A stretch of DNA of 64,000 bases. It comes from an uncultured Gammaproteobacteria bacterium. GTDB lineage: Bacteria; Patescibacteriota; Microgenomatia; UBA8517. Under the pieces are notes generated by a model. The model did not search any database, was not told the origin of the DNA, and worked only from the letters and a program-made list of their open reading frames with translations. The DNA lies in contig CAYISM010000001.1 in the NCBI GenBank assembly GCA_964366085.1, forward strand, positions 17,211 to 81,210, given 5' to 3'. This document shows, in pieces, positions 1 through 64,000 of the stretch (position 1 is the stretch's first letter; each line of letters starts with the position of its first letter). The position numbers and the translations under genes were made by a program.

Positions 1-654
1 TAACTGTTTAACCGAGTATTTTTGCCGAAGAACAACAATCAAATAAATCGGAGCGAAGATGAGAAGTGAAGCTTTTATATAAAGTGACAAAGCAAAAACG
101 ACAAGTGACAAGGTTAACTTTTTTTGTAACAAAAAATAAAATGCTAGCAGTGAGAAAAAATTAACAATCGCATCGGTTTGCCCCCAAACTGCGGAGTTAT
201 ACCAAATGACTGGATTAACTAAAAAAATAGTTGCACCCAAGATACCAAGTTTCTCATCTTTATGGCTTTTAAGAAGTTTATATATTATGTAGGCAATCCC
301 CAAATCAGATAGAATTGAAGGAAGTTTTAAAAGCGCAGGATAAAGGTTGCTTTCAAAAAAGGTGATTATTCCCGAGGGAAATAACGGAATTTTTATATTA
401 ATCCACCAGAAAACTGAAAAAACAAATTCAAAAAGTTTTTCGATTCCGGCAAAAATATAAATTGTCCCCGGAGGCTGGTTGGGCCAGGTAAAGTTCCAAA
501 CATTCGTTGATGGAGCGAAGAATTTTTGAGGACCATATTGCCAGAACCTTATCCCCCAATCGATATGATTATTTATATCAGGGTGCCAAATAATAAAAGA
601 AATAACGAACCTGAATATAAGTGCCAAAAGCAATATTTTTATGATCTTTTTCAC
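1..654 (-). CDS. Polytopic membrane glycosyltransferase-like protein (GT-C superfamily), N-terminal 218 aa only; the gene runs off the window edge. GTG start at 652-654, immediately after the stop of the upstream gene.
   Basis: Manual translation of the minus strand is open from 654 to position 1. It has multiple TM helices. The motif NPVIWYNSAVWGQTDAIVNFFSLLAFYFL is paralogous to NPAVIYLSSSWGQIESLVGFFALASFLAL in the ORF at 4771-6051. Confidence 0.5.
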   Translation of the reverse strand, partial: MKKIIKILLLALIFRFVISFIIWHPDINNHIDWGIRFWQYGPQKFFAPSTNVWNFTWPNQPPGTIYIFAGIEKLFEFVFSVFWWINIKIPLFPSGIITFFESNLYPALLKLPSILSDLGIAYIIYKLLKSHKDEKLGILGATIFLVNPVIWYNSAVWGQTDAIVNFFSLLAFYFLLQKKLTLSLVVFALSLYIKASLLIFAPIYLIVVLRQKYSVKQL

Positions 655-2358
655 TTATTTTTTGGTAAAAAGGTAAAAGGCGGGTTCACCTGAAGGGTAG
701 GCAATCGCCTTAATGAGTTTTAAATTACCTGGTGTTCTTTCCGGTTCCATAATTAAATTGATTTTTACTTCCTTCTCGCTGGCTAAATAAAGCGTTTTTT
801 TATCAAGAACCTGACCCCAATCATAGAGTCCTCCTTTGGGTATTCCAAAATAGAATTTATCTATATGAGAAACCCTTCCAAATCCGGCTAAATCAACATC
901 GTTACCTATCGGAAATTCCTTCTGCCATTTGTCAGGTGAATATTCGTACCAAGCCGCAAAAAAAATCCAAGGTGGCTCGCTTGCGGTGGAGATGACAATT
1001 TTGTCATAGTCTTTATCTATTGCTTTAATCGAGGCAATCCCATCCCTAAATCCGGTGTGCCACCATCTTTCCGATTCCCAAGGATAATGTGCCCAATATT
1101 GATGCTGATATAAACCGAAACTGATTAAATATGCCATCAAATAACCTACGGCAAAAAGTTTTCCAGATCTACCTTTTAAAAGGTTGTAAGTCTCTAGTAC
1201 TCCGTAAGAAATTAAAAAAACTAAGGGAGGCAAAATTAAAATCAGACGAGTTGCGTGCCTTCCACCTTCTCTTGTTATTGCCGCAGGAATAACCCCGGCC
1301 AAAATCCAGAATATAATCAACCATTTCGTTTTTGCATCCTTGTAACGGCTGAAAAATAAAATTAAACCAAGAATGAGGGCAAGGGATTCTACTTTGTAAA
1401 ACTCACCTATACCTATCGAGTGGCGAAGGTTTAAATCTCCCTTTATAAAAAGGAAGTCTGTTGAAAAAGCTTGAAAATAGTTTTTAACTACTGCCTCTCC
1501 CCAAAAAGTAAACTTATTATGAATTATTCTATCTATTAATGTTGGTTTTAATCCCGTACCAGTTTCACCTCTAGTCCTTGCGTCATTCTGCCTTGCGGAA
1601 CCGACCTCTGACTCAGTCGTGGGATCGGTAAAAACACTTATATAACCAAATCTTTGAGCTCCGCCGCCAAGAAAAGTGCTTACGGCTATCGGACTACCGA
1701 CCACGGCCAAAGCAATAACTGCGTAAATTAAATATTTCTTGGAAAGGGAAAAAATTTCTTTTCGGTAGACAACAAACAAGAAAATTAATAAAAGCGGTGT
1801 AAAGAGCTTGGCGGTACTGTAAACCCAGGGAGTCAAGGCAAAACATACAGCCGAGACCCACATTAATTTTCCATTATTTTTAGTACTTTTAAAGAAAAAG
1901 TATAAGCCTGCAAGCAAGAAAAACAATAGTTCAGTTACTTCAAACCCGGCACGGCTATATTGAATGTGCCACGGTGAAAGGGCCAAAACACCTGCAGATA
2001 TTAATGCCAGTGATTTATTATTTGTTAATTCGCTGATTAATAAATAAAAAACAAAAATTCCAAGAATTCCAAAAATTGCGGCCGGGAGTCTCACGCCCAA
2101 AGGGGTTATACCAAAAATGGCAACGGTTGGAACCGCAGAATAAAGGTAAAGTGGCGTTCTCCATTCAGCCAAAGAATGAAAATGTATAGGTAAAAAATTA
2201 CCAGAATAATCTTTACCGGTCTTTAGGATTGAGTAGGCGTGATACCCAACGTCTAATTCGTCGCCAAAAAGGGAAACTGGTACTTTATCTAAACCCCAAA
2301 GCCGAAGTAGCGAAGCAAGAACAATAATTCCAACTAAAATAAGTTTTTTATACTTCAC
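655..2358 (-). CDS. ArnT/PMT_2-like GT-C membrane glycosyltransferase (GT39/GT83-like)
   Basis: 567 aa. N-terminal TM helix followed by a first-loop DE motif (FGDELDVGYHAYSILKTGKDYSG), about 11 predicted TMs, and a C-terminal soluble domain typical of lipid-linked-sugar-dependent GT-C enzymes. Confidence 0.65.
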   Translation of the reverse strand: MKYKKLILVGIIVLASLLRLWGLDKVPVSLFGDELDVGYHAYSILKTGKDYSGNFLPIHFHSLAEWRTPLYLYSAVPTVAIFGITPLGVRLPAAIFGILGIFVFYLLISELTNNKSLALISAGVLALSPWHIQYSRAGFEVTELLFFLLAGLYFFFKSTKNNGKLMWVSAVCFALTPWVYSTAKLFTPLLLIFLFVVYRKEIFSLSKKYLIYAVIALAVVGSPIAVSTFLGGGAQRFGYISVFTDPTTESEVGSARQNDARTRGETGTGLKPTLIDRIIHNKFTFWGEAVVKNYFQAFSTDFLFIKGDLNLRHSIGIGEFYKVESLALILGLILFFSRYKDAKTKWLIIFWILAGVIPAAITREGGRHATRLILILPPLVFLISYGVLETYNLLKGRSGKLFAVGYLMAYLISFGLYQHQYWAHYPWESERWWHTGFRDGIASIKAIDKDYDKIVISTASEPPWIFFAAWYEYSPDKWQKEFPIGNDVDLAGFGRVSHIDKFYFGIPKGGLYDWGQVLDKKTLYLASEKEVKINLIMEPERTPGNLKLIKAIAYPSGEPAFYLFTKK

Positions 2359-2373
2359 GTCTAAATTGTAACA

Positions 2374-3942
2374 TCAATCACGATAAAAAATATAAAAACT
2401 TTCGTTGCCGTCCGGTTCCCGGATGGTTTCGATTTTTTCAAAAAACCCATATTTGTCTCGTTTCCCCAAAACATGATCTGATCTAACCATCACCAAACTT
2501 TTTGCAGGAAATTTTGAAAAGTCTTCGGTGTTGAAGTCATAGGACCTTTGTGATAAGAAATTCGTTCTAAACTTTATCTGATAAAACTGAGAATAAAGAT
2601 CAATAAATGGAATATCGCTATCTAGGTAAACAGCCTTAACTTCCCGAACTTTGGTACTTTTTATTGCTGATTCAAAAGCCCCACCGATATCGTAATTAAA
2701 CCATGAATAGCTTCGACTGCGGTAAGAAGTAAAATAATCGGAGAGGAAGAGCCCGAACTGTAAGAAGGAAATAATCAAAATTCCATAAAAAAATGACCTT
2801 AACAATTGTTCCTTAGACTTAAGAATAAAATTAACCCCATACATTGAAAGAAGGATTGCAAAAGGAATTACAATAAGTCCTCGAGAAATTCTTTCTGGAT
2901 CGTTAACAATTGCCGGAGCAATTGGATAGGTCAAAAATCCAAAAAGAACTAATTTAGAAAACCTTTCCTTTTTATTAAAAACGGAGTAAAGAACACCAAA
3001 AGCTATTAAAAATGAAACTGGAAAAAGAAAGGTCCCAGCCTTACCGGTTGAATGAATTAGGCTCCTGTCCCCCGAAACAAATAAAATCTTTGGTCCCAAA
3101 TAGGTAAAATAATTAGAAACAAAACTTCCCAGTCTTTTAAAGTTAAATACGCCGAGATATCCTTTGGCTACATCAATCGTCGTATCAATAGAACTTATAT
3201 AACTCACTTGATTGAAAAGTGTGTCCGGGTGCTTAGTGATCCAGGGAATAAATAGAATAATTGGGATCAAAAACCCAATGACGAAGACCACAAAGTTAAT
3301 TTTTTTAGACCATAATTTTTTAAAGAGAAAAATAATGCTTGCAACAAAATATATCGGCATCATAATCTTTGCGGCGTGATAACTGTGTATTCCCATTCCT
3401 AACGTTATTCCCGAAAGAAAAATGTCAATTTTACTGTTACTATTTACAAACTTTCTTAAAAAAAATAACCAAAGAAGAACAAATAGGATCGGGTAAATAT
3501 TATCGAGAAGTAGTCGTGAGTTAATAAAAAGTACAGGAGTGGTTGCGAATAAGATTCCAGAAAGAAGAGCAAGTTTTTGACTATTAAAAATCTTCTTAAC
3601 TAAGAACATAACAAGAATTGTGCTCACGATTGCAATAAGTACAGAAGGGATCCGGATAGAAACTTCGCCAAGAGGCAAAAACTTAAGAATTAAGGCAGTT
3701 AAATAAACAACCACAGGTGTTGCCCAGAAGTTGCCTAGATGCCAAAAATAAAAAGGCAAAAAAATTCCGTAATAATCGTGTCCGGTTTTTGCGATCGAAT
3801 ATCCATTCAGAGAGAACATTAATTCATCCTGGTTCAGATGAACAGGAATTTTATCCAATTTGAACAAATAAAGTATACTAAAAAATAAAATTACCAGAAG
3901 ATACGGGATGATCCTTAATTTTTCTTCAAAATTTTTATCCAT
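2374..3942 (-). CDS. ArnT/PMT_2-like GT-C membrane glycosyltransferase, paralog of 655-2358
   Basis: First-loop motif NQDELMFSLNGYSIAKTGHDYYGIFLP matches the neighbouring gene. Polytopic. The likely start is the internal Met (MDKNFEEK); the longer ORF extends to 3990. Confidence 0.6.
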   Translation of the reverse strand: MDKNFEEKLRIIPYLLVILFFSILYLFKLDKIPVHLNQDELMFSLNGYSIAKTGHDYYGIFLPFYFWHLGNFWATPVVVYLTALILKFLPLGEVSIRIPSVLIAIVSTILVMFLVKKIFNSQKLALLSGILFATTPVLFINSRLLLDNIYPILFVLLWLFFLRKFVNSNSKIDIFLSGITLGMGIHSYHAAKIMMPIYFVASIIFLFKKLWSKKINFVVFVIGFLIPIILFIPWITKHPDTLFNQVSYISSIDTTIDVAKGYLGVFNFKRLGSFVSNYFTYLGPKILFVSGDRSLIHSTGKAGTFLFPVSFLIAFGVLYSVFNKKERFSKLVLFGFLTYPIAPAIVNDPERISRGLIVIPFAILLSMYGVNFILKSKEQLLRSFFYGILIISFLQFGLFLSDYFTSYRSRSYSWFNYDIGGAFESAIKSTKVREVKAVYLDSDIPFIDLYSQFYQIKFRTNFLSQRSYDFNTEDFSKFPAKSLVMVRSDHVLGKRDKYGFFEKIETIREPDGNESFYIFYRD

Positions 3943-4784
3943 TTTTGTCCAGATCTGATGATGAAGGCGATTACTAGCTGCTTTAACCAACCGTTATACC
4001 AAATGCCGGCTTCGGTTCGGTACCTCTGCGCCGATGGTAAAGTGTTGGGAATGTTTAAAAGTTTACGAAGTGGATAGATAAGAATTTCTAAAAAATTTCT
4101 GTATTTATCGGATGAGGTTTGCTGAGCGCTTTTACCATGGCTGTGGAGAATAATCAGGCCGGGGTGGTAAACAATTTTTAGCCCTGCTTGCCTGACCCGA
4201 CGGTTGAAATCCATGTCTTCGAAATACATAAACACTTCTTCGGTAAAAAGGCCCACTGTATCCAAGGTGCTCTTTGGAAAAAACATGCAAGCTCCTGAGA
4301 CAGAATTAACTTCAAGTGGATGGGTGGTAGAAGGGGTATATTTGTCGATAAAGTTTCCTTGGTTCAGCCAGTATTGGCGGATGGCTCCGATAATGCTTGC
4401 CTCCGGAAAGACCGAGCCTTGGGGAGTTCCGTCGGTATTGACAAATTTTGGCCCCATTACCCCGACATTAGGGTGGAGTTTAATAAATTGAACTGCTTCG
4501 GCAAAAAAATCGGGGGGGATTACGGTATCCGGATTTAAAATCAAAATAAATTCTCCTGTCGCTTTCTGCAAGCCTTGATTCCAAGCCCGGGGTAAACCGA
4601 TGTTTGAGTTGTGTTGGATGAAAATAATGCGCTTGTCTTTAGGAATAGACGGTTCTGAATTTGATGCATTGTCGATAAGAATAAGTTCCAGATTGAAATA
4701 TCCGGTACTAAGAACAGATTTGACACAGCGGGCAAAGGATTTGGCTACATTCCAGTTGACGATTATGACGCTAATTTTTTCCAT
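3915..4784 (-). CDS. GT2 family glycosyltransferase
   Basis: VIIVNWN...LILIDNAS, a GT-A fold with an N-terminal DxD-type signature. Confidence 0.8.
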   Translation of the reverse strand: MEKISVIIVNWNVAKSFARCVKSVLSTGYFNLELILIDNASNSEPSIPKDKRIIFIQHNSNIGLPRAWNQGLQKATGEFILILNPDTVIPPDFFAEAVQFIKLHPNVGVMGPKFVNTDGTPQGSVFPEASIIGAIRQYWLNQGNFIDKYTPSTTHPLEVNSVSGACMFFPKSTLDTVGLFTEEVFMYFEDMDFNRRVRQAGLKIVYHPGLIILHSHGKSAQQTSSDKYRNFLEILIYPLRKLLNIPNTLPSAQRYRTEAGIWYNGWLKQLVIAFIIRSGQKWIKILKKN

Positions 4785-6051
4785 AGTTTAAATACTCTTT
4801 GAGCATAGCAAAAAAACAAAAGACTACCAAAAAGGATAAAGTTCTTTCCACAAAATCCAAACTTAGCAAATTCACCAAAAACTCAATTCTCGGAAACCAC
4901 CACCAATGATAGAGATTTAATAGATAAAGGCCGCTTAATAAGTAGAAATATTTTCTGAGTTTAGGAATGTAGAATAACAGAAGCGGAAAGAATACAAATA
5001 TTGGGAAGAGATATCTTTCATGCATTCTGGGCAAAAATAGGAAGGCTGAAAGAGATATTAGGATTAGAGTAAAAAAGATATTTTTTCTTCTCCCAACATG
5101 AAGACTGAAAATGTAAAGGTAAAAAGGTAGAAACAGTATCCAACCCCACGCATAAAGCGGGACTCTTAAGAACATCGTTTTGTCAGAGATTCGATGTAAA
5201 CCCAGCAAAAAACCCCAAAAATTAAAACCGTTGAGATTTATAAAATGCAAATTTCCGGGTCCAAACATAAACTTTTTCCAATAATTTCTAATAGTCCAAA
5301 TAAAGTAATTGTGATCGGTAAATAGTGTCCCAAAAATTATCAAAACGAATATAACGACTGTAGTAGCAATAAGAATTTGTTTAAATTTCGGTTTGGTTTT
5401 AAAAAATTCAAAAAAATAAATTGGAAGCAAGGGTAACATTGTAGCTTTGGTCATTAGAGAAAACACCATAGAAATGGTTGATTTTAGATATTTTCTAGAG
5501 ATCAACGCCAGAAAACTGGCCAAAGCAAAAAAACCAACCAACGATTCTATCTGTCCCCAGGAAGAAGATAAGTAAATTACCGCCGGATTAAACAGATAAA
5601 ACGATGCTGCTACCTTTCCTCCGAACTCGCTTCTTCTCTTCACGAATTTGTAAATTAGATATCCAATTGCCAAGTCTGCGATGATTCCGGGTATTTTATA
5701 AAGAGAAAGTTGCCCCTCGCTTTCGAACCAGGGTATAAATTTAGATGGAAAGTAGGCAAAGGAGATGTTCAACCACCAAAAAAATCCAAACAACCAACTC
5801 CAGATTGTACGAACGAACAAAAACAAAATGGTTGATAAGGGAGGATATTCTGGTAAAGCGTAGTTTCCGAAGTTCAGCCAATCGTAGTATCCTTTCAGTC
5901 CGAATTCTTGAGCATATCTTCCCCAAATCAGATTCGTATTAAGGTCTGAATGGAATGAAAGGGGTACCAAAACTATTCTTATAATAACTGCTATAAGCAG
6001 TAACTTTGGAAATGATATTTTTTTAACTAAATTTAGCAAATATAGCTTCAT
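4771..6051 (-). CDS. Polytopic membrane glycosyltransferase-like protein (GT-C superfamily), paralog of the partial gene at 1-654
   Basis: 426 aa, more than 10 TMs, with a conserved NPAVIYLSSSWGQIESLVGFFAL segment. Confidence 0.5.
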   Translation of the reverse strand: MKLYLLNLVKKISFPKLLLIAVIIRIVLVPLSFHSDLNTNLIWGRYAQEFGLKGYYDWLNFGNYALPEYPPLSTILFLFVRTIWSWLFGFFWWLNISFAYFPSKFIPWFESEGQLSLYKIPGIIADLAIGYLIYKFVKRRSEFGGKVAASFYLFNPAVIYLSSSWGQIESLVGFFALASFLALISRKYLKSTISMVFSLMTKATMLPLLPIYFFEFFKTKPKFKQILIATTVVIFVLIIFGTLFTDHNYFIWTIRNYWKKFMFGPGNLHFINLNGFNFWGFLLGLHRISDKTMFLRVPLYAWGWILFLPFYLYIFSLHVGRRKNIFFTLILISLSAFLFLPRMHERYLFPIFVFFPLLLFYIPKLRKYFYLLSGLYLLNLYHWWWFPRIEFLVNLLSLDFVERTLSFLVVFCFFAMLKEYLNYGKN

Positions 6052-6913
6052 CTGAAAGAAATCCTTCTCTTTTCTCTTTTTTTCTGGCGATAAGTACCTC
6101 TTTTATTTTTGTAAGCGCCATCAAAACTACAATCAAGTATCCGGGGTTTTTAAGTATTCTTTTTATAAGACCATTCATATGCTTTTGGGAAAGCGCGTTG
6201 CTTGTCAAATTTTTCCAAATAAAGAGAAGTTGGTTCCTCTCCATGATTCTTTGTGTAGATTTTCCGGGAAGTTTGGAAATAGTGGCTTCATGTATGTGTG
6301 TAACTATTGCTTTTGGTTCCCAGAGTAACAACCATCCCCTTTTTGCTGCTCTATAACAAAGATCGATGTCCTCCCAGTAAAAAGGTGACAGCAGTTTTTC
6401 ATCCATTCCACCCAATTTTAACCAGTGTAATTTTCTAAAGACTCCGCTTCCTCCGTTTACCCAAAAAGTGTTATGAATTTTGTTATCTTCCGGGCCTGGT
6501 TCATGAACTATAAAACCATCTTTAAAAATTCCCCTTGCCCAACCATAACTTTTTTCATGTAATGAGACTGCAAATACGTTCTTGTTTTCAAAATGCGGAA
6601 GCACGGTTACCAGAAAATCTTCTCCGGGGATAACGTCAGTATTTAATAGAGCAATAAGTTCGCCCTTCGCGCTTCTTACTCCCGTATTCACCGAAGAAGA
6701 AAAACCTTTATTTATTTTATGTTTAATTAACTTTATCTCGGGAAATTTTGTTTTTAATATCTGAACACTTTGATCACTAGAATAATCGTCAACCACAATA
6801 ATTTCAGAGATGTGATTTTCCTCGTTGGTTTTTGCATGGAGTACAAAAGGAAGATTTTCTTCCAAAAGCTTCTCTCCGTTGAAATTGGGTATAACAACTG
6901 AAACTTTTATCAT
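6023..6913 (-). CDS. GT2 family glycosyltransferase
   Basis: VSVVIPNFNGEKLL...IIVVDDYSSDQS, GT-A fold. Confidence 0.8.
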   Translation of the reverse strand: MIKVSVVIPNFNGEKLLEENLPFVLHAKTNEENHISEIIVVDDYSSDQSVQILKTKFPEIKLIKHKINKGFSSSVNTGVRSAKGELIALLNTDVIPGEDFLVTVLPHFENKNVFAVSLHEKSYGWARGIFKDGFIVHEPGPEDNKIHNTFWVNGGSGVFRKLHWLKLGGMDEKLLSPFYWEDIDLCYRAAKRGWLLLWEPKAIVTHIHEATISKLPGKSTQRIMERNQLLFIWKNLTSNALSQKHMNGLIKRILKNPGYLIVVLMALTKIKEVLIARKKEKREGFLSDEAIFAKFS

Positions 6914-7564
6914 TTAAGCTTTTCTAACTTTTACCAAATGAAGCATGTCTAAAATAAATTTTTTATTTTCTTCTATTTTAAAACCTACCCCCCTTGATAT
7001 TTTTACAAGATAATCATTTCGATAAGTTTGAATGTGAGTGTCCTGCCATATTTTCCCCCTCGACTTTGTCCAAAAAAACCAAATTATCTTAAAAAGAATA
7101 CTGTCCGAAGGAACTAAAAATACTGCATACCCTCCTTTTTTCAAAACTCTTTTTATTTCTCCAAGTACTTTTTGGGGGTTTTTTACGTGTTCCAAAACTT
7201 CAAGGGCTACAACTGCATCGAATGTATTTGATTTGAAGTCTAATTTATGAGCATCTCCAAGTTGGAATTTAAGTTTTTTACTGTTCCAATGTTTATTCGC
7301 CCAATCAACAGATTTTTTTAAAACATCTATCCCAATAATTTTTTTTGTTTTTGATTTTTGTAAGATTACATTCGTGAATGTTCCATCAGCACTTCCTATA
7401 TCTAAAATTGTTCCCTCACTGCTCTCTTCAATCATCTTGGAAACTTCCTCAAATCGCCTCTTATGCCAATATCTTTGAAGGATATTTTCTTTTATGGATC
7501 GGTAGTACCAATCAGGTGGGACATTCCCGTGAAGATGAGCCGCAAATTTTAGATCATTATCCAT
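6914..7564 (-). CDS. Class I SAM-dependent methyltransferase
   Basis: Motif I ILDIGSADGTF, motif II-like DAVVALEVLEHV; stop/start abuts the upstream GT2 gene. Confidence 0.8.
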   Translation of the reverse strand: MDNDLKFAAHLHGNVPPDWYYRSIKENILQRYWHKRRFEEVSKMIEESSEGTILDIGSADGTFTNVILQKSKTKKIIGIDVLKKSVDWANKHWNSKKLKFQLGDAHKLDFKSNTFDAVVALEVLEHVKNPQKVLGEIKRVLKKGGYAVFLVPSDSILFKIIWFFWTKSRGKIWQDTHIQTYRNDYLVKISRGVGFKIEENKKFILDMLHLVKVRKA

Positions 7565-9118
7565 TTATTTTTTAATGTCCTTTCGTAACCTCTCTTCAAT
7601 TTTTATATCACCGAAGTACCTCTCGGAAACCAATCCGGAATATGAATTCTCCTCACCTACTGTCTCGTCCAAATAACGAAGTGGAATCCCAGCCAAAGGC
7701 TCAATTACTAAAAAGTATTGCTTTGTATCCTTGTCCGTTTTCGGCAGACTATCCAACTGCCCGACTTGGTCTTTTCCATGCCACTCTGGTATATAACCAT
7801 ACTTAGGCTGGCCATACCATTTGTAAAGATAAGTCCAAACGATATTGATCCAAAGAGGCGAAGTTAAGGAATTAATACTAAAAGGTCTTCCCTTGGCCTC
7901 ATTGTAAGTATAATCTATGACTGATAACTGTTTTTTCAGAATCATATCTTTCTGTATCGCAAAAATAGTGGATCCTTTCGGATTTTCCTTAAATATCATA
8001 AGAATATTCCCCAAAACAATTACCCAAAAAACCACTAAGGCAATCGCTTTCCCCCCACTGCTTGCCAAATTGTAAATAAATATTCCTAAAATAATTGAAA
8101 CCGCAGGCCCAATTCCTACTAAGAGAAAGGGTGTACTGGTTCCTCCAACAGATACCACGGTAATATGACTTAAAAGCCATGAGACAATAAAAGGCTGCCA
8201 CCCCACCTCGCCCTCCCGGCTTCGAGAGGCAAGTGCACCACTTCTCCACTCAACAATCGCCATAATAATCAATATAAGTACAAAAACTCCTCCGTAACCT
8301 ACGTTTCCGGGATAACTCGAATAGGCAAAAACTCGTCCTATCTGGTTAATAAAAAGTAGTAAAAAATCCCCAAGCCCTTTTGAAGCAACAATACTATCTT
8401 GTGTAGTTAGCAGGGACAAAACACCTCCGATACCTTTAAAACCAAATTTTATTTCGGATATTAAAATTGTCGAAATCGAAAGCAAAAAAAATATTCCGAA
8501 CTTTATTAGGCTTTTTTTATCAATATTTTTTCTGGCAAACCACAGCCATAAAACCAGCGGTACCGCGTGGTAAAGAAGAAATATTTCCGCTTGAATACTT
8601 AAACCCAATCCGATAGCCGCAACAATTGGGCCCCAACTCTTTTTCTCTTTAATCCAGACCCACAGTCCGAGATAGAATAGCGGCACAGTCCAAACACCGA
8701 TAGTGGGATTTGAAAGCCAAGTGGCATATTGTGTTGCCTCAAAAGAAATTGCGAAAAGTATTGCGGCAACAAGTCCGGCCTTTTGACTTTTTGTAAAAAG
8801 ATAGGACAGATAAAAAACTATAAAAACCGTCAAGGCATTTAACAAAGCTATCCAATAAGCCGCGACAATCGGACTTCCATGCCCTAAATAGTAAGCGGGT
8901 GCGAGTAGGTAGTAATAAAAAACTCCATGATATAAGCCCGGTGTGGAAGCAGGTGGACCTAAAACTTTAAGATCTCCTTTTAAGATTTCTTGACTAACAT
9001 ATGCATCCCTCGCCTGATCGTATCCGAAAGTCAAAGAGAGATTCTTTAAAAAAATCACCCTTAAAAAGAAGGCTAAAACAAAAACAAGAAGTAGGGCCAC
9101 CAAAACAGTTTTTTTCAT
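7565..9118 (-). CDS. GT-C-type polytopic membrane glycosyltransferase (ArnT/PMT_2-like); member of a three-gene paralog set with 24488-26038 and 26585-28198
   Basis: N-terminal TM, then FGYDQARDAYVSQEIL, then a Y-rich YHGVFYYYLLAPAYYLG loop. The same architecture is found in the other two paralogs. Confidence 0.55.
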   Translation of the reverse strand: MKKTVLVALLLVFVLAFFLRVIFLKNLSLTFGYDQARDAYVSQEILKGDLKVLGPPASTPGLYHGVFYYYLLAPAYYLGHGSPIVAAYWIALLNALTVFIVFYLSYLFTKSQKAGLVAAILFAISFEATQYATWLSNPTIGVWTVPLFYLGLWVWIKEKKSWGPIVAAIGLGLSIQAEIFLLYHAVPLVLWLWFARKNIDKKSLIKFGIFFLLSISTILISEIKFGFKGIGGVLSLLTTQDSIVASKGLGDFLLLFINQIGRVFAYSSYPGNVGYGGVFVLILIIMAIVEWRSGALASRSREGEVGWQPFIVSWLLSHITVVSVGGTSTPFLLVGIGPAVSIILGIFIYNLASSGGKAIALVVFWVIVLGNILMIFKENPKGSTIFAIQKDMILKKQLSVIDYTYNEAKGRPFSINSLTSPLWINIVWTYLYKWYGQPKYGYIPEWHGKDQVGQLDSLPKTDKDTKQYFLVIEPLAGIPLRYLDETVGEENSYSGLVSERYFGDIKIEERLRKDIKK

Positions 9119-11610
9119 TTTGTTACCAAAGTATATCTTCCTTCTTTAGCTTTGCCAAGAGCGGAGAGTAGCAGACAAACGGATATAAGAGAAAGTAGCG
9201 AAACTATACTAATTTTCAACCCTTTATAAAAAGACTCGGGCTTGTAGGTGAAGAAAATTTCATACACACCTGCTCTAATTGGAACTGCTCTGAAGGCAAA
9301 ATCTGCTCGGTAGATTTTCGTTTCAACACACCCATCAACCCCACTTCGTCCTTCGGACTTCGAGGGGCAAGCATACGCCTTCCACCCTGGATAAAATGTG
9401 TCCGAAACAAAAAGTATTCCATCCTGGCTGCTTTCTGTTTTAATAACACTTTCATTCTCCGAATACTTCCGGTACTCAACTTTTGATACATTTGGCATTC
9501 TTACTACCTTTTCACCATCTAAATTTTCTTCAAGTATTACCTTTTTCCCCAGAGGAAATTCTGGGTCTAATAATTTGTCTATTATCCTATTTTCATCTTT
9601 CTCAATCTCCCAGTCATAAACAATAAATGCCCTGGGCAAAACATTTTTATTTTCTAAAATTGCGACTGATTTATCTTCAAATACCTTTTTAAAACGAACA
9701 TTTTGGAATTCCTCGGGAATTTCCCCGACCTGACTAGGGTTACCCCTATTATCCCTCTTTAATGTTAAGAAATATTTTGTGTTTACTAAATTCATAAGCG
9801 GAGAATAAACATTATCGATAGTTCCATATCTTCCGACTGGATCTGTTCCACTTCTTTGGCTATTGATCGCTGCGATCAACTTTGAAATCCTTAAGGGGTA
9901 AACCGCATCATATCCTTCCAAGGAATCAAGTCCATAGTTCATTCTCATATTAATGGGGATAACCCGAGAACCGGTAATTCTTACTGGTTTTTCTTGGGAT
10001 ATCAAAAAATCAAGAACCGGAGTTTTCGGAAAAACTATATTTCTTGGAGAGAAAGGAGTAAATTTCCAGCCAAACTTAAAAAGCTCGACAATGGCAACGC
10101 CAAAAAGTACTACGAAAAAAATCTTTCTAGAATTTTCTTTTGATTTCCGGGACAGGAAAAAAAATATAGTAACAAGTGTAAATGCACATAAAGGTATCAC
10201 CATGTTTCTTAAGGCAACTGTAAATTTCGGAATACCTCCTTCTGTTAAAATGCCAAGAAAATTAGGATTTATCCTTCCCAGATAAAAATAAACTAAGGAA
10301 TAAATTCCAAAACTGAGTAGAATGATCCCGGAGGGAATAAGCGACTTTAGTCTTATCTTTCCTTTCAAAAAGAGATCCACTCCAAAACCGGCAAGAATAG
10401 CGATCGATAAATTAAATAGTACTAGAGATCTATGGGCGCTTGCTGCGTTAAGCCCAAAAATTCCACTTTTCCAAAGAAAAACCGAGACGGGCGTGGGGAA
10501 GGCGAAAATGAGGCTTACGACAAGTAAGATAAATCCATAAAGAACTTCTCTCTTCTTTTTAACAATAATATATGTGGCCGAGGCGAGACCGAAAGCAACG
10601 ACGCCAACAAAGCCGGTATTGGAAGTATAATCTTGGGGTCCCCAATAATTTTTAGTTGAATGGTTACCAAAAAAATCAGCGGCCAAAAAGGTAATTGTCT
10701 TTGTCCAAGGCAAAAAAGCCCATTCAAATGGATGTGGTTCAACCGTTCTTTGAGATAGGGAAAGTAACTCCGCTCCCGGTAAAATCTGAAAAGCGGCTAA
10801 ACCCAAACCCAAGGTGAAAAATATTCCCAAAAAGGCAGTTTTGTAAATCCAATCCTTCCTTCTCCAAATCCTCACAATCCATAAAATAAAAACTGCCAAA
10901 AGTAAATAAAGAGCAACTTGTGGATATCCCGAAAGGAAAAGTAGTCCCAAAGAAATCGTCATCCCTATGCCACCTAAAATCTTTCCTTCCAAAAGCCATA
11001 TGTCAACAAAAAGAATAATCAGAGGAATAAAAGCAGCCGCTAGAGTATGTCCATTCCACTGGGACCAGATCAGATTAAATCCTGAAAAAGCAAAAACTAC
11101 CCCTCCGAAAATTGCTCCTTTTTTCGAAACTTTCCAATATCTCAGTAAAAAATATGTAAAAGTGGCCGCTAAAAAGTGCTGTAAAATTATTTGAAAACTC
11201 CAGGCGCTTAATTTGTCAAAAATAAAATACACGAAATTTGTCGGAGAAAAAGGAGCCGACTGAAAATTTGCGAGGAGTGGTGTCCCGGCCAGAATGTAGG
11301 AATTCCAAAGAGGAAGCTTTCCACCTTTAAGAAGATCAATTGCTAACATCTGCATTGGATATGTAAAAGAGACAACGTCTGTAGTTAAGGGATTTTTTAC
11401 AGGAACTCCCACGGAATAGCCCCACTTATAATCAAGCCAAGGAAAATAAACTCCAACGACAAAATCTCCGGGTATAGGAACCTGTTTAAGCAGAAAAACT
11501 TTCCAGAAGAAAAGAAAAACAATTCCAACAATTATTAAGTAAGGGAGGAGAAAATTATATGATTTCCAAGATTTCTCTTTCAAATCTCTCATACGAGAAG
11601 TTTTGAGCAT
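9115..11610 (-). CDS. YfhO-family large membrane protein (GT-C-like glycosyltransferase)
   Basis: 831 aa. The N-terminal segment PGDFVVGVYFPWLDY...LPLWNSYILAGTPLLANFQSAPFSP resembles the YfhO family. Many TMs with a C-terminal extracytoplasmic domain and a final TM. Confidence 0.55.
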   Translation of the reverse strand: MLKTSRMRDLKEKSWKSYNFLLPYLIIVGIVFLFFWKVFLLKQVPIPGDFVVGVYFPWLDYKWGYSVGVPVKNPLTTDVVSFTYPMQMLAIDLLKGGKLPLWNSYILAGTPLLANFQSAPFSPTNFVYFIFDKLSAWSFQIILQHFLAATFTYFLLRYWKVSKKGAIFGGVVFAFSGFNLIWSQWNGHTLAAAFIPLIILFVDIWLLEGKILGGIGMTISLGLLFLSGYPQVALYLLLAVFILWIVRIWRRKDWIYKTAFLGIFFTLGLGLAAFQILPGAELLSLSQRTVEPHPFEWAFLPWTKTITFLAADFFGNHSTKNYWGPQDYTSNTGFVGVVAFGLASATYIIVKKKREVLYGFILLVVSLIFAFPTPVSVFLWKSGIFGLNAASAHRSLVLFNLSIAILAGFGVDLFLKGKIRLKSLIPSGIILLSFGIYSLVYFYLGRINPNFLGILTEGGIPKFTVALRNMVIPLCAFTLVTIFFFLSRKSKENSRKIFFVVLFGVAIVELFKFGWKFTPFSPRNIVFPKTPVLDFLISQEKPVRITGSRVIPINMRMNYGLDSLEGYDAVYPLRISKLIAAINSQRSGTDPVGRYGTIDNVYSPLMNLVNTKYFLTLKRDNRGNPSQVGEIPEEFQNVRFKKVFEDKSVAILENKNVLPRAFIVYDWEIEKDENRIIDKLLDPEFPLGKKVILEENLDGEKVVRMPNVSKVEYRKYSENESVIKTESSQDGILFVSDTFYPGWKAYACPSKSEGRSGVDGCVETKIYRADFAFRAVPIRAGVYEIFFTYKPESFYKGLKISIVSLLSLISVCLLLSALGKAKEGRYTLVTK

Positions 11611-12580
11611 CCTTTCTTGCTTGAGACAAAATTTTTCTGTATAAGGAGTTATCTTTAATAAGCTTTTTGGTCTTGGAAACTAGTTGTGATGTTGAAGACC
11701 AAAGATACCCGTTTATAGAATTTTTGATTATCTCCTTATGGCCACCGGCCGCATACGCAAAGACAGCTGCGCGAGCGGACATTCCCTCCACAACTGATAT
11801 ACCGAAATGTTCAACCTTGCCGGGTTCTTTATTTTCATTTATCTTATACCCTGCCGCCGACCAGAATATTTTCGCCTTGGAATATAGCTCTTTGATTTCT
11901 TTAAAAGATGGGCTTTCTAATATTTTTACAGGATAATATTTAGCTCTATTTTTAAGCTTATCAACAAAAGACGTTCTGCCGACTTCACTGCCTCCCGCTA
12001 AAATCAAGTTCCAATCCTTAAAACCGGAATCATATAGCCTTTTGAATGCAGATAGTAGTACATCTTGTCTTTTTGACTGTTCCAGTTGAGAGAATCGACC
12101 AACATATAAAATAATATTTTCTTTTTTACCTGACTTAAATTTAGAAATATCAACTGGCGGATATAAAACTACACTATCGATTGGATATTCTTTATCAACC
12201 CAACTCTTGGTAAACCTGGAATTAACAATTACTTTATTAATTCTAAAAAACTTCATTCTATTGATAAGACTCTTGCCGTCAACTTTATAAAATGGTCTTT
12301 GAAAATGAAGAATATTTCTCCTGGCAAAAAGAGTTGGAATGCTTCCATCCGAAAGCCAAAAACATAGATCATAACCGTCTCCCCTTTTAATACTGTTTAT
12401 AACTTCTATTCCCTGAAGCTTCAAGCCGAATTTGTCTTCCAGTTTAGATACTACTTCTTTATCTGCCGATTCTAAATCAACACTCCAATTGTGGTCTAAC
12501 AAAACTTTGGCAACAGACATAATATATCTTTCACCACCACCCAACGTCTCTAAGTAAGGACTATATATTGCTGCTTTCAT
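11555..12580 (-). CDS. GT4 family glycosyltransferase
   Basis: C-terminal EHFGISVVEGMSARAAVFAYAAGGHKEII motif (GT-B, glycosyl transferase group 1). Probable start at the internal Met (MKAAIYSPY). Confidence 0.8.
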   Translation of the reverse strand: MKAAIYSPYLETLGGGERYIMSVAKVLLDHNWSVDLESADKEVVSKLEDKFGLKLQGIEVINSIKRGDGYDLCFWLSDGSIPTLFARRNILHFQRPFYKVDGKSLINRMKFFRINKVIVNSRFTKSWVDKEYPIDSVVLYPPVDISKFKSGKKENIILYVGRFSQLEQSKRQDVLLSAFKRLYDSGFKDWNLILAGGSEVGRTSFVDKLKNRAKYYPVKILESPSFKEIKELYSKAKIFWSAAGYKINENKEPGKVEHFGISVVEGMSARAAVFAYAAGGHKEIIKNSINGYLWSSTSQLVSKTKKLIKDNSLYRKILSQARKDAQNFSYERFEREILEII

Positions 12581-13338
12581 GAATTCCGATTTTTCAATTG
12601 CATTTCCCAAAGTTTTGCGTAAGTCACCATTCTACTAAATATTTGGTAAATTATTTCTATAACTCCTACTGTTCCATCTCTAAATCCCATCTCTAATATG
12701 CCCCTCTTCCAAAATTCTCTCATCGCAACACTAAAAAAACGCCACCATGTCATTTGTGGGTGTCCGGCCTGTAATAACAACTTCGCTTCAATTTCTGACC
12801 ACTCATTAGTTTTGTCTACCATTTCTGTCAACGACCTGTGAGTTATATGAACAAAAGGCTCTTTAAGCTTTCCTATTTCACCCTTAATTTCTGGCTGTTC
12901 GTGCAAATCACCGTGCCATTTTGCCAGCGCCTCTTTTTTAATTAGTCTTAAGACATAATCCGGCCACCAGTCACCATATTTCATCTCATGTCCTAAAAGT
13001 ATATTTCTGCGGGGAATCGCATAAGCAGAGTATTTTTCCTCTTTTCCTATCTTTGAAAGAATTTCTTTTCTTAGAAGAGGAGTGACTCTTTCATCAACGT
13101 CTATATATAAAACCCAAGGACAGTTTGCTTTTTTTGCACCAAAGTTTCTCCAATCGGAAAAAGTTCCCCCTTGGGGGTATTTATATACTTTTGCATCTTT
13201 CTCTTTTGCTATTTTTACAGTGTTGTCGTCTGTCGCGTGATCTACTACAACTATCTCATCTACCCAAGAAACAGAATCAATACATTCTCCAATTAATTCC
13301 TCAGAGTTGATTGCGATAATAATTGCGCTAATTTTCAT
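12577..13338 (-). CDS. GT2 family glycosyltransferase
   Basis: ISAIIIAINSEELI...IVVVDHATDDNT, GT-A fold; paralog of 14256-15179. Confidence 0.8.
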   Translation of the reverse strand: MKISAIIIAINSEELIGECIDSVSWVDEIVVVDHATDDNTVKIAKEKDAKVYKYPQGGTFSDWRNFGAKKANCPWVLYIDVDERVTPLLRKEILSKIGKEEKYSAYAIPRRNILLGHEMKYGDWWPDYVLRLIKKEALAKWHGDLHEQPEIKGEIGKLKEPFVHITHRSLTEMVDKTNEWSEIEAKLLLQAGHPQMTWWRFFSVAMREFWKRGILEMGFRDGTVGVIEIIYQIFSRMVTYAKLWEMQLKNRNS

Positions 13339-13341
13339 TGT

Positions 13342-14259
13342 TTACCCACCTCTGGTGGGCCAGCTTCCTTTTCCAAAGTTACACAAATAAAAATCTATAA
13401 CTCCAATTTTCTGCCATTTTCTCCCATTGAGTAATAATTTTACACTTTCTTTAATTAGAGCAAATTTTGTATGCATTGGTGCGTATTTAATACCAAAAAG
13501 CAAGCGGTTCCTAGTTGTGTAGTAATCGTTTAATTCGCTTCCAATCGCTGAACTTTGGCTTACCTTATGCCAAAGAGTTGCTTTTGGAACAAACCATACT
13601 TTGTAACCGGTTTTTTTGGCCCTCAAAGATAAATCAACGTCTTCAAGATATAAATAATACCTTTCATCAAAAAATTCTACCTTCTTAAACATTTCGCTTC
13701 TTATAAACATGCAAGCTCCTGTGGCAAAATCGATCTCCTTAACTTTGTTAAATTGTCCACGATCAATTTCATCGACGCCATGATTTGATCCATATACATT
13801 TTTCCAGTCCATATCTCCTCCTGCATACCAAATAACTTTTCCTATTTCACTTTTTTTATATCTGTTTTTATGGAACTCAAACCCACGCGCAAAATACATC
13901 TTTGGAGAAAAAATCCCTCCATCAAGATCCTTCTCTGCCGCCTCAACTAATCGAACAACTAAGTTTTCGTGAGCTATTGTGTCGTTGTTTATAATCAAAA
14001 CGTAATCAGCGCCTTTGTCTAAAGCGTATCTTATCCCAATATTATTTCCTCCGGCATAACCTAAATTCCTTTTATTTTCGATTAGAGTAACACCCGATAA
14101 TCTTTCAAGTTTCTCAATCTCGTCGGGCTTCGAGCCGTTATCCACAATAACTATGTTTAGTTGAGAATCTTCAAGCCTCATCTTTTTAAGGAATTTCACA
14201 CAGCCTATGGTGTCATCCGCTCCATTCCAATTAAGAACCACAGCGAAGATTTTAATCAT
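13342..14259 (-). CDS. GT2 family glycosyltransferase (rhamnosyltransferase-like)
   Basis: FAVVLNWNGADDTIGC...IVIVDNGS, GT-A fold. Confidence 0.8.
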   Translation of the reverse strand: MIKIFAVVLNWNGADDTIGCVKFLKKMRLEDSQLNIVIVDNGSKPDEIEKLERLSGVTLIENKRNLGYAGGNNIGIRYALDKGADYVLIINNDTIAHENLVVRLVEAAEKDLDGGIFSPKMYFARGFEFHKNRYKKSEIGKVIWYAGGDMDWKNVYGSNHGVDEIDRGQFNKVKEIDFATGACMFIRSEMFKKVEFFDERYYLYLEDVDLSLRAKKTGYKVWFVPKATLWHKVSQSSAIGSELNDYYTTRNRLLFGIKYAPMHTKFALIKESVKLLLNGRKWQKIGVIDFYLCNFGKGSWPTRGG

Positions 14260-15179
14260 GGAAGTTTAAATTTCCTCTTAATTCTTGCCTTAATACCACC
14301 GCCATTTTTGAGCTCGGTGTCTGCTTCCCAATAATGAAAGTCCGATTCTGATTTTTTCAATCTATCTATAATTTCCAATACATTCAAATCTTCTTCCTCA
14401 AAATCGGCTAATTGCCAAATCTTAAGATACAAAACCAATTCAGAAAACGCCTGGAGTAAGGACAATGCTAAACCATGTAATCCGTCTTTGTATCCTTCAC
14501 CAAAAAAGTATCTACTCAAGAATTCGTCTGTCGGTTTTTTAATCAAATCAACCCAAGAAAACTTATATCCTTTCTCTATAATTATTTTGGCGTGCTCTGA
14601 GGTATATCTATTAAGACGGTCTATATATTGTTCCAAAGAATCGTAATGAAAATGAACTATCGACAACTCTTCTTCGGAGGGCAAATCTTTGCCCTTTCCC
14701 TGTGTCATTGGAACAGAGTGTATAACTTCATTCCAAATAACAAATCCTTTTTGGAAAAAACGAATATTGTAATCAGGCCACCAGCGAGAGTGTTTCATCC
14801 ACTTTTTGAAAATAATGTTTTTCCTAGGAATTCGATAATAGTCGGCATCACTCTTCTTTACCAGTTCTTTTATTTTTTTTGCAAGAGTCATCGGAACTTC
14901 CTCATCAGCATCAAGAATGAAAATCCATTCTCCTGTCGCCTTAGAAATGGCAAAATTCCGAGCTGGTTCAACATATCCAACTCTTTTGTATTCATAAACT
15001 TTGGCTCCAAACTTTTTAGCAATATCTCTCGTTTTATCACTTGACATCATATCAACCACAACAATTTCATCTGAAAAATCCCTGACAGAAACGATAGCCC
15101 TTTGAAGATTTTTTTCTTCGTTTAAAGTATTTATTACGGTTGAAATCTTACTCACAATCTTAATTTTACCACCTACCAA
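14256..15179 (-). CDS. GT2 family glycosyltransferase
   Basis: ISTVINTLNEEKNL...IVVVDMMSSDKT; similar to 12577-13338. Confidence 0.8.
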   Translation of the reverse strand: MVGGKIKIVSKISTVINTLNEEKNLQRAIVSVRDFSDEIVVVDMMSSDKTRDIAKKFGAKVYEYKRVGYVEPARNFAISKATGEWIFILDADEEVPMTLAKKIKELVKKSDADYYRIPRKNIIFKKWMKHSRWWPDYNIRFFQKGFVIWNEVIHSVPMTQGKGKDLPSEEELSIVHFHYDSLEQYIDRLNRYTSEHAKIIIEKGYKFSWVDLIKKPTDEFLSRYFFGEGYKDGLHGLALSLLQAFSELVLYLKIWQLADFEEEDLNVLEIIDRLKKSESDFHYWEADTELKNGGGIKARIKRKFKLP

Positions 15180-15201
15180 TCATTTATTCCTAAAGTTTAA
15201 G

Positions 15202-16965
15202 TCAAATTACTTTATATAGGTCAACATTACTATTTTCGAAGATCTTCTCAACTCCAAGCTGGGTCTCACCCAATTTGGCTCTTTGTCCTTTTAACCAATA
15301 GATATAAGTAATGTTGTTATTTTTAAGAAACGCTCTTGCCTCTGTTTGATCTAAACTATTTAAGAATGATTCTACAGCCTTCTTGCGATCTTTCCACTCA
15401 TATTGGGTAATATCCAAATTTACTTCATCCTCTAAAAAAGTAGGCTTGTTTGAAAAAGCTGAAACGTAAGCTGTTGACTCATAGAGATACAAAGGCCTTG
15501 GAGGATTTGGTTCGGCCTCTTTTGCTTTTATTCGATCGAAAGGATGGGTAAGAATAGTACCATTGGGTTGTTTTGAAAGAAAGTTAAGCGCTGAAAGTTC
15601 CTCTTTTGAAATCATCGCCGGTGGTCTGGATGGCAGATAGTGTGGAAGGGTTCCGATAGTCGTTGGAATAGTAAGTAGAACAATTCCCACTTCAATACTA
15701 TATAGTATTGAAGTTTTTAGCCTCGATTCTCGCAAAAATTCGCCGATTGCGACTCCGGCTAAGATCCCAGAAAAGAAAAGAGAGTAATAAAAAAATTGGA
15801 TTGTGTTCCAGGAAGTGCCTTTCTGTAAAAAAAACATTGGTATTAAAGTTCCAGCAGCGATCATTGAGAAAATAAATACATCAATGAAAGAGAGATCTGA
15901 AAATTTTCTCTTCCCGGCACCACTCACTAGCCACCAACCACTAGATACCAAGCGAGTTCCCATATTGCCTACCCAAAATATTGCAAAGGCAATTAAGTAA
16001 GTTGGCACTGCTTTAATCCACATACCTCCCATGCGGTATGTGGTCATTGCCGAAAAGTATCTTATCCATCCGATCCTATCCGTCAGACCCATCATTGTTT
16101 CCAAAAACCAAAAAGGTTGAAAAATGATTAAACTTTGTGCGCCCCTGTTAAAGAAGAGAAATAAAACCAACGATACTGCGACCGATCCAATAAGTACCTT
16201 CACTACACTACTACGTAGTGGTGTAGTGAACAAAAGGGTCCATATTGTAGCTACAAATAAACCAAGAAGTACTAAAATCCCAGCATAAGCTTTTACCTCA
16301 ATTAATATCCCAAAGAAAAACGTAGCAAGTACTAAATAGTATGTAGTATGAGATTTAATATATTTTAAAAGGAAGATTAACCCCAAAAGAATAAATATTA
16401 AAGAAAGTGCAAATGGCGGATTAATTAATGTAGAGATTGCTTGTTGCGACCAAAACATCGACTCCCCACTCAAATTTCCGTTTCTTAAGAGATTTACTAT
16501 CCAACCAAAACTACCTCCAAAATAAGTAAAAAAAACGGCCCAAAAGGCTTGAACCTTGGATTTCCTCCATATAAAGACAAATTTATAGGTTAGTATTCCT
16601 ATAAGAAGAGCCAGAATTGGTGGAATTATTTGAAAATACAATAAGTTAATTGGCAAATTTGTTAATTTGTTAATTAGTGCAAGTAGTAAATCGAAAACGA
16701 TGTGGTAATTCTTCAGCCCCTCACCGGCAAAGGTAGGCATTTCAAAACTTCCACGAGCAAGGCTTTGCGCCAAAGCAATATGCCAAACACCGTCGTGACC
16801 ATTAGGTCCCCAAAATCCCATCCCGTAAGGATAAATTATGCCGCTTTTGACCATGGTAACTGACCATGTCAGTACTCCAAAAAGCAAGAGAATTATTAAC
16901 TTTTTATTTAGAGAAAATCGCTGAAATGCCTTTTTTAACATCCGTAAATAATGAAAGCCCAACAA
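15202..16965 (-). CDS. Polytopic membrane protein with a C-terminal extracytoplasmic domain; probable GT-C glycosyltransferase or polymerase
   Basis: 587 aa, more than 10 TMs. No confidently recognised family. It sits next to the Wzx flippase. Confidence 0.4.
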   Translation of the reverse strand: MLGFHYLRMLKKAFQRFSLNKKLIILLLFGVLTWSVTMVKSGIIYPYGMGFWGPNGHDGVWHIALAQSLARGSFEMPTFAGEGLKNYHIVFDLLLALINKLTNLPINLLYFQIIPPILALLIGILTYKFVFIWRKSKVQAFWAVFFTYFGGSFGWIVNLLRNGNLSGESMFWSQQAISTLINPPFALSLIFILLGLIFLLKYIKSHTTYYLVLATFFFGILIEVKAYAGILVLLGLFVATIWTLLFTTPLRSSVVKVLIGSVAVSLVLFLFFNRGAQSLIIFQPFWFLETMMGLTDRIGWIRYFSAMTTYRMGGMWIKAVPTYLIAFAIFWVGNMGTRLVSSGWWLVSGAGKRKFSDLSFIDVFIFSMIAAGTLIPMFFLQKGTSWNTIQFFYYSLFFSGILAGVAIGEFLRESRLKTSILYSIEVGIVLLTIPTTIGTLPHYLPSRPPAMISKEELSALNFLSKQPNGTILTHPFDRIKAKEAEPNPPRPLYLYESTAYVSAFSNKPTFLEDEVNLDITQYEWKDRKKAVESFLNSLDQTEARAFLKNNNITYIYWLKGQRAKLGETQLGVEKIFENSNVDLYKVI

Positions 16966-18400
16966 GAACTAAGACTGCTAAGAAATAAACAACTGCCCCG
17001 ACTAAAATCATTATCCAAAGGGAATAAGTCGTAACCGGTAAGAACATTCTCAACATAAGAAGGGTAATACCCATGAACATCGCCGCAAGAGCTGTCTTGC
17101 CTGCAGACTCAAAGAAAGAAAAATCTACATATTTCTTGGCAACAACGATTGCCACAATCGAACTTGATCCGACCAGTGCGTACCCGATCGAGGCCCCAAT
17201 TACACCGAATTTAAAAGACAGAAAAGGAATTAAAACCAGTGTAAGGACTGTCCACATGATCATAAGCTTGAATGTTACTTTTATTTTGCCTATGGCGTTT
17301 AGTACATTTGTTAACTGCGTCGTTACCGATGCGAATATCGTATCAATGGAAACTATAGCTAAGGGAATGAGTGCCGGAGTCCATTTGTAATATTTAGGTA
17401 TTACACTAATCAGGACAGGAGAGAGAATTGTAAGACCGACAACCGACGGGAAAACCAGGAATGTAATGAAAAAGATTGATCTTGTAACGATTCTTTTTAA
17501 GTGATCCTGACTATCTTGCATTCTGGAAAATGCCGGAAATGTGACTTTTGTGACATTGTCCATAAAAAATCTCAGAGGGTACTGGGAAAGTCTTCTAGCG
17601 GTACCCAAAATTCCCACCCCAAATGGTCCCAGAATGGTCCCTAAGGCGATAGTCATTCCATCATCCTTCAAAACGGCTAAGAAAGTATTAAGCTGGTACG
17701 GAAGCCCAAATCTTAACAGCTCACGAAGTGAAGACCTGGAAAAATGCAATCCCGGTTTCCAGGGCTTAAGAATATAAATAGCCACAAGACCGATAATCCC
17801 TCTAATCAAAACCGCATATGTAAAACTAGTTATGCCGAACCCACGCCACGCAAAAAATACAACCGCTATATTATAAAAAAACGTTTCCAATACTTGAGGT
17901 AAAACAAACTTCCCGAATTCCAGTTTTCTCTCAAGTAGTACCGATGGAATACTCTTTAGAGAAGACATAAAAAACGAGATTCCTAAAGCGTAAAGAAGTA
18001 TCTGTCCTTCTTGAGTCAGGGAATTTACTTTTGCAAGAATCGGACTAACGATAAATAGAATCAGAAGCAAAAATAAAACTAATGCTTGCTGAACCGTAAA
18101 AGTTGTTTTCAGGTCCTCGTCACTCGGCTCTTCTTTCTTTTGAATAAGCGCCGCGGCAAGACCTATATCACTAAAGTAACTCAAAAAATTTATGATTGCC
18201 GATACTATCCAAAATATCCCAAACTCTTCCGGCGACAAGTATGCCCAAAGAAATCCCTGTGCGACAAGTGTAACCACATTGAGGACTAAAGTACGGCCGG
18301 TAAGGGCAAGTACTCCCCTGACGGAGCGACTCTTAACTGTTTCCAGGGCAATCTCGTTGGTTGGATCTAAATGTTCTTCTTCTTGCTCCACGCTTATCAT
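16904..18400 (-). CDS. wzx: Wzx-type oligosaccharide flippase (MOP/PST family)
   Basis: 498 aa, about 12-14 TMs. The N-terminal segment (RGVLALTGRTLVLNVVTLVAQGFLWAYLSPEEFGIFWIVSAIINFLSYFSDIGLAAALIQKKE) is typical of polysaccharide biosynthesis flippases. Confidence 0.75.
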   Translation of the reverse strand: MISVEQEEEHLDPTNEIALETVKSRSVRGVLALTGRTLVLNVVTLVAQGFLWAYLSPEEFGIFWIVSAIINFLSYFSDIGLAAALIQKKEEPSDEDLKTTFTVQQALVLFLLLILFIVSPILAKVNSLTQEGQILLYALGISFFMSSLKSIPSVLLERKLEFGKFVLPQVLETFFYNIAVVFFAWRGFGITSFTYAVLIRGIIGLVAIYILKPWKPGLHFSRSSLRELLRFGLPYQLNTFLAVLKDDGMTIALGTILGPFGVGILGTARRLSQYPLRFFMDNVTKVTFPAFSRMQDSQDHLKRIVTRSIFFITFLVFPSVVGLTILSPVLISVIPKYYKWTPALIPLAIVSIDTIFASVTTQLTNVLNAIGKIKVTFKLMIMWTVLTLVLIPFLSFKFGVIGASIGYALVGSSSIVAIVVAKKYVDFSFFESAGKTALAAMFMGITLLMLRMFLPVTTYSLWIMILVGAVVYFLAVLVLVGLSLFTDVKKGISAIFSK

Positions 18401-18411
18401 TTTAGCAAAAA

Positions 18412-19878
18412 TTATTGGATTTCGGCGGTTAACACGAATAATTCATCTTTAGAAACTTTCTGAGGCGTACCATTCACATCTTCAAAATAAACTTTCAGGG
18501 TCTTATCTTTGTAAAGTAGTTGCAAAGCATCATCGTTCGAAAGTGCATAATAAGCTTGCTTTGAAGTACCTCCCCACTCATCAGAGATGAAAGGATAGCT
18601 CGGATCATTTACAAAATAGATAACTGCTCCCCTGGGCAATATCGGATACTTACTTTTTATTTCATTAATTAATTTTTTTGCGATCCTTCCTCTTGAGACT
18701 GCCCAAAATGTTTTTTCTCCCAGATTAATCGAGAATGTTGAAAGTGTAACCAAAGAAATTGTCAGTACCCAAAACAAAATTCTTGATTTCTCCTTGATTT
18801 TAAAAGCAATATACCCAACAACTGCCCAAAATGCCGGTAAGGACACTGCCAGATAATAAGTCGATTTATGAAGGGGTAAAAAAATAACCGGCGCTATAGC
18901 AAGCGGAAACCAAAGGATAAAATACCAAAACTTACTGTTTCTCAAAAGGTCTTTGTTTTTAAGTAAAGATATCGTCCCGAAAAGCAAAATGCCAAAAGAA
19001 ACAGCAAATGATGAAAATATCACTTTGAAATAACTTCCAAAATATTTCATTAAGTCAGGGTTTAACTTAAATCCCGGGGAAACGAAATCTATGAGCATTT
19101 CGGGAAGTCCTAGTGCCCAACCTAAGTACCAACCCAAAGAATTAATAACGTTTTTAATTCCCAAGATCGGTCTGTATTGAATTTCATCTTTTGAGAAACC
19201 TATTACTCTAAAATCAAAATAAAGATAAATAACCGTGAAGATAATAGGTATGTAAATTTCTTTTATGGTTCTTTTTAAAAATCCCTTAAAATTTTTCTCC
19301 TTCAAATAAATTAGTCCGGTAATAAGAGGAAGCCCTACAACTCCCAATTCATGAGAAGCAAGGCCTAAGAGAAAAGTTACAAAAGATGTAATTTTCAGCT
19401 TCGTATTTTTTTTCTCGAGATATTTATGGAAAAAAATAATAGATAATAAAATAAACATTGTTGCCCCCATTGCTTGGATTCCTCCGGCTAAATAATAAAA
19501 AGCGGCGACATTGGCAGCGGTTATCCCAAAAAAGAAGCTCGAGAAAAGTGCTACCTTTCTATCTTTAAATATGTTTTTTATTAAAACATAGACGAGGTAT
19601 GTATTAAGAAAATGTATTAAAAATTGAAGAATTCTAAGCGGTGAGGAGTTTAGTCCAAAAATAGAGTAAGAGATATGATATAAGATTTCTCTAAAAATCG
19701 GCCTATAAAATGCAACGGCTCTTTCACTAAAAGGATAAAATCCGAAAAGCTTTAAAAAACCCAGTAATGTTCCGTCTGTTTGAGAAACTTGGAAGTGAAA
19801 AAAATCATCTCCTGAGAAATAAGTGCCTAAAACATTACGGTAAAGAATAAACTCAACGACAAAAATAAGTAGAAACAT
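18412..19878 (-). CDS. Polytopic membrane protein, probable GT-C-type glycosyltransferase
   Basis: 488 aa and many TMs, with an N-terminal FSGDDFFHF acidic motif in the first loop. Confidence 0.4.
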   Translation of the reverse strand: MFLLIFVVEFILYRNVLGTYFSGDDFFHFQVSQTDGTLLGFLKLFGFYPFSERAVAFYRPIFREILYHISYSIFGLNSSPLRILQFLIHFLNTYLVYVLIKNIFKDRKVALFSSFFFGITAANVAAFYYLAGGIQAMGATMFILLSIIFFHKYLEKKNTKLKITSFVTFLLGLASHELGVVGLPLITGLIYLKEKNFKGFLKRTIKEIYIPIIFTVIYLYFDFRVIGFSKDEIQYRPILGIKNVINSLGWYLGWALGLPEMLIDFVSPGFKLNPDLMKYFGSYFKVIFSSFAVSFGILLFGTISLLKNKDLLRNSKFWYFILWFPLAIAPVIFLPLHKSTYYLAVSLPAFWAVVGYIAFKIKEKSRILFWVLTISLVTLSTFSINLGEKTFWAVSRGRIAKKLINEIKSKYPILPRGAVIYFVNDPSYPFISDEWGGTSKQAYYALSNDDALQLLYKDKTLKVYFEDVNGTPQKVSKDELFVLTAEIQ

Positions 19879-19884
19879 ACCCGC

Positions 19885-21597
19885 TTAGGCAAAATTCGAA
19901 AAATCTTTTCTCTTGTTAAACAATAGACACAAAAATAATGCCAAAAAGATAATTGATGTTGCGTTTGCAAAACTTCTTATCGGAGTATTCAAAAATTTAG
20001 CCGATATACTGTGTTCTCCTTTGGAAACTTCTATCCACATCCTCCCCCATTTTTCTTCTGTTGGAACCCTAGTTCCGATAATTTTGCCGTCTATGTAAAC
20101 ATTCCATCCTGGAAACTTAAATATTCCTAAACGAATAGTAGCTTTGTCACTTTCAACATTCACTTTAAATTTAGCCCATTTTGTACCTTGGGATGGGTCT
20201 GTAATTTTTGCCTCTCCGTCAATAATCTCCGCTAAATTCTTTTGGGGTTCTTTGGGAGCGGTATATGCATCTTTTGGAAGATAGTCATAAATTCCTGCCG
20301 TCTGTTGAAGTTCCCAGGCAGCTCCTGAAAACTTTTGTTTGTCGGTTAAGGGCCCCATATGCTCTGGTCTAAAGTAGTTCCAATTTAATATCATAAGTCC
20401 CGCAATCAACAATCCAATAACCAATAATTTGTATAGTTTCTTTTTTAAGAAAAGAACTATACTCCCGACTGCAAAAGAGAAAGTTAAAATAACTATTGTT
20501 AAAAATCTCCAAGGGAATTGAACAAACTTCAAGGGAGGGATAGCCTGCCAAATAAAAGTAGATTTTGAATGGGCCATAAAGGCTGCAAACCAACCGATAA
20601 AAAGCATTAAACCAACCATCATTGACAAACTTTCCAATTTTCTAGTCTTTGTATACTTCCAAATCAAAAGTGCCAAAATTATTAAAGAGACAACCCAATG
20701 AATATGACCGATTTGAAAAGGCATTCCATCGTTGTCTCCCCAAATGGAGGGACCATAACCCCAAAATCTGGATACAAAAAGCTGGTTTAAAGTCGCAAAA
20801 TGGGCAATATATTCATAATATCCAACCACTAAAGTGTTCACTTGAACGTATTTCTGCTCGAAAATTGCCGGAAGAGTAAAGAACGCAGCCAAACCGAGCG
20901 CCAGAGCTCCACTCAAAACTAAGACCGGAAGAGTTTTCCATGTTTTCTCTCTCCACAAAAAGAGTAAGCACCAAAGCCCAAAAACAGGTGTAAAAATCAA
21001 AACCATTAGATTGTGCGACAAGAAAAGACCGGTCCATGAAAGTGCAAGTAAGAGAGACCATTTTTTGAGACTATCATCCTTTTTAATTAACCGATACGAA
21101 GACCACAAAATAAGAGGAAACCAGACCAAGGCCCAAGCTTCGTTCATAGCCCCTCTCACATAGACATCTATCGCGTGATATGGCGCCCACACATAAAAAA
21201 TTGAAGAAAGTACTCCACCAATTCGACCGAAAAATTCTTTCGCAAGAAGATACATAGTTATTCCGGAAAAAATAAAGGATAAGGCAGATACAATCTTTAT
21301 TGTATCTACAAAAGAAAAACTCAAAACCCTAAAAACTTCCCCTATTAGATAGGGAAGCGGAGGATAAAAATTAAAAAGCGGAAACCCGAAGCCATAGCCC
21401 ATATCGGGAATCCAGCGACATGGAATTTGCAGATCCAAAAAACACTTTTCCATCTCAAGCTGTCTCATCATCTGCAGATCGTCGTGCATATTAAAGTACC
21501 CTGGTGTAAAAAGAAATCTCGCAGCCAAAATTGCGAAGACAATCACAACTGAAAGGCCGATAAAGTTAGAATTTTTGAATAATTTTTTGAGGCGCAT
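19885..21597 (-). CDS. Large polytopic membrane protein, possibly PTPS-related (PF10131-like) or GT-C family
   Basis: 570 aa. The N-terminus reads FNMHDDLQMMRQLEMEKCFLDLQIPCRWIPDMGYGFGFPLFNFYPPLPY, followed by many TMs and a C-terminal soluble domain. The family assignment is from memory and is not certain. Confidence 0.4.
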   Translation of the reverse strand: MRLKKLFKNSNFIGLSVVIVFAILAARFLFTPGYFNMHDDLQMMRQLEMEKCFLDLQIPCRWIPDMGYGFGFPLFNFYPPLPYLIGEVFRVLSFSFVDTIKIVSALSFIFSGITMYLLAKEFFGRIGGVLSSIFYVWAPYHAIDVYVRGAMNEAWALVWFPLILWSSYRLIKKDDSLKKWSLLLALSWTGLFLSHNLMVLIFTPVFGLWCLLFLWREKTWKTLPVLVLSGALALGLAAFFTLPAIFEQKYVQVNTLVVGYYEYIAHFATLNQLFVSRFWGYGPSIWGDNDGMPFQIGHIHWVVSLIILALLIWKYTKTRKLESLSMMVGLMLFIGWFAAFMAHSKSTFIWQAIPPLKFVQFPWRFLTIVILTFSFAVGSIVLFLKKKLYKLLVIGLLIAGLMILNWNYFRPEHMGPLTDKQKFSGAAWELQQTAGIYDYLPKDAYTAPKEPQKNLAEIIDGEAKITDPSQGTKWAKFKVNVESDKATIRLGIFKFPGWNVYIDGKIIGTRVPTEEKWGRMWIEVSKGEHSISAKFLNTPIRSFANATSIIFLALFLCLLFNKRKDFSNFA

Positions 21598-21600
21598 TGT

Positions 21601-23163
21601 TTAAAATGATACCAGTTCAAGTAAATTAAATGTATCCCTTGGGCCACATTTAACATACTCCTTATTACCGTCGGGCCGAACGGCCTTAGGATAAGCTGCA
21701 ATTATCTTTAGTCCTCTTTCTTCCGGATTCTTAATATGAAGGCGGCAACTATTTATTGCCAGATAAGTTTTATTTCCGGCTTTCTTTGAATCAATCAAGC
21801 TTTGAGGAATTTCAGAAAGATCTATTCCAACCCCCATTACCGTTACTTTTTCAGTGAGCAAATCATTAAGATACATCTGAAGCCCATCTGGCAAGGTTCC
21901 AAAATACCCCTCCGTTCCTACTACTATTTTTTCTTTATTTACTGCTGCCTCTTTTCTTATTAAATCTGCTACTTCTTTTATTCCAGTCCCTGCCGTCCAT
22001 TCCTCAAGATATCCCGACCTTTCGCTTCTCGGAAGATTCGCTTTCTGGGGATTTGTTAAAAGATAATAATCAAAAAAAAGGGCCTGAAGAACAAAAACTA
22101 TCATAAACCCCACGACAAGCTTTTTTATCAATTTCTTGTTTTGGGTAAAGGCCGAAGCGGAAAGAATAAAAAGATAAGGAAGAGAAAAAAGGATATAACG
22201 TGCTGTAATGACTTTGGCAAATTCTGACTGAACAAGTATTGGAAAAAGAAACCAGGCAGAAAGTAAGAGAATTTGTCTATAATTTTTACGAATATTGAGA
22301 ATTATTCCCAAGAACGCGAGAGCCAAAACAAAATTCGGTCCCATCATCCGAATCCATTCAAACGATCTGTCTATATAAAAAACAAATGGATCTCTAGGAT
22401 TAGTCAATAAATGACTCAGTGGAAAGATGTAGTCCTGGTTTCTTGTCCCAACTAAATGAAAATTTGGACCTAATCTTAGGATGTTATACATTGCGTAACC
22501 AATAAAATAAGTCACAGCTAGTAAAAATAGTAGTTTAATCAAATGAACTAATTTCTCATTTATTTCCTGTGGCCATTTTGAAAGAAGCCAAGTAGTCGGA
22601 AGAAGAATTGTAAAGAATATTCCCGGAGACTTTGTCAAGAGTGCCCCTCCTAAGGAAAATCCTGTCAACATCGCAAAATCAAGTCTTTCTGTCTTGGCGG
22701 TAAGAAGTCCAAAATAAAGTGTCCAAACTCCAAACAGACTAAGGAGAGAATCTACAAGCGCCATTCTGTCAAAAAACAAACTAAAGGGAGAAATAGCATA
22801 GATAAAAGAGGCTGCAAGCGAAACCTTTTTTGATCTAAAAAGAAAATAAGAAATTAGAAATATTCCGAGCATAGTTCCTAGCCCAGCTGTGATCGAAGTA
22901 AAACGTCCGGCAAAAAGAGGATTGGAAAATAACTTCAAAAAAGGAATGACTAGCCACATAAAAAGAGGCTGTTTTCCGTCAGAAAGCGGCAAGAACCGAA
23001 GGGTAGATTCTGCTCTCATGACTTGTGCCCAACGAATATAGATTGCCTCATCGGCAAAAATAGGAAGAAGAGTAAGATTAAAAAGTCTAAGTCCAAGTGC
23101 AAGTACGAAAATGGCCGCTCCGGCCAATATTACCCATCTCCATTCTTTCCAAAAGTTCTTCAT
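21601..23163 (-). CDS. ArnT-like GT-C membrane glycosyltransferase
   Basis: First-loop motif IFADEAIYIRWAQVMRAE resembles the ArnT DEARYAE signature. Polytopic, with a C-terminal periplasmic-type domain. Confidence 0.65.
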   Translation of the reverse strand: MKNFWKEWRWVILAGAAIFVLALGLRLFNLTLLPIFADEAIYIRWAQVMRAESTLRFLPLSDGKQPLFMWLVIPFLKLFSNPLFAGRFTSITAGLGTMLGIFLISYFLFRSKKVSLAASFIYAISPFSLFFDRMALVDSLLSLFGVWTLYFGLLTAKTERLDFAMLTGFSLGGALLTKSPGIFFTILLPTTWLLSKWPQEINEKLVHLIKLLFLLAVTYFIGYAMYNILRLGPNFHLVGTRNQDYIFPLSHLLTNPRDPFVFYIDRSFEWIRMMGPNFVLALAFLGIILNIRKNYRQILLLSAWFLFPILVQSEFAKVITARYILFSLPYLFILSASAFTQNKKLIKKLVVGFMIVFVLQALFFDYYLLTNPQKANLPRSERSGYLEEWTAGTGIKEVADLIRKEAAVNKEKIVVGTEGYFGTLPDGLQMYLNDLLTEKVTVMGVGIDLSEIPQSLIDSKKAGNKTYLAINSCRLHIKNPEERGLKIIAAYPKAVRPDGNKEYVKCGPRDTFNLLELVSF

Positions 23164-23173
23164 TCCTTATTCA

Positions 23174-23185
23174 AATTCTAGCACA
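23174..23185 (-). promoter_or_regulatory. Extended -10-like motif TGTGCTAGAATT, 11 nt upstream of the ATG of the ArnT-like gene; probable leaderless or short-leader promoter
   Basis: Minus-strand reading gives TTTGTGCTAGAATTTGAATAAGGAATG. An identical 12-mer lies upstream of the next gene. Confidence 0.4.
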
Positions 23186-23198
23186 AATATGAGTGGAG

Positions 23199-23684
23199 TT
23201 ACCTGACTGGAGAGTTTATATGATAGTGAACAAAAACTAAATGGTCGCGAAATCTAATTTCTTCTTCGGCAACATCCACGGGAATTTTTCGAACGGACTT
23301 CAAAATCTTATATCTATATATCCAATCACCTTCCTTTAATTCCGCATCCTCATCCAACCTTGTCTTATCTCCCAACTGATTAACAAAAAAGACCAGCTTT
23401 CCAACTACATCTTTACCAGTTAGTCCCAATTCTTTCAGACCTTCTTCATCCAACGAACCTCCTGCATATACCCTAATCGCTTTTTCTCCATTCACCGCTT
23501 CTACTAACTCTTGCCCGCCTCCGTTTTGGTGAGCAGCCCATTCGTCATGATATCTTCCTTCAGGACCTTCGTAATCGCTTGTCTCCAAGTTGAAATCGGC
23601 CCGGACAGTTTTTCTGCGGATACTATTACCAGCATAGCCCTCACTAAGACCCTTTGCCAAAATCGCCTTGATTTCTTTTTCCAT
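23199..23684 (-). CDS. Hypothetical soluble protein
   Basis: 161 aa ORF. It has its own upstream TGTGCTAGAATT promoter-like motif. No family recognised. Confidence 0.5.
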   Translation of the reverse strand: MEKEIKAILAKGLSEGYAGNSIRRKTVRADFNLETSDYEGPEGRYHDEWAAHQNGGGQELVEAVNGEKAIRVYAGGSLDEEGLKELGLTGKDVVGKLVFFVNQLGDKTRLDEDAELKEGDWIYRYKILKSVRKIPVDVAEEEIRFRDHLVFVHYHINSPVR

Positions 23685-23689
23685 CCCCC

Positions 23690-23701
23690 AATTCTAGCAC
23701 A
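23690..23701 (-). promoter_or_regulatory. Extended -10-like motif TGTGCTAGAATT, 5 nt upstream of the ATG of the hypothetical gene 23199-23684
   Basis: Minus-strand reading gives TTGTGTGCTAGAATTGGGGGATG. Confidence 0.4.
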
Positions 23702-23738
23702 CAATGTCCTGAGTGAAATCGAATGGCAAGGTCAAATT

Positions 23739-24491
23739 TTAGAGTTTGTAGTAACCCGTTAGAGATTTTAGTCTAACCGCAATTATTCCTTTGAATCCAA
23801 TCCAGGATTCGGTGATAGGATTCTTCTTCGTTCCCTCACGATAATGCCATGTAACAGGAACTTCTGCTACTTTAAAACCCATTTTTCTAGCTAAATATAA
23901 GACTTCAACATCAAATCCGGCATTTAATGAAGATCCTTGCACATTTTTTCTTTCGAGTAAGTTTTTCATCTTACTAAATATCGTAATTGCAGCGCCTCTT
24001 TCGAAGGCCTTAAACCCTGCCTGTGTATCCTTGTAGGGAATTCTTAAGACTATCGTCCTTAATAAAGAAAAACCGTATGCCATAGCCTTTCTTATAAGAG
24101 GCGCTCCCTCTCTCCCTGATCTTGATCCAATCACAATTTCATATCCCTGGTCAAACTTTTGTAAAAAATTTTCAATTTGATCTATGGGCGTTGATTGATC
24201 CATATCCGTAAATAAAACAATATCCCCGGAAGATTTTAGTACTCCTGCAATTACTGTTCCCCCTTTTCCTCTATGTGGTTCTTCCAAAACCTTAAAGCCC
24301 TCGTGTTTTTTAGAAAATTCCTTTACCAACTTTACAGTACTATCGCTTGACCCATCATCAACTATCAAAACTTCCCAAGAATATTTTTGGTTTTTGAGAT
24401 AATCATAAACGGTTTTTAAAACATCTTTCTTCAAATTATGCGCTTCGTTGTATGATGGAATTACAACCGATAAAAATATACTTTTTTTCAT
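23739..24491 (-). CDS. Polyprenyl-phosphate sugar synthase (Dpm1/GtrB/ArnC-like GT2)
   Basis: LSVVIPSYNEAHNL...LIVDDGSSDST...FTDMDQSTPI...KDTQAGFKAF, the classic Dpm1-like GT2 signature. Confidence 0.85.
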   Translation of the reverse strand: MKKSIFLSVVIPSYNEAHNLKKDVLKTVYDYLKNQKYSWEVLIVDDGSSDSTVKLVKEFSKKHEGFKVLEEPHRGKGGTVIAGVLKSSGDIVLFTDMDQSTPIDQIENFLQKFDQGYEIVIGSRSGREGAPLIRKAMAYGFSLLRTIVLRIPYKDTQAGFKAFERGAAITIFSKMKNLLERKNVQGSSLNAGFDVEVLYLARKMGFKVAEVPVTWHYREGTKKNPITESWIGFKGIIAVRLKSLTGYYKL

Positions 24492-26038
24492 TTCCTTATT
24501 CTTCTTTCAATCGTTATTCCTCCAAACCTAGCGGTTTTCTCAATCTTTGCAATACCTCTCTGTCTATCGAGCCAGGCTTCAAGTCTCTCTGGATGCGGAG
24601 GATCAACTTCGAATAACGTATAAAGCAAAGGAACTTTATCTTCAACCAACTTCCCGCTCGCCCCGCGAAGATTCTCTGTAGTTGAGTACCAAGCAAACAA
24701 ATAGTCATAAGCGTAAGGAATAACCGGAGGAACATAAACATCAACATTGAAATCTTTTCCGTTACTATCCTGATAAATCCAGTCGATTGTTTGTTTTTGG
24801 TTTATATAGCAAATAGATAATTCTCCCGAACATTTATTTGAAAGTTTATAGTTAAGTACATCTGAATTGCTGACGAAAAATAAATACATAAAATAAACAA
24901 CAAAGATCTTGCCAAAACGAGATCGCCATAAATACCCCAAAGGAAGCGCAACAAGGAGAATGAAAATAAGGTAATATCCAGTGAGATAATAATCATAAAT
25001 ATTCCCAAAATTACCCTGGAAAAAAATTAATCCTAAAATCGGGGCAATAAAAAGCAAAAGCAAAACTTTGATCTTTTCGTTTCGAAGCATTTTAGAAAGA
25101 TAAAAGACAAAAAAGAATGCCAATAGGCTCAAAACTATTTTTTCCCGGTCGTATCTGCCGTGGAAAATTTTATTTGTAAAAACCTCGTAATAAAATCCAA
25201 TTTTCTCGTTTATAAATTTCCATGTCGGAAAAGCAAAGCTCTTTTCTCCAACTAAAAACTTTGAAATATTGTTCCGCAAAATTCCTTCGTGTTTTAGGTC
25301 AAAAATCAAAAGAGGTAGAAAAGTCAAGAAAAAAATAAATGCTGAAATCAGAATAACCTTATTATTAAGACTGCTGCGACCTCCGTAGCCTTGGCGAAGG
25401 ATGGTCCAAACGATAAAAACTAAAAGTGCCGGAAAATAAAATACTTCTCCGGAGGAGCCGAAATGAAAAAGAGATGCACCCGTGACAAAAGCAATTACCG
25501 GCCAAGCCCACTTTTTACCCTCAGTTACTTTGATCATAGCCCACACCAAAATCATGCTCAAAAGAAGCATCGGGGTAGGATTTGAAAGCCAGCGGGAAGT
25601 CATTACTAAGTTAAAAGAAAAAGAAGCAATTATAGCTCCTATTATTCCGGTTGTTCTATCAACAATTTTCGTTCCCAAAAGATAAACAAAAAAAATTGCC
25701 GCTACCGTGGTAAAAGATAAAAATACTGACGGCCAAACCGGGTTTCCCCCTCCCAATAAATAAAATGGGGCAATTAGATAGTAATAAAAAGGCCCCCGAA
25801 AAATTCCGGCAATTCCGGTAGTTGGACCTATTAAAAAAAACTTAGCCTTATGCCAAAAATCCCAGATAACCAAAGCATCTCTTCCCTGATCATAATAAAA
25901 CCCCAAAAGATCATTTAATCGATAAACCCTCAAAAAAAATGCAGCAACCAAAATAAAACTCAGTAGCAAATATACGGCTCTATTGCCAGAGATTTCTGAT
26001 GCTAACTCTTCCCACCAAGTTTTAATCCTATTTACCAT
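24488..26038 (-). CDS. GT-C-type polytopic membrane glycosyltransferase (paralog set with 7565-9118 and 26585-28198)
   Basis: FFLRVYRLNDLLGFYYDQGRDALVIWDF...GPFYYYLIAPFYLLG; 516 aa and many TMs. Confidence 0.55.
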   Translation of the reverse strand: MVNRIKTWWEELASEISGNRAVYLLLSFILVAAFFLRVYRLNDLLGFYYDQGRDALVIWDFWHKAKFFLIGPTTGIAGIFRGPFYYYLIAPFYLLGGGNPVWPSVFLSFTTVAAIFFVYLLGTKIVDRTTGIIGAIIASFSFNLVMTSRWLSNPTPMLLLSMILVWAMIKVTEGKKWAWPVIAFVTGASLFHFGSSGEVFYFPALLVFIVWTILRQGYGGRSSLNNKVILISAFIFFLTFLPLLIFDLKHEGILRNNISKFLVGEKSFAFPTWKFINEKIGFYYEVFTNKIFHGRYDREKIVLSLLAFFFVFYLSKMLRNEKIKVLLLLFIAPILGLIFFQGNFGNIYDYYLTGYYLIFILLVALPLGYLWRSRFGKIFVVYFMYLFFVSNSDVLNYKLSNKCSGELSICYINQKQTIDWIYQDSNGKDFNVDVYVPPVIPYAYDYLFAWYSTTENLRGASGKLVEDKVPLLYTLFEVDPPHPERLEAWLDRQRGIAKIEKTARFGGITIERRIRK

Positions 26039-26588
26039 TTCTTTTCATTAACTTCTTAAAAATCTCATAAGTCATCTGAATATCTTCTTCCGCCCCATGA
26101 ATTTCAGCAAGTTTAATTCCAAAGTAAGAAGCTACCGGCCTTAGTCCCAACTTTTTCACTTCTCCTTTGCCATAAAGCTTCGAATAAGCAATCGATTGGA
26201 CGTCTAATTTGTGATAGTCGAAACCATGAGAAATTCTAAAATTAGCAAACGCTCTTTCTAAAAAACTCCAATCAAAAGATATGTTCCACCCGCTAATTAT
26301 TCCACCAGGTGCAATTTTTGCCAACCTTTCTATAGCTTCCTTTAGCTCTTTTGCTTCTCCCCATCTTTCAGGCGAATATCCATTTATCTTTAATGCTTCA
26401 GGATCTGCTGTTTCAATATGGATTGGCTTGACTTTGGCATTATATTCTTCGATTTTTTTAAATGTTTCCCCATTTGCGACCAAACATCCTACCTCCAGAA
26501 TTTCGTGCCTTAAAGGATTGACCCCTGTGGTTTCAAGGTCTATAAAAACAAGGGGTCTTTGCCTAAAGTCGATAACTTCTTTATTCAT
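26028..26588 (-). CDS. DEDD-family 3'-5' exonuclease (DnaQ/epsilon-like)
   Basis: Exo I motif FIDLETTG, Exo II-like GWNISFDWSFL and Exo III HGAEEDIQMTYEIF. It overlaps both flanking GT-C genes. Confidence 0.8.
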   Translation of the reverse strand: MNKEVIDFRQRPLVFIDLETTGVNPLRHEILEVGCLVANGETFKKIEEYNAKVKPIHIETADPEALKINGYSPERWGEAKELKEAIERLAKIAPGGIISGWNISFDWSFLERAFANFRISHGFDYHKLDVQSIAYSKLYGKGEVKKLGLRPVASYFGIKLAEIHGAEEDIQMTYEIFKKLMKRNGK

Positions 26589-28198
26589 TTTGTGCGTCCG
26601 AGCTTAAAAAGAGTCCCGCCCCAGACGGGCCATTCGTCAACAATTTTAGTCCAACCAAAACTTGTAATCCAAGCGGAGGGATCATGAACAGGGTCACATT
26701 TTTCTCTGGATATTTCACAGACAACAAAGAGCTGGTCGGTCAGTGTATAAGTTGTGGCACTGGGATCAGTATCCACAATTTTGGCTCCCCATAATTGTAA
26801 AAAATATTGATATACGTCCCTATTATTTCTTTCTGAAATAGTTGCCAGATTAAATCTTTCCCCATTTGCTTTTTCCTGTATAACTTTCGCAACCGAGATA
26901 GATCTTTGCATTTGCATATTGGGAGAATGTTTAATTGGAACGTTTTGTAAATTGACGGCGAGTAGTAAGAGACAAAAAATAAGTAAGGCTAAACTTATTA
27001 TTCTACGCTTACTTTTTATTACATCAGCTGTAATTCCTCCGACGAGCAAAAATGGTGCGGCGAAGAAAAACCCGAAGTAATGGTCATAAATTTCTTGTTT
27101 ATAAAGTCCCAAGCCAAGAAGTGCAAAGCCGAACCATGTAGCAAGTAGAATGTAGCTAGTAGCATGGTAGACTAACTCTTTCTTCTTGGTTAACACTAAC
27201 CATATCAAGAGTGCGACAATCGCAACTGACAACCACTTTCCTACCAACTCGTTTCTACCGGTAACAAGACGGGTATTGACTTTGATAAACTCGGGCCACA
27301 TCTTGGGAATTGCATTCCAAGGTTTTGCCGAAACTGTTTCCTGGCGAACGCTGAAAAATTGTTTCATGGCAGCAAAATTGCGCCAACCATGTCGGGCATC
27401 AAAAATTAGCAGTGGAGACATGAGACCTGCGAACAGCACAAGGCTAACTATGCTGTATCGCAGAAATTTTCCAATTTCCCTGCCTCGCCGGCAGGCAGGC
27501 AATTTCCAATTTCCGATCAATTCAGAATTTCTAATTCTCAAATATGTCGCTAGCCAAAACATCGCTAAAGTTGGTGCAAGAAGGAGACCTAAATAATGAG
27601 ATTGGAGAACAAAGGCATAAGAAATTCCCAAAATTATTAACCACCATCCCACTCCGCGCGAGGCTCCGCGGGATTCATATACTTTCCATATTGAGTATAT
27701 AGAAAGTAATGAAAAAAACGGCATAATATTCGGATTCCAAGAAGAACGGGAATAGATGATAACTGTTGGAGCCACAGCAAATAAACCCGAGGCTAAAAGG
27801 CCGGCGATTTTTCCAAACCATTCTCTACCTATCCACCAAACCCAAAAAATCGTTATTACTCCAAGAAGTGCAACCTGAATGGCAGGTCCCACAGGTGAAA
27901 AACCTGCCAAAAAAAGTGCCGGCGCCATCATGTAATAATAAAGGGGCCCTAAATACATATTTCCAATGGAAGTTCCTGGGCCGATTAAAATCGGATCTCC
28001 GTAAACTAAAAGGCGCCTGACGATAATCACGTCCCGCCCCTCATCTCCCAAGAAAGTCATATACTGATCAATTTTATAAAGTCTTAAAAAAGCACCTACG
28101 ATAATAATAAAAAGAAGAAGAAGAAATTCAGTCTTATTCCCTTTCATCCAAGAGTAGATTTTCCCCAAAATTGAGAATTTCACCTTAGTTTTTTCCAT
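26585..28198 (-). CDS. GT-C-type polytopic membrane glycosyltransferase (paralog set)
   Basis: FLRLYKIDQYMTFLGDEGRDVIIVRRL...GPLYYYMMAPALFLAG; 537 aa. Confidence 0.55.
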   Translation of the reverse strand: MEKTKVKFSILGKIYSWMKGNKTEFLLLLFIIIVGAFLRLYKIDQYMTFLGDEGRDVIIVRRLLVYGDPILIGPGTSIGNMYLGPLYYYMMAPALFLAGFSPVGPAIQVALLGVITIFWVWWIGREWFGKIAGLLASGLFAVAPTVIIYSRSSWNPNIMPFFSLLSIYSIWKVYESRGASRGVGWWLIILGISYAFVLQSHYLGLLLAPTLAMFWLATYLRIRNSELIGNWKLPACRRGREIGKFLRYSIVSLVLFAGLMSPLLIFDARHGWRNFAAMKQFFSVRQETVSAKPWNAIPKMWPEFIKVNTRLVTGRNELVGKWLSVAIVALLIWLVLTKKKELVYHATSYILLATWFGFALLGLGLYKQEIYDHYFGFFFAAPFLLVGGITADVIKSKRRIISLALLIFCLLLLAVNLQNVPIKHSPNMQMQRSISVAKVIQEKANGERFNLATISERNNRDVYQYFLQLWGAKIVDTDPSATTYTLTDQLFVVCEISREKCDPVHDPSAWITSFGWTKIVDEWPVWGGTLFKLGRTK

Positions 28199-28890
28199 AA
28201 TCTAAGAAGATCGATAAAACTTTTGATTATTACATCAAGATTCGCTCCCGTTCCTTTTCCTTTTATTCTTGGATAATGATGAACACTCAATTGGACAATT
28301 CTAAAATTTTTCTTATTTGCCTTTATTAGAAATTCGCTACTTATAAAAGCCCCTCTTTCAGATTCGAGCTTGGGAATAGAATCTATAACTTTTTTAGATA
28401 TTAATTTGAAACCGCAATCTATATCTTTTACTTTCAAACCAAAGAGGCTAAAAATAATTAACTCCCAAACAAAAGTATTAAACTTTCTATAAAATGCTAC
28501 TTTTCTGTCTAAATAATATCCAACCACTAAATCGGCGTCAGTTTCGTGCTGTTTTTGGACAAAATTAACAATTTCTGAAAAATCAAATTGTCCATCAGCG
28601 TCAGTAAAGGCAATCCAATTATATTTAGAGTTGTAAAATCCGCTTTTAAGAGAAGCCCCATAGCCTTTATTTGGGACGTGTGTAATTAGTCTAATCCTTC
28701 TATCTTGAAGACTTAACTCATTTGAAATTTCTCCAGTTTTATCTGTCGACCCATCGTTTATTATTAAAATTTCCCATTTTTCCGCTATTTCTTCCAAAAT
28801 TTTTTTTGCATTAAGAACCGTGTTCTTTATGTTTTTCTCCTCGTTATATGCCGGGAAAAAAACTGAAAGTTCGTCTATAAATTTGGCCAT
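28180..28890 (-). CDS. Polyprenyl-phosphate sugar synthase (Dpm1-like GT2)
   Basis: LSVFFPAYNEEKNI...ILIINDGSTDKT...FTDADGQFD...DCGFKL. Confidence 0.85.
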   Translation of the reverse strand: MAKFIDELSVFFPAYNEEKNIKNTVLNAKKILEEIAEKWEILIINDGSTDKTGEISNELSLQDRRIRLITHVPNKGYGASLKSGFYNSKYNWIAFTDADGQFDFSEIVNFVQKQHETDADLVVGYYLDRKVAFYRKFNTFVWELIIFSLFGLKVKDIDCGFKLISKKVIDSIPKLESERGAFISSEFLIKANKKNFRIVQLSVHHYPRIKGKGTGANLDVIIKSFIDLLRLWKKLR

Positions 28891-28942
28891 GTTTATACAA
28901 GAAGTCTAGCATAAACTGCCGTGACCGTGCTAATATTTAAGC

Positions 28943-30100
28943 ATGAAAAGAATTCTTAAAAACCTTATTTTTATTTCTCTCCTCTCCCTCATCCCAACGG
29001 TAATTATATGGATACCGTTTTTTCTGAAGTTAAAAAGTATTTGGGGAATTCCGCTTCCGAATGGCGGAATGGCAACCATAGTTTCAAATTATGACGGACC
29101 ACTTTTTATTGTGATCGCAAAAACTTTCTATAACATAGCGCAAATTAAAGCGAATTATTCATTTCCTCTCCCTACTGAATATTATGCAGCTCATTTTCCT
29201 TTGTTTCCTGTCATTATCAAAATTTTTGCCTTTATTTTTGGTTTCCCGTATGGAATGTTGGTTGCAACTTTAATATCCTCAATTCTTGCAATTTATTTTT
29301 TTAACAAATTAATAAGAAGATATGTCGAAGAAAAGGAGGCTCTTTGGATAACTTTTGTCTTTTGCCTGTTTCCTGCGAGATGGCTTGTCGTTCGTTCAGT
29401 AGGAAGCGCTGAACCGTTATTCCTGGCTGCAATAATTGCTTCGGTTTATTATTTTCAATCAAAGAAATATTGGCAGGCGGGAGTTTGGGGGGCTATAGCA
29501 CAACTTACAAAATCCCCGGGAATTCTTCTTTTTATTGCATACCTTGGAGTAATAATGCTTCCACAATTTAAACGTCTTGCAACAGAAAAATTCCAGATTT
29601 GGGCAAGAGAGTTAAATTGGAAAGCTTATCCAATACTATTTATTCCAATTTCACTTCTGGGAATTTTTGTTTTATATAAGTTCACCTTTAACGATTTTTT
29701 TGCCTATTTCCATTCGGGCGACAATGTACATTTAATGTTTCCGCCATTTTCAATATTTAACTCCAGCCAATCTTGGGTGGGCACGTTTTGGCTTGAAGAA
29801 GTAATTTTTGTTTATCTTTTTGGAATTTTGGGGCTACTTCAATTGATCAAACAACGGGAAAATATACTCGCCGCTGTTGTTGGAGTATTTTTTACTTCCT
29901 TACTTTTCGTCGCACACAGAGATTTGATCAGATATTCGCTCCCGATCGTTCCATTTTTATTTGTCGCATTTGCAAATGTTATTATCAAAAAGGAATTTAA
30001 AATTGTTATGGCAATACTGGCGCTTCCGATCTTTCTTTTCTCTATCTCCTACATCTCCCAAAATGTAATGCCCATCGGGAACTGGTCCCCATTCCTCTAA
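28943..30100 (+). CDS. Polytopic membrane protein (possible GT-C-like glycosyltransferase)
   Basis: 385 aa, about 10 TMs, plus strand. A TGCTAATAT extended -10-like element lies 8 nt upstream of the ATG. Confidence 0.4.
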   Translation: MKRILKNLIFISLLSLIPTVIIWIPFFLKLKSIWGIPLPNGGMATIVSNYDGPLFIVIAKTFYNIAQIKANYSFPLPTEYYAAHFPLFPVIIKIFAFIFGFPYGMLVATLISSILAIYFFNKLIRRYVEEKEALWITFVFCLFPARWLVVRSVGSAEPLFLAAIIASVYYFQSKKYWQAGVWGAIAQLTKSPGILLFIAYLGVIMLPQFKRLATEKFQIWARELNWKAYPILFIPISLLGIFVLYKFTFNDFFAYFHSGDNVHLMFPPFSIFNSSQSWVGTFWLEEVIFVYLFGILGLLQLIKQRENILAAVVGVFFTSLLFVAHRDLIRYSLPIVPFLFVAFANVIIKKEFKIVMAILALPIFLFSISYISQNVMPIGNWSPFL

Positions 30101-30124
30101 AAATGTATAATCGGCTTCATTCAG

Positions 30125-30574
30125 ATGAGCAAAGAAAATACCAACATACCATACACAGCTTGGAGAGAACGACAAGCTCGACTGTCGTTAGTAGGGAAAC
30201 TATGTTTAAGCTGTAAAGCTGTAACCTTCCCGCCTCGCAATATTTGTTCGAACCCAGACTGTACAGAAAAAACCCGTCTTAAAGAATTTAAACTTAGTGG
30301 AAAAGGAGAAATAATCTCCTACACTACCATCTCCAATCCGAAATATGCACCAGAAGGATTCGACGAAGATTTCGTCCCATACCACTTAGTACTTGTTAAA
30401 CTTTATGAGGGACCGATTCTTTTTACCCGTTTCACAGATTTTGATCCTAAACAAAAAATCCAAGAAGGAATGAAAGTTGAGTTAATAACACGAATTTGGA
30501 AAAAGAATGGCAGGAAAGGACCAATTGAATATGGTTATGCGGTAAGATCAATATTTATACCCAAAATACTTTGA
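30125..30574 (+). CDS. DUF35-family protein (N-terminal rubredoxin-like Zn ribbon plus OB fold)
   Basis: CLSCKAVTFPPRNICSNPDC four-Cys ribbon followed by LSGKGEIISYTTIS...PYHLVLVKLYEGPILFTRF, which matches the archaeal/bacterial DUF35 pattern. Confidence 0.55.
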   Translation: MSKENTNIPYTAWRERQARLSLVGKLCLSCKAVTFPPRNICSNPDCTEKTRLKEFKLSGKGEIISYTTISNPKYAPEGFDEDFVPYHLVLVKLYEGPILFTRFTDFDPKQKIQEGMKVELITRIWKKNGRKGPIEYGYAVRSIFIPKIL

Positions 30575-30646
30575 TTTGCAATCATGAGTAGCATTTTGGG
30601 GGATCAAAATCACTTAACGAGAATTGCAAATTCGAGTAAGTGGAGT

Positions 30647-31786
30647 TTACTTCTTCCCAAACCTCCAGGTCTTCCAGATAACGAGATTATACATAAGATA
30701 GTTGTAGGGAAGAACCAAAAAGAGAACTATAAAAGGAAGAAGAATTTGTCTATATTGCGGACCGAGAATTGAAACACCAATGGTTCCTGCGGCTGTCTGA
30801 ATGATTAGAGCGCCTGCGGAAGTCAAATTAAACTGCAAAAACTTATAAATTAGCTTGCCAACTCCTTTTATCTTTTCATTCTTAAAAGTCCAGAGATTGT
30901 TTAGTGTAAAGTTGCTTATAATAGCCAACTCTGTTGATCCGGCCCAAGAAAGCCACTCGACCAAATTCATTTTTGAGAACAAATAAAGAAATAGAGCATT
31001 TATTACATATCCAATAAATCCTACTATGCCAAATTTAAAAAATCGCGAACGAAAAAAATCCAGTGCTCTGGTTTTTACTACAAACCAAAACGTTTTGATC
31101 GTACTTTGTACTCCTGGCATTTTGGAAAAGCCTTTCCACCTTTCTTTGAAATTAAGAGGTATCTCAATGATCTTTACGCCCTCCTTTTTGGCGTAATAAA
31201 GGAATGAAATCTGAAATGAATAAGTCTTTAGTTCGGTAATTTTGTCTTTAACTTTCAAAAAAACCCAGGGTTTTAATGCCCTATATCCCGTTGTCCAATC
31301 GTGAATTTTGTTATCTAACATCATTATTCGAATAAAAATGTTTCCTCCAACTGATAGAATTTTTCTTGTTATCCCCCAAAATTTAGGAATTGACCCTCCC
31401 TTCATATATCTTGATCCGATGACAAGATCCGCCCCTTCGTCGATTTTTTCCAAAAATTCGGGGATTAAATCAGGATCGTGCTGAAAATCGGCATCAAATT
31501 CAAAAAGCAAATCTGCCTTAATCTTATCTACTGCATATGTCATCGCCTTAATGTATGCACCACCCAACCCAACTTTTTCTTTATTCAGAAGGAGATAGAC
31601 ATTTTTATACTTCTTCATGTAATTTCTCACTATCTCATAGGTTTTATCCGGAGAAGTATCGTCAACTACCAAAATGTTCATGTCCCACTTTTCGGGAACT
31701 TTTTTAAAGACTTCTTGCAATGTATCGAGCAAAAGCCCGATATTTTCAGCTTCGTTATAGGTAGGAATAATTATTATGACTTTCAT
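30647..31786 (-). CDS. Polyprenyl-phosphate sugar synthase (Dpm1-like GT2) fused to a C-terminal GtrA-like membrane domain
   Basis: IIIIPTYNEAENI...ILVVDDTSPDKT...FEFDADFQHDP, then a C-terminal 4-TM region FGIVGFIGYVINALFLYLF. Confidence 0.8.
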   Translation of the reverse strand: MKVIIIIPTYNEAENIGLLLDTLQEVFKKVPEKWDMNILVVDDTSPDKTYEIVRNYMKKYKNVYLLLNKEKVGLGGAYIKAMTYAVDKIKADLLFEFDADFQHDPDLIPEFLEKIDEGADLVIGSRYMKGGSIPKFWGITRKILSVGGNIFIRIMMLDNKIHDWTTGYRALKPWVFLKVKDKITELKTYSFQISFLYYAKKEGVKIIEIPLNFKERWKGFSKMPGVQSTIKTFWFVVKTRALDFFRSRFFKFGIVGFIGYVINALFLYLFSKMNLVEWLSWAGSTELAIISNFTLNNLWTFKNEKIKGVGKLIYKFLQFNLTSAGALIIQTAAGTIGVSILGPQYRQILLPFIVLFLVLPYNYLMYNLVIWKTWRFGKK

Positions 31787-31920
31787 ACAGGATTAACTTT
31801 ATACCAATTTTACCTTAATTTACAATATAAAATAGTAAAATTGGGGATCATAGCCATCGCAGTTTGCTTGCAAACTGGAGTATGATGGATATATCAAACT
31901 ATACTGATAAACAAGCTATG

Positions 31921-32619
31921 AAAATAGATATCCTAACTCTCTTTCCCGAAATGTTTAAAGGACCGTTTAGCGAAAGCATTCTTAAGAAAGCCCAAGAAAA
32001 AGGAATTATCGATATAAAAGTCTATAATATCCGCGACTGGGCCAAAGACAAACACAAGATGGCAGACGATAGACCTTACGGGGGTGGACCCGGAATGGTT
32101 TTAATGATCGAACCGATCGATCGGGCCATAGCTGAACTCACAACTCACAACTTACAACTTACAACCCGAGTAATTTTACTCGACCCTGCGGGAAAAACTT
32201 TCAACCAAAAGGAGGCTGAAAGATTGGTTAAATATGACCACATAATCTTAATCTGTGGACATTATAAAGGGATTGATGAACGGATTCGCGAACATTTAGT
32301 CGATGAGGAGATTTCGGTTGGGGACTTTGTAGTTACCGGAGGTGAAATTCCGGCAATGATTGTTGTTGATGCAACCGTAAGACTCATCCCTGGAGTCATC
32401 GGCAAAGAAGAATCTTTAAAAAAAGAATCCTTCTCGGACTTTGACGAACCGGGGGTTCCAAGGCTTTTGGGTTTTCCTCAATACACCCGTCCCGAAGAAT
32501 ATAAAGGCTGGAAAGTTCCCGAGATGCTTTTGGGTGGAAATCATAAAGAAATCTTAAGGTGGAGAATAAAAGTGGCAACCAAAAGAACCAAAGAGCGAAG
32601 GCCGGATTTACTCAAATAA
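31921..32619 (+). CDS. trmD: tRNA (guanine37-N1)-methyltransferase
   Basis: MKIDILTLFPEMF...YGGGPGMVL...LICGHYKGIDERI...VGDFVVTGGEIPAMIVVDA. Confidence 0.9.
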   Translation, partial: KIDILTLFPEMFKGPFSESILKKAQEKGIIDIKVYNIRDWAKDKHKMADDRPYGGGPGMVLMIEPIDRAIAELTTHNLQLTTRVILLDPAGKTFNQKEAERLVKYDHIILICGHYKGIDERIREHLVDEEISVGDFVVTGGEIPAMIVVDATVRLIPGVIGKEESLKKESFSDFDEPGVPRLLGFPQYTRPEEYKGWKVPEMLLGGNHKEILRWRIKVATKRTKERRPDLLK

Positions 32620-33523
32620 GTTTATTTATTATTTCGTCCGTTGTACTAAAATTCATATCCAGAACCTCTTCTGTTTTTCTTGGATCAAGCCCTCCCTTTA
32701 AAGGGTATCTTCTCGGGTTACTTACTGTGCCCTTCTCAAAATCAATTTCTTTACCCAGTGCTTTCTTTATAAATTTAGAAATTAACTTATACGGTGTAGT
32801 CGTATCTGGAGAGCTTACATGGAAAACACCGGTTAATTTATTTTCAATTATTCTTCTTAATGCCTCGCATGCTTCATCTATAAAAGTTATAGAAACCTGC
32901 TGGTCGGTAAAAAGTGGATATAATTTGTCTTCTTTTTTGAATTTCTCCAAAGGGAACCTTAAGTAGTCTAATTTCTTTTTAAATTCTTTTCTGACTGGAT
33001 AAATAATTCTGACAATCGTTGCGTTATCTCCGAGTCTTTCTTGGACTAACCTTTCGGCTTCCGCCTTTGTAAAACCATACCAAGTAAGTTTATCGGGGTT
33101 GGTTTCTGGGAGATGGTCTTCGCTATATGGACCCGGGTCATCGGGCGAGCCACTAAAAACCATATCGGTGGAAATTTGTATAAATCGCGTTTTTTCAAGG
33201 TCAATTGCGTCAAGTATATTTCTTACTCCTTCAACATTTATCCTCCAACAATCACCTCCCTCATTGTCCCTTTGTTTCTCTTCATCGTTTACATTAGTGT
33301 CCGCTGCGAAATTAATAACAACATCCGGCTTTTCTCTACTAATAAATTCTTTAACCGCTTTGGCGTCGGTTATGTCTAGTTCAGAATGTGAAGGTGTCAC
33401 AAATTCTCCGTCAAAAAGTTCCAAAAATCTTTGACCTACCAATCCCGATCCACCCAGAATTAATACTTTTCCGACATTGAGTCTTTCCTTTGATTCTTTT
33501 GTTGTTACTGCCAGTTCTACCAT
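32612..33523 (-). CDS. rmlD: dTDP-4-dehydrorhamnose reductase
   Basis: KVLILGGSGLVGQ Rossmann motif; RmlD-like short epimerase/reductase; last gene of the rml operon. Confidence 0.8.
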   Translation of the reverse strand: MVELAVTTKESKERLNVGKVLILGGSGLVGQRFLELFDGEFVTPSHSELDITDAKAVKEFISREKPDVVINFAADTNVNDEEKQRDNEGGDCWRINVEGVRNILDAIDLEKTRFIQISTDMVFSGSPDDPGPYSEDHLPETNPDKLTWYGFTKAEAERLVQERLGDNATIVRIIYPVRKEFKKKLDYLRFPLEKFKKEDKLYPLFTDQQVSITFIDEACEALRRIIENKLTGVFHVSSPDTTTPYKLISKFIKKALGKEIDFEKGTVSNPRRYPLKGGLDPRKTEEVLDMNFSTTDEIINKLI

Positions 33524-34107
33524 TATTTAAATTTGTCCGGAAAAGTTTCTCTTAAAGATTTTGCGTTCAAATCCTTTTCCGCAACAATCGGATTTTTAAT
33601 TGGCCACTTGATATTCAGATCTTCATCGAACGGTTTTATTGCAAAAGAAGAGCCGGGTGTCCAATAAGCATTGACTAAGTAAAAGTAATGAACGGGGCCT
33701 TCGATTGCACAGATAGAATTTCCGATACCTTTCGGCAGAAACAAAGCCCTCTTTGGTAAATTCCCGCCAGTATTGTCAAAAAGAAATTCTTCGTATTGTC
33801 CAAAAGTTGCGCTTTCCGGCCTTAGGTCAACAACAGGCACCCACATTTTACCAGTTGCCGAGTAAACAAGTTTGTCCCATCTTTCGGCATGAATTCCCCT
33901 TATGGCCCCTGTTTCAGACATCGAGTGGTTCATTTGAACAGGCAAAAACTCAATTCCTTTTTCTTTGAGGAGAACTTCTCGCCAAACCTCTCTGAAAAAA
34001 CCTCTTTCATCTGAAACTGCAGATCTTTCAATTATTAAAACACCTTTAATTTTTCCTTCAGTAATTATAAATTCTGGAATCTTAATGCCAATCTTGGTTT
34101 CTGTCAT
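33523..34107 (-). CDS. rmlC: dTDP-4-dehydrorhamnose 3,5-epimerase
   Basis: Cupin-type RmlC motifs (GAIRGIHAERWDKLV, FLPKGIGNS). Start taken at the internal Met MTETKIG. Confidence 0.8.
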   Translation of the reverse strand: MTETKIGIKIPEFIITEGKIKGVLIIERSAVSDERGFFREVWREVLLKEKGIEFLPVQMNHSMSETGAIRGIHAERWDKLVYSATGKMWVPVVDLRPESATFGQYEEFLFDNTGGNLPKRALFLPKGIGNSICAIEGPVHYFYLVNAYWTPGSSFAIKPFDEDLNIKWPIKNPIVAEKDLNAKSLRETFPDKFK

Positions 34108-35144
34108 TTTCTTTCCCTTGCCCTTAGATTCTTTTGAACCTCCGGGTCGACAATCGGACGGCCTTCGCGCAAAGGCTTCCACCACCACTTATTTTCCTTA
34201 TACCATTTTACCGTCGCCGGAAGCCAGTCTTCAAATTTATGTTCCGGTTTCCAACCCAATACTCTTTTTATCTTAGAAGAATCAATTGCGTATCGTGAAT
34301 CGTGTCCCAATCTATGCTCGATATGGGTAATCCAAGATTCGTCCTTGCCCATCAATTTTAAAATTTCGCGGGTTATCTGGAGATTACTTCTTTCGGAGTT
34401 TCCGCCCACACAAAATGTCTGACCGATAATTTTTTCATCTTTCAGGGCGGCGTGGATAATCGTATCGATTGCGCGGCAGTGATCAAGCACGTAAATCCAA
34501 TCCCGAACATTTTCCCCTTTACCCATCAAGGGAACCTTCTTCCCCAAAATAAGATTAGTTATAAATCTGGGAAGAAGTTTTTCTGTGTCCTGCCAAGGCC
34601 CATAGTTATTCGAAGTATTGGTAATCGTTACAGGAAGGCCATAAGTTCTGTGCCAAGCCCGAACCATGTGATCAGCCGAAGCTTTTGCGGCAGAGTAAGG
34701 ACTATGCGGATTATAAGGACTTTTTTCGTTAAATTTTAAGTCCGGCCGATTTAAGGGAAGCTCTCCGAAAACTTCATCGGTTGAGACGTGATGAAAAAGT
34801 TTTACCCCCGCACCCAGCGCATTTTGCAGCATGACCTGGGTTCCGACTACATTTGTTTGCACAAAAACATCCGGGCCCAAAACACTTCTATCGACATGGG
34901 TTTCCGCCGCGAAATGGGCAACCACATCAATTCCTCTAATTGCTCTTTTTACAACTTCGGGATCACAAATATCGCCTTTAATAAACTTAACCTTCTTGCC
35001 TTCAATATCTTTTAAATTCTCTCTGTGGCCCGCATAAGTTAATTTATCAAGAACTACAATTTCATCTTTGGGGTATTTTTTGTGCCAGTAGTGGACAAAA
35101 TTGCTTCCGATAAATCCCGCCCCGCCGGTTACAAGTATTTTCAT
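34104..35144 (-). CDS. rmlB: dTDP-glucose 4,6-dehydratase
   Basis: MKILVTGGAGFIGSNFV...HFAAETHVDRS...YSAAKASADHMV (YxxxK). Confidence 0.9.
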   Translation of the reverse strand: MKILVTGGAGFIGSNFVHYWHKKYPKDEIVVLDKLTYAGHRENLKDIEGKKVKFIKGDICDPEVVKRAIRGIDVVAHFAAETHVDRSVLGPDVFVQTNVVGTQVMLQNALGAGVKLFHHVSTDEVFGELPLNRPDLKFNEKSPYNPHSPYSAAKASADHMVRAWHRTYGLPVTITNTSNNYGPWQDTEKLLPRFITNLILGKKVPLMGKGENVRDWIYVLDHCRAIDTIIHAALKDEKIIGQTFCVGGNSERSNLQITREILKLMGKDESWITHIEHRLGHDSRYAIDSSKIKRVLGWKPEHKFEDWLPATVKWYKENKWWWKPLREGRPIVDPEVQKNLRARERK

Positions 35145-35872
35145 ATTTTTACACCGTTCTTCCCGGCCCAATAGGCGCTGGCCTCAACAAGTGCATCAAA
35201 GGTACCGGCATCCCGCCAATAACCTTTTAGTTCCTCCCATTTCATTGTTCCTTCCTTTATGTAGAAATTTTGTATGTCAGTTATCTCCAGCTGGCCTCTT
35301 TTTGAGGGCTTAAGCTTTTTTGCGACTTGGAAACATCTGTTGTCAAAGATATAAAGTCCGGTTGAGGCATATTCTGAGGGTGGATTTTTGGGCTTTTCGA
35401 CAATTCCCACAATCTTTTTCTTGTCCTTTTTATCAAATATCGGAACTCCAAAGCGCTCGGGATCAGGAACCTTCTTAACAAACATTACCGAGCCTTTCTC
35501 AAAACGGGAAACCGCTTTTGAAATATCCGCATCGGTAGTGTTATCTCCGAGAATGACAATCACGGGTTCCCCTCCGGCAAAATCTTCGGCAACCTTAAGA
35601 GCATCCGAAATGCCTCCGGATGGATTTTCTTGATATCCATATTCGAGATGATTTAGACCAAGCTCTTTACCGTTTTTCAAGACCTGAATAAATTGTCCGG
35701 AATGGGGACCGCTAGCTATTACTATAATATCTGTGATTCCTGCCTTGACCAAAGTTTGAATCGGATAAAAAATCATAGGGCGATCGTAAATGGGAAGAAG
35801 ATGCTTGTTAGTCGCGTAAGTAAGCGGATAAAGACGTGTTCCCAAACCCCCTGCGAGAATTACGCCTTTCAT
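35141..35872 (-). CDS. rmlA: Glucose-1-phosphate thymidylyltransferase (short form)
   Basis: MKGVILAGGLGTRLYPLTYATNKHLLPIYDRPMIFYPIQTL. Confidence 0.85.
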   Translation of the reverse strand: MKGVILAGGLGTRLYPLTYATNKHLLPIYDRPMIFYPIQTLVKAGITDIIVIASGPHSGQFIQVLKNGKELGLNHLEYGYQENPSGGISDALKVAEDFAGGEPVIVILGDNTTDADISKAVSRFEKGSVMFVKKVPDPERFGVPIFDKKDKKKIVGIVEKPKNPPSEYASTGLYIFDNRCFQVAKKLKPSKRGQLEITDIQNFYIKEGTMKWEELKGYWRDAGTFDALVEASAYWAGKNGVKI

Positions 35873-35915
35873 ATAGTGTGCATTGTAAATTGTAAATTGA
35901 AAATTGTAAATTACT
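35873..35915 (-). promoter_or_regulatory. AT-rich region with three tandem TTTACAAT units upstream of the rmlA start; probable rml operon promoter or operator
   Basis: Minus-strand reading gives TAATTTACAATTTTCAATTTACAATTTACAATGCACACTATATG. Confidence 0.4.
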
Positions 35916-36424
35916 TAAGTGTGCTTGTCTGCAACTGAGGATGCGCCCCAGCTTTCGGGCTTGGTTTTGGCAACATACCCGTTTCCGGTAACCATACCCA
36001 CAACTTCCTTAATCATATCGCGGGTAGGTCCTAGGGGGCCTACGTCTATATGAATTTCCAAATCGTACTTGGCGGGAGTAACGGCGCGTCTAAGATCAGG
36101 AACAAGCTCTTGCGCAGTCTCAAGAGATAGAAGTGTTTCTGTATAAATTTTGTCGCGAAGAATAGGTTTCATCACAATCTTTTTCTTTTTCCAAAAATAT
36201 CTTGCTCCCCGGCCTTTCCTATGAATAACTATTGCTGTAACAAAATCAATTTCAGAGTTGCCGTTGGTATTTTTTGCCTGAGAATCAGTCCCAATCACGA
36301 GTCTATAAAAACTATCAGGCTCTTGGGATACAAAACTGGAAATTTCCGAAACCATCTTTTCTACACTTAAAGCCCCTATTGAAGGGCTGTAAAATCCATT
36401 TTTCACACTTTCCGTCATGCCCAA
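35915..36424 (-). CDS. DUF458/YkuK-like RNase H-fold protein
   Basis: YRLVIGTDSQ...EIDFVTAIVIH pattern. Confidence 0.45.
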   Translation of the reverse strand: MGMTESVKNGFYSPSIGALSVEKMVSEISSFVSQEPDSFYRLVIGTDSQAKNTNGNSEIDFVTAIVIHRKGRGARYFWKKKKIVMKPILRDKIYTETLLSLETAQELVPDLRRAVTPAKYDLEIHIDVGPLGPTRDMIKEVVGMVTGNGYVAKTKPESWGASSVADKHT

Positions 36425-36473
36425 TTATACCTCTTTTGAAGCTTTCGAGGCAAACTTTAACTGAAGCCAAATT

Positions 36474-36734
36474 TCAGACTCTGAAGATTAAAGAAAGGAC
36501 CACAACTAAGCCCAAAATCGCAATTAGCGTATATTCAATAACCACTTCGGGATATAAATCCTCATGAAGCATATGATGAACCACTCCCCAGATAACATAA
36601 GAAATAGCAGTCGCTGAAGCTACCGCGACTTGTAGAATCCGATCGTTAGGGAAAAACATAAAGATAGCGATAGCTGTCACGAAGATCGAAAAAAGAATCA
36701 CATAATGCGGTAAGTCTCGTAAAATTCTCTTCAT
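36474..36734 (-). CDS. Small 2-3 TM membrane protein, hypothetical
   Basis: 86 aa, hydrophobic helices. Confidence 0.4.
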   Translation of the reverse strand: MKRILRDLPHYVILFSIFVTAIAIFMFFPNDRILQVAVASATAISYVIWGVVHHMLHEDLYPEVVIEYTLIAILGLVVVLSLIFRV

Positions 36735-36756
36735 GGTAAGTGTTAATGGTTAATCA

Positions 36757-37644
36757 TTAAAGAATAATTCCGCCTCTTGCAATTAAGAGAATCGTTAGGA
36801 TCATTCCCATAAAAGATATGTGTGCCAAAGCTCTGCCGCCAATTCTTACAATTCTCTTTCTTGATACAACTATTACATCAATGGCCATAACTAATAAAAG
36901 AAATATTACCAGAGCCAAAGAAATTGATTGGGTAGATTTAAACGGAGAGATTGACGCAATTTTTTGCGGTTGGGGATTTGGAGCCGCTAGCGTACTTGCT
37001 ACTCCTAGTTGAGATTCCCCGGAAGGAGGCTTTACCGACTCGGACTTGGCAATTGGCACAGCAGGTATAGTATCTACATACTTACTGCCAAAAAACTGGA
37101 CAACAATCGTCGTGTCTACTCCGGCCAGATTGCCTTCAACAACGGCGACTCCGATATCTTTATATTTTGGAGACAGAAGATTCTCTTTGTGTGATGATGA
37201 ACTCATCCAAGCCTCAACTACGGATTTTGGATCAGAAAAATCCCGAGCCAAGTTCTCTCCGGCATAACGATATTTGTATCCCACGTCAGCAAAGAACTTC
37301 CAAGGCTGGTTCCCATCCGGAGAAATATGTGCCCAATATTCTTTAGCTAGCATATCTGTGCCCTTTGCCTGCGCTCCAGATGAAAGATTGGAATTCGCCT
37401 CAAGAGGAAGAAGTCCATTGGCAACCCTTTTCTCATTTGTAAGCCTTATTATCTCCTCCGGAGAAATATTTGCAGCATATCCTAAAACCTGCGGGCCAAA
37501 TCTTGAAACAGACGAAAGAACTACCTGATAAAAAACTAAAAATATTACAAAAAGAGCCAGACTTGAAGAATGTAAAATCTTGGCTTTTTGGTTATTCGAC
37601 TCTCTTGGAAAAAATAGATGCGCTAAAGACCGGGCAAATCTCAT
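36757..37644 (-). CDS. CAP (SCP/PR-1, YkwD-like) domain protein with N-terminal signal anchor and C-terminal TM
   Basis: GENLARDFSDPKSVVEAWMSSSSHKENLLSPKYKDIGVAV is a CAP domain signature. Confidence 0.7.
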   Translation of the reverse strand: MRFARSLAHLFFPRESNNQKAKILHSSSLALFVIFLVFYQVVLSSVSRFGPQVLGYAANISPEEIIRLTNEKRVANGLLPLEANSNLSSGAQAKGTDMLAKEYWAHISPDGNQPWKFFADVGYKYRYAGENLARDFSDPKSVVEAWMSSSSHKENLLSPKYKDIGVAVVEGNLAGVDTTIVVQFFGSKYVDTIPAVPIAKSESVKPPSGESQLGVASTLAAPNPQPQKIASISPFKSTQSISLALVIFLLLVMAIDVIVVSRKRIVRIGGRALAHISFMGMILTILLIARGGIIL

Positions 37645-37686
37645 ACTACAACCATGTTAGTTTCTATTTAGCTCAGAATCAATGAG

Positions 37687-37965
37687 TTACTTTATGATCG
37701 TTTTTCCCAAGAGAAAAGCCAAAAGGTAAAGAGAGAAGAGGATCAAAACTCCCCAACCAAAGCTAAAATTATTTATTCCCAAAACTTCCGGTTCAGGAGA
37801 GGAAGTTGCTTCTGGCGATGGCGATGGGGTTGATTCGGAGGGGACAGGACTTTCGTAAACTGCTTCTTCCTGGGCGTAAACAGTTGACGGAGTCAAATAA
37901 ATAAATGGAGACAGCGAATTTAAAACCACCAAAAAAGAAGCGGCAATCTTTGAAAGAATATTCAA
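37687..37965 (-). CDS. Small secreted/anchored Pro/Ser-rich protein, hypothetical
   Basis: Signal peptide, a PSxSTPSPSPE linker and a C-terminal TM. Confidence 0.35.
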   Translation of the reverse strand: MNILSKIAASFLVVLNSLSPFIYLTPSTVYAQEEAVYESPVPSESTPSPSPEATSSPEPEVLGINNFSFGWGVLILFSLYLLAFLLGKTIIK

Positions 37966-38029
37966 GTTTGCCGAAGTATATCATATCAACTCAAAAAAAG
38001 AAAACGGGGAATTTTTGATGCTTAAGGGC

Positions 38030-38628
38030 TTAAGGATTGTAGATCTTATATGCACCAGACTTATCTCCTGTGGTAAGCGTTACTTTCTTGACTTCTCCTT
38101 TTGCTCCATATCCAAACATGGTTGCGTTTTGATAATTTACGGAATCGTACATATCATCCATTCCGATCCAATGTCCCAACTCGTGAGTCAAGATGTTTTC
38201 TGCGTCATATGAATTTGAATCCGCACAGGCATTTGAATTTGCCTATCTATTGTTGTAGTACTGCCAGGGACAAAATTTACTTTTCCTCCGGAAGCAGCCG
38301 ACCAATCGTTAAATCCGTTTACCGCAATTGTTGAAAGATTTGAGGAACCAATCGACGAGGGAACACTTGCCGAATTTAAATTATATGTCCAGCTAGAGGG
38401 CAAATGCCAGTTTGTTGATCCGACAATGTTTGAAGACTCTGGATCAGTCAAACCACAAATTAAACTAGGCGAGGATATCCTCGCCGGCTTTTCTTTGTGG
38501 ACAAAAACTCGAACCTTAACTCCTTTGACATCGGGATCATCGTAAGTCTCATTTTCTTCGGGAATTTCTTTTCTTTCCTTACCTAAACTTAAGGAGGCCC
38601 CGACCAAAAAAGATAGCACTACTAACAA
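38030..38628 (-). pseudogene. Secreted snapalysin-like zinc metalloprotease (HExxHxxGxxD), apparently split by a frameshift near 38190-38245
   Basis: The ORF at 38188-38628 encodes a signal peptide and pro-region and stops at 38188. A different minus-strand frame at 38030-38242 encodes ...ADSNSYDAENILTHELGHWIGMDDMYDSVNYQN...KIYNP stop. Confidence 0.45.
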
Positions 38629-38658
38629 AACTAAAAGTATACTCTATTTGTCAATAGC

Positions 38659-39102
38659 TTAAATTAACTGAAATCTCTCTGCCAACTTTTTTAAATTTCC
38701 CGAGGATTTTGGTAAAACCTTCAGAATAATATACGAACTCAAACTTGCCCCAATTGTATCGAAAACCACATCCCTTACCTTTGGCTCTCTCCCGGGAGTA
38801 AAAATCTGATGAAACTCGTCGCTAATTCCATAAATTACTGCCAAAACAATTGAGTAGATAGCCGCTTTTTTCCTCTCGATTCCCGACCCTTTCAGAGCTC
38901 TATAAAGTAGTGTTGCGAATACGCCATACTCTAAAATATGTGCTGTCTTTTTCAAAATAAAATCCTGCCAATAAATTTCGGATGTTTTAATCGTTTGAAG
39001 GGAAGAAAACAGAAAAATTAAAGCCGCCCATAAAAATGGCGGCAACCAAAGATTTAAGACTTTTGAAGAATTATTCTTTCCCGTTTTCCCCATTCTCTTC
39101 AT
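38659..39102 (-). CDS. VanZ-like family membrane protein
   Basis: ISDEFHQIFTPGREP...DVVFDTIGA, characteristic of VanZ-like proteins. Confidence 0.65.
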   Translation of the reverse strand: MKRMGKTGKNNSSKVLNLWLPPFLWAALIFLFSSLQTIKTSEIYWQDFILKKTAHILEYGVFATLLYRALKGSGIERKKAAIYSIVLAVIYGISDEFHQIFTPGREPKVRDVVFDTIGASLSSYIILKVLPKSSGNLKKLAERFQLI

Positions 39103-40057
39103 TATACCCAACTTTTCTATTTTTAAACAAACTAAACAAAGCCGTAAAGATTAACGCAACTCCGGAAAAAATTAATATTAATGGTACGATTAGAGTCTTA
39201 AACTTATTATCTACAGATCCCTCGGAGGAAGAAGCTTCTTGGGAAGTCGGGCTTTGATCTCCTTCTCTTATTCCCAAAACAATTCCCTCTTGAGTAGCCG
39301 AAACTTCTTCTGTCGGTCTTGGAGTCGGGCTGGAAATTCTGGTCGGGGAAGGCGTGGGGGTTTTAGTTGGCGTGGGAGTTGATGTAGGAGTTAGGGAAGG
39401 AGTTGGTGTGGATGTGGATGTTGGAGATGGAGCAGGATCTGACGTAGGTAAGGGCGTTGAGGTTGCGCCAGAACTATTTGCACTTCCCGGTGTCCCACCG
39501 CTACTGATACTAACTTGCCAGTTAAAAGAATCATTACCAGAACCAGTCACACTTTTTCTTTCTAAAGACTTTCCATCTCCATCCGCTCCCCACGAATTTA
39601 AATAAGATACACTATCTACAATCAAACCTAAATTATTAGCTACTGCTACCGTATCTCCAGAATTATCAAATCCCCCACACATAGAAGATGAAGCTACGTG
39701 TAATGCCAAAGCATCAAGGTTAATACTAAACTTCTCATACGCTTCCGTTCCACTCCCACCATCCGTTATAATCACGTACTGACCTGCAGTAAGTAAAAAT
39801 CCAGACGATTGATATGTTTGTCCATCAGATTTCTTAACGTAACCAGCTTGTAATTGGCTATCACAAACTGTCCAATTTTCAAGGCTTGTACTTTCAGTTG
39901 TATATAGCTCAATCCACTCATTGTAATTATCATCTCCTTGATTAGGGTTATACATTACTTCATTTATCACCACCTGCGCTAAAATCTTTTGGGGAGAAAC
40001 CAAAATAAATAATATAACTATTAATAGAGTTTTAAATACTTTGATAAATCGATTCAT
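39071..40057 (-). CDS. Lamin-tail-domain (LTD) surface protein with Pro/Thr-rich linker and C-terminal TM anchor
   Basis: Signal peptide, then VVINEVMYNP...NEWIELYT LTD signature, then PTSDPAPSPTSTSTPTPSLTPTSTPTPTKTPTPSPT, then a C-terminal TM. Confidence 0.7.
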   Translation of the reverse strand: MNRFIKVFKTLLIVILFILVSPQKILAQVVINEVMYNPNQGDDNYNEWIELYTTESTSLENWTVCDSQLQAGYVKKSDGQTYQSSGFLLTAGQYVIITDGGSGTEAYEKFSINLDALALHVASSSMCGGFDNSGDTVAVANNLGLIVDSVSYLNSWGADGDGKSLERKSVTGSGNDSFNWQVSISSGGTPGSANSSGATSTPLPTSDPAPSPTSTSTPTPSLTPTSTPTPTKTPTPSPTRISSPTPRPTEEVSATQEGIVLGIREGDQSPTSQEASSSEGSVDNKFKTLIVPLILIFSGVALIFTALFSLFKNRKVGYNEENGENGKE

Positions 40058-40066
40058 CGAAGTGAG

Positions 40067-40510
40067 TTAAAGAACTTTATTGCTTCTCTTTTTCTTTAAT
40101 TCGTTTCTTAGATAAATCCACCCGCCAGATTTAGAACCTCCCATTGCTCCAATAGAGGCTATCTTTTCTCCCAAGCTTAGAAGAAACCTTTCAATTTGCT
40201 TACTCTTCAATATCTGATTAACAACTTCTTTGTAGCCATTTTTGTACTTATAAACAATCGCGTAATCAGCAATGGTCGATGTACTTACTCGAAGCAAATC
40301 AGAAATCTCTTGGTAGTTGTAACCCTTGGATATAAAAAGCCCTATTGCAAGCCTTTTTGCCAACATAATCCGCTCAGTCGGAGTAAGAAATTCCTCAAAG
40401 AAGACAGCTACTTTTTTCTTTGTATCAAGATTTGCGATTGTTTCTAAAAATACTTCAAATATCTCGTTATAAACGTCTTTTCGTACCGGATATTTAGAAA
40501 TTTGTGCCAT
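40067..40510 (-). CDS. TrpR-like (YerC/YecD family) DNA-binding protein
   Basis: FLTPTERIMLAKRLAIGLFISKGYNYQEISDLLRVSTSTI helix-turn-helix. Confidence 0.5.
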   Translation of the reverse strand: MAQISKYPVRKDVYNEIFEVFLETIANLDTKKKVAVFFEEFLTPTERIMLAKRLAIGLFISKGYNYQEISDLLRVSTSTIADYAIVYKYKNGYKEVVNQILKSKQIERFLLSLGEKIASIGAMGGSKSGGWIYLRNELKKKRSNKVL

Positions 40511-40546
40511 ATACTTCGATAAATCGAGTTATCGATATAGTTAATT

Positions 40547-41698
40547 CTACTGCAGATGCAAATATAAAGTCATTTTGCCACTGGAATGAAATATTCTAAC
40601 ATTGTTGCCAAGTGATGTTGTCCCTCTATAAAAATATGCCACTCCATCCTCAACTGCCCGCACAATCTTATCCGAACTGTCCACAATGTCTATTCCGTGA
40701 TGGAAACTTTCGTAGGGAGTGTGTCCGTAACACTGCGTTACCTTGGGGTTCGCCATCGGCCACGGCAAATTCCCTGAACCAATTGCACGATCCAACCCAT
40801 TTTTCTGTTGGACGTCGTCACACGACAAATACTCAAAATGAAAGGTTCTATTTTGCAAAACAGAAATGGGTGATTCGTTTCTGGTTGAATACCAACCAAT
40901 ATTTCCCTTAAAATCCTCGTTATGCTGTGATTCTGTAAGATTATAATACCCAAAATGAAGATGGGGGCCGGTTGAACGGCCGGTATTGCCCATTAAGCCT
41001 ATCATCTCTCCTTTTTTAACTTCTCTTTTGCCTGTAAATTGTGAATTTGCAAGCGCTTCAAGTTCTAATTGTGCCTCTCTCAAAAGACTCTGATACCTTT
41101 TCTCATCATTCCTAGTTACCAATAACAAACTTGCCTTTGCAATTTTCTGGCTATTTAAGTTTGCCTTTTGTTTTTCCAATTGTGCCTGCAACTCTTCCTG
41201 AGTCTCTTTTTCTGCCTTATAAGAAGTTTGTGCTTTTTGAAGACGCATAAGTAGATCTCTGTCGGCTTCTTGAATTTTTTGCAAAAAGTTAAATCTTAAC
41301 GCCGCTTCAGATAGGTCGGATGCCGACAGTAAAAAAATCATCGGATCTCCCAACCTTGCCATCTTGTATGTTTCAACTGCCCTTGAAGAAAATGCCTCAG
41401 TTAACTTTCCCAATGACCCCTCCAAGAGATCTATTCTGCCTGTCAAAAGAGATATCTTTTCTTCAATTTGTGAAATCTTAAGCGAAGTTAATTTAATCTG
41501 TGCATCAAATTGTGCGATTTGATTAGATAAAGTTTTTGATTGGGCGGAGAGTCGGTCTGTTTCTTTTTGATACCTATCTATTTCTTGTTGAATTTCCTCT
41601 AATGTTTTTGATTCAACTGAACTTGTAAAATACCCTAAGCCCAGAAATACAAAGAAGAGAACCGAAAGAAGAACTAATAGTTTTTTGAAAAGATTCAT
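40547..41698 (-). CDS. EnvC/PcsB-like coiled-coil M23 (LytM) metallopeptidase, with catalytic motifs in permuted order
   Basis: N-terminal signal/TM and about 200 aa of coiled coil, then GNTGRSTGPHLHF (HxH motif), then HHGIDI (HxxxD motif), then GNNVRIFH...TLYLHL at the C-terminus. The 4-bp overlap with ftsX supports an FtsEX partner. Confidence 0.75.
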   Translation of the reverse strand: MNLFKKLLVLLSVLFFVFLGLGYFTSSVESKTLEEIQQEIDRYQKETDRLSAQSKTLSNQIAQFDAQIKLTSLKISQIEEKISLLTGRIDLLEGSLGKLTEAFSSRAVETYKMARLGDPMIFLLSASDLSEAALRFNFLQKIQEADRDLLMRLQKAQTSYKAEKETQEELQAQLEKQKANLNSQKIAKASLLLVTRNDEKRYQSLLREAQLELEALANSQFTGKREVKKGEMIGLMGNTGRSTGPHLHFGYYNLTESQHNEDFKGNIGWYSTRNESPISVLQNRTFHFEYLSCDDVQQKNGLDRAIGSGNLPWPMANPKVTQCYGHTPYESFHHGIDIVDSSDKIVRAVEDGVAYFYRGTTSLGNNVRIFHSSGKMTLYLHLQ

Positions 41699-42609
41699 TT
41701 CTCACGTCTTGCCCGAGAAATTGCAAGCAAACTCCCAACAAAAGCCAGTGTTAAAGCAATAATAATTTCACCGGCCAGAAAAATTCCAAAAAGAGAAAGA
41801 AAGTTTGGTATTCCTTTTGGAATCGTTGGAATATCACCAAAATAAGAAACTATCGAAGGCGCTAGGTATAGAACTGACACCAAAGCAGTTGTCCATCCAA
41901 CCAAAACCCCTGCCAAGCTATAAAGCGCCGACTCTATTAAAATTGGGTTTCTGATAAAACTCGGGGTTGCGCCTATTAGATTAAGTATCTCAACTTCAGA
42001 CTTTCTTGTTGATATTCTCATTCCGATTACTACTAATAGTACAAAAAACGAAGTTGTGCCCAGTACTGCTACCAACGCTATTCCTCCAAGCCTTAAATAC
42101 CAAGTAACGCGTCTTAATCTGGAAATAACATCCTCAAGTTTTGTCTCTCCTCCCAAACTTGCAGTAAAACCTACCTCGGAAACAATTGGTTCTTTTTTAA
42201 CCTGTTCTACCAGCTGGTTCGCAAAAGACAAATTCCTTAAGGAAAACTCAAGACTCGCGGGAAAAATTGAAGGATTTACAAGCTCCGATAAAAGAGGATT
42301 TCCCGAAGTTGCTTTCTTATAAATCCCTAACGCTTCTTCTTTTGTCACATATTTAACTTCCTTAACTTTAGGATCATTTGTGAGACTATTCTGTAACACC
42401 GCGATCTCGTCTGCCTTGGCACTATCTTTTAAAAAAGCAATAACTTGCGGTCTGGTCTCAAAGTAATTTAAAACCTGACTTGAGGAATAAACAAGAAGTG
42501 CCAAAATTGTGGAAGCAAAAAAGGTTAATCCTAAAACTAAAACTGCTGCAAGCGCTTGAAAAGGCGAGCGTCTTATATAATCAAATGCGGTTTTAAAGTG
42601 AATGTTCAT
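41695..42609 (-). CDS. ftsX: Cell division ABC transporter permease FtsX
   Basis: 304 aa; 1 TM, large extracytoplasmic loop, then 3 TMs; directly downstream of ftsE. Confidence 0.8.
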   Translation of the reverse strand: MNIHFKTAFDYIRRSPFQALAAVLVLGLTFFASTILALLVYSSSQVLNYFETRPQVIAFLKDSAKADEIAVLQNSLTNDPKVKEVKYVTKEEALGIYKKATSGNPLLSELVNPSIFPASLEFSLRNLSFANQLVEQVKKEPIVSEVGFTASLGGETKLEDVISRLRRVTWYLRLGGIALVAVLGTTSFFVLLVVIGMRISTRKSEVEILNLIGATPSFIRNPILIESALYSLAGVLVGWTTALVSVLYLAPSIVSYFGDIPTIPKGIPNFLSLFGIFLAGEIIIALTLAFVGSLLAISRARREK

Positions 42610-43265
42610 TTTCCAGTCTTTCCTTCTTTTAATTCTATAACTCTTTTACCCAGTTTAGAAATTATTTCTTTATTGTGAGTTGCCATTATGATAGTTTTTC
42701 CTTCTTTTTTAATTTTTTCGAAAAGATCCATCATTGAATCTGCCGTTTCCCAGTCCAGGTTTCCGGTAGGCTCATCTGCCAAAATAAGTTTTGGGTTAAC
42801 AATCAAAGCTCTCGCCAAAGAAACTCTTTGAAGTTCTCCCCCGGAAAGTTGTGCCGGAAAAAGATCGGATCGGCTTGAAAGTCCGACAAGATTAAGTACA
42901 TGTTTCACTCTTTCTGCCCATTTTTCCTGAGGCAAATCAATAACTGCCAAAGCAACGTCGACATTTTCTCTCACGGTTCTTTCGGGAATAACTTTGAAGT
43001 CCTGGAAAACGACGCCTATTTTTTGCCTATATTTTGGAATTTCACCCTTTCCCAATTTGGATATATCTTTACCGCCAAAAAGTATCTGTCCCGTGTCGGG
43101 CAATAGTTCGTGTAAGATAAGCCGCAAAATTGTTGTTTTTCCTGCTCCTGAAGCTCCGGTTATAAAAACAAATTCTCCCTCTTTGACTTCAAAAGAAATA
43201 TCCAGAAGTGCCTTTATATTACCAAAAAATTTTGAAACCTTTTTAAATTCAATTAGAGCAGTCAT
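42606..43265 (-). CDS. ftsE: Cell division ATP-binding protein FtsE
   Basis: Walker A GASGAGKTT, LSGGELQR signature, Walker B ILADEPTGNLD. Confidence 0.9.
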   Translation of the reverse strand: MTALIEFKKVSKFFGNIKALLDISFEVKEGEFVFITGASGAGKTTILRLILHELLPDTGQILFGGKDISKLGKGEIPKYRQKIGVVFQDFKVIPERTVRENVDVALAVIDLPQEKWAERVKHVLNLVGLSSRSDLFPAQLSGGELQRVSLARALIVNPKLILADEPTGNLDWETADSMMDLFEKIKKEGKTIIMATHNKEIISKLGKRVIELKEGKTGK

Positions 43266-43316
43266 TACTTAAGAAGATTAGCAAATGAAAACGAAGAAAA
43301 CCAGGGCAAAGTACTT

Positions 43317-43832
43317 TCACTCGATCACTTTAACCTTACCAACATCCATAAGCCAACCGGCTTTCTTGCCTTTTGTCGTTTCTCCCCAAACCACTACTTT
43401 TTTGCCTATAAAATTCTGAAGATCAATTACGGTTGAGGTTAAGTATACGTTTTGTGAAGGCCCACCCGTTCTTTCCAGATGATGCGTTCCTTCGCCGCTT
43501 ATCCCGCCTTCGACAAGTGTTCCTTCGGCAGAATCTCTGAACGTTTTATCGTCAACTATTCCGACCTCGCCGGATCCTACTTTTGCTGCTGAGCCGGCTT
43601 TACTGCCCAATACCGAACTTTTGCCCGTTAAAATCCATCCGCTTCCTACCCCCGCCAAAACCAAAACACCTACAATTAAAACTGTTTTAAGAAAGTCCTT
43701 ATTTTTTATAAAAGAAACTTTCTTGACCAACGAGTCAACACTGGGCGTCTGGGGAATTACCGGCTGTGAAGTGTTTGTACCTTCCATATTGGGTCCAATA
43801 TAGCACCTTATATTACGTCTAGCAAGTAGCAC
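43317..43832 (-). CDS. Hypothetical membrane-anchored protein
   Basis: 171 aa ORF with one TM. Its start overlaps the prfB stop in TAATG fashion. An internal Met at residue 15 is an alternative start. Confidence 0.4.
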   Translation of the reverse strand: MLLARRNIRCYIGPNMEGTNTSQPVIPQTPSVDSLVKKVSFIKNKDFLKTVLIVGVLVLAGVGSGWILTGKSSVLGSKAGSAAKVGSGEVGIVDDKTFRDSAEGTLVEGGISGEGTHHLERTGGPSQNVYLTSTVIDLQNFIGKKVVVWGETTKGKKAGWLMDVGKVKVIE

Positions 43833-44905
43833 TACATCTTAAGTTCAGCCTCGATAAACTCGTCCAGTTCCCCATCCAAAACTCCTTCGGTATTTCCCGT
43901 TTCAACGTTTGTTCTTAAATCTTTAACCATTTTATAGGGATGCAGAACATATGAGCGGATCTGTGTTCCCCAAGAAGCCATGGTTCTTCCGCCCTTCAGC
44001 TCCTTTCTCTCGCTTGCCAACTCACTTTCCTTAAGGTGCCAAAGTTTGGATTTAAGAAGACTCAGGGCGTTTTTTCTGTTTTGCTCCTGGAAGCGCTCTG
44101 ATTGAGCAGAAACGGTAATCCCTGTGGGTTTATGAATAATCCTGACTGCGGTTGAAACCTTTTGGACGTTTTGCCCTCCTTTTGAAGAACTTCTAAAAAA
44201 CTGCAATTCTACATCTTCGTCCTTTATCTCAGTATCCGGCAAATCTACTTCTTCAAATTCCGGCAAGATTTCGACGAGGGCAAAAGAAGTCTGTCTTAAT
44301 TTATCAGCATTAAAAGGCGATTGTCGAACAAGTCTATGCGTTCCGGCCTCTTTTTTTAGATATCCGTAAGAATATGTCCCGGAAACTTTAAAAGTAACAC
44401 TTTTTATTCCTGCTTCCTCTCCCTCAGTCATGTCTAGTACATCCGTTTTCCACCCTCTTCTTTCGCAAAACCGGTGGTACATACGAAATAGCATGCTTGC
44501 CCAATCCATGGCTTCGACTCCGCCTTGCCCTGCGTGGATTGAAACTATGGCATTTTTGGCATCATACGGTTCGGAAAGAAATGAGGCCAGTTCAAATTTC
44601 TTTAAATCTTTTTCGATTTGATTAACTTCCTTCGTAAACTCCTCAGAAAATTCTTCGTCTTTGGAAAATTCTTCAAGAGTGTTAATTTGACTTTGCAAAT
44701 TCTCAAACTCGTCAATTTCTCTTTTTAAGTCCGAAAACTCTCGCATTAGCCTCTTTGCATTTTCCGGGTCATTCCAAAGATCAGGGTCGGTAGTTTTTGC
44801 CTCCGTCGAAAGTAACTCCGTTTTTTTTACTTCCAAGCTAAAGTTTTTGTCAATACCGGAGAATCTTTCTGTGAGTTCTTTTATCCTTTCCTTAAAATCC
44901 TGCAT
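43832..44905 (-). CDS. prfB: Peptide chain release factor 2 (single ORF, no programmed frameshift site evident)
   Basis: SPF tripeptide motif (RQSPFNA) and GGQ (SSKGGQNVQK). Confidence 0.9.
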   Translation of the reverse strand: MQDFKERIKELTERFSGIDKNFSLEVKKTELLSTEAKTTDPDLWNDPENAKRLMREFSDLKREIDEFENLQSQINTLEEFSKDEEFSEEFTKEVNQIEKDLKKFELASFLSEPYDAKNAIVSIHAGQGGVEAMDWASMLFRMYHRFCERRGWKTDVLDMTEGEEAGIKSVTFKVSGTYSYGYLKKEAGTHRLVRQSPFNADKLRQTSFALVEILPEFEEVDLPDTEIKDEDVELQFFRSSSKGGQNVQKVSTAVRIIHKPTGITVSAQSERFQEQNRKNALSLLKSKLWHLKESELASERKELKGGRTMASWGTQIRSYVLHPYKMVKDLRTNVETGNTEGVLDGELDEFIEAELKM

Positions 44906-44920
44906 GCGTAAAGTATACCA

Positions 44921-45388
44921 TTACGGAGCGCAAATGAGGGCTTTTACTTTTTTGGCATCGGTCGGGGTAAGTGTTTGAAATTTTTCAATGAAGCTCCCAA
45001 AAGATGTTTTTATTACGGACTCCTTTGCGTTTGATTGTGGGATCTGATTTGTTACTCCCAAAACATCAGCCAGTTTAGATCTTCCAATATCAATTGCGTT
45101 TACAATTGGTTTAGGAGCGTTTTTCCACCCTAAAACTTCAGTTAAAGCCGTCCTTCCACCAACAATAAGAAAACCCTCTAAAATAAGAGCCATTAAAAAT
45201 CCAAAGAAAAAACCAAAAAGTGCACCTTTAATTGACCAATCAAGCATGTGGCGTCTTAAGGAAGCAAGAGAAATTAAAAGTAAAAAAAGAAGGGCAATGA
45301 TTGCTCCGGCTTGTAAGTATGAAGGAGAGAAGGAATAGGACCCGAAGTTAAAGTTAAATTTACCGAATAAAGCTTGGACAGCATTCAT
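44921..45388 (-). CDS. Hypothetical membrane protein
   Basis: 155 aa, 2-3 TMs. Confidence 0.4.
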   Translation of the reverse strand: MNAVQALFGKFNFNFGSYSFSPSYLQAGAIIALLFLLLISLASLRRHMLDWSIKGALFGFFFGFLMALILEGFLIVGGRTALTEVLGWKNAPKPIVNAIDIGRSKLADVLGVTNQIPQSNAKESVIKTSFGSFIEKFQTLTPTDAKKVKALICAP

Positions 45389-45403
45389 ACCTTAATAATA
45401 GCA

Positions 45404-46024
45404 TCACTGGACTACTTCTTCCTCTTCAACTACATCGCCAGATGAGGGGGTACCCGAAGAGTTTGAGGATTCGGTTAGGCTAAACGTTGATGCAATTTTG
45501 TTTTGGGCATCTTCCCAAAAACCAGTATCTTTCGGCCCGCCTTGACTCTGTGAGGCAGGCCCTTCAACTAGATACAGAATTCCTCCGTCTATTGCTACTG
45601 TTAAAAGTTTAGAGCTTGTCGAGTATTGTTTAGCGGAAAGTCCAGCCAAAGTCGTTGCGCCAACCAACGACGCTTCTTTTACCCCCGAGGTTGACTTTAT
45701 CCATTCATCGGCTGTTTTGGCCGTTGTGTCAATAACGGTAATTTTTATCTCTCCTCCGGTCTTAGTTAAAGATAAAACCGAATAGGAAGAATCGTCATTT
45801 GGGGTTACATCTTTTACTTTTATCGACTTCGGGTATTCAAAAGAAAAACCTGCGTTGTCTTTGTATACTAAGGTTGCTTCTGTCGATTTTTCTGATGTAT
45901 CCGACTGGCCGGTATTTTTAACCTGACTTCCGGTTTTTGATTTGAAAAGAAAATAAGAAGTCGCCCCACCCAAAATAATGATCCCCATAACTACTAAAAT
46001 AATAAGTATTTGCTTCTTTGACAT
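45404..46024 (-). CDS. Hypothetical N-terminally anchored extracytoplasmic protein
   Basis: 206 aa, N-terminal TM, Ser/Thr-rich, with an acidic C-terminal tail. Confidence 0.4.
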   Translation of the reverse strand: MSKKQILIILVVMGIIILGGATSYFLFKSKTGSQVKNTGQSDTSEKSTEATLVYKDNAGFSFEYPKSIKVKDVTPNDDSSYSVLSLTKTGGEIKITVIDTTAKTADEWIKSTSGVKEASLVGATTLAGLSAKQYSTSSKLLTVAIDGGILYLVEGPASQSQGGPKDTGFWEDAQNKIASTFSLTESSNSSGTPSSGDVVEEEEVVQ

Positions 46025-46057
46025 GGTCTAATCTTCACTATATCATGAATTAAGTCC

Positions 46058-46486
46058 ATGAGAAAACTAGTCTTTTTAATTACCCTACTTTTTACTTTTT
46101 CATTACTATTTCCTAAGGGAGCGGAAGCAAAAAAGACACTACCAACAAGATCCGCAAAATCAAAAATAGCCTCTACAACCGGAAAAGTTGCAGTTTCGGC
46201 AAGATTCAGAAAAGACAGACGGGCAATTGTTGTATCTTTTGCAAATCTTGGTTCTGCATCTTCGGTTTCCTATATGTTAAGTTACGACACGCGGGGAACT
46301 TCACAAGGCGCCTCGGGAACAATAAGGCCAACTTCAGAAACCTCAATAACACGCGAACTTCTTTTCGGGACATGCTCACACGGAGTTTGCCGATATGATA
46401 GCGGAATTACTAATGCGAAATTTGTTGTAACTTCAAAATTAAATAGCGGAAAAACGATCGTCAAGACTTTCAGATTGAAAGTTTAG
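46058..46486 (+). CDS. Hypothetical secreted protein
   Basis: 142 aa with an N-terminal signal peptide; divergent from 45404-46024. Confidence 0.4.
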   Translation: MRKLVFLITLLFTFSLLFPKGAEAKKTLPTRSAKSKIASTTGKVAVSARFRKDRRAIVVSFANLGSASSVSYMLSYDTRGTSQGASGTIRPTSETSITRELLFGTCSHGVCRYDSGITNAKFVVTSKLNSGKTIVKTFRLKV

Positions 46487-46487
46487 A

Positions 46488-47174
46488 TTATCCAGGTGGA
46501 AAGGTTGGAGAAGCAGACGGTGATGCGCTGGGTGTTGGTGTCGCTGTTGGTGAAGGCTTTGGAGTCTGTCCCTTTCTAAGTCCGGTCACTACTTCAACAC
46601 TTTTTCCACTCAATATTCCTGTTTTGGTTTGTACATCTTTATAAATATCGTTTAAATTTACAGTTATTTCATCGATTGCCGATTGTGCCAGACTTTGATC
46701 GAAAATAACAATTGTTGTGTCAACGTCAGTTCTTTCCTTATTTCCAACCGTTATGGATGTGTAACCCAAACCCTTTAGCTTGCCTTGCAAATAAGCCGCC
46801 TCACCTGAGATAGAAGTACCATTTAGTACCTCTATTTTTATTTTCGTCTTATCAATCGGCTCAGCCGTTGGGGTTGGGGTTGGGGTTGAAGGTGAATTAA
46901 ACTCAACCGACCCGGTTGTTTCAGGAGGAATAGTTTCTTGAGAAATTCGTAATTTCCTTACTATAAAAAATCCGCCTATCAACGCGAGTAAAAGTAGGAA
47001 TACTAAAAGCATTACCGAGCTCTTATTCGAGGATTTGGGTCCTGGGCTATAATTTGAAAAAGATTGCGGTTCTTCTTTCGTCTCTTCCACGACTTCTTGC
47101 TGCGTCTCACCTTCTACTTTTGTATTCTCTTCCATGTGGCCGCAAGTATAGACATACCAAAACCTTTTTGTCAA
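46488..47174 (-). CDS. LytR_C-domain (LytR/CpsA/Psr C-terminal) membrane-anchored protein with Pro/Thr linkers
   Basis: IKIEVLNGTSISGEAAYLQGKLKGLGYTSITVGN resembles the LytR_C domain; TM anchor; TPTPTPT linkers. Confidence 0.5.
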   Translation of the reverse strand: MTKRFWYVYTCGHMEENTKVEGETQQEVVEETKEEPQSFSNYSPGPKSSNKSSVMLLVFLLLLALIGGFFIVRKLRISQETIPPETTGSVEFNSPSTPTPTPTAEPIDKTKIKIEVLNGTSISGEAAYLQGKLKGLGYTSITVGNKERTDVDTTIVIFDQSLAQSAIDEITVNLNDIYKDVQTKTGILSGKSVEVVTGLRKGQTPKPSPTATPTPSASPSASPTFPPG

Positions 47175-47251
47175 TTATCATTTTAGCCACGCTTTCTTTA
47201 GTTGAACTAAATCGTCATTTAAGATTAACTCTCTAATTCGTTTCATTAAAT

Positions 47252-47283
47252 TTCTTCTGAAGTTAGAAGAAGTCACTTTTTTT
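47252..47283. terminator. Weak hairpin (TTCTTCT-gaagtt-AGAAGAA) followed after 5 nt by a T7 run; possible terminator downstream of the FKBP and LytR_C genes
   Basis: 7-bp stem read from the sequence. The T-run is offset and the strand is ambiguous. Confidence 0.2.
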
Positions 47284-47289
47284 AAATTA

Positions 47290-47778
47290 TCACTCGACCT
47301 TTAGAAGTTCTACTTCGAAGATTAAAGTTGCGTTGGGGCCAATTACGCCACCCGCACCGTTTTCCCCGTAACCCAAATCAGGTGGAATCGTGAGCCGGCG
47401 CTTTCCGCCAACTTTCATTCCGGATACTCCCAAATCCCATCCTTTTATAACCTCGCCGACGCCTAAATTAAAGCTAAATGGTTGCTTTCTGTCATAAGAA
47501 CTGTCAAATTTGGTTCCATTCTCAAGGGTTCCCAAATAATCAACAGTTACCTTTTTGCCGGATACTGCTTCCTCTCCCGTACCAATCTTTATATCTTCGA
47601 TTTTTAATTGATTCATATCTTTTTCCTTCTCTTGATTAATGATATCAGACGGGGAACTTTGCGTCTCAATTAATGACGGATTAATTTCTTTTTTGTTTCC
47701 ATCCTTCAAAAAAATAAAGGCAATTAAGGCTACGAAAATTAAAATAACTATTATCAAGACAATTTTGACTTTTGACAT
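47290..47778 (-). CDS. FKBP-type peptidyl-prolyl cis-trans isomerase with N-terminal membrane anchor
   Basis: VTVDYLGTLENGTKFDSSYDRKQPFSFNLGVGEVIKGWDLGVSGMKVGGKRRLTIPPDLGYG. Confidence 0.8.
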   Translation of the reverse strand: MSKVKIVLIIVILIFVALIAFIFLKDGNKKEINPSLIETQSSPSDIINQEKEKDMNQLKIEDIKIGTGEEAVSGKKVTVDYLGTLENGTKFDSSYDRKQPFSFNLGVGEVIKGWDLGVSGMKVGGKRRLTIPPDLGYGENGAGGVIGPNATLIFEVELLKVE

Positions 47779-47800
47779 GCTGAAATATTTTAGCACTCTT

Positions 47801-47995
47801 TCAATTTGTAAAAAGATGGTAAAACTTATCATTTTCATCGTGTCCGGTTCTTGAAAGAAGGGTTGCGTTATATCCGAAGGCTGCTTCGTCAACGGTCAAG
47901 CCGGGAGGAGTATTAAGAATTCTATAAGAAAAAAATAAGGCCAGGGCGATTAAAACGATGCCCGCCAGAAAAATTTTCTTTAAAGTTTTATTCAT
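47801..47995 (-). pseudogene. Truncated N-terminal fragment (64 aa) of an ArnT/PMT_2-like GT-C glycosyltransferase
   Basis: TM helix then LTVDEAAFGYNATLLSRTGHDENDKFYHLF, which closely parallels the first-loop DE motifs of the genes at 655-2358 and 2374-3942. It stops after 64 codons and sits 10 nt from the left direct repeat. Confidence 0.4.
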
Positions 47996-48005
47996 TTCTT
48001 ACTCT

Positions 48006-48026
48006 TCCGCCTCTGCTGGAAAATGC
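48006..48026. repeat. Left copy of a 21-bp perfect direct repeat TCCGCCTCTGCTGGAAAATGC; a degenerate match continues about 25 nt further
   Basis: Exact match to 54503-54523. The flanks AATGGGGTACTGCACAG and AATAGGGAACCACACAG are also similar. Confidence 0.8.
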
Positions 48027-48071
48027 CAGTTAAATGGGGTACTGCACAGCATGGATCTAAATTATCCAATC

Positions 48072-51000
48072 TCATCCTGTTTGATCAATTATGTCAAAAA
48101 TCCGTTGTCGCTCCTTGATATCCTCAATTTTTGGACCAATTACTTCTTTAATTGCTGCTTTGGGATCAACTGTATGATTCATAATTGCAGCTACCCTTGT
48201 CGTTGCCCTAAGAGAGAACGGAAAATCAACCTGCTCTAAGCTTCTGCCACTTTGATAAGCATCGAAGGCTTCTCTGATTTTGTTGGCAACTTTTACGACA
48301 ATAAGTAGACGCTTTACCGCATCCTCTCGCTCCGCAGTTTTGAACTGTTCTCCCCCTTTACCTTGCTCTTTATTTACTACCAAATTCCAGAGCGAAACAA
48401 ATTCCGTTTGATTAAGCGCTTTAAGTGGTTCCATCATCTTGGCTGCCATTTCTGCCTCGTCCGAGCGATACCTCACTTGATTCTGGCTACCCGTTTCCTG
48501 CAAAGGTGGATAGCCATACAGTAAAATATCAGCTCTGTCTTTGACCTCTGGTGATAACTTTTTGGTTCCAATATAACGAGTAGGATTCATGTCTCCAACA
48601 AACAAAACGCTTGGATGGGCACGAATTTGTTGTTTTCGATTGCCCTCTGTAACGAAAACCGAACGACGATAATCAAAAAGGGAGTTGAGCAATTTGAGGA
48701 CTTCCGGTGGTAATGTATTAATTTCAGTGAAGTCAATCATTGTCCCTGGCCTTTGTATACCATTAATGAGTTGAGAGGGAATCTTTACAGTTCCTGTCTT
48801 GGGGTCAAACCAATATTCATAGATCAAATCCTGCCTTTCCATGGAAAAGTTACATGGAATCGTAACAATTTCCTCGTTAGTAAAATGGCCGAACATGTCC
48901 CAAAGAACATTTTTGCCTGCGCCAGCTTCACTCTCAACGACCAAAATCCCATCCTGCATCTCTAATTGTAATTTGGCTCTCTTGGCAATCCTGCCATGCA
49001 TTTCTCGCATGTATTGAGTGTAAACCCATTTTTCATTCCAAGTCGGGACTGTCCTTTCTTGGGCCGCAAAAAACGCTCGAGCTTCAGGAGTAGTCAAAGA
49101 AATTACTTGCTCAGTAGTAGGATCAGTTAAGGATAGGGGAATGGACCCTAATCTATCAGGAACAAATTCTCGGCCGCTAGTGTCCGCATAGACTAAATGA
49201 CCAAATTGACTGCCTGGAGACAAGGGGACAATTTTTGGTGCCCAAGCAGCTTTAGACTGGGCAAAAACAGGAAATTTTTCCCCTGCAAAATCAACCTCGC
49301 CTGCTTTTTGTAATACTCCTGCACTTTTAGCAATACGAAGATTCGTGGTTGCCTTAGCTAATAATGCCTCTAGTTTAGTCTCCTCTTCTTGCCTCAATTC
49401 TGACGGGAGTGAGAGAATTTTTGCTCGCAGTTGAATAAGTTGGGGACTTCTTCTCAGCCTTTCCAAATCCGCATTTGATGCTACCGTTTCTATAATTCTT
49501 GTTTCAAATTCACTGACGCCCTGACGGATAATGTCAACTTCGCCGACCAATTTCGTCCTTTTCGCTTCTTCTGCTAGTACCGCAGACTGCCTGATTTGTT
49601 CTCGTTTAGAGTTTATTACTCCTGATAATTTTTGCTGCCACTCAGCTGCTGCCTTAGGATCTTTAATGAAAAAGGTAAGTTGATCAAACTTGAGAATTGC
49701 TTCGTGGCCTGAGAGGTCAGAAAGCTCATCGAGAGAGCCCGCCCTGTCAATTAACGCTTGTACGCGGGTTAACTCTCCAGGAAGAATTGAGGTGATTTGT
49801 GCTTGATAATGCTCAACTACCGTATCTCTTTTCTGTTTTAATGCTTGGATTCTTTCATCTATTTCCCTTCTCTTCTCCGGATCAATAATATTGGCCTTCC
49901 CTCTTTCTAACTCCAATTCTGTTACTTTAGCATCCAAATTGGCCGCTTGGTCGACAGTTTTTATATCTTTCCCCAAAGTTTCGACCCGACTAATTGCCTG
50001 GGCAAGTCCCTCGACTTGAATGGCAGAAATTCTGCCACCGATATCAGCCTCCATTTTATTAAAGCTCTGGGGGTAGTCTATAAATCGTGAATCCTGTTTG
50101 AGTCTTTCTATATCTGAGGAGACCAGAGCCAATTCATTAGGAGTTTTAGCCTTATTAATTCTCTCACCAAATAGCTTCTGTAACTGGGCTTCAAGTGCTT
50201 TATTCACGTCTATTTCAGTAAATTTACGCGGGGTTCTGGCTTGCGCGGTGTCTACAGTCAAGTTCCCGGCTGCTTCTATCAGTTGACGTAATCTTTCCTC
50301 ATGCTGTCTTTTAACTGCTTCAACACCCCCAGGTGGAATACCTGCAAAGTTGGTCTGAACCAGGCGGACTCGATTTTGATCGTCTGAAAAATAGATCTGT
50401 CCATCAGGCGCTACCGTCATATCTCCACCGACTCCATCGATTTCCTTTACTTTTTTACCCGAAGCTTTGTCAACGATTACCAATTTGCCTGAGGTTTCAC
50501 TTGGGTCTTTTTTAACTGTCAGAACAAAAAAATTGCCATTTGGTTCTAATGCAAAGTCTGTCGGTCTACCTCCTAAATCTTCCATGGGGACTGGCCGAAC
50601 GTCTGGATTTCGGCTTTTGACAGAAGAAATGTTTATCGTTTGAACTTTCCCGGTGGCTTGATCCAAAACATAGATCAGTTCAGGATCGTTGGGGTTATAA
50701 GAAGCCTCTTGAGTCAATTGTCTATAAAGAACTTCCTTAGTTTTCGGATCGGTAATTGTTAATAAGCCCTGATAATCCCGTTTCATTTCGACATCGTATT
50801 TTGTAATACTTATTGTTTGTTCTCGTGGTGTTGCTAGTTGTGGGGGAATGTCGCTAATAGATAATATGCCATCCCCTCCCATTATCTTTGAATCGATTAG
50901 TGAACGATATCTCCACTTACCCGGTGAAACAATCTGACCTTTGTTGGCAACTTCAGCAATAATTGGTTTTCCAGCAACCACTATTCTGATGAAATTCCCA

Positions 51001-51581
51001 TCAGGAGAGATCTCAAGATGAGGGTCTACGGTTAAGAGAGGAGTTGTTCCAAAAACAGTTTTGGGCGATTGAGCCAATCCACTTCTTAGCTTACTCATTT
51101 CTATATACAGTTTTTCATCACTTTTTTCTACTATGTTGTGAGTGATTTGCTTGGCAAGTTCAAATACTTTACTAGCCAACTCTAACCCTATCGGTTCAGA
51201 TAGATCTTGACAGTACTTCTTTGGAAATTCATCAAAACGTACCCAATTGCCGCCTTTTTTTGTGGATAATTCAGCAATATCCTCCAGTGTTAGTGCTCGA
51301 TAAAAAGGTAGAATAACTTTGTCTCCTTGATTGTCATAAATGTCAATAACGTAGCCGTTAGGTTCGCCCCGAACAACAAATGTATAACCCCGCGCGGCTG
51401 TAATACTTTCAATTCTAGTTGTGGAATTGTCTTTAAGTATTTCTGGTGGTTGGAGTTCGGCTTGAACGAACGATCCCAAACCACTTTCGGCAGGTACGGG
51501 CCTGAGAGCGTCCCCCATTTGTCCAGTAATTCGTTCTGATGCAAGTGGTTCTGTCATTTTATCCGATAATAAAAGCTTCAA
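48072..51581 (-). CDS. Giant multidomain protein: N-terminal NHL/beta-propeller-like repeats, long coiled coil, C-terminal MoxR/AAA_5-like ATPase module with non-canonical Walker motifs
   Basis: 1169 aa. The repeats include VAPDGQIYFSDDQNRV and EPNGNFFVLTV. About 400 aa are heptad-rich. The C-terminal module reads ESEAGAGKN (Walker A-like), MIDFTEINTLPPEVLKLLNSLFDYRR (Walker B region, D to T) and VLFVGDMNP...LSPEVKDRADILL (sensor/Arg region), which parallels MoxR. Confidence 0.65.
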   Translation of the reverse strand: MKLLLSDKMTEPLASERITGQMGDALRPVPAESGLGSFVQAELQPPEILKDNSTTRIESITAARGYTFVVRGEPNGYVIDIYDNQGDKVILPFYRALTLEDIAELSTKKGGNWVRFDEFPKKYCQDLSEPIGLELASKVFELAKQITHNIVEKSDEKLYIEMSKLRSGLAQSPKTVFGTTPLLTVDPHLEISPDGNFIRIVVAGKPIIAEVANKGQIVSPGKWRYRSLIDSKIMGGDGILSISDIPPQLATPREQTISITKYDVEMKRDYQGLLTITDPKTKEVLYRQLTQEASYNPNDPELIYVLDQATGKVQTINISSVKSRNPDVRPVPMEDLGGRPTDFALEPNGNFFVLTVKKDPSETSGKLVIVDKASGKKVKEIDGVGGDMTVAPDGQIYFSDDQNRVRLVQTNFAGIPPGGVEAVKRQHEERLRQLIEAAGNLTVDTAQARTPRKFTEIDVNKALEAQLQKLFGERINKAKTPNELALVSSDIERLKQDSRFIDYPQSFNKMEADIGGRISAIQVEGLAQAISRVETLGKDIKTVDQAANLDAKVTELELERGKANIIDPEKRREIDERIQALKQKRDTVVEHYQAQITSILPGELTRVQALIDRAGSLDELSDLSGHEAILKFDQLTFFIKDPKAAAEWQQKLSGVINSKREQIRQSAVLAEEAKRTKLVGEVDIIRQGVSEFETRIIETVASNADLERLRRSPQLIQLRAKILSLPSELRQEEETKLEALLAKATTNLRIAKSAGVLQKAGEVDFAGEKFPVFAQSKAAWAPKIVPLSPGSQFGHLVYADTSGREFVPDRLGSIPLSLTDPTTEQVISLTTPEARAFFAAQERTVPTWNEKWVYTQYMREMHGRIAKRAKLQLEMQDGILVVESEAGAGKNVLWDMFGHFTNEEIVTIPCNFSMERQDLIYEYWFDPKTGTVKIPSQLINGIQRPGTMIDFTEINTLPPEVLKLLNSLFDYRRSVFVTEGNRKQQIRAHPSVLFVGDMNPTRYIGTKKLSPEVKDRADILLYGYPPLQETGSQNQVRYRSDEAEMAAKMMEPLKALNQTEFVSLWNLVVNKEQGKGGEQFKTAEREDAVKRLLIVVKVANKIREAFDAYQSGRSLEQVDFPFSLRATTRVAAIMNHTVDPKAAIKEVIGPKIEDIKERQRIFDIIDQTG

Positions 51582-53809
51582 ATCTGTCTCATTCTTGAGA
51601 CATATAAAAGTGTGTTTCGCAAAACCTGGAATGCTGATTCTGGTAATTGACCGAATGTCTCCGGCACAGCAACATTTTCTTCACCAAAATAGAAAGCCAG
51701 ATCTCTTTTCAACTGCTCTCTTTGGACAGGATCCTGAGCTAGTGCAAAGGCTTTAAGAATGGTACTTGATTTTCTCGTACCGATGTAATCTTTGAGTTCT
51801 TGACCTGTCCTTCCCGCATTAGCTCTACCATCAGAAATGGTGAAAATGGCGCCAAAACTTTCCGGAAAAATCCTCTGCGCTTCACTTGTTTCCTCTAAAG
51901 CTTTTGTTATACCGCTATCTAGATCAGTCGATTCACCACTGGCATTAGTCATAGTTACCAGTTTTTTCTTAATCGCATATCTTGGCTCATCGAAAGGTTG
52001 TGTAAAGTCCATAATTTGTTCCGTTTGACTGCCAAATAATTTGATAGCGAAAGGCATTTCGTAATGCTTAAAAACTTGGGCAAAGAAAATAGCGGTTTTG
52101 ATAGCTACCTCCATTTTTTCGCCCGACATACTACTACTGTTATCGATAAGTAGGGTTGCGTAGAGTAAGGCCTCGGGCAAATCTACGACTTCTTTTCTTT
52201 TAAGGATTCTATAATCTCCTACCGGTATTCTTTGAGCCGCCGTTCGACTATCCGGTCTACTTCCGGTTATAAAGCGTCCTGTTCTTACTACGCGATACTT
52301 TTTGGGAACATACGGGTCGATCATGTCGATGAATCGTCGGGTGTAAGGAAGTATTTCTGCTTCAAGTTGTTGATAACGGCGGTAGTGTTCTAAATCCTGC
52401 TCGTCAAATCCTGCTCGTAACATTTCTGTCTTTTCCTGCATCTTCCCCTCTTTACTTCGTCGTTCCGAGTCCCTTGTCTGTTGAGCCTGTGACTCTTTAC
52501 TAAGACGTTCCATTTCTCCAGTTTCCATTTCTGATAACATTTTTTCGAGCTCAGCCGCTGTTTTTTGACCATTCTTTGGATCTTCCCCCTTAAGATGAGC
52601 CTTGTATTCTCCTGTTTTTTGGTCTTTTTCCATCCGAAGAAGTTTTGGGAGCTCTTTATTTAGTGTTTCTGATTGTTTACGGTCAAGTTCCTCCCGAGCT
52701 TTGGCCATTAATCTCTGTTTTAAATCTTCTGGTAGTTGTTCGATGGCCTTCTCAAGAGCTGCTTCCTGCTCTGGTGATAGTTCGCCTGGTTGTTGATCCT
52801 CTGATCCGCCTTGTTGGCCACCCCTAAGCGATTTTTCAAGTTCTCGCTTCAAGTCTTGAGGCAATTTCTGGGTGGCTTCTCGCCCCGGATTGTTACCGAT
52901 CTCTTCTCCTGATTGCTGGCCCTTACCTTGACCACGTCTCTCTTGTCCCTGTCCTTGTTGACCTTGGCCTTGGCCTTTCTGCTCCTGCTGGAGGTTTTGC
53001 TTTATCTGGTCTTTAGCTTCGTCTTTCTGAGCTTGCGCTTCCAAAACTTTAAAAGTTGGCCAGATTTTTTCTCTGAAGAGTTTGTGATTATCTGCCGGGG
53101 TTGCCCCGTAAAAATATTCTTCTAGTGCTGGTTTTATTTGTTCAAAGGCGCTTCTAACTCTTTCATCTTTAAGAGTGGGTAAATTCTCTCCAGTAAGCCA
53201 GTAGTAAATGACATTTAATCCTAGTTGGTGGGTAATTGGCTGAGTAGATACATGGGGAATAATTTCTGCCGTGCTGGCTGCGTATCTTGTTTTCATCTGC
53301 TGCTCTACTACCGTGGAGTCTTCAATTTCTCGAATATTTACCCAAACATCCTCGGGATAGTTAATTGCCATGGCATAGGTACTAGGCAAAACGCCTTGCT
53401 CTTGTGCCCACCTTTGCCCTTCAAGGAATAATCTATAATCTGTATTATTGACATGTCCCACTTCGTGACGAAGTACACCCAGAACTTCATCCTCTGGCTT
53501 GGTGGCTACTTCTTTCTCATCATAGTGAATTTGGGTTGGGTGAAATGTTGAGTTTGGTAAGCCGTCCAAGGTGGGTCTTTGACCCATGACATATTTCTCT
53601 ACTTCCTCTAAATGTTCGTTGTCTAAACCCGCAGACCAACCCCCGTGTTCTGAAGGAACAACGGTGAGACTATAAGTTCTAGAAAATACCCGTGCTATCC
53701 AAGCCATTTTCTGCTTCCGCTCGGCAACCATTTCCGAAGTCAAAGCCTCCTCTGATCTACTAAGGGCTGATCCAGTCACTTGCACGTTTTTATCTATTAA
53801 CTCGGTCAT
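51578..53809 (-). CDS. HExxH metallopeptidase-like N-terminal domain plus Q/G/E-rich low-complexity linker plus C-terminal VWA (MIDAS) domain protein (DUF2201-like architecture)
   Basis: 743 aa. VLGVLRHEVGHVNNTDY HExxH motif, QQEQKGQGQGQQGQGQERRGQGKGQQ linker, and C-terminal LLIDNSSSMSGEKM...TNASGESTDLDSG VWA/MIDAS. It overlaps the downstream giant gene by 4 bp. Confidence 0.65.
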   Translation of the reverse strand: MTELIDKNVQVTGSALSRSEEALTSEMVAERKQKMAWIARVFSRTYSLTVVPSEHGGWSAGLDNEHLEEVEKYVMGQRPTLDGLPNSTFHPTQIHYDEKEVATKPEDEVLGVLRHEVGHVNNTDYRLFLEGQRWAQEQGVLPSTYAMAINYPEDVWVNIREIEDSTVVEQQMKTRYAASTAEIIPHVSTQPITHQLGLNVIYYWLTGENLPTLKDERVRSAFEQIKPALEEYFYGATPADNHKLFREKIWPTFKVLEAQAQKDEAKDQIKQNLQQEQKGQGQGQQGQGQERRGQGKGQQSGEEIGNNPGREATQKLPQDLKRELEKSLRGGQQGGSEDQQPGELSPEQEAALEKAIEQLPEDLKQRLMAKAREELDRKQSETLNKELPKLLRMEKDQKTGEYKAHLKGEDPKNGQKTAAELEKMLSEMETGEMERLSKESQAQQTRDSERRSKEGKMQEKTEMLRAGFDEQDLEHYRRYQQLEAEILPYTRRFIDMIDPYVPKKYRVVRTGRFITGSRPDSRTAAQRIPVGDYRILKRKEVVDLPEALLYATLLIDNSSSMSGEKMEVAIKTAIFFAQVFKHYEMPFAIKLFGSQTEQIMDFTQPFDEPRYAIKKKLVTMTNASGESTDLDSGITKALEETSEAQRIFPESFGAIFTISDGRANAGRTGQELKDYIGTRKSSTILKAFALAQDPVQREQLKRDLAFYFGEENVAVPETFGQLPESAFQVLRNTLLYVSRMRQI

Positions 53810-53836
53810 CAGTTCAGATACTCCTTACATAGATTC

Positions 53837-53845
53837 ATATTACCA
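53837..53845 (-). promoter_or_regulatory. Extended -10-like element TGGTAATAT upstream of the VWA-protein gene; an AAGGAG SD lies at 53821-53826
   Basis: Minus-strand reading gives TGGTAATATGAATCTATGTAAGGAGTATCTGAACTGATG. Confidence 0.35.
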
Positions 53846-53931
53846 ATTAGCCAGTCCGTAAACAACGAATGATTTTCTGTTACCAAACAAAACTGAAACC
53901 TTTGTAATTGAGGTTACTGACATTTCTTGAA

Positions 53932-54183
53932 CTATTTGTAAATTTCTCTTCTGTGACCAACTCGGAGAATAATGATATTTTTACCACCAATGTCGAAAAT
54001 TACTCTGTAATTTCCAGCTCGAAAGCGATATGTTCCTAATCGAGGATCTGTCAGCTTTTTGGAATACTTGAAAGGGCTCAGAGAAAGAAATTCTAACCTC
54101 TTTTTTATTTTCTTTCTGGCAACTCTGTCCAGTTTCTTAATATCCCTTACCGCAGATTTTGTATAAAGAAGATTGTAAACCAT
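53932..54183 (-). CDS. RelE/ParE-superfamily toxin (YoeB/Txe-like)
   Basis: 83 aa; ...YRFRAGNYRVIFDIGGKNIIILRVGHRREIY; start overlaps the antitoxin stop. Confidence 0.75.
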   Translation of the reverse strand: MVYNLLYTKSAVRDIKKLDRVARKKIKKRLEFLSLSPFKYSKKLTDPRLGTYRFRAGNYRVIFDIGGKNIIILRVGHRREIYK

Positions 54184-54431
54184 TAGATCTCACCAAAAAC
54201 TTGGGAGTGCGAAAGAATATCGCCTTTTTTATATTCCTCCCTGGCTTTTTTAATGCTTGCAATATATTTTTTATTGGAGAAAGCCAAAAGATCTTCGAAA
54301 AAATCTATATTAACCAAGGCAGAAGTTATCCTTCCTTTGCGAGACACGAGAAGAAAATCTTTCTTGGATGAAACTTCCTTGATCGCATCCGCTAAATTAT
54401 TCCTAAGCGTCGCAGAACTTACAACATTCAT
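54183..54431 (-). CDS. Phd/YefM-family antitoxin
   Basis: MNVVSSATLRNNLADAIKEVSSKKDFLLVSRKGRITSALVNIDFFEDL is the YefM pattern. A TGTACAATA -10-like element lies 12 nt upstream. The longer ORF extending to 54542 is unlikely to be the real start. Confidence 0.7.
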   Translation of the reverse strand: MNVVSSATLRNNLADAIKEVSSKKDFLLVSRKGRITSALVNIDFFEDLLAFSNKKYIASIKKAREEYKKGDILSHSQVFGEI

Positions 54432-54502
54432 GTCAGTTTCTATTGTACATCTAAAGTGTACGATATCAAGACAACAGTTCCGGTAACGACATTTTTTGCT
54501 TA

Positions 54503-54523
54503 TCCGCCTCTGCTGGAAAATGC
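54503..54523. repeat. Right copy of the 21-bp direct repeat TCCGCCTCTGCTGGAAAATGC
   Basis: Exact match to 48006-48026. Confidence 0.8.
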
Positions 54524-54577
54524 TATACGAATAGGGAACCACACAGTTAGCTCGCTTACTGCTTGCCCCTTCTAAAC

Positions 54578-55630
54578 TTATTGTTGAAAATAATTATTAA
54601 TTGCGAATTGAAGCTGTCCCATATAAAGACGCTTAAAGTTATATAAATTGTTGGTTTCATAGAAAACAACCATAGCACTTCGATATTCGTTAACATCAAT
54701 ATTTCGATAAGATAATGGAAAATAATCGTAAGCCATTAAAACTGCATTTGAAAGCATGCGTGAAGTCCTTTTATTTCCATCAGCAAATGGCTGGATATAT
54801 GCGATCATTATCGCCAATATCAATGCCTTTTCAGGTGAATATTCAGTTTTATTTACACGTTCAATTAATTGCCTTAGTACGTTTTCGATCTGATGTTTAT
54901 CAGATAATGGCTCATACTGCGTCCCGGAAATCTTCACCTTTTGCGATCTAACTCCAGAAGTTATTAGACCTTTCGTTAACACTTGGTGTAACTGAATAAT
55001 ATCGGCAAAATCTAATTTTTTAAATGAATCCTTTTTATCTAAGATCACTTCAAATGCTTTTTTGTGGTTTAAAATCATCACAGCCTCTTCATCTGAATGT
55101 CCATGGGCCTTGATATTCTGTTTAATCAAGGTTTCCGTTTCGATTAAAGTATATGTGTTTCCTTCAATTTGTGATGATTTCCATGAGAGTTCAATGATAA
55201 ATCTCTCAAGTTCTCTTTTATAAATTGATGGATCTAATTTGTTCCCCGCCTCTTTAAAGATTTTTTTGCTTCTTTCCCATAGGTTAATCTCATCCGGTGA
55301 ATATAAATTATTTAGACGAGAAAACACATTATTGTTAAATTTTTTGCTAATAATCCTAGCTTCAATTTCCGTTTTAAAATAATCATCTAGGTCAAGATAT
55401 GTAAGCAGGGAGTTTGTTTCAACCAACCCGTAAATAGTATTTTTCCCCTTCCCCGACATTTCAACAAGATTTAAATCAATAAGGCGATTAAGGTCCCGAA
55501 TAAAAGTGATCCTCGAAATACTTTCGTCAGGTGAAATTTGGCTGGCCAAAACAAGACGGGATATGCTACCCGCCTCTTTTAAGATCTTGAGAATTTTCTT
55601 CTGGCGATCGTTAAGATTCGTATCATTCAT
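54578..55630 (-). CDS. Fic/Doc-family protein with N-terminal winged HTH; core motif QPFADGNKRTSR (catalytic His replaced by Gln)
   Basis: IAYIQPFADGNKRTSRMLSNAVLMAYDYFPL aligns with the canonical Fic HPFxDGNGRTSRLL. Codons were checked directly: CAG at 54791-54793. Start taken at MNDTNL; the ORF track extends to a GTG at 55705. Confidence 0.7.
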   Translation of the reverse strand: MNDTNLNDRQKKILKILKEAGSISRLVLASQISPDESISRITFIRDLNRLIDLNLVEMSGKGKNTIYGLVETNSLLTYLDLDDYFKTEIEARIISKKFNNNVFSRLNNLYSPDEINLWERSKKIFKEAGNKLDPSIYKRELERFIIELSWKSSQIEGNTYTLIETETLIKQNIKAHGHSDEEAVMILNHKKAFEVILDKKDSFKKLDFADIIQLHQVLTKGLITSGVRSQKVKISGTQYEPLSDKHQIENVLRQLIERVNKTEYSPEKALILAIMIAYIQPFADGNKRTSRMLSNAVLMAYDYFPLSYRNIDVNEYRSAMVVFYETNNLYNFKRLYMGQLQFAINNYFQQ

Positions 55631-55639
55631 ACTCTTTAA

Positions 55640-55659
55640 TCGTATCATAAATGATACGA
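55640..55659. promoter_or_regulatory. Perfect 9-bp inverted repeat TCGTATCAT-aa-ATGATACGA upstream of the fic-like gene
   Basis: Read directly from the sequence. It lies between the secA stop and the probable fic start, so it is a candidate operator. Confidence 0.35.
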
Positions 55660-55699
55660 ATAGTGAACACTCCGAAGAGCTCGGCGAATGGAACTCAAT

Positions 55700-55718
55700 G
55701 TACACCTCGGAGGTGTAC
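55700..55718. promoter_or_regulatory. 8-bp stem, 3-nt loop hairpin GTACACCT-cgg-AGGTGTAC just downstream of the secA stop; candidate terminator or operator
   Basis: Read directly from the sequence; no clear U-tract follows on the minus-sense strand. Confidence 0.3.
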
Positions 55719-55729
55719 TAGCTTGGCAC

Positions 55730-58477
55730 CTAAGGAATTACCGGATAGTGACAACGTTTCCACTTCTTCCCGGACCCACAGGGACAGGGGTCGTTGCGAC
55801 CCAACTTTTTTTTATTTGATGTTGATTGTTGGTTGTTGGTTGTTGGTTGTTTGAAGGCGGGCTCGCCAGTTACTAAAGCTTCTTCAGCCCCACCAGCAAG
55901 GCCAGTCATGTCGGTTGTATCAATATTTTCTCGGACTTTCTCAAGCGGGATTTCTGGTGCCGGAGCAACTCCGATTCTAAAGAGTCTTTGACAAAGCTCC
56001 TCATCAATTCGACCGAACAAATTTTCAAAAAGGGCATATGCCTCGTTTTTAAATTCAACTAACGGATTCCGCTGGCCAACACGTCTTAATTCAACCGCTT
56101 CTCTCAAGTCATCAATGTGGTCAATATGATCAATCCAAAGGTGGTCAATTGACCCAAGATATGCGTATTTTTCAACCTGTCTCATCGCACCCTCACCAAC
56201 TTGCTTTTCTCTTGACGCATAAACATCTGCCAGGACTTTATTCAAAAATTCTTTGATCTCATCTTTGCTTTTGAGATTTGCCTGCCCGACGGCAAGGCGG
56301 GAGATTTGAGATTTGAGATTTTTTATCGATTCATCATCAAAAGGAACAACCTCCAAAAATCCTGCGAGAACTCGTTCATAATCAATAGTTTTATCTTCCT
56401 GTAAAGATGCGCTCAAAGTTTTTTCTATCTGACTTAACAGTTTTCCATTTACTTCCTCTTTAATGTTCGAAGACTCAAGTATCCTTTTCCTTAATCCGTA
56501 AATAATTTCTCTGTGTTGATTTGTTACGTCGTCAAATTCAACCAGTCTTTTCCTCATATCAAAATTAAATCCTTCAACTTTAACCTGCGCCTGCTCGATT
56601 GCCCGCGAAACTAATTTATTTTCAATGGGTTGATCTTCCGGAATTTTAAGAGCTCCCATCAAAGATGCTATTTGTTCTCCTCCAAAAATCCGCATTAGAT
56701 CATCCTCAAGTGAGAGATAGAATCGGGAAGAACCCGGATCTCCCTGACGGCCTGATCTGCCTCTTAATTGGTTATCAATTCGTCTTGATTCATGCCTTTC
56801 GGTTCCAATTACATGGAGGCCTCCCGCTTTAATAACTGCGTCGTGGACCACCTGCCATTTTTTATAAGCAGGGGTTTTTTCATAGACTTCTCTATCCATT
56901 CCGGGAGTCATGTCTGAGGGACTCCCTCCGAGAATAATGTCAACTCCACGGCCTGCCATATTTGTTGCAACAGTTACGGCCCCCGGCCTGCCTGCATCAG
57001 CAATAATCGTCGCTTCTTTTTCATGGTTTTTAGCATTAAGTACGTTGTGAGGAATTTTTCTTCTTTTTAGATATTCTGAAACGATCTCATTTTTTTCAAT
57101 CGAGACAGTTCCAACCAAAACCGGCTGGCCCTTTTTGTGTTTCTCCTCGATTTCGTCAATTATTGCAGTGTATTTCCCTCTTAAAGTTTTATAGATTGAA
57201 TCGGAATTATCGATCCTTATCATTTGTCTGTGCGTTGGAACAACTACAACGTCTAATTTATAAATTTTCCTGAATTCTTCGGCCTCTGTTGCTGCCGTTC
57301 CCGTCATTCCTGATAAAGTTTCGTAGAGCCTAAAGTAATTCTGAAAAGAAATCGTTGCGAGTGTTTTTGATTCTTGTTGGATAGGGATTTCTTCTTTTGC
57401 CTCAACCGCTTGGTGAAGTCCATCGCTCCAGCGCCTGCCGATCATAAGTCGTCCCGTAAATTCGTCGACTATCATTACCTGATTATCTTTGACAACATAA
57501 TCACGATCTTTCAAAAAAAGCGTCCTTGCGCGAAGGGCATTTTCAATATGGTGGATTGATTCAAAATCTTTCTCATACAGATTGGTAACTCCCAGAATTT
57601 TTTCGACTTTGGAGATTCCGTGTTCGGTTAAAGAAGCGCTTTTTACTTTTTCGTCGACTTTATAATCGGTATCCGGATTGAGTTTTTCAACAATTTTTGC
57701 GAACTTGTAATATTTCTCCGTCGGCTCTGTATCCGGCATTGAAATGATAAGCGGCGTTCTTGCTTCGTCAATCAATACAGAGTCAACTTCGTCAACAATG
57801 GCAAAATAGTGGCCCCTTTGACTCATTTCGGGTATGGAACTAACCATGTTGTCACGCAGATAATCAAAACCAAACTCATTGTTTGTCCCGTAAGTAACAT
57901 CGGCCTCATAAGCTAATTTTCTTTCAACTGGTTTTAGATGTGAAAGTCTCTCGTCTCCATGGCTGGTATCAACATATTCGGGATCATAAACAAACGATTT
58001 TCCTTCCTGGACAATCGAACCTGTCGAGAGACCTAAAAGGTGAAAAATTGGTGCGTTCCAACCGGCATCACGGCGGGCTAGATAATCATTAACCGTAACC
58101 AAATGAACTCCACGACCTGAAAGCGCCCTAAGATAAAGCGCGGGAACTGCTGAAAGAGTTTTTCCTTCTCCGGTTTTCTGTTCGGCAATTTTCCCTTCAA
58201 ACAGAGAAACCCCCGCCATAAGTTGGACGTCATAATGTCTAAGTCCAATCGCGCGATATGAAGCCTCCCGGACCAAAGCATAAGCCTCCGGTAAAATGTC
58301 TTCTAAACTTTTACCCTTAGTCAGTTCTTCCTTGAAGAATTCTGTTTTTTTTGCAAAATCTTTGTCTTTTAACTTTTTAATTTTGGGTTCAAACTCGTTT
58401 ATTTGATCAACGATTTTTCTTAATCGATCGACTTCTCTTTGGTTAATGTCAAGGAGTTTGGAAAAAATATTAAACAT
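55730..58477 (-). CDS. secA: Preprotein translocase ATPase SecA
   Basis: 915 aa, DEAD-like motor motifs (GEGKT, MTGTA, VDEVDSVLIDEARTPLIIS), C-terminal zinc-binding CPCGSGKKWKRCH. Confidence 0.95.
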   Translation of the reverse strand: MFNIFSKLLDINQREVDRLRKIVDQINEFEPKIKKLKDKDFAKKTEFFKEELTKGKSLEDILPEAYALVREASYRAIGLRHYDVQLMAGVSLFEGKIAEQKTGEGKTLSAVPALYLRALSGRGVHLVTVNDYLARRDAGWNAPIFHLLGLSTGSIVQEGKSFVYDPEYVDTSHGDERLSHLKPVERKLAYEADVTYGTNNEFGFDYLRDNMVSSIPEMSQRGHYFAIVDEVDSVLIDEARTPLIISMPDTEPTEKYYKFAKIVEKLNPDTDYKVDEKVKSASLTEHGISKVEKILGVTNLYEKDFESIHHIENALRARTLFLKDRDYVVKDNQVMIVDEFTGRLMIGRRWSDGLHQAVEAKEEIPIQQESKTLATISFQNYFRLYETLSGMTGTAATEAEEFRKIYKLDVVVVPTHRQMIRIDNSDSIYKTLRGKYTAIIDEIEEKHKKGQPVLVGTVSIEKNEIVSEYLKRRKIPHNVLNAKNHEKEATIIADAGRPGAVTVATNMAGRGVDIILGGSPSDMTPGMDREVYEKTPAYKKWQVVHDAVIKAGGLHVIGTERHESRRIDNQLRGRSGRQGDPGSSRFYLSLEDDLMRIFGGEQIASLMGALKIPEDQPIENKLVSRAIEQAQVKVEGFNFDMRKRLVEFDDVTNQHREIIYGLRKRILESSNIKEEVNGKLLSQIEKTLSASLQEDKTIDYERVLAGFLEVVPFDDESIKNLKSQISRLAVGQANLKSKDEIKEFLNKVLADVYASREKQVGEGAMRQVEKYAYLGSIDHLWIDHIDHIDDLREAVELRRVGQRNPLVEFKNEAYALFENLFGRIDEELCQRLFRIGVAPAPEIPLEKVRENIDTTDMTGLAGGAEEALVTGEPAFKQPTTNNQQSTSNKKKLGRNDPCPCGSGKKWKRCHYPVIP

Positions 58478-58540
58478 ATAATTATCTCTCTATACCAAAT
58501 ATACCTTTGTTTGCATCTTAGAATAGCATGTTTTATCAGC

Positions 58541-59203
58541 TCAATTCTTGCATATAAACATCACATTAGCCTCTGGGTAAAATATTTCAACCTCTCCGAA
58601 TACCTTTTTTAGCTTATTTCCAAATTTAACCGCTTCTACCCTTTTCCTATCAAAATAAAGCCTATTGAAAACCGCAATACCGCCACCAGACAACAGTTTA
58701 AGTATAAATCTAAGAAAAAAGTCTGTAGTAAACTTCTCCGGCACTCCGTATCCGACATAGAGGTCCATTAAAATTAGATCATATTTTTGAGTTTTAACAT
58801 TTGAGACTTGAGTTACGAACTCATAAGCATCCTGTATTTTTATATCAACGTCTATATTGCCTAACCCCAAGTATTTTTTGCCTAGTCCTATCATGATCGG
58901 GTCAATCTCGACACCTGTAATTTTTGCATCGGGCTCGCCTCGTGAAGCGGGCCAAAGTTTTCTAACAATTTTCGCAGCTGTTCCACCCCCCAAGCCCAAG
59001 ATAAGTGAGTTATGAATTATGAATTTGGAATTATGAATTTTCTTGAGAGTTTTTCGCCAGATTTCTTCCACAACTCCTCCAGATTGGGTAAGATTGTCAA
59101 CCTGGATATACGTCCCAAAAGCTAAACTTCTTACTACTCTTATTCTTCCATTAATGGGTGAGTCAACTTCCTCCAAAATTTTCGTCCCCAAAACAAAGTC
59201 CAT
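58541..59203 (-). CDS. Spermidine-synthase-like class I methyltransferase-fold protein
   Basis: LILGLGGGTAAK...ITGVEIDPIMIGLGKKY...DLILMDLY. Confidence 0.55.
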   Translation of the reverse strand: MDFVLGTKILEEVDSPINGRIRVVRSLAFGTYIQVDNLTQSGGVVEEIWRKTLKKIHNSKFIIHNSLILGLGGGTAAKIVRKLWPASRGEPDAKITGVEIDPIMIGLGKKYLGLGNIDVDIKIQDAYEFVTQVSNVKTQKYDLILMDLYVGYGVPEKFTTDFFLRFILKLLSGGGIAVFNRLYFDRKRVEAVKFGNKLKKVFGEVEIFYPEANVMFICKN

Positions 59204-59253
59204 GGATCAATTATATATGTAAATTTTGTGTCAGGTGTTATAATGCCACCCTA

Positions 59254-59496
59254 ATGAGAGAAGAAAGGAAAACAAGCGGTCCTATTGAAGCGGGAAGGTA
59301 TAGATTTTTCTGCGCCAGACTCGCTACCTGCCAAGTTTTTTTGAACGAACGATTAGAACAAAGAAGGTTTGTCAGAAAAGTTGGAAGTCCGGCTCCCGAA
59401 TGGATAGAAAAAGATATTAAGAACCTTTTCAAACTTAAAAGAGATCTAAATCGGGAAAGAAGAAAAATCGAGAGGAACCTCGGGATTTCTAGGTGA
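59254..59496 (+). CDS. Small basic hypothetical protein (81 aa); weak call
   Basis: ATG is preceded by an extended -10-like GGTGTTATAAT at 59233-59243. Arg/Lys-rich. Could alternatively be non-coding. Confidence 0.25.
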   Translation: MREERKTSGPIEAGRYRFFCARLATCQVFLNERLEQRRFVRKVGSPAPEWIEKDIKNLFKLKRDLNRERRKIERNLGISR

Positions 59497-59538
59497 CTTC
59501 TTTACTTCGGATTTTGTTTGGATGTAAAATGACCGGAT

Positions 59539-60699
59539 ATGGTTTCTATTCCATTACCAGAGGTTTTACGGCCCAAAAAATTATCCCAGTTTGTTGGGCA
59601 GGAAAATTTAGTGGGAAAAAACGGCATCATTAGCAGGTTGCTAAGTAACCAAATAATCAATGCTTACTTCCCTTCTCTCATCTTCTGGGGCCCGCCAGGG
59701 TCAGGTAAAACAACGCTGGCAAAAATAATTGCCAATACCTTAAAAAGGGAATTCTTTGAATTTTCGGCGGTTTCGGTTTCAATAAAAGATATTCAAAAGG
59801 TTATGACTGTGGGGAATCTTTTTCCGCCTGTAATTTTGATTGATGAAATTCATAGATTTAATAAAGCCCAGCAAGATAAACTTCTTCCCTTTGTAGAACG
59901 CGGTGATATAACTTTAATTGGAGCAACAACAGAAAATCCATCCTTTGAGGTCATTGGTCCGCTTTTATCCCGCACTCGCGTACTCATCCTAAATCAACTT
60001 ACCCAAAAAGAACTCAGGAAGATTATTAAAAGAGCAGAAAAACATCTTAAAGTTAAACTTGACAAAAAAGCACAAGAATTTTTAATTGAATCATCTAATG
60101 GTGACGCCCGAGTTCTTCTGAATGTTCTCGAAATCGCTCATAACTTAAATACTAAATACAAAATACTAAATACTAAACATATCGAACAGGCACTTCAAAG
60201 AAGACAATTAACTTTCGACAAACAGGGTGAAGAATTTTACAACGTAATTAGCGCATTTATCAAATCAATGCGGGCAAGCGATGTCGACGCCGCGCTTTAC
60301 TATCTCGCCAGAATGGTTGAGGCCGGCCAGGACCCTTTATACATTGCAAGGAGAATGGTAGTGTTTGCCAGTGAGGATGTTGCCTCCCCCACCGCTTTAG
60401 TAGTAGCAAATGCAGTGTTCCAAGCTTGCAATACGATTGGTTATCCAGAGTGCCAAGAGAACCTAGCGGCAGGGACAGTTTATTTGGCTACAGCAAAGAA
60501 GGATAGGAGTGCTTACGAGGCCTACATGAGAGCCCTAGAGGATGTTAAAAGGTTCGGAAACCTCCCTATTCCACTCCAAATCCGCAATCCGGTTACAAAA
60601 TTAATGGAAGAAATCGGCTATGGAAAAGGCTACGAAAAGTACGATAAAACCAGTTATTTGCCCGAAAAATTAAGAGGTAAGAAGTATTTTAGAAACTAG
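59539..60699 (+). CDS. rarA: Recombination factor protein RarA/MgsA (AAA+ ATPase)
   Basis: Walker [12 protein letters not shown], Walker [15 protein letters not shown], and a C-terminal MgsA helical domain. Confidence 0.9.
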
Positions 60700-60722
60700 C
60701 AACTAGATTCTAGTTCCTATTC

Positions 60723-60746
60723 TGTCTTTCCCAACCCACTTTTGAA
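60723..60746. repeat. 24-bp exact duplicate of the serS 3'-terminal coding sequence (TGTCTTTCCCAACCCACTTTTGAA), here intergenic
   Basis: Identical to 62909-62932. The reverse complement would encode QKWVGKD, as at the SerS C-terminus. Confidence 0.75.
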
Positions 60747-60996
60747 AAACTTGATTTCGGCAATTGACAACCTTGTTCCCACGATATTAAATCAAAATAT
60801 GATCACCAACACTGATATTGAGTTACTCAAAGATACCTTTGCTACCAAAGAAGATCTTCAGCAGATGAAAAGCGATCTTTTAGATAAACTCGATTCTGTT
60901 TTAAAAGAAATTCTTGCATCTAGAGAAGAAGAAACAATATTATCTCATAGGGTTTCAGACCACGAAGATAGAATCACAAAACTTGAATCAAACTAA
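60742..60996 (+). CDS. Small coiled-coil hypothetical protein
   Basis: 84 aa with heptad-like charged repeats. Confidence 0.35.
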   Translation: MKNLISAIDNLVPTILNQNMITNTDIELLKDTFATKEDLQQMKSDLLDKLDSVLKEILASREEETILSHRVSDHEDRITKLESN

Positions 60997-61057
60997 TTTC
61001 TAGACTGCTAACTAAAGATTACTAGCTACTATTTTTTCCTTCCCAGCCCATTTAAAT

Positions 61058-62878
61058 TTATTGATATCCAATCGCTTGCTTATTAAACATTCTTGCATAA
61101 ACTCCATTTTTCCTTATTAAATCTTCATGGCTTCCTTGTTCAATTATTTTCCCTTTATCAAGGACGATAATCTTATCAGCATTTCTGACTGTCGAAAATC
61201 TGTGGGAAATCAAAAACAAAGTTTTATCTTTATAAAACTTTTTAAGGTTGTTAAAAATCTCAAACTCGCTATCGGCATCGATTGCCGAAGTCGGTTCGTC
61301 TAGTATCAAAACGGGTGCAGACTCGTAGAAGGCTCTGGCAACGGCCAATTTTTGCCATTGCCCTTGAGAAAGTTCAATCCCTCCTTCAAATTGACGACCC
61401 AAAAGTTGATTATATTTTTTTGGTAGTTCTTCGATAAACTCTTTCGCTCCGCTTTTCTCGGCAGCGTCTAGCATTCTTTTGTGATCCTTAACTTCAGTAT
61501 TCCCTAGCATTATGTTTTCGGCGACTGTAAAGTCATAGTGCATAAATTCTTGAAAAAGCGTGCCCAAAAACGCATACCAGTCCGAAATTTTTAGGTCTTT
61601 TATACTCACCCCATTTATTAAAATTTCTCCCGAAGTTACATCGTAAAAACGACAAAGAAGCTTGACTATCGTTGTTTTACCCGCCCCATTTTTTCCGACA
61701 ACCGCAATATTCTCCCCTGGGTCAATCGTAAAACTTACGCTTTTTAAAACCGTTTCTTTGGCGCCGGGATACGAGAATGAAACACCCTTAAATTCAATTC
61801 TCGGGGGCAAATCTTTTCTAGAAATTCTTACAGGGTGACTTGTCTCCTTAATTGTCGGCGAGAGACCCAGAACTTCAAAATAATGATCTACGTATAAATT
61901 ATTCTCGTACATATCACCAAGATTCAAAATCATATCCGCGACAGCACCCGAAATCCTGTCCAAGATACTTACAAAAAAAGTAAAATCTCCAACCGACATT
62001 TTGCCAGACAGGACAACCGGCAACTTAAGGTAGGCAAAAATAAACACCACCGAAACTTCAAAAAGCTGAGGGAAAATTGCAACATTCAAAAACTTTTCTA
62101 CCGGCCCTTTGTTGAGGTTATATAGATAATCTTGTGTTTTCTTAAAACGACCCAAAAGCTCTTTCCCCGATTGAAAGATTCTTGACTCGACAATCGCCAT
62201 CTTAGTTGAAAGTAACCAGCGAAGGTACCAAAGTTTACGGACTTCTGGGGCACCCGAACCATATATTGACCACTCAAGTTTTCCGAATTTGGTCCTTAAA
62301 TATAAGCGCGGCAAACTCAGAAAAGACACTGTAATCGGAATCCACCATCCGTAAGGAATCAAGATAAGAAATGAAGAGACGTAGCTAACAAAATTGTTAA
62401 AAAGATACGAAGATTGTCTCAAAAAATCAGGGGGTCTCCAGGTAAAAGTATCCGAAGCTTTTGCAATTAAATCTTCCGTTTTCGGATTTTCCAAGTGAGC
62501 AATATCTAAATTAGAAACTTTCTCAAAGAATCTATAATTAAGTGCGTTCTGGATTTTGTACCTAAACAAAAAATCAAAATATGTGTTTTTCAGGCCCCAC
62601 ATCACAAAATCCCAGGCAATGTTCAAAATATATCTCGACCCGAGAAGCGCAATTAAGATAAGGGGGATTGTGGTAGTGATATTTTGTGACTTAATTAAAT
62701 AGTCAACCAAAAGTTTATAAATATAACTCGTGATAATCGGGAAAAATGCGCCGATGCCGGCAGTGCCAAAATATCCGATTGTAAGAAACTTATCAGTTTC
62801 CCACGCCAAAGAAAGCATTCTTCCAAGGTTGATAAGAACGTTTTGTGCAGATTTAGCTAATGACGAAAACCGTTGCAT
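61058..62878 (-). CDS. ABC exporter, fused permease plus ATP-binding domains (MsbA/multidrug-type)
   Basis: 6 TMs, then Walker A GKNGAGKTT, LSQGQWQKLAVARA signature and Walker B ILDEPTSAID. Confidence 0.85.
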   Translation of the reverse strand: MQRFSSLAKSAQNVLINLGRMLSLAWETDKFLTIGYFGTAGIGAFFPIITSYIYKLLVDYLIKSQNITTTIPLILIALLGSRYILNIAWDFVMWGLKNTYFDFLFRYKIQNALNYRFFEKVSNLDIAHLENPKTEDLIAKASDTFTWRPPDFLRQSSYLFNNFVSYVSSFLILIPYGWWIPITVSFLSLPRLYLRTKFGKLEWSIYGSGAPEVRKLWYLRWLLSTKMAIVESRIFQSGKELLGRFKKTQDYLYNLNKGPVEKFLNVAIFPQLFEVSVVFIFAYLKLPVVLSGKMSVGDFTFFVSILDRISGAVADMILNLGDMYENNLYVDHYFEVLGLSPTIKETSHPVRISRKDLPPRIEFKGVSFSYPGAKETVLKSVSFTIDPGENIAVVGKNGAGKTTIVKLLCRFYDVTSGEILINGVSIKDLKISDWYAFLGTLFQEFMHYDFTVAENIMLGNTEVKDHKRMLDAAEKSGAKEFIEELPKKYNQLLGRQFEGGIELSQGQWQKLAVARAFYESAPVLILDEPTSAIDADSEFEIFNNLKKFYKDKTLFLISHRFSTVRNADKIIVLDKGKIIEQGSHEDLIRKNGVYARMFNKQAIGYQ

Positions 62879-62894
62879 TAATTAAATTTTAGAC

Positions 62895-64000
62895 CTATCT
62901 GGAGATTTTGTCTTTCCCAACCCACTTTTGAAGCACTTTGGGGATTTTGACCGAACCGTCTTCCTGCTGATAATTTTCCAAAATTGCGATGATTGTGCGA
63001 CCAATTGCAAAAGCTGTCCCGTTAAGAGTGTGGGCAAATTCAGTTTTGTCTCCTTCGCGATACTTTATATTCAATCTCCTTGCCTGAAAATCTGTTGTTG
63101 TTGAAGTTGAAGTTAGTTCGCGATACTTCTCTTGCGAAGGAATCCAGGCCTCCAAATCATATTTTCTGGCAGCCGGCATTCCTAAATCCCCCGAACACAT
63201 TTTGACAACTTGATAGGGGAGTTTCAGTTTTTGCAAAAGTTTTTCCTCCAAAGAAAGTAAGAATTCGTGCTCGCGATCTCCGTCTTCGGGCTTAACGTAC
63301 GAAAACATTTCTACTTTATCAAATTGGTGAACCCTTAAAATTCCTCTTGTGTCCTTGCCATAAGTCCCCGCTTCCCTTCTGAAACAAGTAGAAAAGCCCA
63401 TGTATCTAAGAGGTAAGCTGTTAGCCATAAGCGTTTCGTTTGCGTGCATTGGCCCAATTGATTGTTCAGAGGTTCCGACTAAAACCAATCCATCTTTATC
63501 GAAAATATACATCTGTTCATTTCCTCCATGTTCCATATATCCCATTCCCTGCATCATTTCGGTTTTAATAAAAACCGGAGGAACAACCGGAGTAAAACCT
63601 TCTTTTGTCAAAGTTTCAATTGCAAGTTGTACTAATGCAAATTCCAAAAGAACTGCATCCCCTTTTAAATATCCGAATCTTGCTCCCGAAACTTTTGCAG
63701 CGCGTTCTACGTCAATTATTCCCAACTTCTCGCCAAGCTCAAGGTGGTCTTTAGGTTTAAAATCAAATTTTTTAGGCTCTCCGTGCTTCCTTAAAACTTC
63801 ATTTTCAGTATCGTTTTTGCCTTCTTTTACGTCATCAGCTGGCGAATTCGGAATCTTAAACATTGTCTTTTTATATTTCTCTTCGACTTCTTTTAATTCC
63901 GGTTCGAGCTTTTTTAGTTTCTCTTTAATTTCCTTGCCCTTGCTACTTACTACATGCTCCTTACTACTAATCTCATTTCTCTCAGCCCGAAGTTCCTCAA
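62895..64000 (-). CDS. serS: Seryl-tRNA synthetase; the N-terminus runs off the window
   Basis: Class II aaRS core (FSTCFRREAG, GRTIIAILENYQ). The minus frame stays open to 64000 and encodes the SerS N-terminal coiled coil (…EEFRAERNEISSKEHVVSSKGKEIKEKLKKLEPELKEVEEKYKKTMFKIPN…), so the Met at 63863 is internal. Confidence 0.9.
   Translation of the reverse strand, partial: EELRAERNEISSKEHVVSSKGKEIKEKLKKLEPELKEVEEKYKKTMFKIPNSPADDVKEGKNDTENEVLRKHGEPKKFDFKPKDHLELGEKLGIIDVERAAKVSGARFGYLKGDAVLLEFALVQLAIETLTKEGFTPVVPPVFIKTEMMQGMGYMEHGGNEQMYIFDKDGLVLVGTSEQSIGPMHANETLMANSLPLRYMGFSTCFRREAGTYGKDTRGILRVHQFDKVEMFSYVKPEDGDREHEFLLSLEEKLLQKLKLPYQVVKMCSGDLGMPAARKYDLEAWIPSQEKYRELTSTSTTTDFQARRLNIKYREGDKTEFAHTLNGTAFAIGRTIIAILENYQQEDGSVKIPKVLQKWVGKDKISR
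62909..62932. repeat. serS 3'-terminal 24 bp within the coding sequence; source copy of the duplicate at 60723-60746
   Basis: Exact 24-nt match. Confidence 0.75.

Follow-up and report, generated by a model that had tools for sequence, protein, structure and literature searches.

What does a bacterium with a tiny genome make from at least 36 kb of tightly packed genes for lipid-linked sugars, and is such a locus peculiar to a single organism? The DNA comes from the 0.1 um fraction of Hainich groundwater, and the host belongs to Candidatus Woesebacteria (Microgenomates, CPR); the Wzx protein of the locus is 60-70% identical to its counterparts in Woesebacteria MAGs. The window is the whole 64-kb stretch that was analysed. 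Judged from sequence, the gene products would assemble sugars on lipid carriers, and attachment would take place on the outer side of the cell membrane. We argue, at a probability of about 0.7, that this is a lineage-conserved locus for cell-envelope glycan assembly, in which a lipid-phosphate-linked, rhamnose-containing glycan is made inside, flipped, and then transferred and elaborated outside by GT-C enzymes.

Gene content and layout

Searches of Pfam, NCBIfam and the PDB, together with two structure predictions, identified 13 GT-C membrane glycosyltransferases (12 complete and one cut by the window start) and eight GT2 enzymes, accompanied by a MOP/Wzx flippase, a SAM methyltransferase, a GT4 gene and rmlDCBA (Table 1). 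The original prediction had named the 13 GT-C and eight GT2 genes, the flippase, the methyltransferase and rmlABCD, and each was found where it had been placed; the GT4 gene, an exonuclease and a 161-aa orphan had been overlooked. All genes had been assigned to one strand, whereas 29 of 32 lie on the minus strand and three on the plus strand: M13, the DUF35-like gene and trmD. Packing is operon-like, and no intergenic gap is longer than 77 nt. Two unrelated genes, the exonuclease and the orphan, are inserted; neither has a counterpart in related loci, and the orphan matched nothing in Pfam or NCBIfam. The frequent 4-bp overlaps are clear at four junctions and vary elsewhere with start-codon choice. 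The rhamnose genes do follow the glycosyltransferase block, but trmD intervenes. The cluster extends beyond the start of the window, where there is at least one additional GT-C gene: the window holds the N-terminal 218 aa of M01, which is 423 aa long on ENA contig L071, and beyond it lies another PMT_2-like gene.

Table 1. Features of the glycan locus, in window coordinates
Gene	Position	Strand	Assignment	Evidence
M01	1..654 (partial)	-	Gpi18/GT87/ALG3-like GT-C	Pfam PIG-U 27.7 bits (above gathering cut-off), ALG3
M02	655..2358	-	PMT_2-family GT-C, 567 aa	Pfam PMT_2 1.3e-10
M03	2374..3990	-	PMT_2-family GT-C, 522-538 aa	Pfam PMT_2 1.5e-13
G1	3915..4784	-	Cytoplasmic GT2	Pfam Glycos_transf_2 7.8e-22
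M04	4771..6051	-	Gpi18/GT87-like GT-C, M01 paralog	Pfam: only EpsG, 24 bits, below gathering cut-off
G2	6023..6913	-	GT2	Pfam Glycos_transf_2 1.1e-20
Methyltransferase	6914..7564	-	SAM-dependent methyltransferase	Pfam Methyltransf_11 1.2e-23; syntenic in related loci
M05	7565..9118	-	Divergent PMT_2-like GT-C	Pfam PMT_2 19 bits, below cut-off
M06	9115..11610	-	YfhO-family GT-C, 831 aa	Pfam YfhO 4.2e-15, above cut-off
GT4	11555..12610	-	Cytoplasmic GT4 (GT-B fold), conserved core	Pfam Glycos_transf_1 1.1e-23
G3	12577..13338	-	Cytoplasmic GT2, conserved core	Pfam
G4	13342..14259	-	Cytoplasmic GT2, conserved core	Pfam
G5	14256..15179	-	Cytoplasmic GT2, conserved core	Pfam 2.6e-21
M07	15202..16965	-	Unannotated GT-C(A)-fold family	
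Wzx	16904..18400	-	Wzx-type MOP flippase	Pfam Polysacc_synt_3 6.7e-56, 190 bits
M08	18412..19878	-	PMT_2-family GT-C	Pfam PMT_2 1.1e-7
M09	19885..21597	-	PTPS_related (DUF2298-like) GT-C, conserved core	Pfam PTPS_related 28.9 bits, above cut-off
M10	21601..23163	-	PMT_2-family GT-C, conserved core, FADEA motif	Pfam PMT_2 7.5e-15, PMT 4.5e-10
Orphan	23199..23684	-	161-aa orphan ORF, outside conserved system	
G6	23739..24491	-	GT2 without TM segments, resembling polyprenyl-phosphate sugar synthases; conserved core	
M11	24488..26038	-	PMT_2-family GT-C, partner of G6	Pfam PMT_2 1.3e-9; synteny
Exonuclease	26028..26588	-	DEDD (RNase T/DnaQ-like), unrelated to glycosylation	Pfam RNase_T 1.5e-19
M12	26585..28198	-	PMT_2-family GT-C, partner of G7	Pfam PMT_2, PMT; G7-M12 synteny
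G7	28180..28890	-	TM-less GT2, polyprenyl-phosphate sugar synthase-like	
M13	28943..30100	+	Gpi18-like GT-C fold, 385 aa, divergently transcribed	
DUF35-like	30125..30574	+	DUF35/ChsH2-type OB-fold and zinc-ribbon protein	Pfam OB_ChsH2_C, zf-ChsH2
G8	30647..31786	-	DPMS-type polyprenyl-phosphate hexose synthase	Pfam Glycos_transf_2, GtrA_DPMS_TM
trmD	31864..32619	+	tRNA (m1G37) methyltransferase, housekeeping	Pfam tRNA_m1G_MT 1.7e-59
rmlD	32612..33523	-	dTDP-L-rhamnose synthesis	Pfam RmlD_sub_bind
rmlC	33523..34188	-	dTDP-L-rhamnose synthesis	Pfam dTDP_sugar_isom
rmlB	34104..35171	-	dTDP-L-rhamnose synthesis	Pfam GDP_Man_Dehyd/Epimerase
rmlA	35141..35872	-	dTDP-L-rhamnose synthesis	Pfam NTP_transferase

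Glycosyltransferase families and sugar supply

On HMM, PDB and fold evidence together, each of the 13 membrane proteins belongs to the GT-C superfamily; HMM searches, which might have moved most of them to non-glycosyltransferase families, reassigned none. PMT_2 exceeds its gathering cut-off in M02, M03, M08, M10, M11 and M12, and the two membrane proteins that lack Pfam matches have predicted GT-C folds. An acidic residue lies about 10-25 residues past TM1 in every one of the 13; this first-loop residue is invariant within the M07, M13, M10 and M09 families (D38 and E39 in the M10 family), and M02, whose best NCBIfam match is a sub-threshold Agl23, has a GDELD motif after TM1. The original prediction spoke of paralogous multiplicity. 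The GT-C genes are indeed many, but the paralogs in the window share only 22-39% identity or no detectable similarity, and they are ancient members of at least six distinct families. M03 and M02 share 27% identity across 452 aa and M01 and M04 share 34-36%, while BLAST links M05 to M11 (9.6e-25) and M12 (3e-15). A role for M04 as a Wzy polymerase was rejected, given the sub-threshold EpsG match and its Gpi18/GT87-like homologs, which bear GT87, PMT_2 or ALG3 domains, with PF09594 (GT87), PF13231, PF05208 and PF26314 among their Pfam entries, and are labelled 'Gpi18-like mannosyltransferase' by JGI.

As predicted, three of the GT2 enzymes are Dpm1-like: G6, G7 and the GtrA-fused G8 are nearest to ArnC, DPMS and GtrB in the PDB, and they carry versions of the DxDxQ motif that is conserved in polyisoprenyl-phosphate GT2 enzymes (PMC10821137). 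The top PDB matches of G6 are ArnC (5.3e-16), DPMS and GtrB, and its top NCBIfam match is PgfS; it has a DMDQ variant of the motif, and its gene overlaps M11 by 4 bp. Those of G7 (motif DADGQ) are ArnC (2.5e-16), GtrB and DPMS. G8 (motif DADFQ) combines a GT2 domain with a GtrA/DPMS domain of 4 TM helices, and its whole length aligns with P. furiosus DPMS (5mlz, E 7.8e-42); apart from this fused domain, no free GtrA-type flippase was seen. Among the other GT2 proteins, G3 and G5 are 34% identical, and the top NCBIfam model for both G1, which has no TM segment, and G4 is a sub-threshold 'rhamnosyltransferase' (for G4, TIGR01556 at 76 bits). Wzx, with about 12-15 TM helices, matches the NCBIfam models for MOP flippase, O-glycosylation flippase and TuaB, all sub-threshold. 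No GT2, GT-C or Wzx protein of the locus reaches an NCBIfam equivalog cut-off that could assign its sugar or acceptor specificity.

RmlB scores 433 bits against an equivalog cut-off of 365, and rml models are the top NCBIfam matches of RmlA, RmlC and RmlD, yet below their cut-offs. Use of rhamnose by the locus is rated plausible and no higher, because trmD lies between the rml operon and the block and because, in most relatives, no rml operon was seen within 10 kb on either side of Wzx.

A core shared across Microgenomates

The core order G6–M10–M09–Wzx–M07–G5–G4–G3–GT4 recurs as conserved synteny in Woese-, Davies-, Blackburn- and Gottesmanbacteria, and also in the complete genome CP066693.1. 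Such synteny across dozens of related genomes rules out chance; the locus is not idiosyncratic, and its layout is common to the whole bacterial class. Among 35 loci with full flanks, M07, M09 and M10 are each present in 32, G6 in 30, G5 in 27 (median identity 57%), G3 in 24, G4 in 23 and GT4 in 17 (orthologs at 40% identity or more). The original prediction had proposed comparing the presence of individual GT-C genes. The core proved to be kept, while outer GT-C genes are gained and lost between loci: M08 has a homolog in a minority (5/35), and M09 reaches three copies in some relatives. A fixed core with a varying GT-C periphery points to a core glycan that is conserved but elaborated differently from lineage to lineage, in agreement with the earlier idea of a variable glycan or of several targets. 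The cytoplasmic GT4/GT2 assembly line beside Wzx had been given too little weight.

What is M07, which found no match in Pfam, NCBIfam or PDB sequence searches? Its gene lies directly downstream of Wzx in 48 of 52 loci, and in one cluster representative (P0402) Wzx, an extra domain and M07 form a single polypeptide. The protein has about 11 TM helices and a 145-aa extracytoplasmic C-terminal domain, and its model has a GT-C fold nearest to AglB/STT3, C-terminal domain included, although M07 lacks WWDYG. By the positive-inside rule, the parts of M07 that lie outside the membrane include D50, E160, E281, D288, a GTPWNTIQ motif and the C-terminal domain. Fold and synteny make M07 a candidate en-bloc transferase or polymerase; a membrane enzyme family named in none of the databases sits within a class-wide layout.

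A proposed assembly pathway and its precedents

In the pathway that we propose, RmlABCD would supply dTDP-L-rhamnose, and G6, G7 and G8, as members of DPMS/ArnC/GtrB-like families, would attach individual sugars to polyprenyl phosphate on the inner membrane face. G5, G4, G3 and GT4, encoded beside the flippase, would assemble an oligosaccharide on a polyprenyl-phosphate carrier, together with the more distant G2, G1 and the methyltransferase, for which the glycan is probably the substrate.

How would this glycan be primed? The window lacks an initiating phosphoglycosyltransferase, a Wzy and an LCP ligase; Bac_transf, MraY/WecA-type, Wzy_C and LCP domains were found neither in any ORF of the window nor within 10 kb on either side of Wzx in CP066693.1. 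Because neither the window nor a syntenic relative has a phosphoglycosyltransferase, we propose that one of the DPMS-like enzymes may make the primer, as a sugar linked through a monophosphate. A classical WecA/WbaP-type initiating enzyme could instead be encoded elsewhere, in which case the carrier would be diphosphate-linked. It also counts against the scheme that neither G6 nor G7 has a TM segment and that the locus has no gene for a GacJ/WpsB-like activator.

Wzx would then move the lipid-linked glycan, lipid-linked monosaccharides or both, and M07 would transfer or polymerise the flipped unit. The other GT-C enzymes, at least 12 (PMT_2, YfhO, PTPS-related and Gpi18/GT87-like), would draw on polyprenyl-P-sugar donors to lengthen or decorate the glycan, and may also O-glycosylate surface proteins rich in Ser, Thr and Pro. 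The product is most likely a rhamnose-containing wall or surface glycopolymer, and the original picture of an outer-face envelope or protein glycan, dependent on lipid-linked sugars and probably containing rhamnose, remains a reasonable one, as far as we infer.

The scheme has experimentally studied precedents. Protein glycosylation of Ser/Thr-rich regions is carried out by GtrB with a YfhO-type GT-C, and by the Pgf system (PMC12041528). The proposed monophosphate-linked primer resembles haloarchaeal Dol-P glycans and lactococcal PSP; the latter is C55-P-linked and initiated by the TM-less, DPMS-like WpsA, after which the Wzx-type WpsG flips it and GT-C enzymes act (PMC10821137).

Glycosyltransferase content of the block

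The region at 1-35872 is filled nearly end to end by 32 ORFs, with intergenic gaps of at most 77 nt and frequent overlaps between neighbours. A Pfam scan of every ORF in this region yielded the inventory tabulated below, which also includes eight GT2 genes (G1-G8), and the gene classes named in the original prediction proved to be accurately annotated. The prediction had placed the genes on a single strand, which is not quite the case: 29 of the 32 ORFs lie on the minus strand. Likewise, the rmlABCD operon is real, its four families being present and contiguous (Pfam and NCBIfam), but it does not follow immediately on the glycosyltransferase block, as a plus-strand trmD gene lies between the two. 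The cluster extends past the window start, where M01 reaches its full length of 423 aa and is followed by a PMT_2-like gene 39% identical to M02. The remainder of the window (36-64 kb) holds housekeeping genes (FtsEX, RF2, SecA, an M23 peptidase, MgsA and others), and a tRNA scan of the whole window found no tRNA genes. The idea of a horizontally acquired island is unsupported, since GC content runs from 0.34 to 0.43 throughout without a step and synteny is conserved.

Table. Positions of the glycan-locus genes and of other features discussed in the text
Feature	Position	Strand	Basis or remark
M01, PIG-U/ALG3-like	1-654		Pfam; truncated at window start
PMT_2 protein	655-2358		Pfam, above gathering cut-off
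PMT_2 protein	2374-3990		Pfam, above gathering cut-off
M04	4771-6051		paralog of the 1-654 gene, 34-36% identity
MT, class-I SAM methyltransferase	6914-7564		Pfam
PMT_2 protein	7565-9118		below cut-off; BLAST 1e-24 to 24488-26038, 3e-15 to 26585-28198
M06, YfhO	9115-11610		Pfam
GT4	11555-12610		Pfam
M07	15202-16965	-	polytopic, without Pfam match
Wzx, MOP flippase	16904-18400	-	Polysacc_synt_3, 190 bits (cut-off 23)
PMT_2 protein	18412-19878		Pfam, above gathering cut-off
M09, PTPS_related	19885-21597		Pfam
PMT_2 protein	21601-23163		Pfam, above gathering cut-off
Orphan, 161 aa	23199-23684	-	interspersed in block
G6, GT2	23739-24491		Pfam
PMT_2 protein	24488-26038		Pfam, above gathering cut-off
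DEDD/RNase T-like exonuclease	26028-26588	-	interspersed in block
PMT_2 protein	26585-28198		Pfam, above gathering cut-off
G7, GT2	28180-28890		Pfam
M13	28943-30100	+	polytopic, without Pfam match
DUF35-type OB-fold protein	30125-30574	+	interspersed in block
G8, GT2	30647-31786		Pfam
rmlD, rmlC, rmlB, rmlA	32612-35872		past trmD (+ strand)
RmlA	35141-35872	-	short form
LTD secreted protein	39071-40057	-
LytR_C-domain protein	46488-47174	-
AAA_5 and VWA gene pair	48072-53809	-
Fic-domain protein	54183-55705	-

Some of the tabulated genes are of other kinds. The exonuclease gene overlaps its neighbours by 4 bp and 11 bp inside the glycosyltransferase operon; both it and the orphan are absent from all 69 related loci and are unique to this genome. 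A DUF35/ChsH2-type protein, with a zinc ribbon and an OB fold, sits between M13 and G8. In the archaeal mevalonate pathway, DUF35-type proteins act as scaffold for the thiolase/HMG-CoA synthase complex, and by analogy a link to carrier-lipid synthesis is conceivable here, though no thiolase/HMGCS gene is adjacent. Outside the block, a gene pair for AAA_5 (MoxR/dynein-like, 1,169 aa) and VWA (743 aa) proteins adjoins a gene for a Fic-domain protein with a Phd/YefM-like antitoxin gene upstream, and neither has any relation to the glycan locus.

How secure is the assignment of the membrane proteins M01-M13 to the GT-C type? Hydropathy analysis finds 7-13 hydrophobic segments in each, in line with polytopic proteins (at least 8 TM), and AF2 folds M07 and M13 into helical bundles; all 13 were placed in the GT-C fold. 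Nine (M01, M02, M03, M06, M08, M09, M10, M11 and M12) match a GT-C family HMM at its curated threshold. The HMM score of M05 is sub-threshold, yet the protein is connected by BLAST to M11 and M12, while M07 and M13 have no HMM match in the Pfam scan. Homologs of M04 bear GT87 (PF09594), PMT_2, ALG3 and PF26314 domains, with the JGI name 'Gpi18-like mannosyltransferase', so that M04 and its paralog M01 are GT-C proteins. A D/E or DE/DD motif follows shortly after TM1, in the first extracytoplasmic loop, in 13 of 13, and its acidic residue is invariant in the family alignments (D50 in M07, D51 in M13, D38/E39 in M10, D39/D40 in M09). Because this motif occurs in every one, alongside the HMM, homolog and fold evidence, the prediction of about 13 GT-C enzymes was right; HMM searches that might have reassigned the membrane proteins moved none of the 13 to a non-glycosyltransferase family.

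These paralogs are only distantly related. Pairwise identities within the window are 22-39% or undetectable by BLAST, and profile comparison (hhalign) joins the M13 family to the M10 family with 76% probability and M09 to M10 with 30%. Recent tandem duplication can be rejected as the source of the GT-C multiplicity on account of these low identities and the conservation of orthologs across candidate phyla; the multiplicity is therefore ancient.

Putative lipid-sugar synthases, the flippase and a conserved core

Three of the GT2 proteins, G6, G7 and G8, find their top PDB matches in ArnC, Pyrococcus furiosus DPMS and GtrB. The alignment of G8 to DPMS 5mlz (E 7.8e-42) spans the whole protein and takes in the four-helix GtrA/DPMS membrane domain, and the prediction of three Dpm1-like synthases, one of them GtrA-fused, is thus upheld. 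The DxDxQ motif, a metal/NDP-binding motif conserved in polyisoprenyl-phosphate GT2 enzymes (PMC10821137), reads DADGQ in G7 and DADFQ in G8, with the variant DMDQ in G6, and was not found in G1-G5. The best NCBIfam models for G6-G8 are PgfS, ArnC, Dol-P-hexose transferase, AglJ and PpgS, all below threshold; against curated equivalog models the three proteins score just 36-84 bits, with cut-offs of 370-529 bits. Sequence comparison therefore supports a place for G6-G8 in the polyprenyl-phosphate glycosyltransferase class, a specific enzyme and sugar being without support.

For the rhamnose genes, RmlB scores 433 bits, above its equivalog cut-off of 365, and the rml models are also the best for RmlA (229 bits), RmlC (115) and RmlD (106), yet below the cut-offs. 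With 243 aa RmlA is short, covering only the first ~235 of 286 positions of the RfbA model (229 vs 361 bits), and RmlC and RmlD are divergent in like manner. The best NCBIfam model for both G1 and G4 is a 'rhamnosyltransferase' subfamily, again below threshold.

Wzx has about 12-15 hydrophobic segments and the domain of a MOP flippase. Its presence, together with weak matches of M04 and M12 to the Wzy-like EpsG family, could point to a classical Wzx/Wzy-dependent capsule or O-antigen-like pathway in which one of the multi-span proteins is the Wzy polymerase. We consider this very improbable. The EpsG scores are under the gathering cut-off, and M04 homologs are GT87, PMT_2, ALG3 and 'Gpi18-like' proteins, for which reasons M04 and M01 were rejected as the missing polymerase. 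Moreover, no Bac_transf, Glycos_transf_4, Wzy_C, Wzz or LCP domain was found in any ORF of the 64-kb window, nor were the first four found within 10 kb on either side of Wzx in the complete relative CP066693.1. The set of phosphoglycosyltransferase, Wzy and chain-length regulator is thus missing from the window and from those flanks of the relative's Wzx, and the 64 kb contain no O-antigen polymerase or export component.

Proteins identical to those of the locus occur on Hainich H43 groundwater 0.1-um metagenome contigs, and searching the GTDB species representatives with Wzx gave 69 loci, of which those of Candidatus Woesebacteria are nearest (60-70% Wzx identity), ahead of those of Davies-, Blackburn-, Gottesman-, Shapiro- and Curtissbacteria. 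The conserved order is M13 (opposite strand), G7, M12, M11, G6, M10, M09, a variable segment, Wzx, M07, G5, G4, G3, GT4, M06, M05, MT, G2, G1, and it holds in the complete genome CP066693.1 (916,571 bp). Within it, the nine-gene core G6-M10-M09-Wzx-M07-G5-G4-G3-GT4 is strictly conserved in order over class-level divergence in CPR. Among the 35 loci having full 10-kb flanks, homologs of M07, M09 and M10 were each found in 32, of G6 in 30, of G5 and G3 in 27, of G4 in 24, of GT4 in 22 and of M08 in 5. M09 is triplicated in certain genomes, and M02-like genes lie on either strand. Many of the related loci (L002, L003, L008, L021, L024, L029-L031, L036, L037 and others) come from MAGs titled 'uncultured Gammaproteobacteria', 'Pseudomonadales', 'Clostridia' or 'Ignavibacteriaceae' (TPA_asm 'binchicken'/SRP assemblies). 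These titles look mislabelled, because the MAGs carry a Microgenomates-type locus whose gene order is unchanged and whose proteins are 50-70% identical.

One could also read the locus as several independent two- or three-component modules, each a GT2 synthase with its GT-C enzyme and each with a different target, in which case Wzx would be a GacK-like flippase for polyprenyl-P-monosaccharides alone. The adjacent, overlapping pairs G7-M12 and M11-G6 are kept in relatives, the peripheral GT-C genes have been gained, lost and duplicated independently, and monosaccharide-P-C55 is the presumed substrate of GacK-type Wzx proteins (PMC10821137). However, with 14 or more GT-C genes there are just three synthases, the core order has been kept over class-level divergence, and the four conserved soluble glycosyltransferases beside Wzx would have no role in pure monosaccharide decoration. 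We regard independent modules as doubtful.

The Wzx-linked M07 family and the fate of the glycan

In 48 of 52 loci, M07 is encoded on the strand of Wzx and starts no more than 2.2 kb downstream of it. M07 has no Pfam or NCBIfam match, its more than 1,450 homologs are all annotated 'hypothetical', and profile searches of PDB sequences, both full-length and C-terminal, gave no matches at E<=10. The structural model (pLDDT 84.8, pTM 0.88), with about 11 predicted TM helices, is nevertheless unmistakably a GT-C(A) fold. Its top Foldseek matches are yeast and human STT3, DPY19, AglB, PglB and AftA (E down to 1.4e-9), and the membrane and C-terminal domains are predicted to be nearest to AglB/STT3, an OST-type architecture of GT-C(A) plus an extracytoplasmic C-terminal domain. 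By the positive-inside rule, the conserved acidic loops are predicted to face outward.

Is M07 then an STT3 protein? The WWDYG motif (WWD(Y/W)G) is missing from the C-terminal alignment of the family, in which a T-Y-P-F-D stretch comes closest to it. Compared by hhalign with the aligned C-terminal domains of eukaryotic STT3 proteins, M07 reaches a probability of 1%, and there is no Pfam STT3 match. Lacking both the motif and detectable sequence homology, M07 falls outside the STT3 family, and true membership in STT3/PglB/AglB was rejected. So was the notion of a merely divergent PMT_2 protein, for which hhalign against the locus's own M10 family gives 0.3%. Though outside the STT3 family, M07 may work like an OST. 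The family comprises 1,583 clusters at 50% identity without Pfam, NCBIfam or source annotation, and on these grounds merits a family definition.

In Daviesbacteria, Gottesmanbacteria and relatives, a signal-anchored extracytoplasmic domain of ~450 aa precedes M07 or is fused to it (loci L030-L068, e.g. L034:11565-12908; proteins P0362, P0381 and P0383). This domain, weakly similar to DUF3863 and to the uncharacterised protein PDB 3lm3, was not found in Woesebacteria or in the present window. A Wzx-M07 'Rosetta stone' fusion in the family members of ~1,000-1,160 aa was mostly rejected, the N-terminal 450-600 aa being DUF3863-like and not Wzx. The sole representative that also contains Wzx is P0402 (1,639 aa), in which Wzx, the DUF3863-like domain and M07 form one protein.

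Taken together, the inventory fits the logic of extracytoplasmic lipid-carrier-dependent glycosylation, which we take to be the likeliest mode of action. In the lactococcal PSP pathway, the TM-less DPMS-like WpsA primes C55-monophosphate, soluble glycosyltransferases extend the unit, a Wzx-type flippase exports it, and the PSP is polymerised and then attached to rhamnan by GT-C-fold proteins (PMC10821137). Considering that no phosphoglycosyltransferase occurs in the 64 kb or near Wzx of the complete relative, this pathway is the best experimentally grounded precedent. The DPMS/GtrB-like enzymes would load single sugars onto polyprenyl phosphate, the soluble GT2 and GT4 enzymes, fed dTDP-rhamnose among other donors, would build a lipid-carried oligosaccharide, and the MOP flippase would export it. 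The GT-C enzymes, with their acidic loops outward, would act outside the membrane, and M07 would take the step right after flipping, either transfer or polymerisation, as the PSP precedent and the haloarchaeal Dol-P-based Agl pathway of the same logic suggest. In this scheme a conserved core glycan would come from the fixed core genes, to be extended or decorated by the products of the variable PMT_2, YfhO and Gpi18-like genes. The acceptor may be a wall polymer, a protein or a lipid. Alternatively, some of the GT-C enzymes may act in protein O-glycosylation, like streptococcal GtrB/PgtC2 and Pgf (PMC12041528).

Could protein be the main target? M07 would then act as an OST-like enzyme, transferring the oligosaccharide flipped by Wzx en bloc to surface proteins such as S-layer proteins or pilins, and Ser/Thr/Pro-rich linkers would be O-glycosylated by the PMT_2 and YfhO enzymes. 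The layout would resemble archaeal Agl, with AglJ/AglD-like synthases, an AglR-like flippase, an AglS-like GT-C, AglB, the methyltransferase AglP and Agl11-14 as Rml, and G8 aligns in full length to archaeal DPMS. The best NCBIfam models are AglJ, AglG, Dol-P-hexose transferase, PgfS, an O-glycosylation flippase and Agl23, but all scores are far under the cut-offs. Proven protein O-glycosyltransferases exist in the PMT_2 and YfhO families (PMC12041528), and Pro/Ser/Thr-rich linkers do occur in secreted proteins of the window; against this, M07 has neither WWDYG nor profile similarity to STT3 or any PDB sequence, and no gene for a target protein was found inside the locus. Protein as the main acceptor is possible but not probable. 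The linkers belong to the LTD (lamin-tail-domain) protein, where a Pro-rich stretch is 60% Ser/Thr (PSPTSTSTPTPSLTPTSTPTPTKTPTPSPT), and to the LytR_C-domain protein (NSPSTPTPTPT); by analogy, both are candidate O-glycosylation acceptors of the type modified by streptococcal GT-C enzymes.

A bolder proposal makes M07 the founder of an AglB/STT3-like GT-C family, spread throughout Microgenomates and not recognised before, that together with its constant partner Wzx would transfer a pre-assembled polyprenyl-P-oligosaccharide en bloc, either to protein or to the wall. Such an OST pathway of archaeal style in bacteria would use a recognition element other than WWDYG and would lie outside the bacterial PglB lineage of Campylobacterota and Desulfobacterota. 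We hold it to be speculative and, on balance, unlikely.

The number of GT-C genes also recalls the mycobacterial arabinogalactan/LAM machinery, which is rich in them. The product might accordingly be a membrane-anchored lipoglycan like LM/LAM, built on a glycolipid primer almost wholly outside the membrane by successive GT-C enzymes using polyprenyl-P-sugars. M01, M04 and M13 are Gpi18/GT87 (PimE)-like, the structural matches include AftA, AftB, AftD, Emb and PimE, and the window has no LCP ligase. Those matches are no better than the ones to other GT-C proteins, however, and PimA/PimB-type and acyltransferase genes were not found in the locus. The conserved cytoplasmic GT2/GT4 block and Wzx point instead to a pre-assembled, flipped unit. 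We consider a lipoglycan quite improbable.

Significance and comparison with known systems

The components are all of known superfamilies, and their logic is that of three- or four-component and Wps- or Agl-like systems. What sets the locus apart is its size and dense packing (a single operon-like block with at least 14 GT-C genes, ~4% of a genome below 1 Mb), the strict conservation of the nine-gene core over class-level CPR divergence, and the large unannotated, AglB/STT3-like GT-C(A) family, without WWDYG, that is locked to Wzx. The conservation pattern and the M07 family are what the present analysis adds to the accurate annotation of the original prediction. CPR bacteria are thought to live attached to other cells, and their genomes are roughly 0.8-0.9 Mb (802,554, 901,682 and 916,571 bp in complete Woesebacteria relatives). 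That at least 36 kb (~4% of the genome) is given over to glycan assembly genes kept throughout the class implies a central role for a surface glycan in CPR biology, for instance in keeping the envelope intact, attaching to hosts or evading phages. The locus offers a concrete, clonable gene set of three lipid-sugar synthases, a flippase and an unannotated GT-C partner. In the literature on CPR/Patescibacteria with GT-C, STT3 or glycosylation we found no description of it and passing remarks at most, on a Microgenomates genome with '29 glycosyl transferases' (PMC7143001) and on possible rhamnose wall polysaccharides in Patescibacteria (PMC11809585).

Archaeal N-glycosylation (Haloferax Agl; AglB/STT3) shares Dol-P-hexose synthase-like GT2s, soluble GT2s, a methyltransferase, a MOP flippase, PMT_2-like GT-C enzymes and Rml with the locus, and in the model of M07 the membrane and C-terminal domains are nearest to AglB/STT3. 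M07 is shorter than AglB/STT3, however, and no NCBIfam Agl cut-off is reached. [quoted passage not shown]

The three-component GtrA/GtrB/GtrC-type systems of extracytoplasmic glycosylation, including CsbB/YfhO/GtcA, GtrB/PgtC2 and Pgf (PMC7389260, PMC11127046, PMC12041528), share the combination of a GT2 polyprenyl-P-sugar synthase and a GT-C transferase, seen here in the pairs G7-M12 and M11-G6, as well as a YfhO member (M06). GtrA is present here solely as the domain fused to G8, GT-C enzymes far outnumber synthases, and such modules form part of a bigger conserved assembly machinery that also comprises Wzx and soluble glycosyltransferases. The lactococcal Rha-CWPS/PSP system (WpsA/B, WpsC-F, the Wzx-type WpsG, the GT-C proteins WpsH/I/J and RmlABCD) and streptococcal GacI/J/K/L (PMC10821137) share with the locus a TM-less DPMS-like GT2 acting on polyprenyl monophosphate, soluble glycosyltransferases that extend the lipid-linked unit, a Wzx-type flippase followed by GT-C enzymes for extracytoplasmic polymerisation or transfer, and dTDP-rhamnose genes. 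In contrast to these, the locus has no GacJ/WpsB-like activator and no TagO/Rgp rhamnan ABC-transporter module; it has at least 14 GT-C genes where they have 2-3, its Wzx-adjoining M07 belongs to a different, unannotated GT-C family, and its host is a CPR bacterium with a genome of less than 1 Mb.

Follow-up and report, generated by a model that had tools for sequence, protein, structure and literature searches.

Our analysis of a 64-kb stretch of DNA (the window, numbered here from its first position) supports a natural and conserved circular permutation of the M23 domain in a putative FtsEX-coupled hydrolase of many Patescibacteria. The protein carries the two motif-bearing pieces of the domain in reversed order behind a long coiled coil, and its gene directly follows ftsE and ftsX. 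We regard it as likely that this protein is a secreted, FtsEX-coupled peptidoglycan metallo-endopeptidase of a Microgenomates-like member of Patescibacteria, and that its circularly permuted M23 domain was derived from a tandem pair of such domains.

The M23/LytM proteins, which include lysostaphin, LytM, EnvC, NlpD, ShyA, SpoIIQ and the Csd proteins, rank with the most intensively studied enzymes and regulators of the cell wall, and Patescibacteria are mostly uncultured and have reduced genomes. In the full-text literature searched, which comprised open-access articles, we found neither a published permuted M23/LytM peptidase nor a published FtsEX partner of Patescibacteria. The combination of FtsEX with a coiled-coil hydrolase is itself familiar; the permuted M23 topology stands out clearly as unusual and has apparently not been described before, and its functional consequence is what we infer below.

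The gene and its neighborhood

The M23 gene lies on the minus strand (the earlier note on this DNA had not given the strand), with ftsX and ftsE directly upstream in the same orientation (Table 1). A 4-bp ATGA stop/start overlap was found at each of the two junctions, ftsE/ftsX and ftsX/M23, and by these overlaps the ftsE-ftsX-M23 operon is translationally coupled. The stop codon of the M23 gene is followed by 36 bp and then by a TrpR-like gene (PF01371); therefore, no frameshifted half of an M23 domain is hidden behind it. The earlier note had checked the same stop codon and downstream gene and dismissed a frameshift, with which our result agrees. No other M23-like fragment was detected by tblastn in the 64-kb window. 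The scan of the operon for promoters and terminators yielded counts at or below the shuffle expectation and was uninformative.

Table 1. Positions of the M23 gene, its parts and the two upstream genes in the window
Feature	Position	Strand	Remarks
M23 peptidase ORF	40547..41698	minus	383 aa and TAG stop
TAG stop codon of the M23 gene	40547..40549	minus	
Predicted N-terminal signal peptide or membrane anchor, aa 1-29 MNLFKKLLVLLSVLFFVFLGLGYFTSSVE	41612..41698	minus	modelled helix 2-22
Antiparallel coiled-coil hairpin, aa 30-217	41048..41611	minus	helices 33-52, 57-115 and 129-217
First M23 piece (canonical C-terminal part), aa 218-283	40850..41047	minus	PF01551 model 60-89 = aa 224-253
HxH codons H246-L247-H248	40955..40963	minus	H246, L247 and H248 invariant in 116 sequences
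New connector, aa 284-304 RTFHFEYLSCDDVQQKNGLDR	40787..40849	minus	joins canonical C-terminus to canonical N-terminus; contains C293
Second M23 piece (canonical N-terminal part), aa 305-383	40550..40786	minus	PF01551 model 2-53 = aa 332-383
HxxxD codons H333-H-G-I-D337	40688..40702	minus	H333 and D337 invariant
H381 codon, His of Y-x-H-L, two residues from the C-terminus	40556..40558	minus	invariant in 116 sequences
ftsX, 304 aa, FtsX_ECD and FtsX permease	41695..42609	minus	PF18075, 54.4 bits; PF02687, 42.4 bits
ftsE, 219 aa, ABC ATPase	42606..43265	minus	PF00005, 128 bits

Domain organization

The N-terminus is basic and hydrophobic in 110 of 116 homologs, and the M23 protein is predicted to be secreted with cleavage of its signal peptide. 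Some 185 heptad-rich residues lie between this N-terminus and the M23 domain, and the tip of the coiled-coil hairpin falls at approximately aa 101-146. After the coiled coil stands REVKKGEMIGLMGNTGRSTGPHLHF, which carries the HxH motif (H246/H248). The first M23 piece comprises the strand V-x-x-G-x-x-IG, GNTGRSTGPHLHF (aa 237-249) with the HxH, a subfamily-specific insert (aa 256-283) and the canonical end motif P277..L281. The second comprises the pre-motif WPxP..TQCYGxTPY, HHGID, GNNVRIFH and the C-terminal TLYLHLQ, and the protein terminates with GNNVRIFHSSGKMTLYLHLQ, which includes H381. The connector (aa 284-304) has no counterpart in the PF01551 or PDB alignments, and the model gives it two additional strands (284-288 and 302-306). 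In a second subfamily ('GNSGYPGCSTGKHLHFEIRK'), the connection between the pieces is shorter.

The order of the elements described in the earlier note, namely HxH first after the coiled coil, then HHGIDI...GNNVRIFH...TLYLHL and then the end of the protein, agrees with the translation of the ORF. HLHF and HHGIDI are separated by 82 residues, where the note had given approximately 85. The catalytic ligands, all of which it had described as present, were found in the ORF (H246, H248, H333, D337 and H381) and are invariant in the family. In the HxH motif of M23, the second His is a Zn ligand and the first is catalytic. We take the Zn ligands of LytM (H210, D214 and H293) to correspond to H333, D337 and H248, and its catalytic H260 and H291 to H381 and H246.

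Evidence for a circular permutation

The whole protein was matched by PF01551 with 63.7 bits and an E-value of 1.9e-17 (gathering score 28.7), as two partial matches. When the pieces were scanned separately, aa 224-253 aligned to model positions 60-89 with 34.4 bits and aa 332-383 to positions 2-53 with 33.5 bits, so that the protein presents the C-terminal part of the model ahead of the N-terminal part. This is the pair of reversed partial matches that the earlier note had proposed to look for. The same reversal was seen in the phmmer search against the PDB, in which aa 331-382 of the query aligned to residues 244-295 of 3slu (NMB0315) and aa 224-249 to residues 302-327. In the motif alignment to 3slu, HHGID corresponds to HtGiD, HLH to GPHLH, and H381 to YaHL. 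The second M23 piece was additionally aligned to DipM (10-87) in the search against the PDB.

We further prepared an un-permuted construct in silico, in which aa 300-383 were placed before aa 214-299. This construct received one collinear PF01551 match covering positions 2-89 of the 96 in the model with 76.1 bits, and was aligned continuously to 33 solved M23 chains, including NMB0315 (3slu), 6muk, ShyA, Csd3, LytM, lysostaphin, DipM and EnvC. The E-value to 3slu improved from 1.2e-08 for the native protein to 1.9e-13 for the construct. The native protein lacks the collinear order of PF01551, in which HxxxD, Y-x-H-L and HxH fall in one match; therefore, it is a homolog with a variant topology rather than a standard PF01551 member and is best called a circularly permuted M23 variant. 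No full-length M23 alignment in the canonical order, the result that the earlier note had named as fatal to its proposal, was obtained, and a collinear match appeared only after un-permutation. The proposal itself, swapped domain halves owing to a circular permutation or a rearranged tandem ancestor, is supported by the reversed matches to PF01551 and 3slu together with the construct. Judged from these alignments, the reversed motif order is no chance motif match. The breakpoint lies in the loop that connects the Y-x-H-L strand to the V-x-x-G-x-x-IG strand, and judged by sequence the arrangement is a textbook circular permutation.

Conservation and distribution of the permuted family

The search of 5.8 billion proteins for homologs returned 1201 matches, of which the best 120 were analyzed. 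These were mostly full-length (367-416 aa; five were shorter and apparently partial) and 40-66% identical. With strict motifs, HxH preceded HxxxD in 85 of the best 120 homologs and the canonical order was found in none of them. The other 35 bear variant spellings of the motifs; 12 of those were included in a 24-sequence alignment, and all 12 displayed the same permuted order. The C-terminal end Y-x-H-x-(Q/K/R) was found in all of the best 120 homologs (one ends two residues later). In the 116-sequence alignment, whose members are 40-65% identical, H246, L247, H248, H333, G335, D337 and H381 are invariant. Altogether, the permuted order is common to a family with more than 100 full-length homologs, which answers the call in the earlier note to check homologs in other Patescibacteria.

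A homolog with 57% identity was found in the closed genome CP129472.1 (841,695 bp) and also in two independent read-set (Logan) assemblies. The gene order of CP129472.1 (prfB ... ftsE, ftsX, the M23 gene, LTD and VanZ) is identical in both read-set assemblies. The scan of one genome per species yielded 40 loci, and the named taxa among them were Woesebacteria, Collierbacteria, Gottesmanbacteria, Levyibacteriota, the Microgenomates group, Paceibacterota and 'Patescibacteria group'. TPA labels such as 'uncultured Gammaproteobacteria', which we regard as unreliable, are attached to many other loci, situated on contigs or chromosomes of 0.6-0.95 Mb. Of the 32 clearly homologous loci, 28 have ftsE and ftsX as their immediate upstream neighbors. 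In two of the other four, hardly any DNA precedes the gene; a third has ftsX at the edge of its contig, and the fourth is a second copy within its genome. In public annotations, the family members are called 'peptidoglycan DD-metalloendopeptidase family protein', 'CwlO-like' or 'EnvC', and the topology is not commented on.

In a single sequence, the reversed motif order is also what wrong joining of a contig or truncation of a tandem repeat would produce, and the gene could then be an artefact of frameshift or mis-assembly, or a decaying gene left with functionless remnant halves of a tandem M23 pair. We give this explanation almost no weight. More than 100 full-length homologs from independent assemblies, closed genomes included, have the order, the C-terminus and an intact ORF in common, and their catalytic residues are invariant. 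ORFs that are 40-66% identical and come from different sources are no copies of one assembly error. At the locus itself, the stop codon and the downstream gene were verified, no extra fragments lie nearby, and the gene is translationally coupled in its operon. Frameshift, mis-assembly, pseudogene and leftover fragments were thus excluded by family-wide conservation and the intact locus.

The domain alone was also searched with HMMER, exhaustively, against 1.84 billion representatives at 50% identity, and the top 150 were sorted. Approximately 40 of them match the whole permuted domain in one stretch; the others are either canonical M23 proteins, with two matching stretches each, or tandem pairs, with four. 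One representative (P0150) is an unrelated protein of 1118 aa that has no coiled coil and ends with the permuted module. Among close relatives, the permuted module has been swapped as a cassette, with a recombination break at approximately residue 206, a few residues before the junction of the coiled coil and the domain. P0150 and the cassette exchange imply that the module is autonomous.

Structure model of the permuted domain

In the AF2 monomer model, both pieces are packed into one compact domain with a pTM of 0.91 and a pLDDT of 95. No helix was modelled between the coiled-coil helix 129-217 and the strand 220-227, which are separated by a 2-residue gap. Foldseek found no significant match of the domain model in the PDB (the best hit, E = 1.1, was to unrelated proteins). 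As both pieces match M23 by sequence, we did not count this result against homology and attribute it to the sequential nature of the alignment, which limits its use on a permuted domain.

Exactly two Cys residues are present in the domain of 113 of the 116 sequences, forming one of two mutually exclusive pairs. The first pair, C293 in the connector and C323 in the pre-motif (TQCYG), was found in 85 of the 116 sequences, and the second, which combines the loop just before HxH in the first piece with a loop of the second piece, in 28. Both pairs are probably alternative disulfides in an extracellular domain, and their covariation provides independent support for the two pieces being packed together.

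The two pieces might instead fold across protomers, the first piece of one complementing the second of another, so that an active site would exist only in an oligomer mediated by the coiled coil. Split half-domains with a poorly conserved linker between them (0.38-0.41; the connector, at 0.38, is the least conserved part of the domain) could in principle swap, and PcsB forms an inhibited dimer (PMC11627006). Against such an assembly, the AF2 monomer packs both pieces compactly with high scores, the connector and the insert together have the length needed to link the canonical termini in cis, and P0150 carries the module with no coiled coil at all. Consequently, we consider folding across protomers very improbable and favor a domain completed within a single chain.

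Origin of the permuted domain

Tandem M23-M23 proteins (for example P0172, P0186 and P0158) offer a plausible source. In these pairs, the elements between the HxH of the first domain and the Y-x-H-L of the second follow one another as they do in the permuted domain, and the spacing between HxH and HxxxD (~55-82 aa) is comparable, whereas both domains of a pair are complete and canonical. The permuted domain retains complete canonical ends on either side of the connector, so its arrangement equals a tandem M23-M23 pair minus the first and last half-domains. Thus, we propose that the M23 domain would have been duplicated in tandem and the outer half-domains subsequently lost, and that duplication and deletion, occurring once, are the most likely origin.

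The phylogenetic analysis favors a single origin of the permuted cores with moderate bootstrap support. In the NJ tree inferred from 106 core columns, 48 of 49 un-permuted cores grouped in one clade that included none of the 38 canonical cores. Near-monophyly of the permuted cores was recovered in 24 of 40 bootstrap replicates, and the artificial junction may bias this tree. No partly truncated tandem intermediate was found among the representatives examined.

Two other candidates were rejected. Architectures provisionally classified as 'CNC' and considered as half-truncated tandems proved to be complete tandem M23 pairs in Pfam, in which one motif had been missed by the regular expression. 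The canonical coiled-coil M23 proteins of Campbellbacteria and Saccharibacteria were tried as ancestors; with identities of 37% and 32%, against 43-47% for unrelated-looking M23 proteins, they are not the nearest canonical relatives of the window domain.

Proposed function and mechanism

All five active-site residues are retained, which makes an active Zn enzyme, rather than an EnvC-like activator of amidases, the most likely reading of the M23 domain. A non-catalytic LytM factor of the EnvC kind, in which the permuted domain would be a scaffold activating another hydrolase such as an amidase, appears unlikely to us. FtsEX partners in monoderms (PcsB, CwlO and RipC) are hydrolases themselves, and the envelope of Patescibacteria is thought to be of the monoderm type. 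The NCBIfam model of EnvC (PRK11637) gave 16.9 bits against a cut-off of 270. The active sites of EnvC and DipM are degenerate and devoid of Zn ligands (PMC11627006), in contrast to the five active-site residues here, which are invariant in 116 sequences.

We propose that the FtsEX cell-division ABC system would act through the putative hydrolase as its output module. Its predicted secretion signal, long antiparallel coiled-coil hairpin and C-terminal globular cell-wall domain are the architecture of an FtsEX partner, and the cognate FtsX carries an FtsX_ECD domain. The CC_PcsB model (PF24568) matched aa 92-158 at positions 4-70 of 75 with 20.7 bits, below the cut-off of 27, and precomputed matches to the same model exist in many homologs. 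Synteny suggests that the coiled coil may bind the extracellular domains of FtsX; presumably, the hairpin tip, of the EnvC/PcsB/CwlO/RipC type, would dock on both of these.

The C-terminal 166 residues constitute one M23/LytM domain. The chain enters it at the strand that canonically follows the His of Y-x-H-L, runs through HxH to the canonical C-terminal end, crosses the connector of ~21 residues to the canonical N-terminus, and passes HxxxD before stopping two residues past the His of Y-x-H-L. The long second helix of the coiled coil (129-217) is thereby fused, via the 2-residue gap, to the domain beside the active-site His381, and movements of the coiled coil driven by FtsEX may act on the active site through this junction.

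More tentatively, the permutation may be a functional rewiring rather than a neutral accident, a reading to which we assign a rather low probability. The termini would have been moved to the loop after the Y-x-H-L His, leaving the force-transmitting second helix almost rigidly fused to an active-site strand, and ATP hydrolysis by FtsE could gate catalysis directly by shifting this strand and the C-terminus. Such a rewiring fits with three observations: the coiled coil is most conserved at its base next to the domain (0.64-0.66, against 0.55 for the putative FtsX-binding tip), no arm helix is present in the model, and the recombination break lies near residue 206. If true, mechanotransmission would differ both from that through the restraining arm of EnvC and from that in PcsB and RipC, whose CHAP or NlpC/P60 sites are occluded.

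The family is of interest in three respects. For protein evolution, it provides a clean, family-wide natural permutation in which the catalytic residues are kept, with canonical and tandem relatives at hand for comparison. For mechanism, a coiled coil attached beside the active site is a natural experiment on how FtsEX may transmit force to a hydrolase. For the biology of Patescibacteria, the protein is an apparent dedicated FtsEX-coupled division hydrolase of Microgenomates and part of Parcubacteria.

Comparison with known systems

Both pieces of the permuted domain are homologous to canonical M23 domains (LytM, lysostaphin, NMB0315/NG1686, ShyA/MepM, Csd3 and StM23), and HxxxD, Y-x-H-L and HxH are all shared. 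Among the FtsEX partners, EnvC (E. coli, V. cholerae and P. aeruginosa; 6TPI, 8TZL, 8I6O and 4BH5) is an FtsEX-bound murein hydrolase activator with a LytM domain. This domain has the canonical order and a degenerate site, its groove is filled by the 'restraining arm' helix, and it activates amidases without cutting peptidoglycan (PMC11627006). The window protein is, in contrast, permuted, has invariant catalytic residues, and in its model runs from the second coiled-coil helix straight into the first beta-strand without an arm helix. The coiled coil of EnvC reaches the domain at the canonical N-terminus via the arm, whereas that of the window protein reaches it at the strand after Y-x-H-L. 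With the PRK11637 score far below the cut-off and the Zn ligands and catalytic His present, the protein is not EnvC proper.

PcsB (S. pneumoniae), CwlO (B. subtilis) and RipC (M. tuberculosis) are FtsEX-controlled coiled-coil hydrolases of monoderm or mycolate bacteria. Their catalytic domains are Cys peptidases of the CHAP or NlpC/P60 type instead of Zn-dependent M23, and none has been reported to be permuted in the FtsEX context (PMC11627006).

Canonical coiled-coil M23 proteins also occur in other Patescibacteria, namely a protein of 431 aa in Campbellbacteria (CP011215.1, locus L038) and one of 485 aa in Saccharibacteria (locus L037). Like the window protein, they possess a signal peptide, a coiled coil and an active-looking M23 domain, and the pre-motif 'W-P...ITQ(F/C)(F/Y)GxTP(F/Y)S' and 'GNTGYSTGPHLHFGVY' are common to them; the un-permuted window domain is collinear with both, at the identities given above. 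They differ in having the canonical order HxxxD, YxHL, HxH and in their gene context: both follow gltX, and no ftsEX was found within 5 kb.

Natural circular permutants, with catalytic residues swapped in order, are described in another cell-wall-hydrolase superfamily in the passages of PMC6403190 on the NlpC/P60 families (YaeF/poxvirus G6R and LRAT-like; Anantharaman and Aravind 2003, as cited there). These differ from the present family in their unrelated papain-like Cys peptidase fold and chemistry and have no link to FtsEX. A general remark that barrel-sandwich-hybrid-type domains, M23 among those shown, occur in circularly permuted topologies has also been made (PMC11515920).

Divergence of the M23 catalytic domain from a close relative

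We compared window positions 39379..41081 with positions 5618..7255 of L044, a Logan contig from SRR22387928 that encodes the homologous protein P0020. From prfB through ftsE and ftsX as far as codon ~206 of the M23 gene, the two loci were 89% identical at the DNA level, but the similarity was lost abruptly near the junction between the coiled coil and the catalytic domain and was regained only within the gene for a lamin-tail-domain (LTD) protein. Given the drop in protein identity from residue 206 of the M23 protein through LTD and the high identity on the flanks (see the table), we regard the M23 catalytic cassette, the TrpR-like gene and the gene for the LTD surface protein as a divergent island, which probably arose by recombination.

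Features of the ftsEX-M23 region and of canonical-order relatives, with protein identities between the window and L044
Feature	Location	Strand or remark	Identity to L044
VanZ-like gene	window 38659..39111	next gene after LTD	80%
LTD (PF00932) protein gene	window 39071..40057	(-)	51%
TrpR-like HTH gene (PF01371, 147 aa)	window 40067..40510	(-)	53%
M23, aa 206-end		L044 copy likewise permuted	38%
C323 of M23	window 40730..40732
C293 of M23	window 40820..40822
M23, aa 1-205			91%
FtsX			91%
FtsE			218/219
171-aa ORF between prfB and ftsE	window 43317..43832	(-)
Canonical-order coiled-coil M23 gene	L038 4980..6275	Campbellbacteria CP011215.1
Canonical-order coiled-coil M23 gene	L037 4893..6350	Saccharibacteria

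Genes surrounding ftsEX-M23

Both in the window and in L044, the TrpR-like gene lies between the M23 and LTD genes, while it is absent from this position in the closed genome CP129472.1, in which LTD directly follows the M23 gene. The LTD protein bears a long low-complexity region rich in Pro, Thr and Ser, and a hydrophobic segment at the C-terminus. The synteny of the M23, LTD and VanZ trio across relatives points to a conserved cluster of envelope genes located 3' of ftsEX. The 171-aa ORF shares one base with the prfB stop codon, and its product carries an N-terminal hydrophobic segment. It had no Pfam match and is kept in L044 with 84% identity. Across the whole 64-kb window (1..64000), neither tRNA nor tmRNA genes were detected by ARAGORN, and no Rfam family reached the gathering threshold.

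Many of the records with the Patescibacteria-type locus (L004-L031) are titled 'uncultured Gammaproteobacteria' or 'Pseudomonadales', and those so titled are chromosomes or contigs of 0.6-0.95 Mb (e.g., OZ246397.1, 615 kb). One homolog is labeled 'Clostridia bacterium'. The taxonomic labels on these records look unreliable.

Properties and distribution of the permuted domain

Exactly two cysteines were found in the catalytic domain of 113 of the 116 family members in alignment A2. Two mutually exclusive pairs were recognized in this alignment, namely C293 with C323 (85/116) and one cysteine ahead of the HxH motif with another in a second-piece loop (28/116). These pairs are probably alternative disulfides, a prediction consistent with an extracellular enzyme.

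Some genomes possess two permuted paralogs. In CAZXMM010000001.1 (950 kb; L012 4998..6161 and L009), one copy lies 3' of ftsEX, whereas ftsEX is missing from the neighborhood of the second copy (387 aa). A single Collierbacteria bin contributed both L011 and L026. Furthermore, the large protein P0150 (1118 aa) carries the permuted module at its C-terminus (residues ~977-1118, ending in ...LISLYWHLQ), with neither a coiled coil nor any other Pfam domain. Judged from this architecture, the permuted M23 domain appears to be a mobile, self-sufficient module beyond the FtsEX context.

Comparison with known M23 structures and canonical-order relatives

Although the model of residues 214-383 was confident and this domain is clearly M23 by sequence, no M23 structure was matched in a Foldseek search against PDB, and the precomputed Pfam matches of the homologs are flagged 'weak' or 'faint'. 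The domain is a concrete example of a circular permutant missed by order-dependent tools.

The canonical-order M23 genes of L038 and L037 are directly preceded by gltX, and ftsEX was not found within 5 kb of them. Their proteins share the pre-motif 'ITQFFGNTPFS' with the permuted family. Patescibacteria thus possess both M23 topologies, in separate lineages and gene contexts.

Follow-up and report, generated by a model that had tools for sequence, protein, structure and literature searches.

Adjacent genes for a MoxR-type AAA+ ATPase and a VWA-domain partner are known from NorQ/NorD, CbbQ/CbbO, and RavA/ViaA (PMC9976466, PMC13036017), and the window, the whole 64-kb stretch of DNA, carries a related pair within a 6.5-kb repeat-bounded segment. 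The initial annotation described these two genes as an unfamiliar system. They are little studied but not wholly unfamiliar, as from their domains they form a MoxR-vWA pair of the CbbQ/NorQ/midasin type (NorQD-like), although the architecture is new. As in the three bacterial systems, the MoxR-type protein is encoded next to a partner of roughly 740 residues; CbbQ and NorQ are the best solved relatives of the AAA+ module, and the partner shares the layout of NorD, in which a disordered linker connects an N-terminal domain to a C-terminal MIDAS/VWA domain. In contrast to NorQ, CbbQ, and RavA, the ATPase has an 850-residue N-terminal extension (a propeller and a helical region) and a GKN P-loop, and unlike NorD, CbbO, and ViaA, the N-terminal domain of the partner has an HExxH motif. 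The VWA gene comes first, unlike in any of these systems, and no target enzyme gene (NOR or Rubisco) lies near the pair, unlike for NorQ/NorD and CbbQ/CbbO.

The family ATPase profile best matches the AAA modules of midasin/Rea1 of eukaryotic ribosome assembly (E = 2e-30), which likewise has an acidic/low-complexity linker ahead of its MIDAS domain. Here, however, there is one AAA+ module per polypeptide rather than six, ATPase and MIDAS are on separate proteins, and the system is bacterial and mobile. The vWA-MoxR conflict systems (Kaur et al. 2020, PMC7159879) and MoxR-vWA-peptidase operons (Zhang and Aravind 2012, PMC3495828) share the MoxR and vWA core, accessory domains of propeller, coiled-coil, and peptidase types, a mobile, patchily distributed operon, and neighbors typical of defense regions (Fic and toxin-antitoxin). 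The window pair differs in lacking a conserved third component (VMAP, iSTAND, FtsH, or a propeller/TPR protein), in having the propeller fused to MoxR and not to the vWA protein, and in having the HExxH domain fused to the vWA N terminus, in place of a separate transglutaminase-like protein.

The setting of the pair recalls tRNA-associated integrative islands, in that foreign, atypical cargo lies between direct repeats whose cores are identical, related genomes lack the insertion at this position, a toxin-antitoxin module could stabilize the segment, and a sister case in Ca. Shapirobacteria (L090) lies directly against the 3′ end of a tRNA gene. Unlike such islands, which use a tyrosine integrase, neither the segment nor L090 has an integrase, the element is only 6 to 6.5 kb, the window copy lies at the leader of a putatively decayed GT-C glycosyltransferase gene and not at a tRNA gene, and the L090 repeat covers just 4 nt of the tRNA.

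The direct repeat

The 21-mer TCCGCCTCTGCTGGAAAATGC occurs exactly twice in the window, both times on the + strand (Table 1), and no third copy is found there even allowing 3 mismatches. Chance was held to be excluded and this is upheld: none of 100 shuffled sequences gave any 21-mer match, and the base composition of the window predicts ∼0.0015 same-strand exact pairs. The 21-mer is the perfect core of a 57-nt imperfect direct repeat (44/57 positions identical, 77%), with similarity on either side of the core and not on one side only as first described. Outside the core, 23 of the 36 positions match (p = 2.7e-6 at a background match rate of 0.26), and the flanking-repeat alignment scores 49 versus a null of 22.6 ± 2.2. 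With 13 mismatches spread over 57 positions, 21 or more consecutive identities would arise with a probability of 0.013, so the core is conserved better than the arms.

Table 1. Coordinates of features at the secA-FKBP locus (positions in the window)
Feature	Position	Strand	Remarks
Variable (accessory) region	47780..55729	.	Between conserved FKBP gene and secA, about 8 kb
Probable GT-C stub (PMT_2-like glycosyltransferase N terminus), 64-aa ORF	47801..47995	-	tblastn
Left 57-nt repeat copy	47993..48049	.	Core 48006-48026; proposed attL-like junction
Propeller/helical/AAA+ protein, 1169 aa	48072..51581	-	C-terminal AAA_5 domain
HExxH + VWA protein, 743 aa	51578..53809	-	HEVGH motif; C-terminal MIDAS/VWA domain
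Intergenic region, 122 nt	53810..53931	-	Candidate promoter TTGTTT-17-TAATAT (sequence reading)
ParE/RelE-type toxin, 83 aa	53932..54183	-	PF05016, 53 bits; RelE-like PHROG
Phd/YefM-type antitoxin, 83 aa	54183..54434	-	PF02604 (PhdYeFM)
Sigma-70-like promoter TTGATA-16-TACAAT	54442..54469	-	10/12 matches, best in region
Right 57-nt repeat copy	54490..54546	.	Core 54503-54523; proposed attR-like junction
Fic-domain protein	54578..55705	-	N-terminal HTH-like region; outside repeats

The 21-mer is not a dispersed motif across the window, the related loci, and the metagenome and viral contigs searched. With up to 4 mismatches the 21-mer is absent from 1.6 Mb of related loci, viral contigs give no matches, and the only biological matches among 241 M metagenome records are two contigs of the same organism; an unrelated high-GC soil contig (L081) carries it by chance. 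Both repeat copies are 100% identical in independent Hainich groundwater contigs, one of which extends 2.7 kb and 2.0 kb past the two ends of the right copy. The ends of the organism's two metagenome contigs look chimeric.

The left 57-nt copy starts 23 nt past the stop codon of the giant AAA+ gene and ends at the ATG of the GT-C stub (CAT on the + strand), and the right copy is flanked by the fic stop codon (54578) and the toxin-antitoxin promoter. Both copies lie 23 to 32 nt beyond the stop codon of the gene upstream and end in ATG; that of the right copy opens an 8-codon ORF only. The 57-mer does not match a promoter or terminator consensus or any Rfam family, and its copies neither fold stably nor share an RNA structure (fold z-scores of −0.75 to +0.2). 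Neither terminal inverted repeats nor dif features are found at the repeat-bounded segment, and there is no tRNA or other recognized target gene at its repeat.

Gene content of the segment and its surroundings

Coordinates and domains confirm the four genes initially annotated between the repeats, all on the minus strand and coding for a YefM antitoxin, a RelE toxin, an HExxH-VWA protein, and a propeller/AAA_5 protein. The intergenic gaps of 45, 122, and 68 nt contain no pseudogene debris and are too short to hold a recombinase gene, whole or degraded; none is present inside the segment, as had been reported for integrases and transposases, or among 10 further window ORFs scanned.

The antitoxin matches PF02604 at 24.4 bits, under the Pfam gathering cutoff of 29.8, and the antitoxin stop and toxin start codons overlap. 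A GTACA...TGTAC palindrome overlaps the predicted promoter just upstream of the antitoxin gene, within the repeat-bounded segment, and the two presumably constitute an autoregulated promoter/operator. The VWA gene has an AAGGAG ribosome-binding site 8 nt before its ATG, and the VWA/AAA+ pair likely forms its own transcription unit. In the 743-aa protein, an invariant HExxH (H115, E116, H119) lies in an N-terminal helical domain; a disordered linker rich in Q, G, and E and then long helices lead to a C-terminal domain in which D556, S560, T628, and D660 are invariant and probably serve as MIDAS residues. The 1169-aa protein begins with a WD40-like β-propeller (about residues 40 to 410), followed by a long helical region (419 to 754), a small β domain, and a MoxR-type AAA+ module (856 to 1169). 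Its Walker A motif is GxGKN, with GKN instead of GK[ST] throughout the family, and it reads TE where the family has Walker B DE; with this aspartate replaced by threonine and GKN family wide, ATPase activity is not assured. The most likely mode of action of the pair resembles that of NorQD, CbbQO, or midasin, by analogy with which the AAA+ ring would dock the MIDAS/VWA protein, the latter would grip an acidic residue of a target protein, and ATP hydrolysis would pull on that target, with the fused HExxH domain possibly cleaving it and the propeller and coiled coil acting as sensors of targets or partners.

Composition, which the initial annotation proposed to compare, sets the VWA/AAA+ pair apart. 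Its GC content is 42.7%, versus 38.1% in the rest of the window, and its tetranucleotide usage deviates more strongly than that of any other part of the window; the most atypical 3-kb windows fall on it, and 0/300 random segments are as deviant. The toxin-antitoxin pair could not be distinguished from host DNA by composition. The VWA/AAA+ pair also recurs on other backbones, with its genes adjacent in five other genomic contexts (31 to 38% identity) among unrelated neighbors, but the toxin-antitoxin pair never accompanies it there, so that the unit between the repeats is composite. A 26-nt direct repeat, CCGCAGTTATTTCCCGA(T/C)CATTTTAC (alignment score 47 versus a null of 21.5 ± 2.0), encloses the VWA/AAA+ pair together with its promoter in Ca. 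Shapirobacteria (L090-92), and the final 4 nt of tRNA-Ser(GGA) lie within the left copy of this repeat; the L090 island is minimal, consisting of the promoter and two genes. No flanking repeats are found in the four other contexts (L088, L089, L093, and L109-112), and no full-length VWA protein relative occurs in 2.9 M viral contigs. A TraG/TrwB-like coupling protein is encoded two genes from the closest homologue of the giant protein (L110/L111).

The backbone order RarA, methyltransferase-like gene, SecA, variable region, FKBP/LytR_C, RF2, FtsE, and FtsX is common to relatives, which have 73 to 77% SecA identity, 77% being the best available in collections. The initial annotation had considered that all relatives might carry the same genes here. 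Instead, secA and the FKBP gene are 19 nt apart in one relative (L086/L087), and in others the gap holds DUF5666, sigma70, and AsnB genes (L084/85), VTT_dom (L094/95), or an unrelated Phd/ParE pair (L096/97; 28 to 32% identity). The whole 8 kb is therefore accessory, and the gap is a variable hotspot. No single-copy empty site or excised-circle junction is present in any contig, and this organism's metagenome contigs are all occupied; the empty site with one 21-mer that had been sought in relatives is not found because the collections hold no close relative.

The right repeat lies downstream of fic, as annotated, with the fic stop codon 54 nt from the 21-mer. Fic is missing from relatives at this position, and its 34% GC, which deviates the opposite way from that of the VWA/AAA+ pair, suggests separate acquisition. 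Beyond the left repeat, the 64-aa ORF starts 10 nt from the 21-mer, as first reported. It has no Pfam match, and its tblastn similarity to the N terminus of a PMT_2 protein at 655-2358 (E = 0.009) makes it probably, if weakly so, the N-terminal stub of a GT-C glycosyltransferase; it may be a decayed target gene. Because fic and the stub are accessory yet outside the repeats, the locus is a multi-event hotspot and not one clean island. The proposed mobile-island insertion is partly supported, by the foreign nature of the segment as judged from composition and related genomes, by the nondispersed 21-mer, and by the second repeat-bounded copy of the gene pair in Ca. Shapirobacteria.

Origin of the segment

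The best reading, which we consider somewhat probable, is that the repeats are an att-like scar left by the insertion of a cassette that lacks a recombinase. The host is an ultra-small groundwater CPR bacterium, Microgenomates/Woesebacteria-like, whose secA-FKBP gap gathers accessory genes. We infer that roughly 6.5 kb of DNA inserted at the leader or start of the GT-C gene, downstream of a resident fic, through recombination across a short shared sequence, such that the 21-nt crossover core was perfectly duplicated at both junctions; the arms are merely similar (64% identity), as would be expected of attP-like and attB-like sites that resemble each other without being identical. The insert would comprise two self-contained transcription units, a Phd/ParE toxin-antitoxin that would stabilize it and a two-gene MoxR-vWA machine. 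With no recombinase in the insert, catalysis would have been in trans, by a recombinase of the host or a helper element, or the event would have been short-homology recombination. The interrupted GT-C gene would later have decayed to its 64-codon stub.

It is also possible, although we think it rather unlikely, that fic, then the toxin-antitoxin pair, and then the VWA/AAA+ pair arrived separately at a recombination-prone hotspot without site-specific recombination, and that the 57-mer is a duplicated or shared cis-element (leader, promoter, operator, or 3′-end signal) kept similar by function. The independent gain of different genes by this gap in relatives, including another Phd/ParE pair, is consistent with such accretion, as are the three different compositions of the toxin-antitoxin pair, fic, and the VWA/AAA+ pair, the matching positions of the two 57-mers after a stop codon and their terminal ATGs, and a core better conserved than its flanks, which also suits a protein-binding site. 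However, the 21-mer occurs just twice in the window and is missing from relatives and, apart from the chance match in L081, from the rest of the metagenomes, the 57-mer lacks recognizable signals or structure, the right ATG leads only to the 8-codon ORF, and accretion leaves unexplained why the same cargo is repeat bounded at a tRNA in L090.

Quite improbable is the decay of a larger integrative element (prophage, ICE, or IME) through deletion of its integrase and other genes, with attL, attR, and cargo surviving. Att-type direct repeats do flank the segment, the adjoining GT-C stub shows that deletions happened here, and the TraG/TrwB-like neighbor in L110/L111 points the same way, but the segment is extremely compact and free of debris, the independent L090 island is equally minimal, and full-length relatives of the VWA protein are missing from viral contigs; two independent clean losses sparing the same two genes are unlikely. 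A chance repeat or assembly artifact, for which the L081 match and the chimeric-looking contig ends might speak, is effectively refuted by the expected number of pairs, the flank similarity, and the identity of both copies in the independent Hainich contigs.

If the repeats are indeed an insertion scar, the segment would represent a small mobile cassette without a recombination enzyme of its own.

Extent of the direct repeat and contents of the bounded segment

The 21-mer TCCGCCTCTGCTGGAAAATGC is present in two copies on the plus strand of the 64-kb window (see table), and the claim in the initial annotation that it occurs exactly twice, with chance effectively excluded, stands. About 0.0015 same-strand exact 21-mer pairs are expected in 64 kb from base composition, no further copies are found in the window when three mismatches are allowed, and none of 100 shuffled controls contains a match. 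The similarity had been described as extending on one side of the 21-mer, but it extends on both, giving a 57-nt repeat unit in which 44 of 57 positions are identical (77%). Outside the core, 23 of 36 flanking positions match (p = 2.7e-6), and with 13 mismatches spread over 57 positions an uninterrupted match of 21 nt or more has a probability of 0.013; the core is thus truly better conserved than the arms. Read on the minus (coding) strand, the 57-mer copies begin 23 to 32 nt past the stop codons of the giant gene and fic, respectively, and both end in ATG, with the left ATG starting a 64-aa open reading frame (ORF) and the right one only an 8-codon ORF. Direct repeats with an identical core at both ends, a mark of att-bounded islands, are present as a perfect 21-nt core within a 57-nt repeat. 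The target gene of such islands is missing, with no tRNA or tmRNA gene in the window and no Rfam family at the repeats.

Pfam confirms the identity of all four enclosed genes, coding for an antitoxin, a toxin, a VWA protein, and an AAA_5 protein. The first two have the layout of a predicted type II toxin-antitoxin module, in which a short antitoxin gene immediately precedes a short toxin gene; the two overlap at position 54183. A TTGATA-16-TACAAT promoter candidate, the best sigma-70-like match of the region, lies just inside the right repeat and upstream of the antitoxin gene, overlapping a GTACA/TGTAC palindrome; the 122-nt gap preceding the VWA gene has a plausible promoter of its own and an AAGGAG ribosome-binding site, so that the segment probably has two separate transcription units. 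Intergenic gaps of 45, 122, and 68 nt leave no space for a recombinase gene or its remains. The earlier view that the segment lacks an integrase or transposase thus agrees with four genes that are all of other identity and gaps of no more than 122 nt, and there is no recombinase domain among ten other ORFs in the window. The truncated GT-C gene fragment reported beside the left repeat is present as a 64-aa ORF, but its assignment as a GT-C stub is tentative. In PADLOC-DB v2 the VWA protein, giant protein, toxin, and antitoxin are without match, and the neighboring Fic protein alone is recognized (SoFic and PDC-S04). Exact-sequence lookups of the VWA and Fic proteins returned no record.

Coordinates of features in the window and in loci of other genomes (handles beginning with L)
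Sequence	Feature	Position	Strand	Evidence or remark
Window	64-aa ORF, putative GT-C stub	47801-47995		
Window	57-nt repeat, left copy	47993-48049		
Window	21-mer, left copy	48006-48026	+	
Window	Giant protein, 1169 aa	48072-51581	-	C-terminal AAA_5 domain (Pfam)
Window	VWA protein, 743 aa	51578-53809	-	Pfam
Window	ParE/RelE toxin	53932-54183	-	ParE_toxin, 53.1 bits (cut-off 23)
Window	Phd/YefM antitoxin	54183-54434	-	PhdYeFM, 24.4 bits (below gathering cut-off 29.8)
Window	Promoter candidate	54469-54442		
Window	57-nt repeat, right copy	54490-54546		
Window	21-mer, right copy	54503-54523	+	
Window	Fic protein	54578-55705	-	SoFic, E = 2.7e-20; several PDC-S04 models; phage family phrog_11900, E = 2.9e-35
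Window	Accessory region	47780-55729		
Window	FKBP-LytR_C spacer	47175-47289		115 nt
Window	ORF run	655-28198	-	
Window	PMT_2 ORF	655-2358	-	
Window	385-aa ORF	28943-30100	+	
Window	Identical to L082	47933-50558		100%
Window	Identical to L083	51797-56061		100%
L082	Abrupt join	2627-3015		Window 50558
L083	Abrupt join	4266-4765		Window 56061
L086	tRNA-guanine transglycosylase gene	13249-14352		
L096	Phd/ParE pair	10164-10418		
L097	Phd/ParE pair	8956-9463		
L090	tRNA-Ser(GGA)	1818-1900		
L090	Repeat, left copy	1897-1922		
L090	Repeat, right copy	7925-7950		
L110	Region with coupling protein	7485-10157		
L111	Region with coupling protein	7413-10025		
L113	17-nt exact match	468-484		

A variable interval between secA and FKBP

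The closest SecA proteins are from Microgenomates/Woesebacteria at 73 to 77% identity, placing the source among the CPR bacteria; a scan of genome contigs with SecA gave nothing closer than 54% identity. Public sequence of this genome amounts to an 84-kb NCBI contig and a pair of short contigs from Hainich groundwater (L082 and L083), the latter two identical to parts of the window. We note that both of the short contigs contain abrupt joins to unrelated genes, from the middle of the giant gene to tsaD/kae1-like sequence in L082 and from the middle of secA to rplP in L083, which reflect either chimeric assembly at low coverage or genuine rearranged variants in the population.

The relatives share a backbone of RarA, a methyltransferase-like gene, SecA, a gap, FKBP/LytR_C, RF2, FtsE, and FtsX, and the gap is filled differently in each. 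It codes for DUF5666, a sigma factor, DUF5667, and AsnB in one relative (L084/L085), a VTT-domain protein in another (L094/L095), and a 160-aa protein with a Phd/ParE pair in a third (L096/L097), and is reduced to 19 nt in L086/L087, where secA is followed directly by the FKBP gene. Because the gap content differs among relatives, the whole of the corresponding region of the window, including fic, the toxin-antitoxin pair, the VWA/AAA+ pair, and the stub, is accessory. More than one event filled the secA-FKBP hotspot, and the 6.5 kb bounded by the 21-mer makes up only part of the accessory region. The 19-nt state is empty with respect to gene order, and relatives (SecA identity no greater than 77%) carry no 21-mer with up to four mismatches; no single-copy 21-mer empty site or excision product was found. 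Variability extends downstream of FKBP also, since L086 has a tRNA-guanine transglycosylase gene between FKBP and LytR_C that the window lacks.

The Phd/ParE pair of L096/L097, whose SecA is 75% identical, is unrelated to that of the window; it is rejected as an ortholog at 28 to 32% identity, and at this level the two pairs were acquired independently. Another Phd/ParE pair follows at a distance of about 3 kb in this relative, and the toxin gene of the first is uncalled in L096. The hotspot seems to be colonized repeatedly by toxin-antitoxin modules.

Composition separates the parts of the accessory region. The expectation of an atypical cassette is borne out for the VWA/AAA+ pair, the top outlier, with a GC content of 42.7% versus 38.1% elsewhere in the window and the strongest tetranucleotide deviation anywhere in the 64 kb, but not for the toxin-antitoxin pair, which is indistinguishable from the host. 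The fic gene (34% GC) deviates in the opposite direction to the VWA/AAA+ pair and, with its matches to defense and phage families, looks like a separately acquired defense-type gene.

Elsewhere in the window, the first 28 kb is a nearly unbroken run of minus-strand ORFs, many of about 490 to 590 aa. The one ORF of the run that was tested is a PMT_2 GT-C glycosyltransferase, pointing to a large array of paralogous glycosyltransferases of the envelope, with the 64-aa stub as a possible relative. A 385-aa ORF follows on the strand opposite to almost all of its neighbors, with no Pfam match at E <= 0.001.

The VWA/AAA+ pair in other genomes

The VWA/AAA+ pair is found on other backbones, as had been proposed as a check on its mobility, and its two genes remain adjacent. 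The VWA protein has seven homologues at 33 to 43% identity, and in 4/4 contigs examined (L088, L089, L090-92 from Candidatus Shapirobacteria, and L093) the next gene codes for an AAA_5 protein of 1080 to 1180 aa. Conversely, the closest homologue of the giant protein (P0130; 33% identity, L109-112) is preceded by a 757-aa VWA protein. A word-indexed homologue search retrieved the giant protein alone; the family came to light only with an exhaustive HMMER search, which gives 83 cluster representatives at E < 1e-30, about 40 of them full length. The neighbors of the pair are unrelated in every context, with no toxin-antitoxin pair, fic, or integrase gene beside the homologous pairs, no conserved client gene in their neighborhoods, and no conserved third gene (VMAP, inactive STAND, FtsH, or propeller/TPR) in six contexts. 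We note that in L110 and L111 a TrwB/TraG-like type IV coupling protein (DUF8128) is encoded two genes downstream of the pair, a possible sign of a connection with a region for conjugation or DNA transfer. A phage origin of the pair is rejected, as IMG/VR returned generic VWA-domain matches alone and the PHROG matches cover only the CobS-like ATPase domain.

Alignment of the 800 nt upstream with the 800 nt downstream of each pair gives a significant flanking direct repeat in two contexts alone, the window (score 49 versus a null of 22.6 +/- 2.2) and L090 (47 versus 21.5 +/- 2.0), with scores at the null level in L088, L089, L093, and L109-112. The L090 repeat, CCGCAGTTATTTCCCGA(T/C)CATTTTAC, matches at 25/26 positions, and its left copy overlaps the last 4 nt of a tRNA-Ser(GGA) gene. 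The enclosed 6 kb has a TTGACA-17-TACAAT promoter and the two genes, and nothing more; there is no integrase in the island. Direct repeats abutting a tRNA gene around an island are the classical geometry of a tRNA-associated island, and L090 is the strongest independent support for the window repeats as junction scars. Two caveats apply: a predicted 112-aa ORF on the opposite strand runs with its 3' end into the second L090 copy, and the repeats of the window and of L090 are unrelated in sequence. A 4-kb IMG/VR viral contig (L113) has one exact match to a 17-nt core of the L090 repeat, inside a coding region; it does not extend to the full 26-mer and is probably due to chance.

Origin of the repeats and nature of the cargo

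The direct repeat is real, unique, and conserved in its core, the cargo it bounds is foreign and lies in a variable hotspot, and the two-gene module is repeat bounded in two CPR genomes. The best explanation, which we hold with modest confidence at a little better than even, is that the repeats are the attL/attR-like insertion scar of a cassette that has no recombinase. Recombination catalyzed in trans would have inserted the toxin-antitoxin and VWA/AAA+ pairs at the leader of a GT-C gene, and the interrupted gene would later have decayed to the stub, itself a weak assignment.

A less probable reading, and the chief rival, takes the 57-mer to be a shared cis-element in a hotspot that was filled piecemeal. 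It is weakened by the repeat-bounded case in L090 and by the properties of the repeat, which has no promoter or terminator consensus, gives fold z-scores near 0 relative to shuffled sequence on both strands of both copies, and matches no Rfam family. A dispersed or REP-like motif, the outcome that would have undone the insertion reading, is rejected, with no extra copies in the window at three to four mismatches, in 1.6 Mb of fetched related loci at up to four mismatches, or in viral contigs. Among 241 million metagenome records the 21-mer is in two contigs of the same organism and one unrelated high-GC soil contig (L081), where its position inside a coding region is consistent with chance.

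The 21-mer superficially resembles a tRNA 3' end; a tRNA-derived att site in the window is rejected, as ARAGORN detects neither tRNA nor tmRNA genes and no T-arm precedes the 21-mer. Integron cassettes, also rejected, are marked by an attC site with paired RYYYAAC/GTTRRRY cores and dyad symmetry, together with IntI, and here the left copy alone has a GTTAAAT heptamer, without partner core, dyad structure, or integrase. Xer-dependent elements (IMEX), rejected as well, should occupy a dif-like 28-bp site at the terminus of replication, where the sign of GC skew should switch; skew is negative throughout the window and the repeat has no dif-like arm symmetry. A DNA transposon is rejected on the absence of terminal inverted repeats (inner-end score 18 versus a null of 16.6 +/- 2.3) and of a transposase, and a repeat of 21 to 57 nt, far longer than a typical target-site duplication, counts against it too. 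Neither the spacer separating the toxin-antitoxin pair from the VWA gene nor the other junctions show a third, degenerate copy.

The cargo is, judging by its domains and motifs, an uncharacterized architectural variant of the MoxR-vWA machines. The giant protein has the fold of MoxR-clade AAA+ ATPases and its adjacent partner a C-terminal VWA domain with a DxSxS...T...D MIDAS motif, both expected of MoxR-VWA chaperone pairs. The canonical Walker A GK[ST] and Walker B hhhhDE motifs are not present in the giant-protein family; in 38 aligned sequences the P-loop is GxGKN (GxGKD in a few), the Walker A lysine being followed by N or D and never by S/T. Walker B is DEIN in most members, with N, G, or I at the first position in a few others and TEIN ('DFTEIN') in the window protein, and the glutamate is invariant (P-loop and Walker B at residues ~884-891 and 948-955 of the window protein). 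No Pfam, NCBIfam, or PADLOC model covers either protein whole. The nearest solved relatives are CbbQ, NorQ/NorD, and eukaryotic midasin. By analogy with NorQD and CbbQO (PMC9976466) and with the MoxR-vWA-peptidase model (PMC3495828), the AAA+ ring would dock the MIDAS protein, which would bind an acidic residue of a client; remodeling of the client would follow, with possible cleavage by the zincin-like domain. Unlike the vWA-MoxR ternary conflict systems defined by Kaur et al. 2020 (PMC7159879), the pair lacks a conserved third component and has its propeller fused to the ATPase.

A broader proposal, which we consider improbable, is that CPR bacteria host a class of recombinase-less ~6-kb cassettes carrying a midasin-like MoxR-MIDAS machine divided over two proteins (propeller/coiled-coil/AAA+ plus zincin/linker/MIDAS), moving by a trans-supplied recombinase between chromosomal sites such as tRNA 3' flanks or gene leaders and leaving 20- to 26-nt direct repeats. 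The machine could be a new two-component conflict or defense system, since it is found beside Fic and toxin-antitoxin genes in the window.

Current understanding is not overturned by these data: genomic islands are frequent in groundwater Patescibacteria (PMC12455944), and mobile MoxR-vWA operons were described previously (PMC3495828, PMC7159879). The island itself follows known Patescibacteria islands, and the architecture of the cargo is new among MoxR-vWA systems. The locus is a concrete hotspot downstream of secA, with different accessory genes in each relative, and the cargo takes up some 1,900 codons of a genome in the roughly 1-Mb class. The genomes of CPR/Patescibacteria are tiny, and how they gain genes is little understood. 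Two independent repeat-bounded copies of a two-gene module without a recombinase make mobilization in trans testable with existing metagenome reads, and the giant/VWA family could inform midasin-type coupling of AAA+ and MIDAS proteins in a simple two-protein form.
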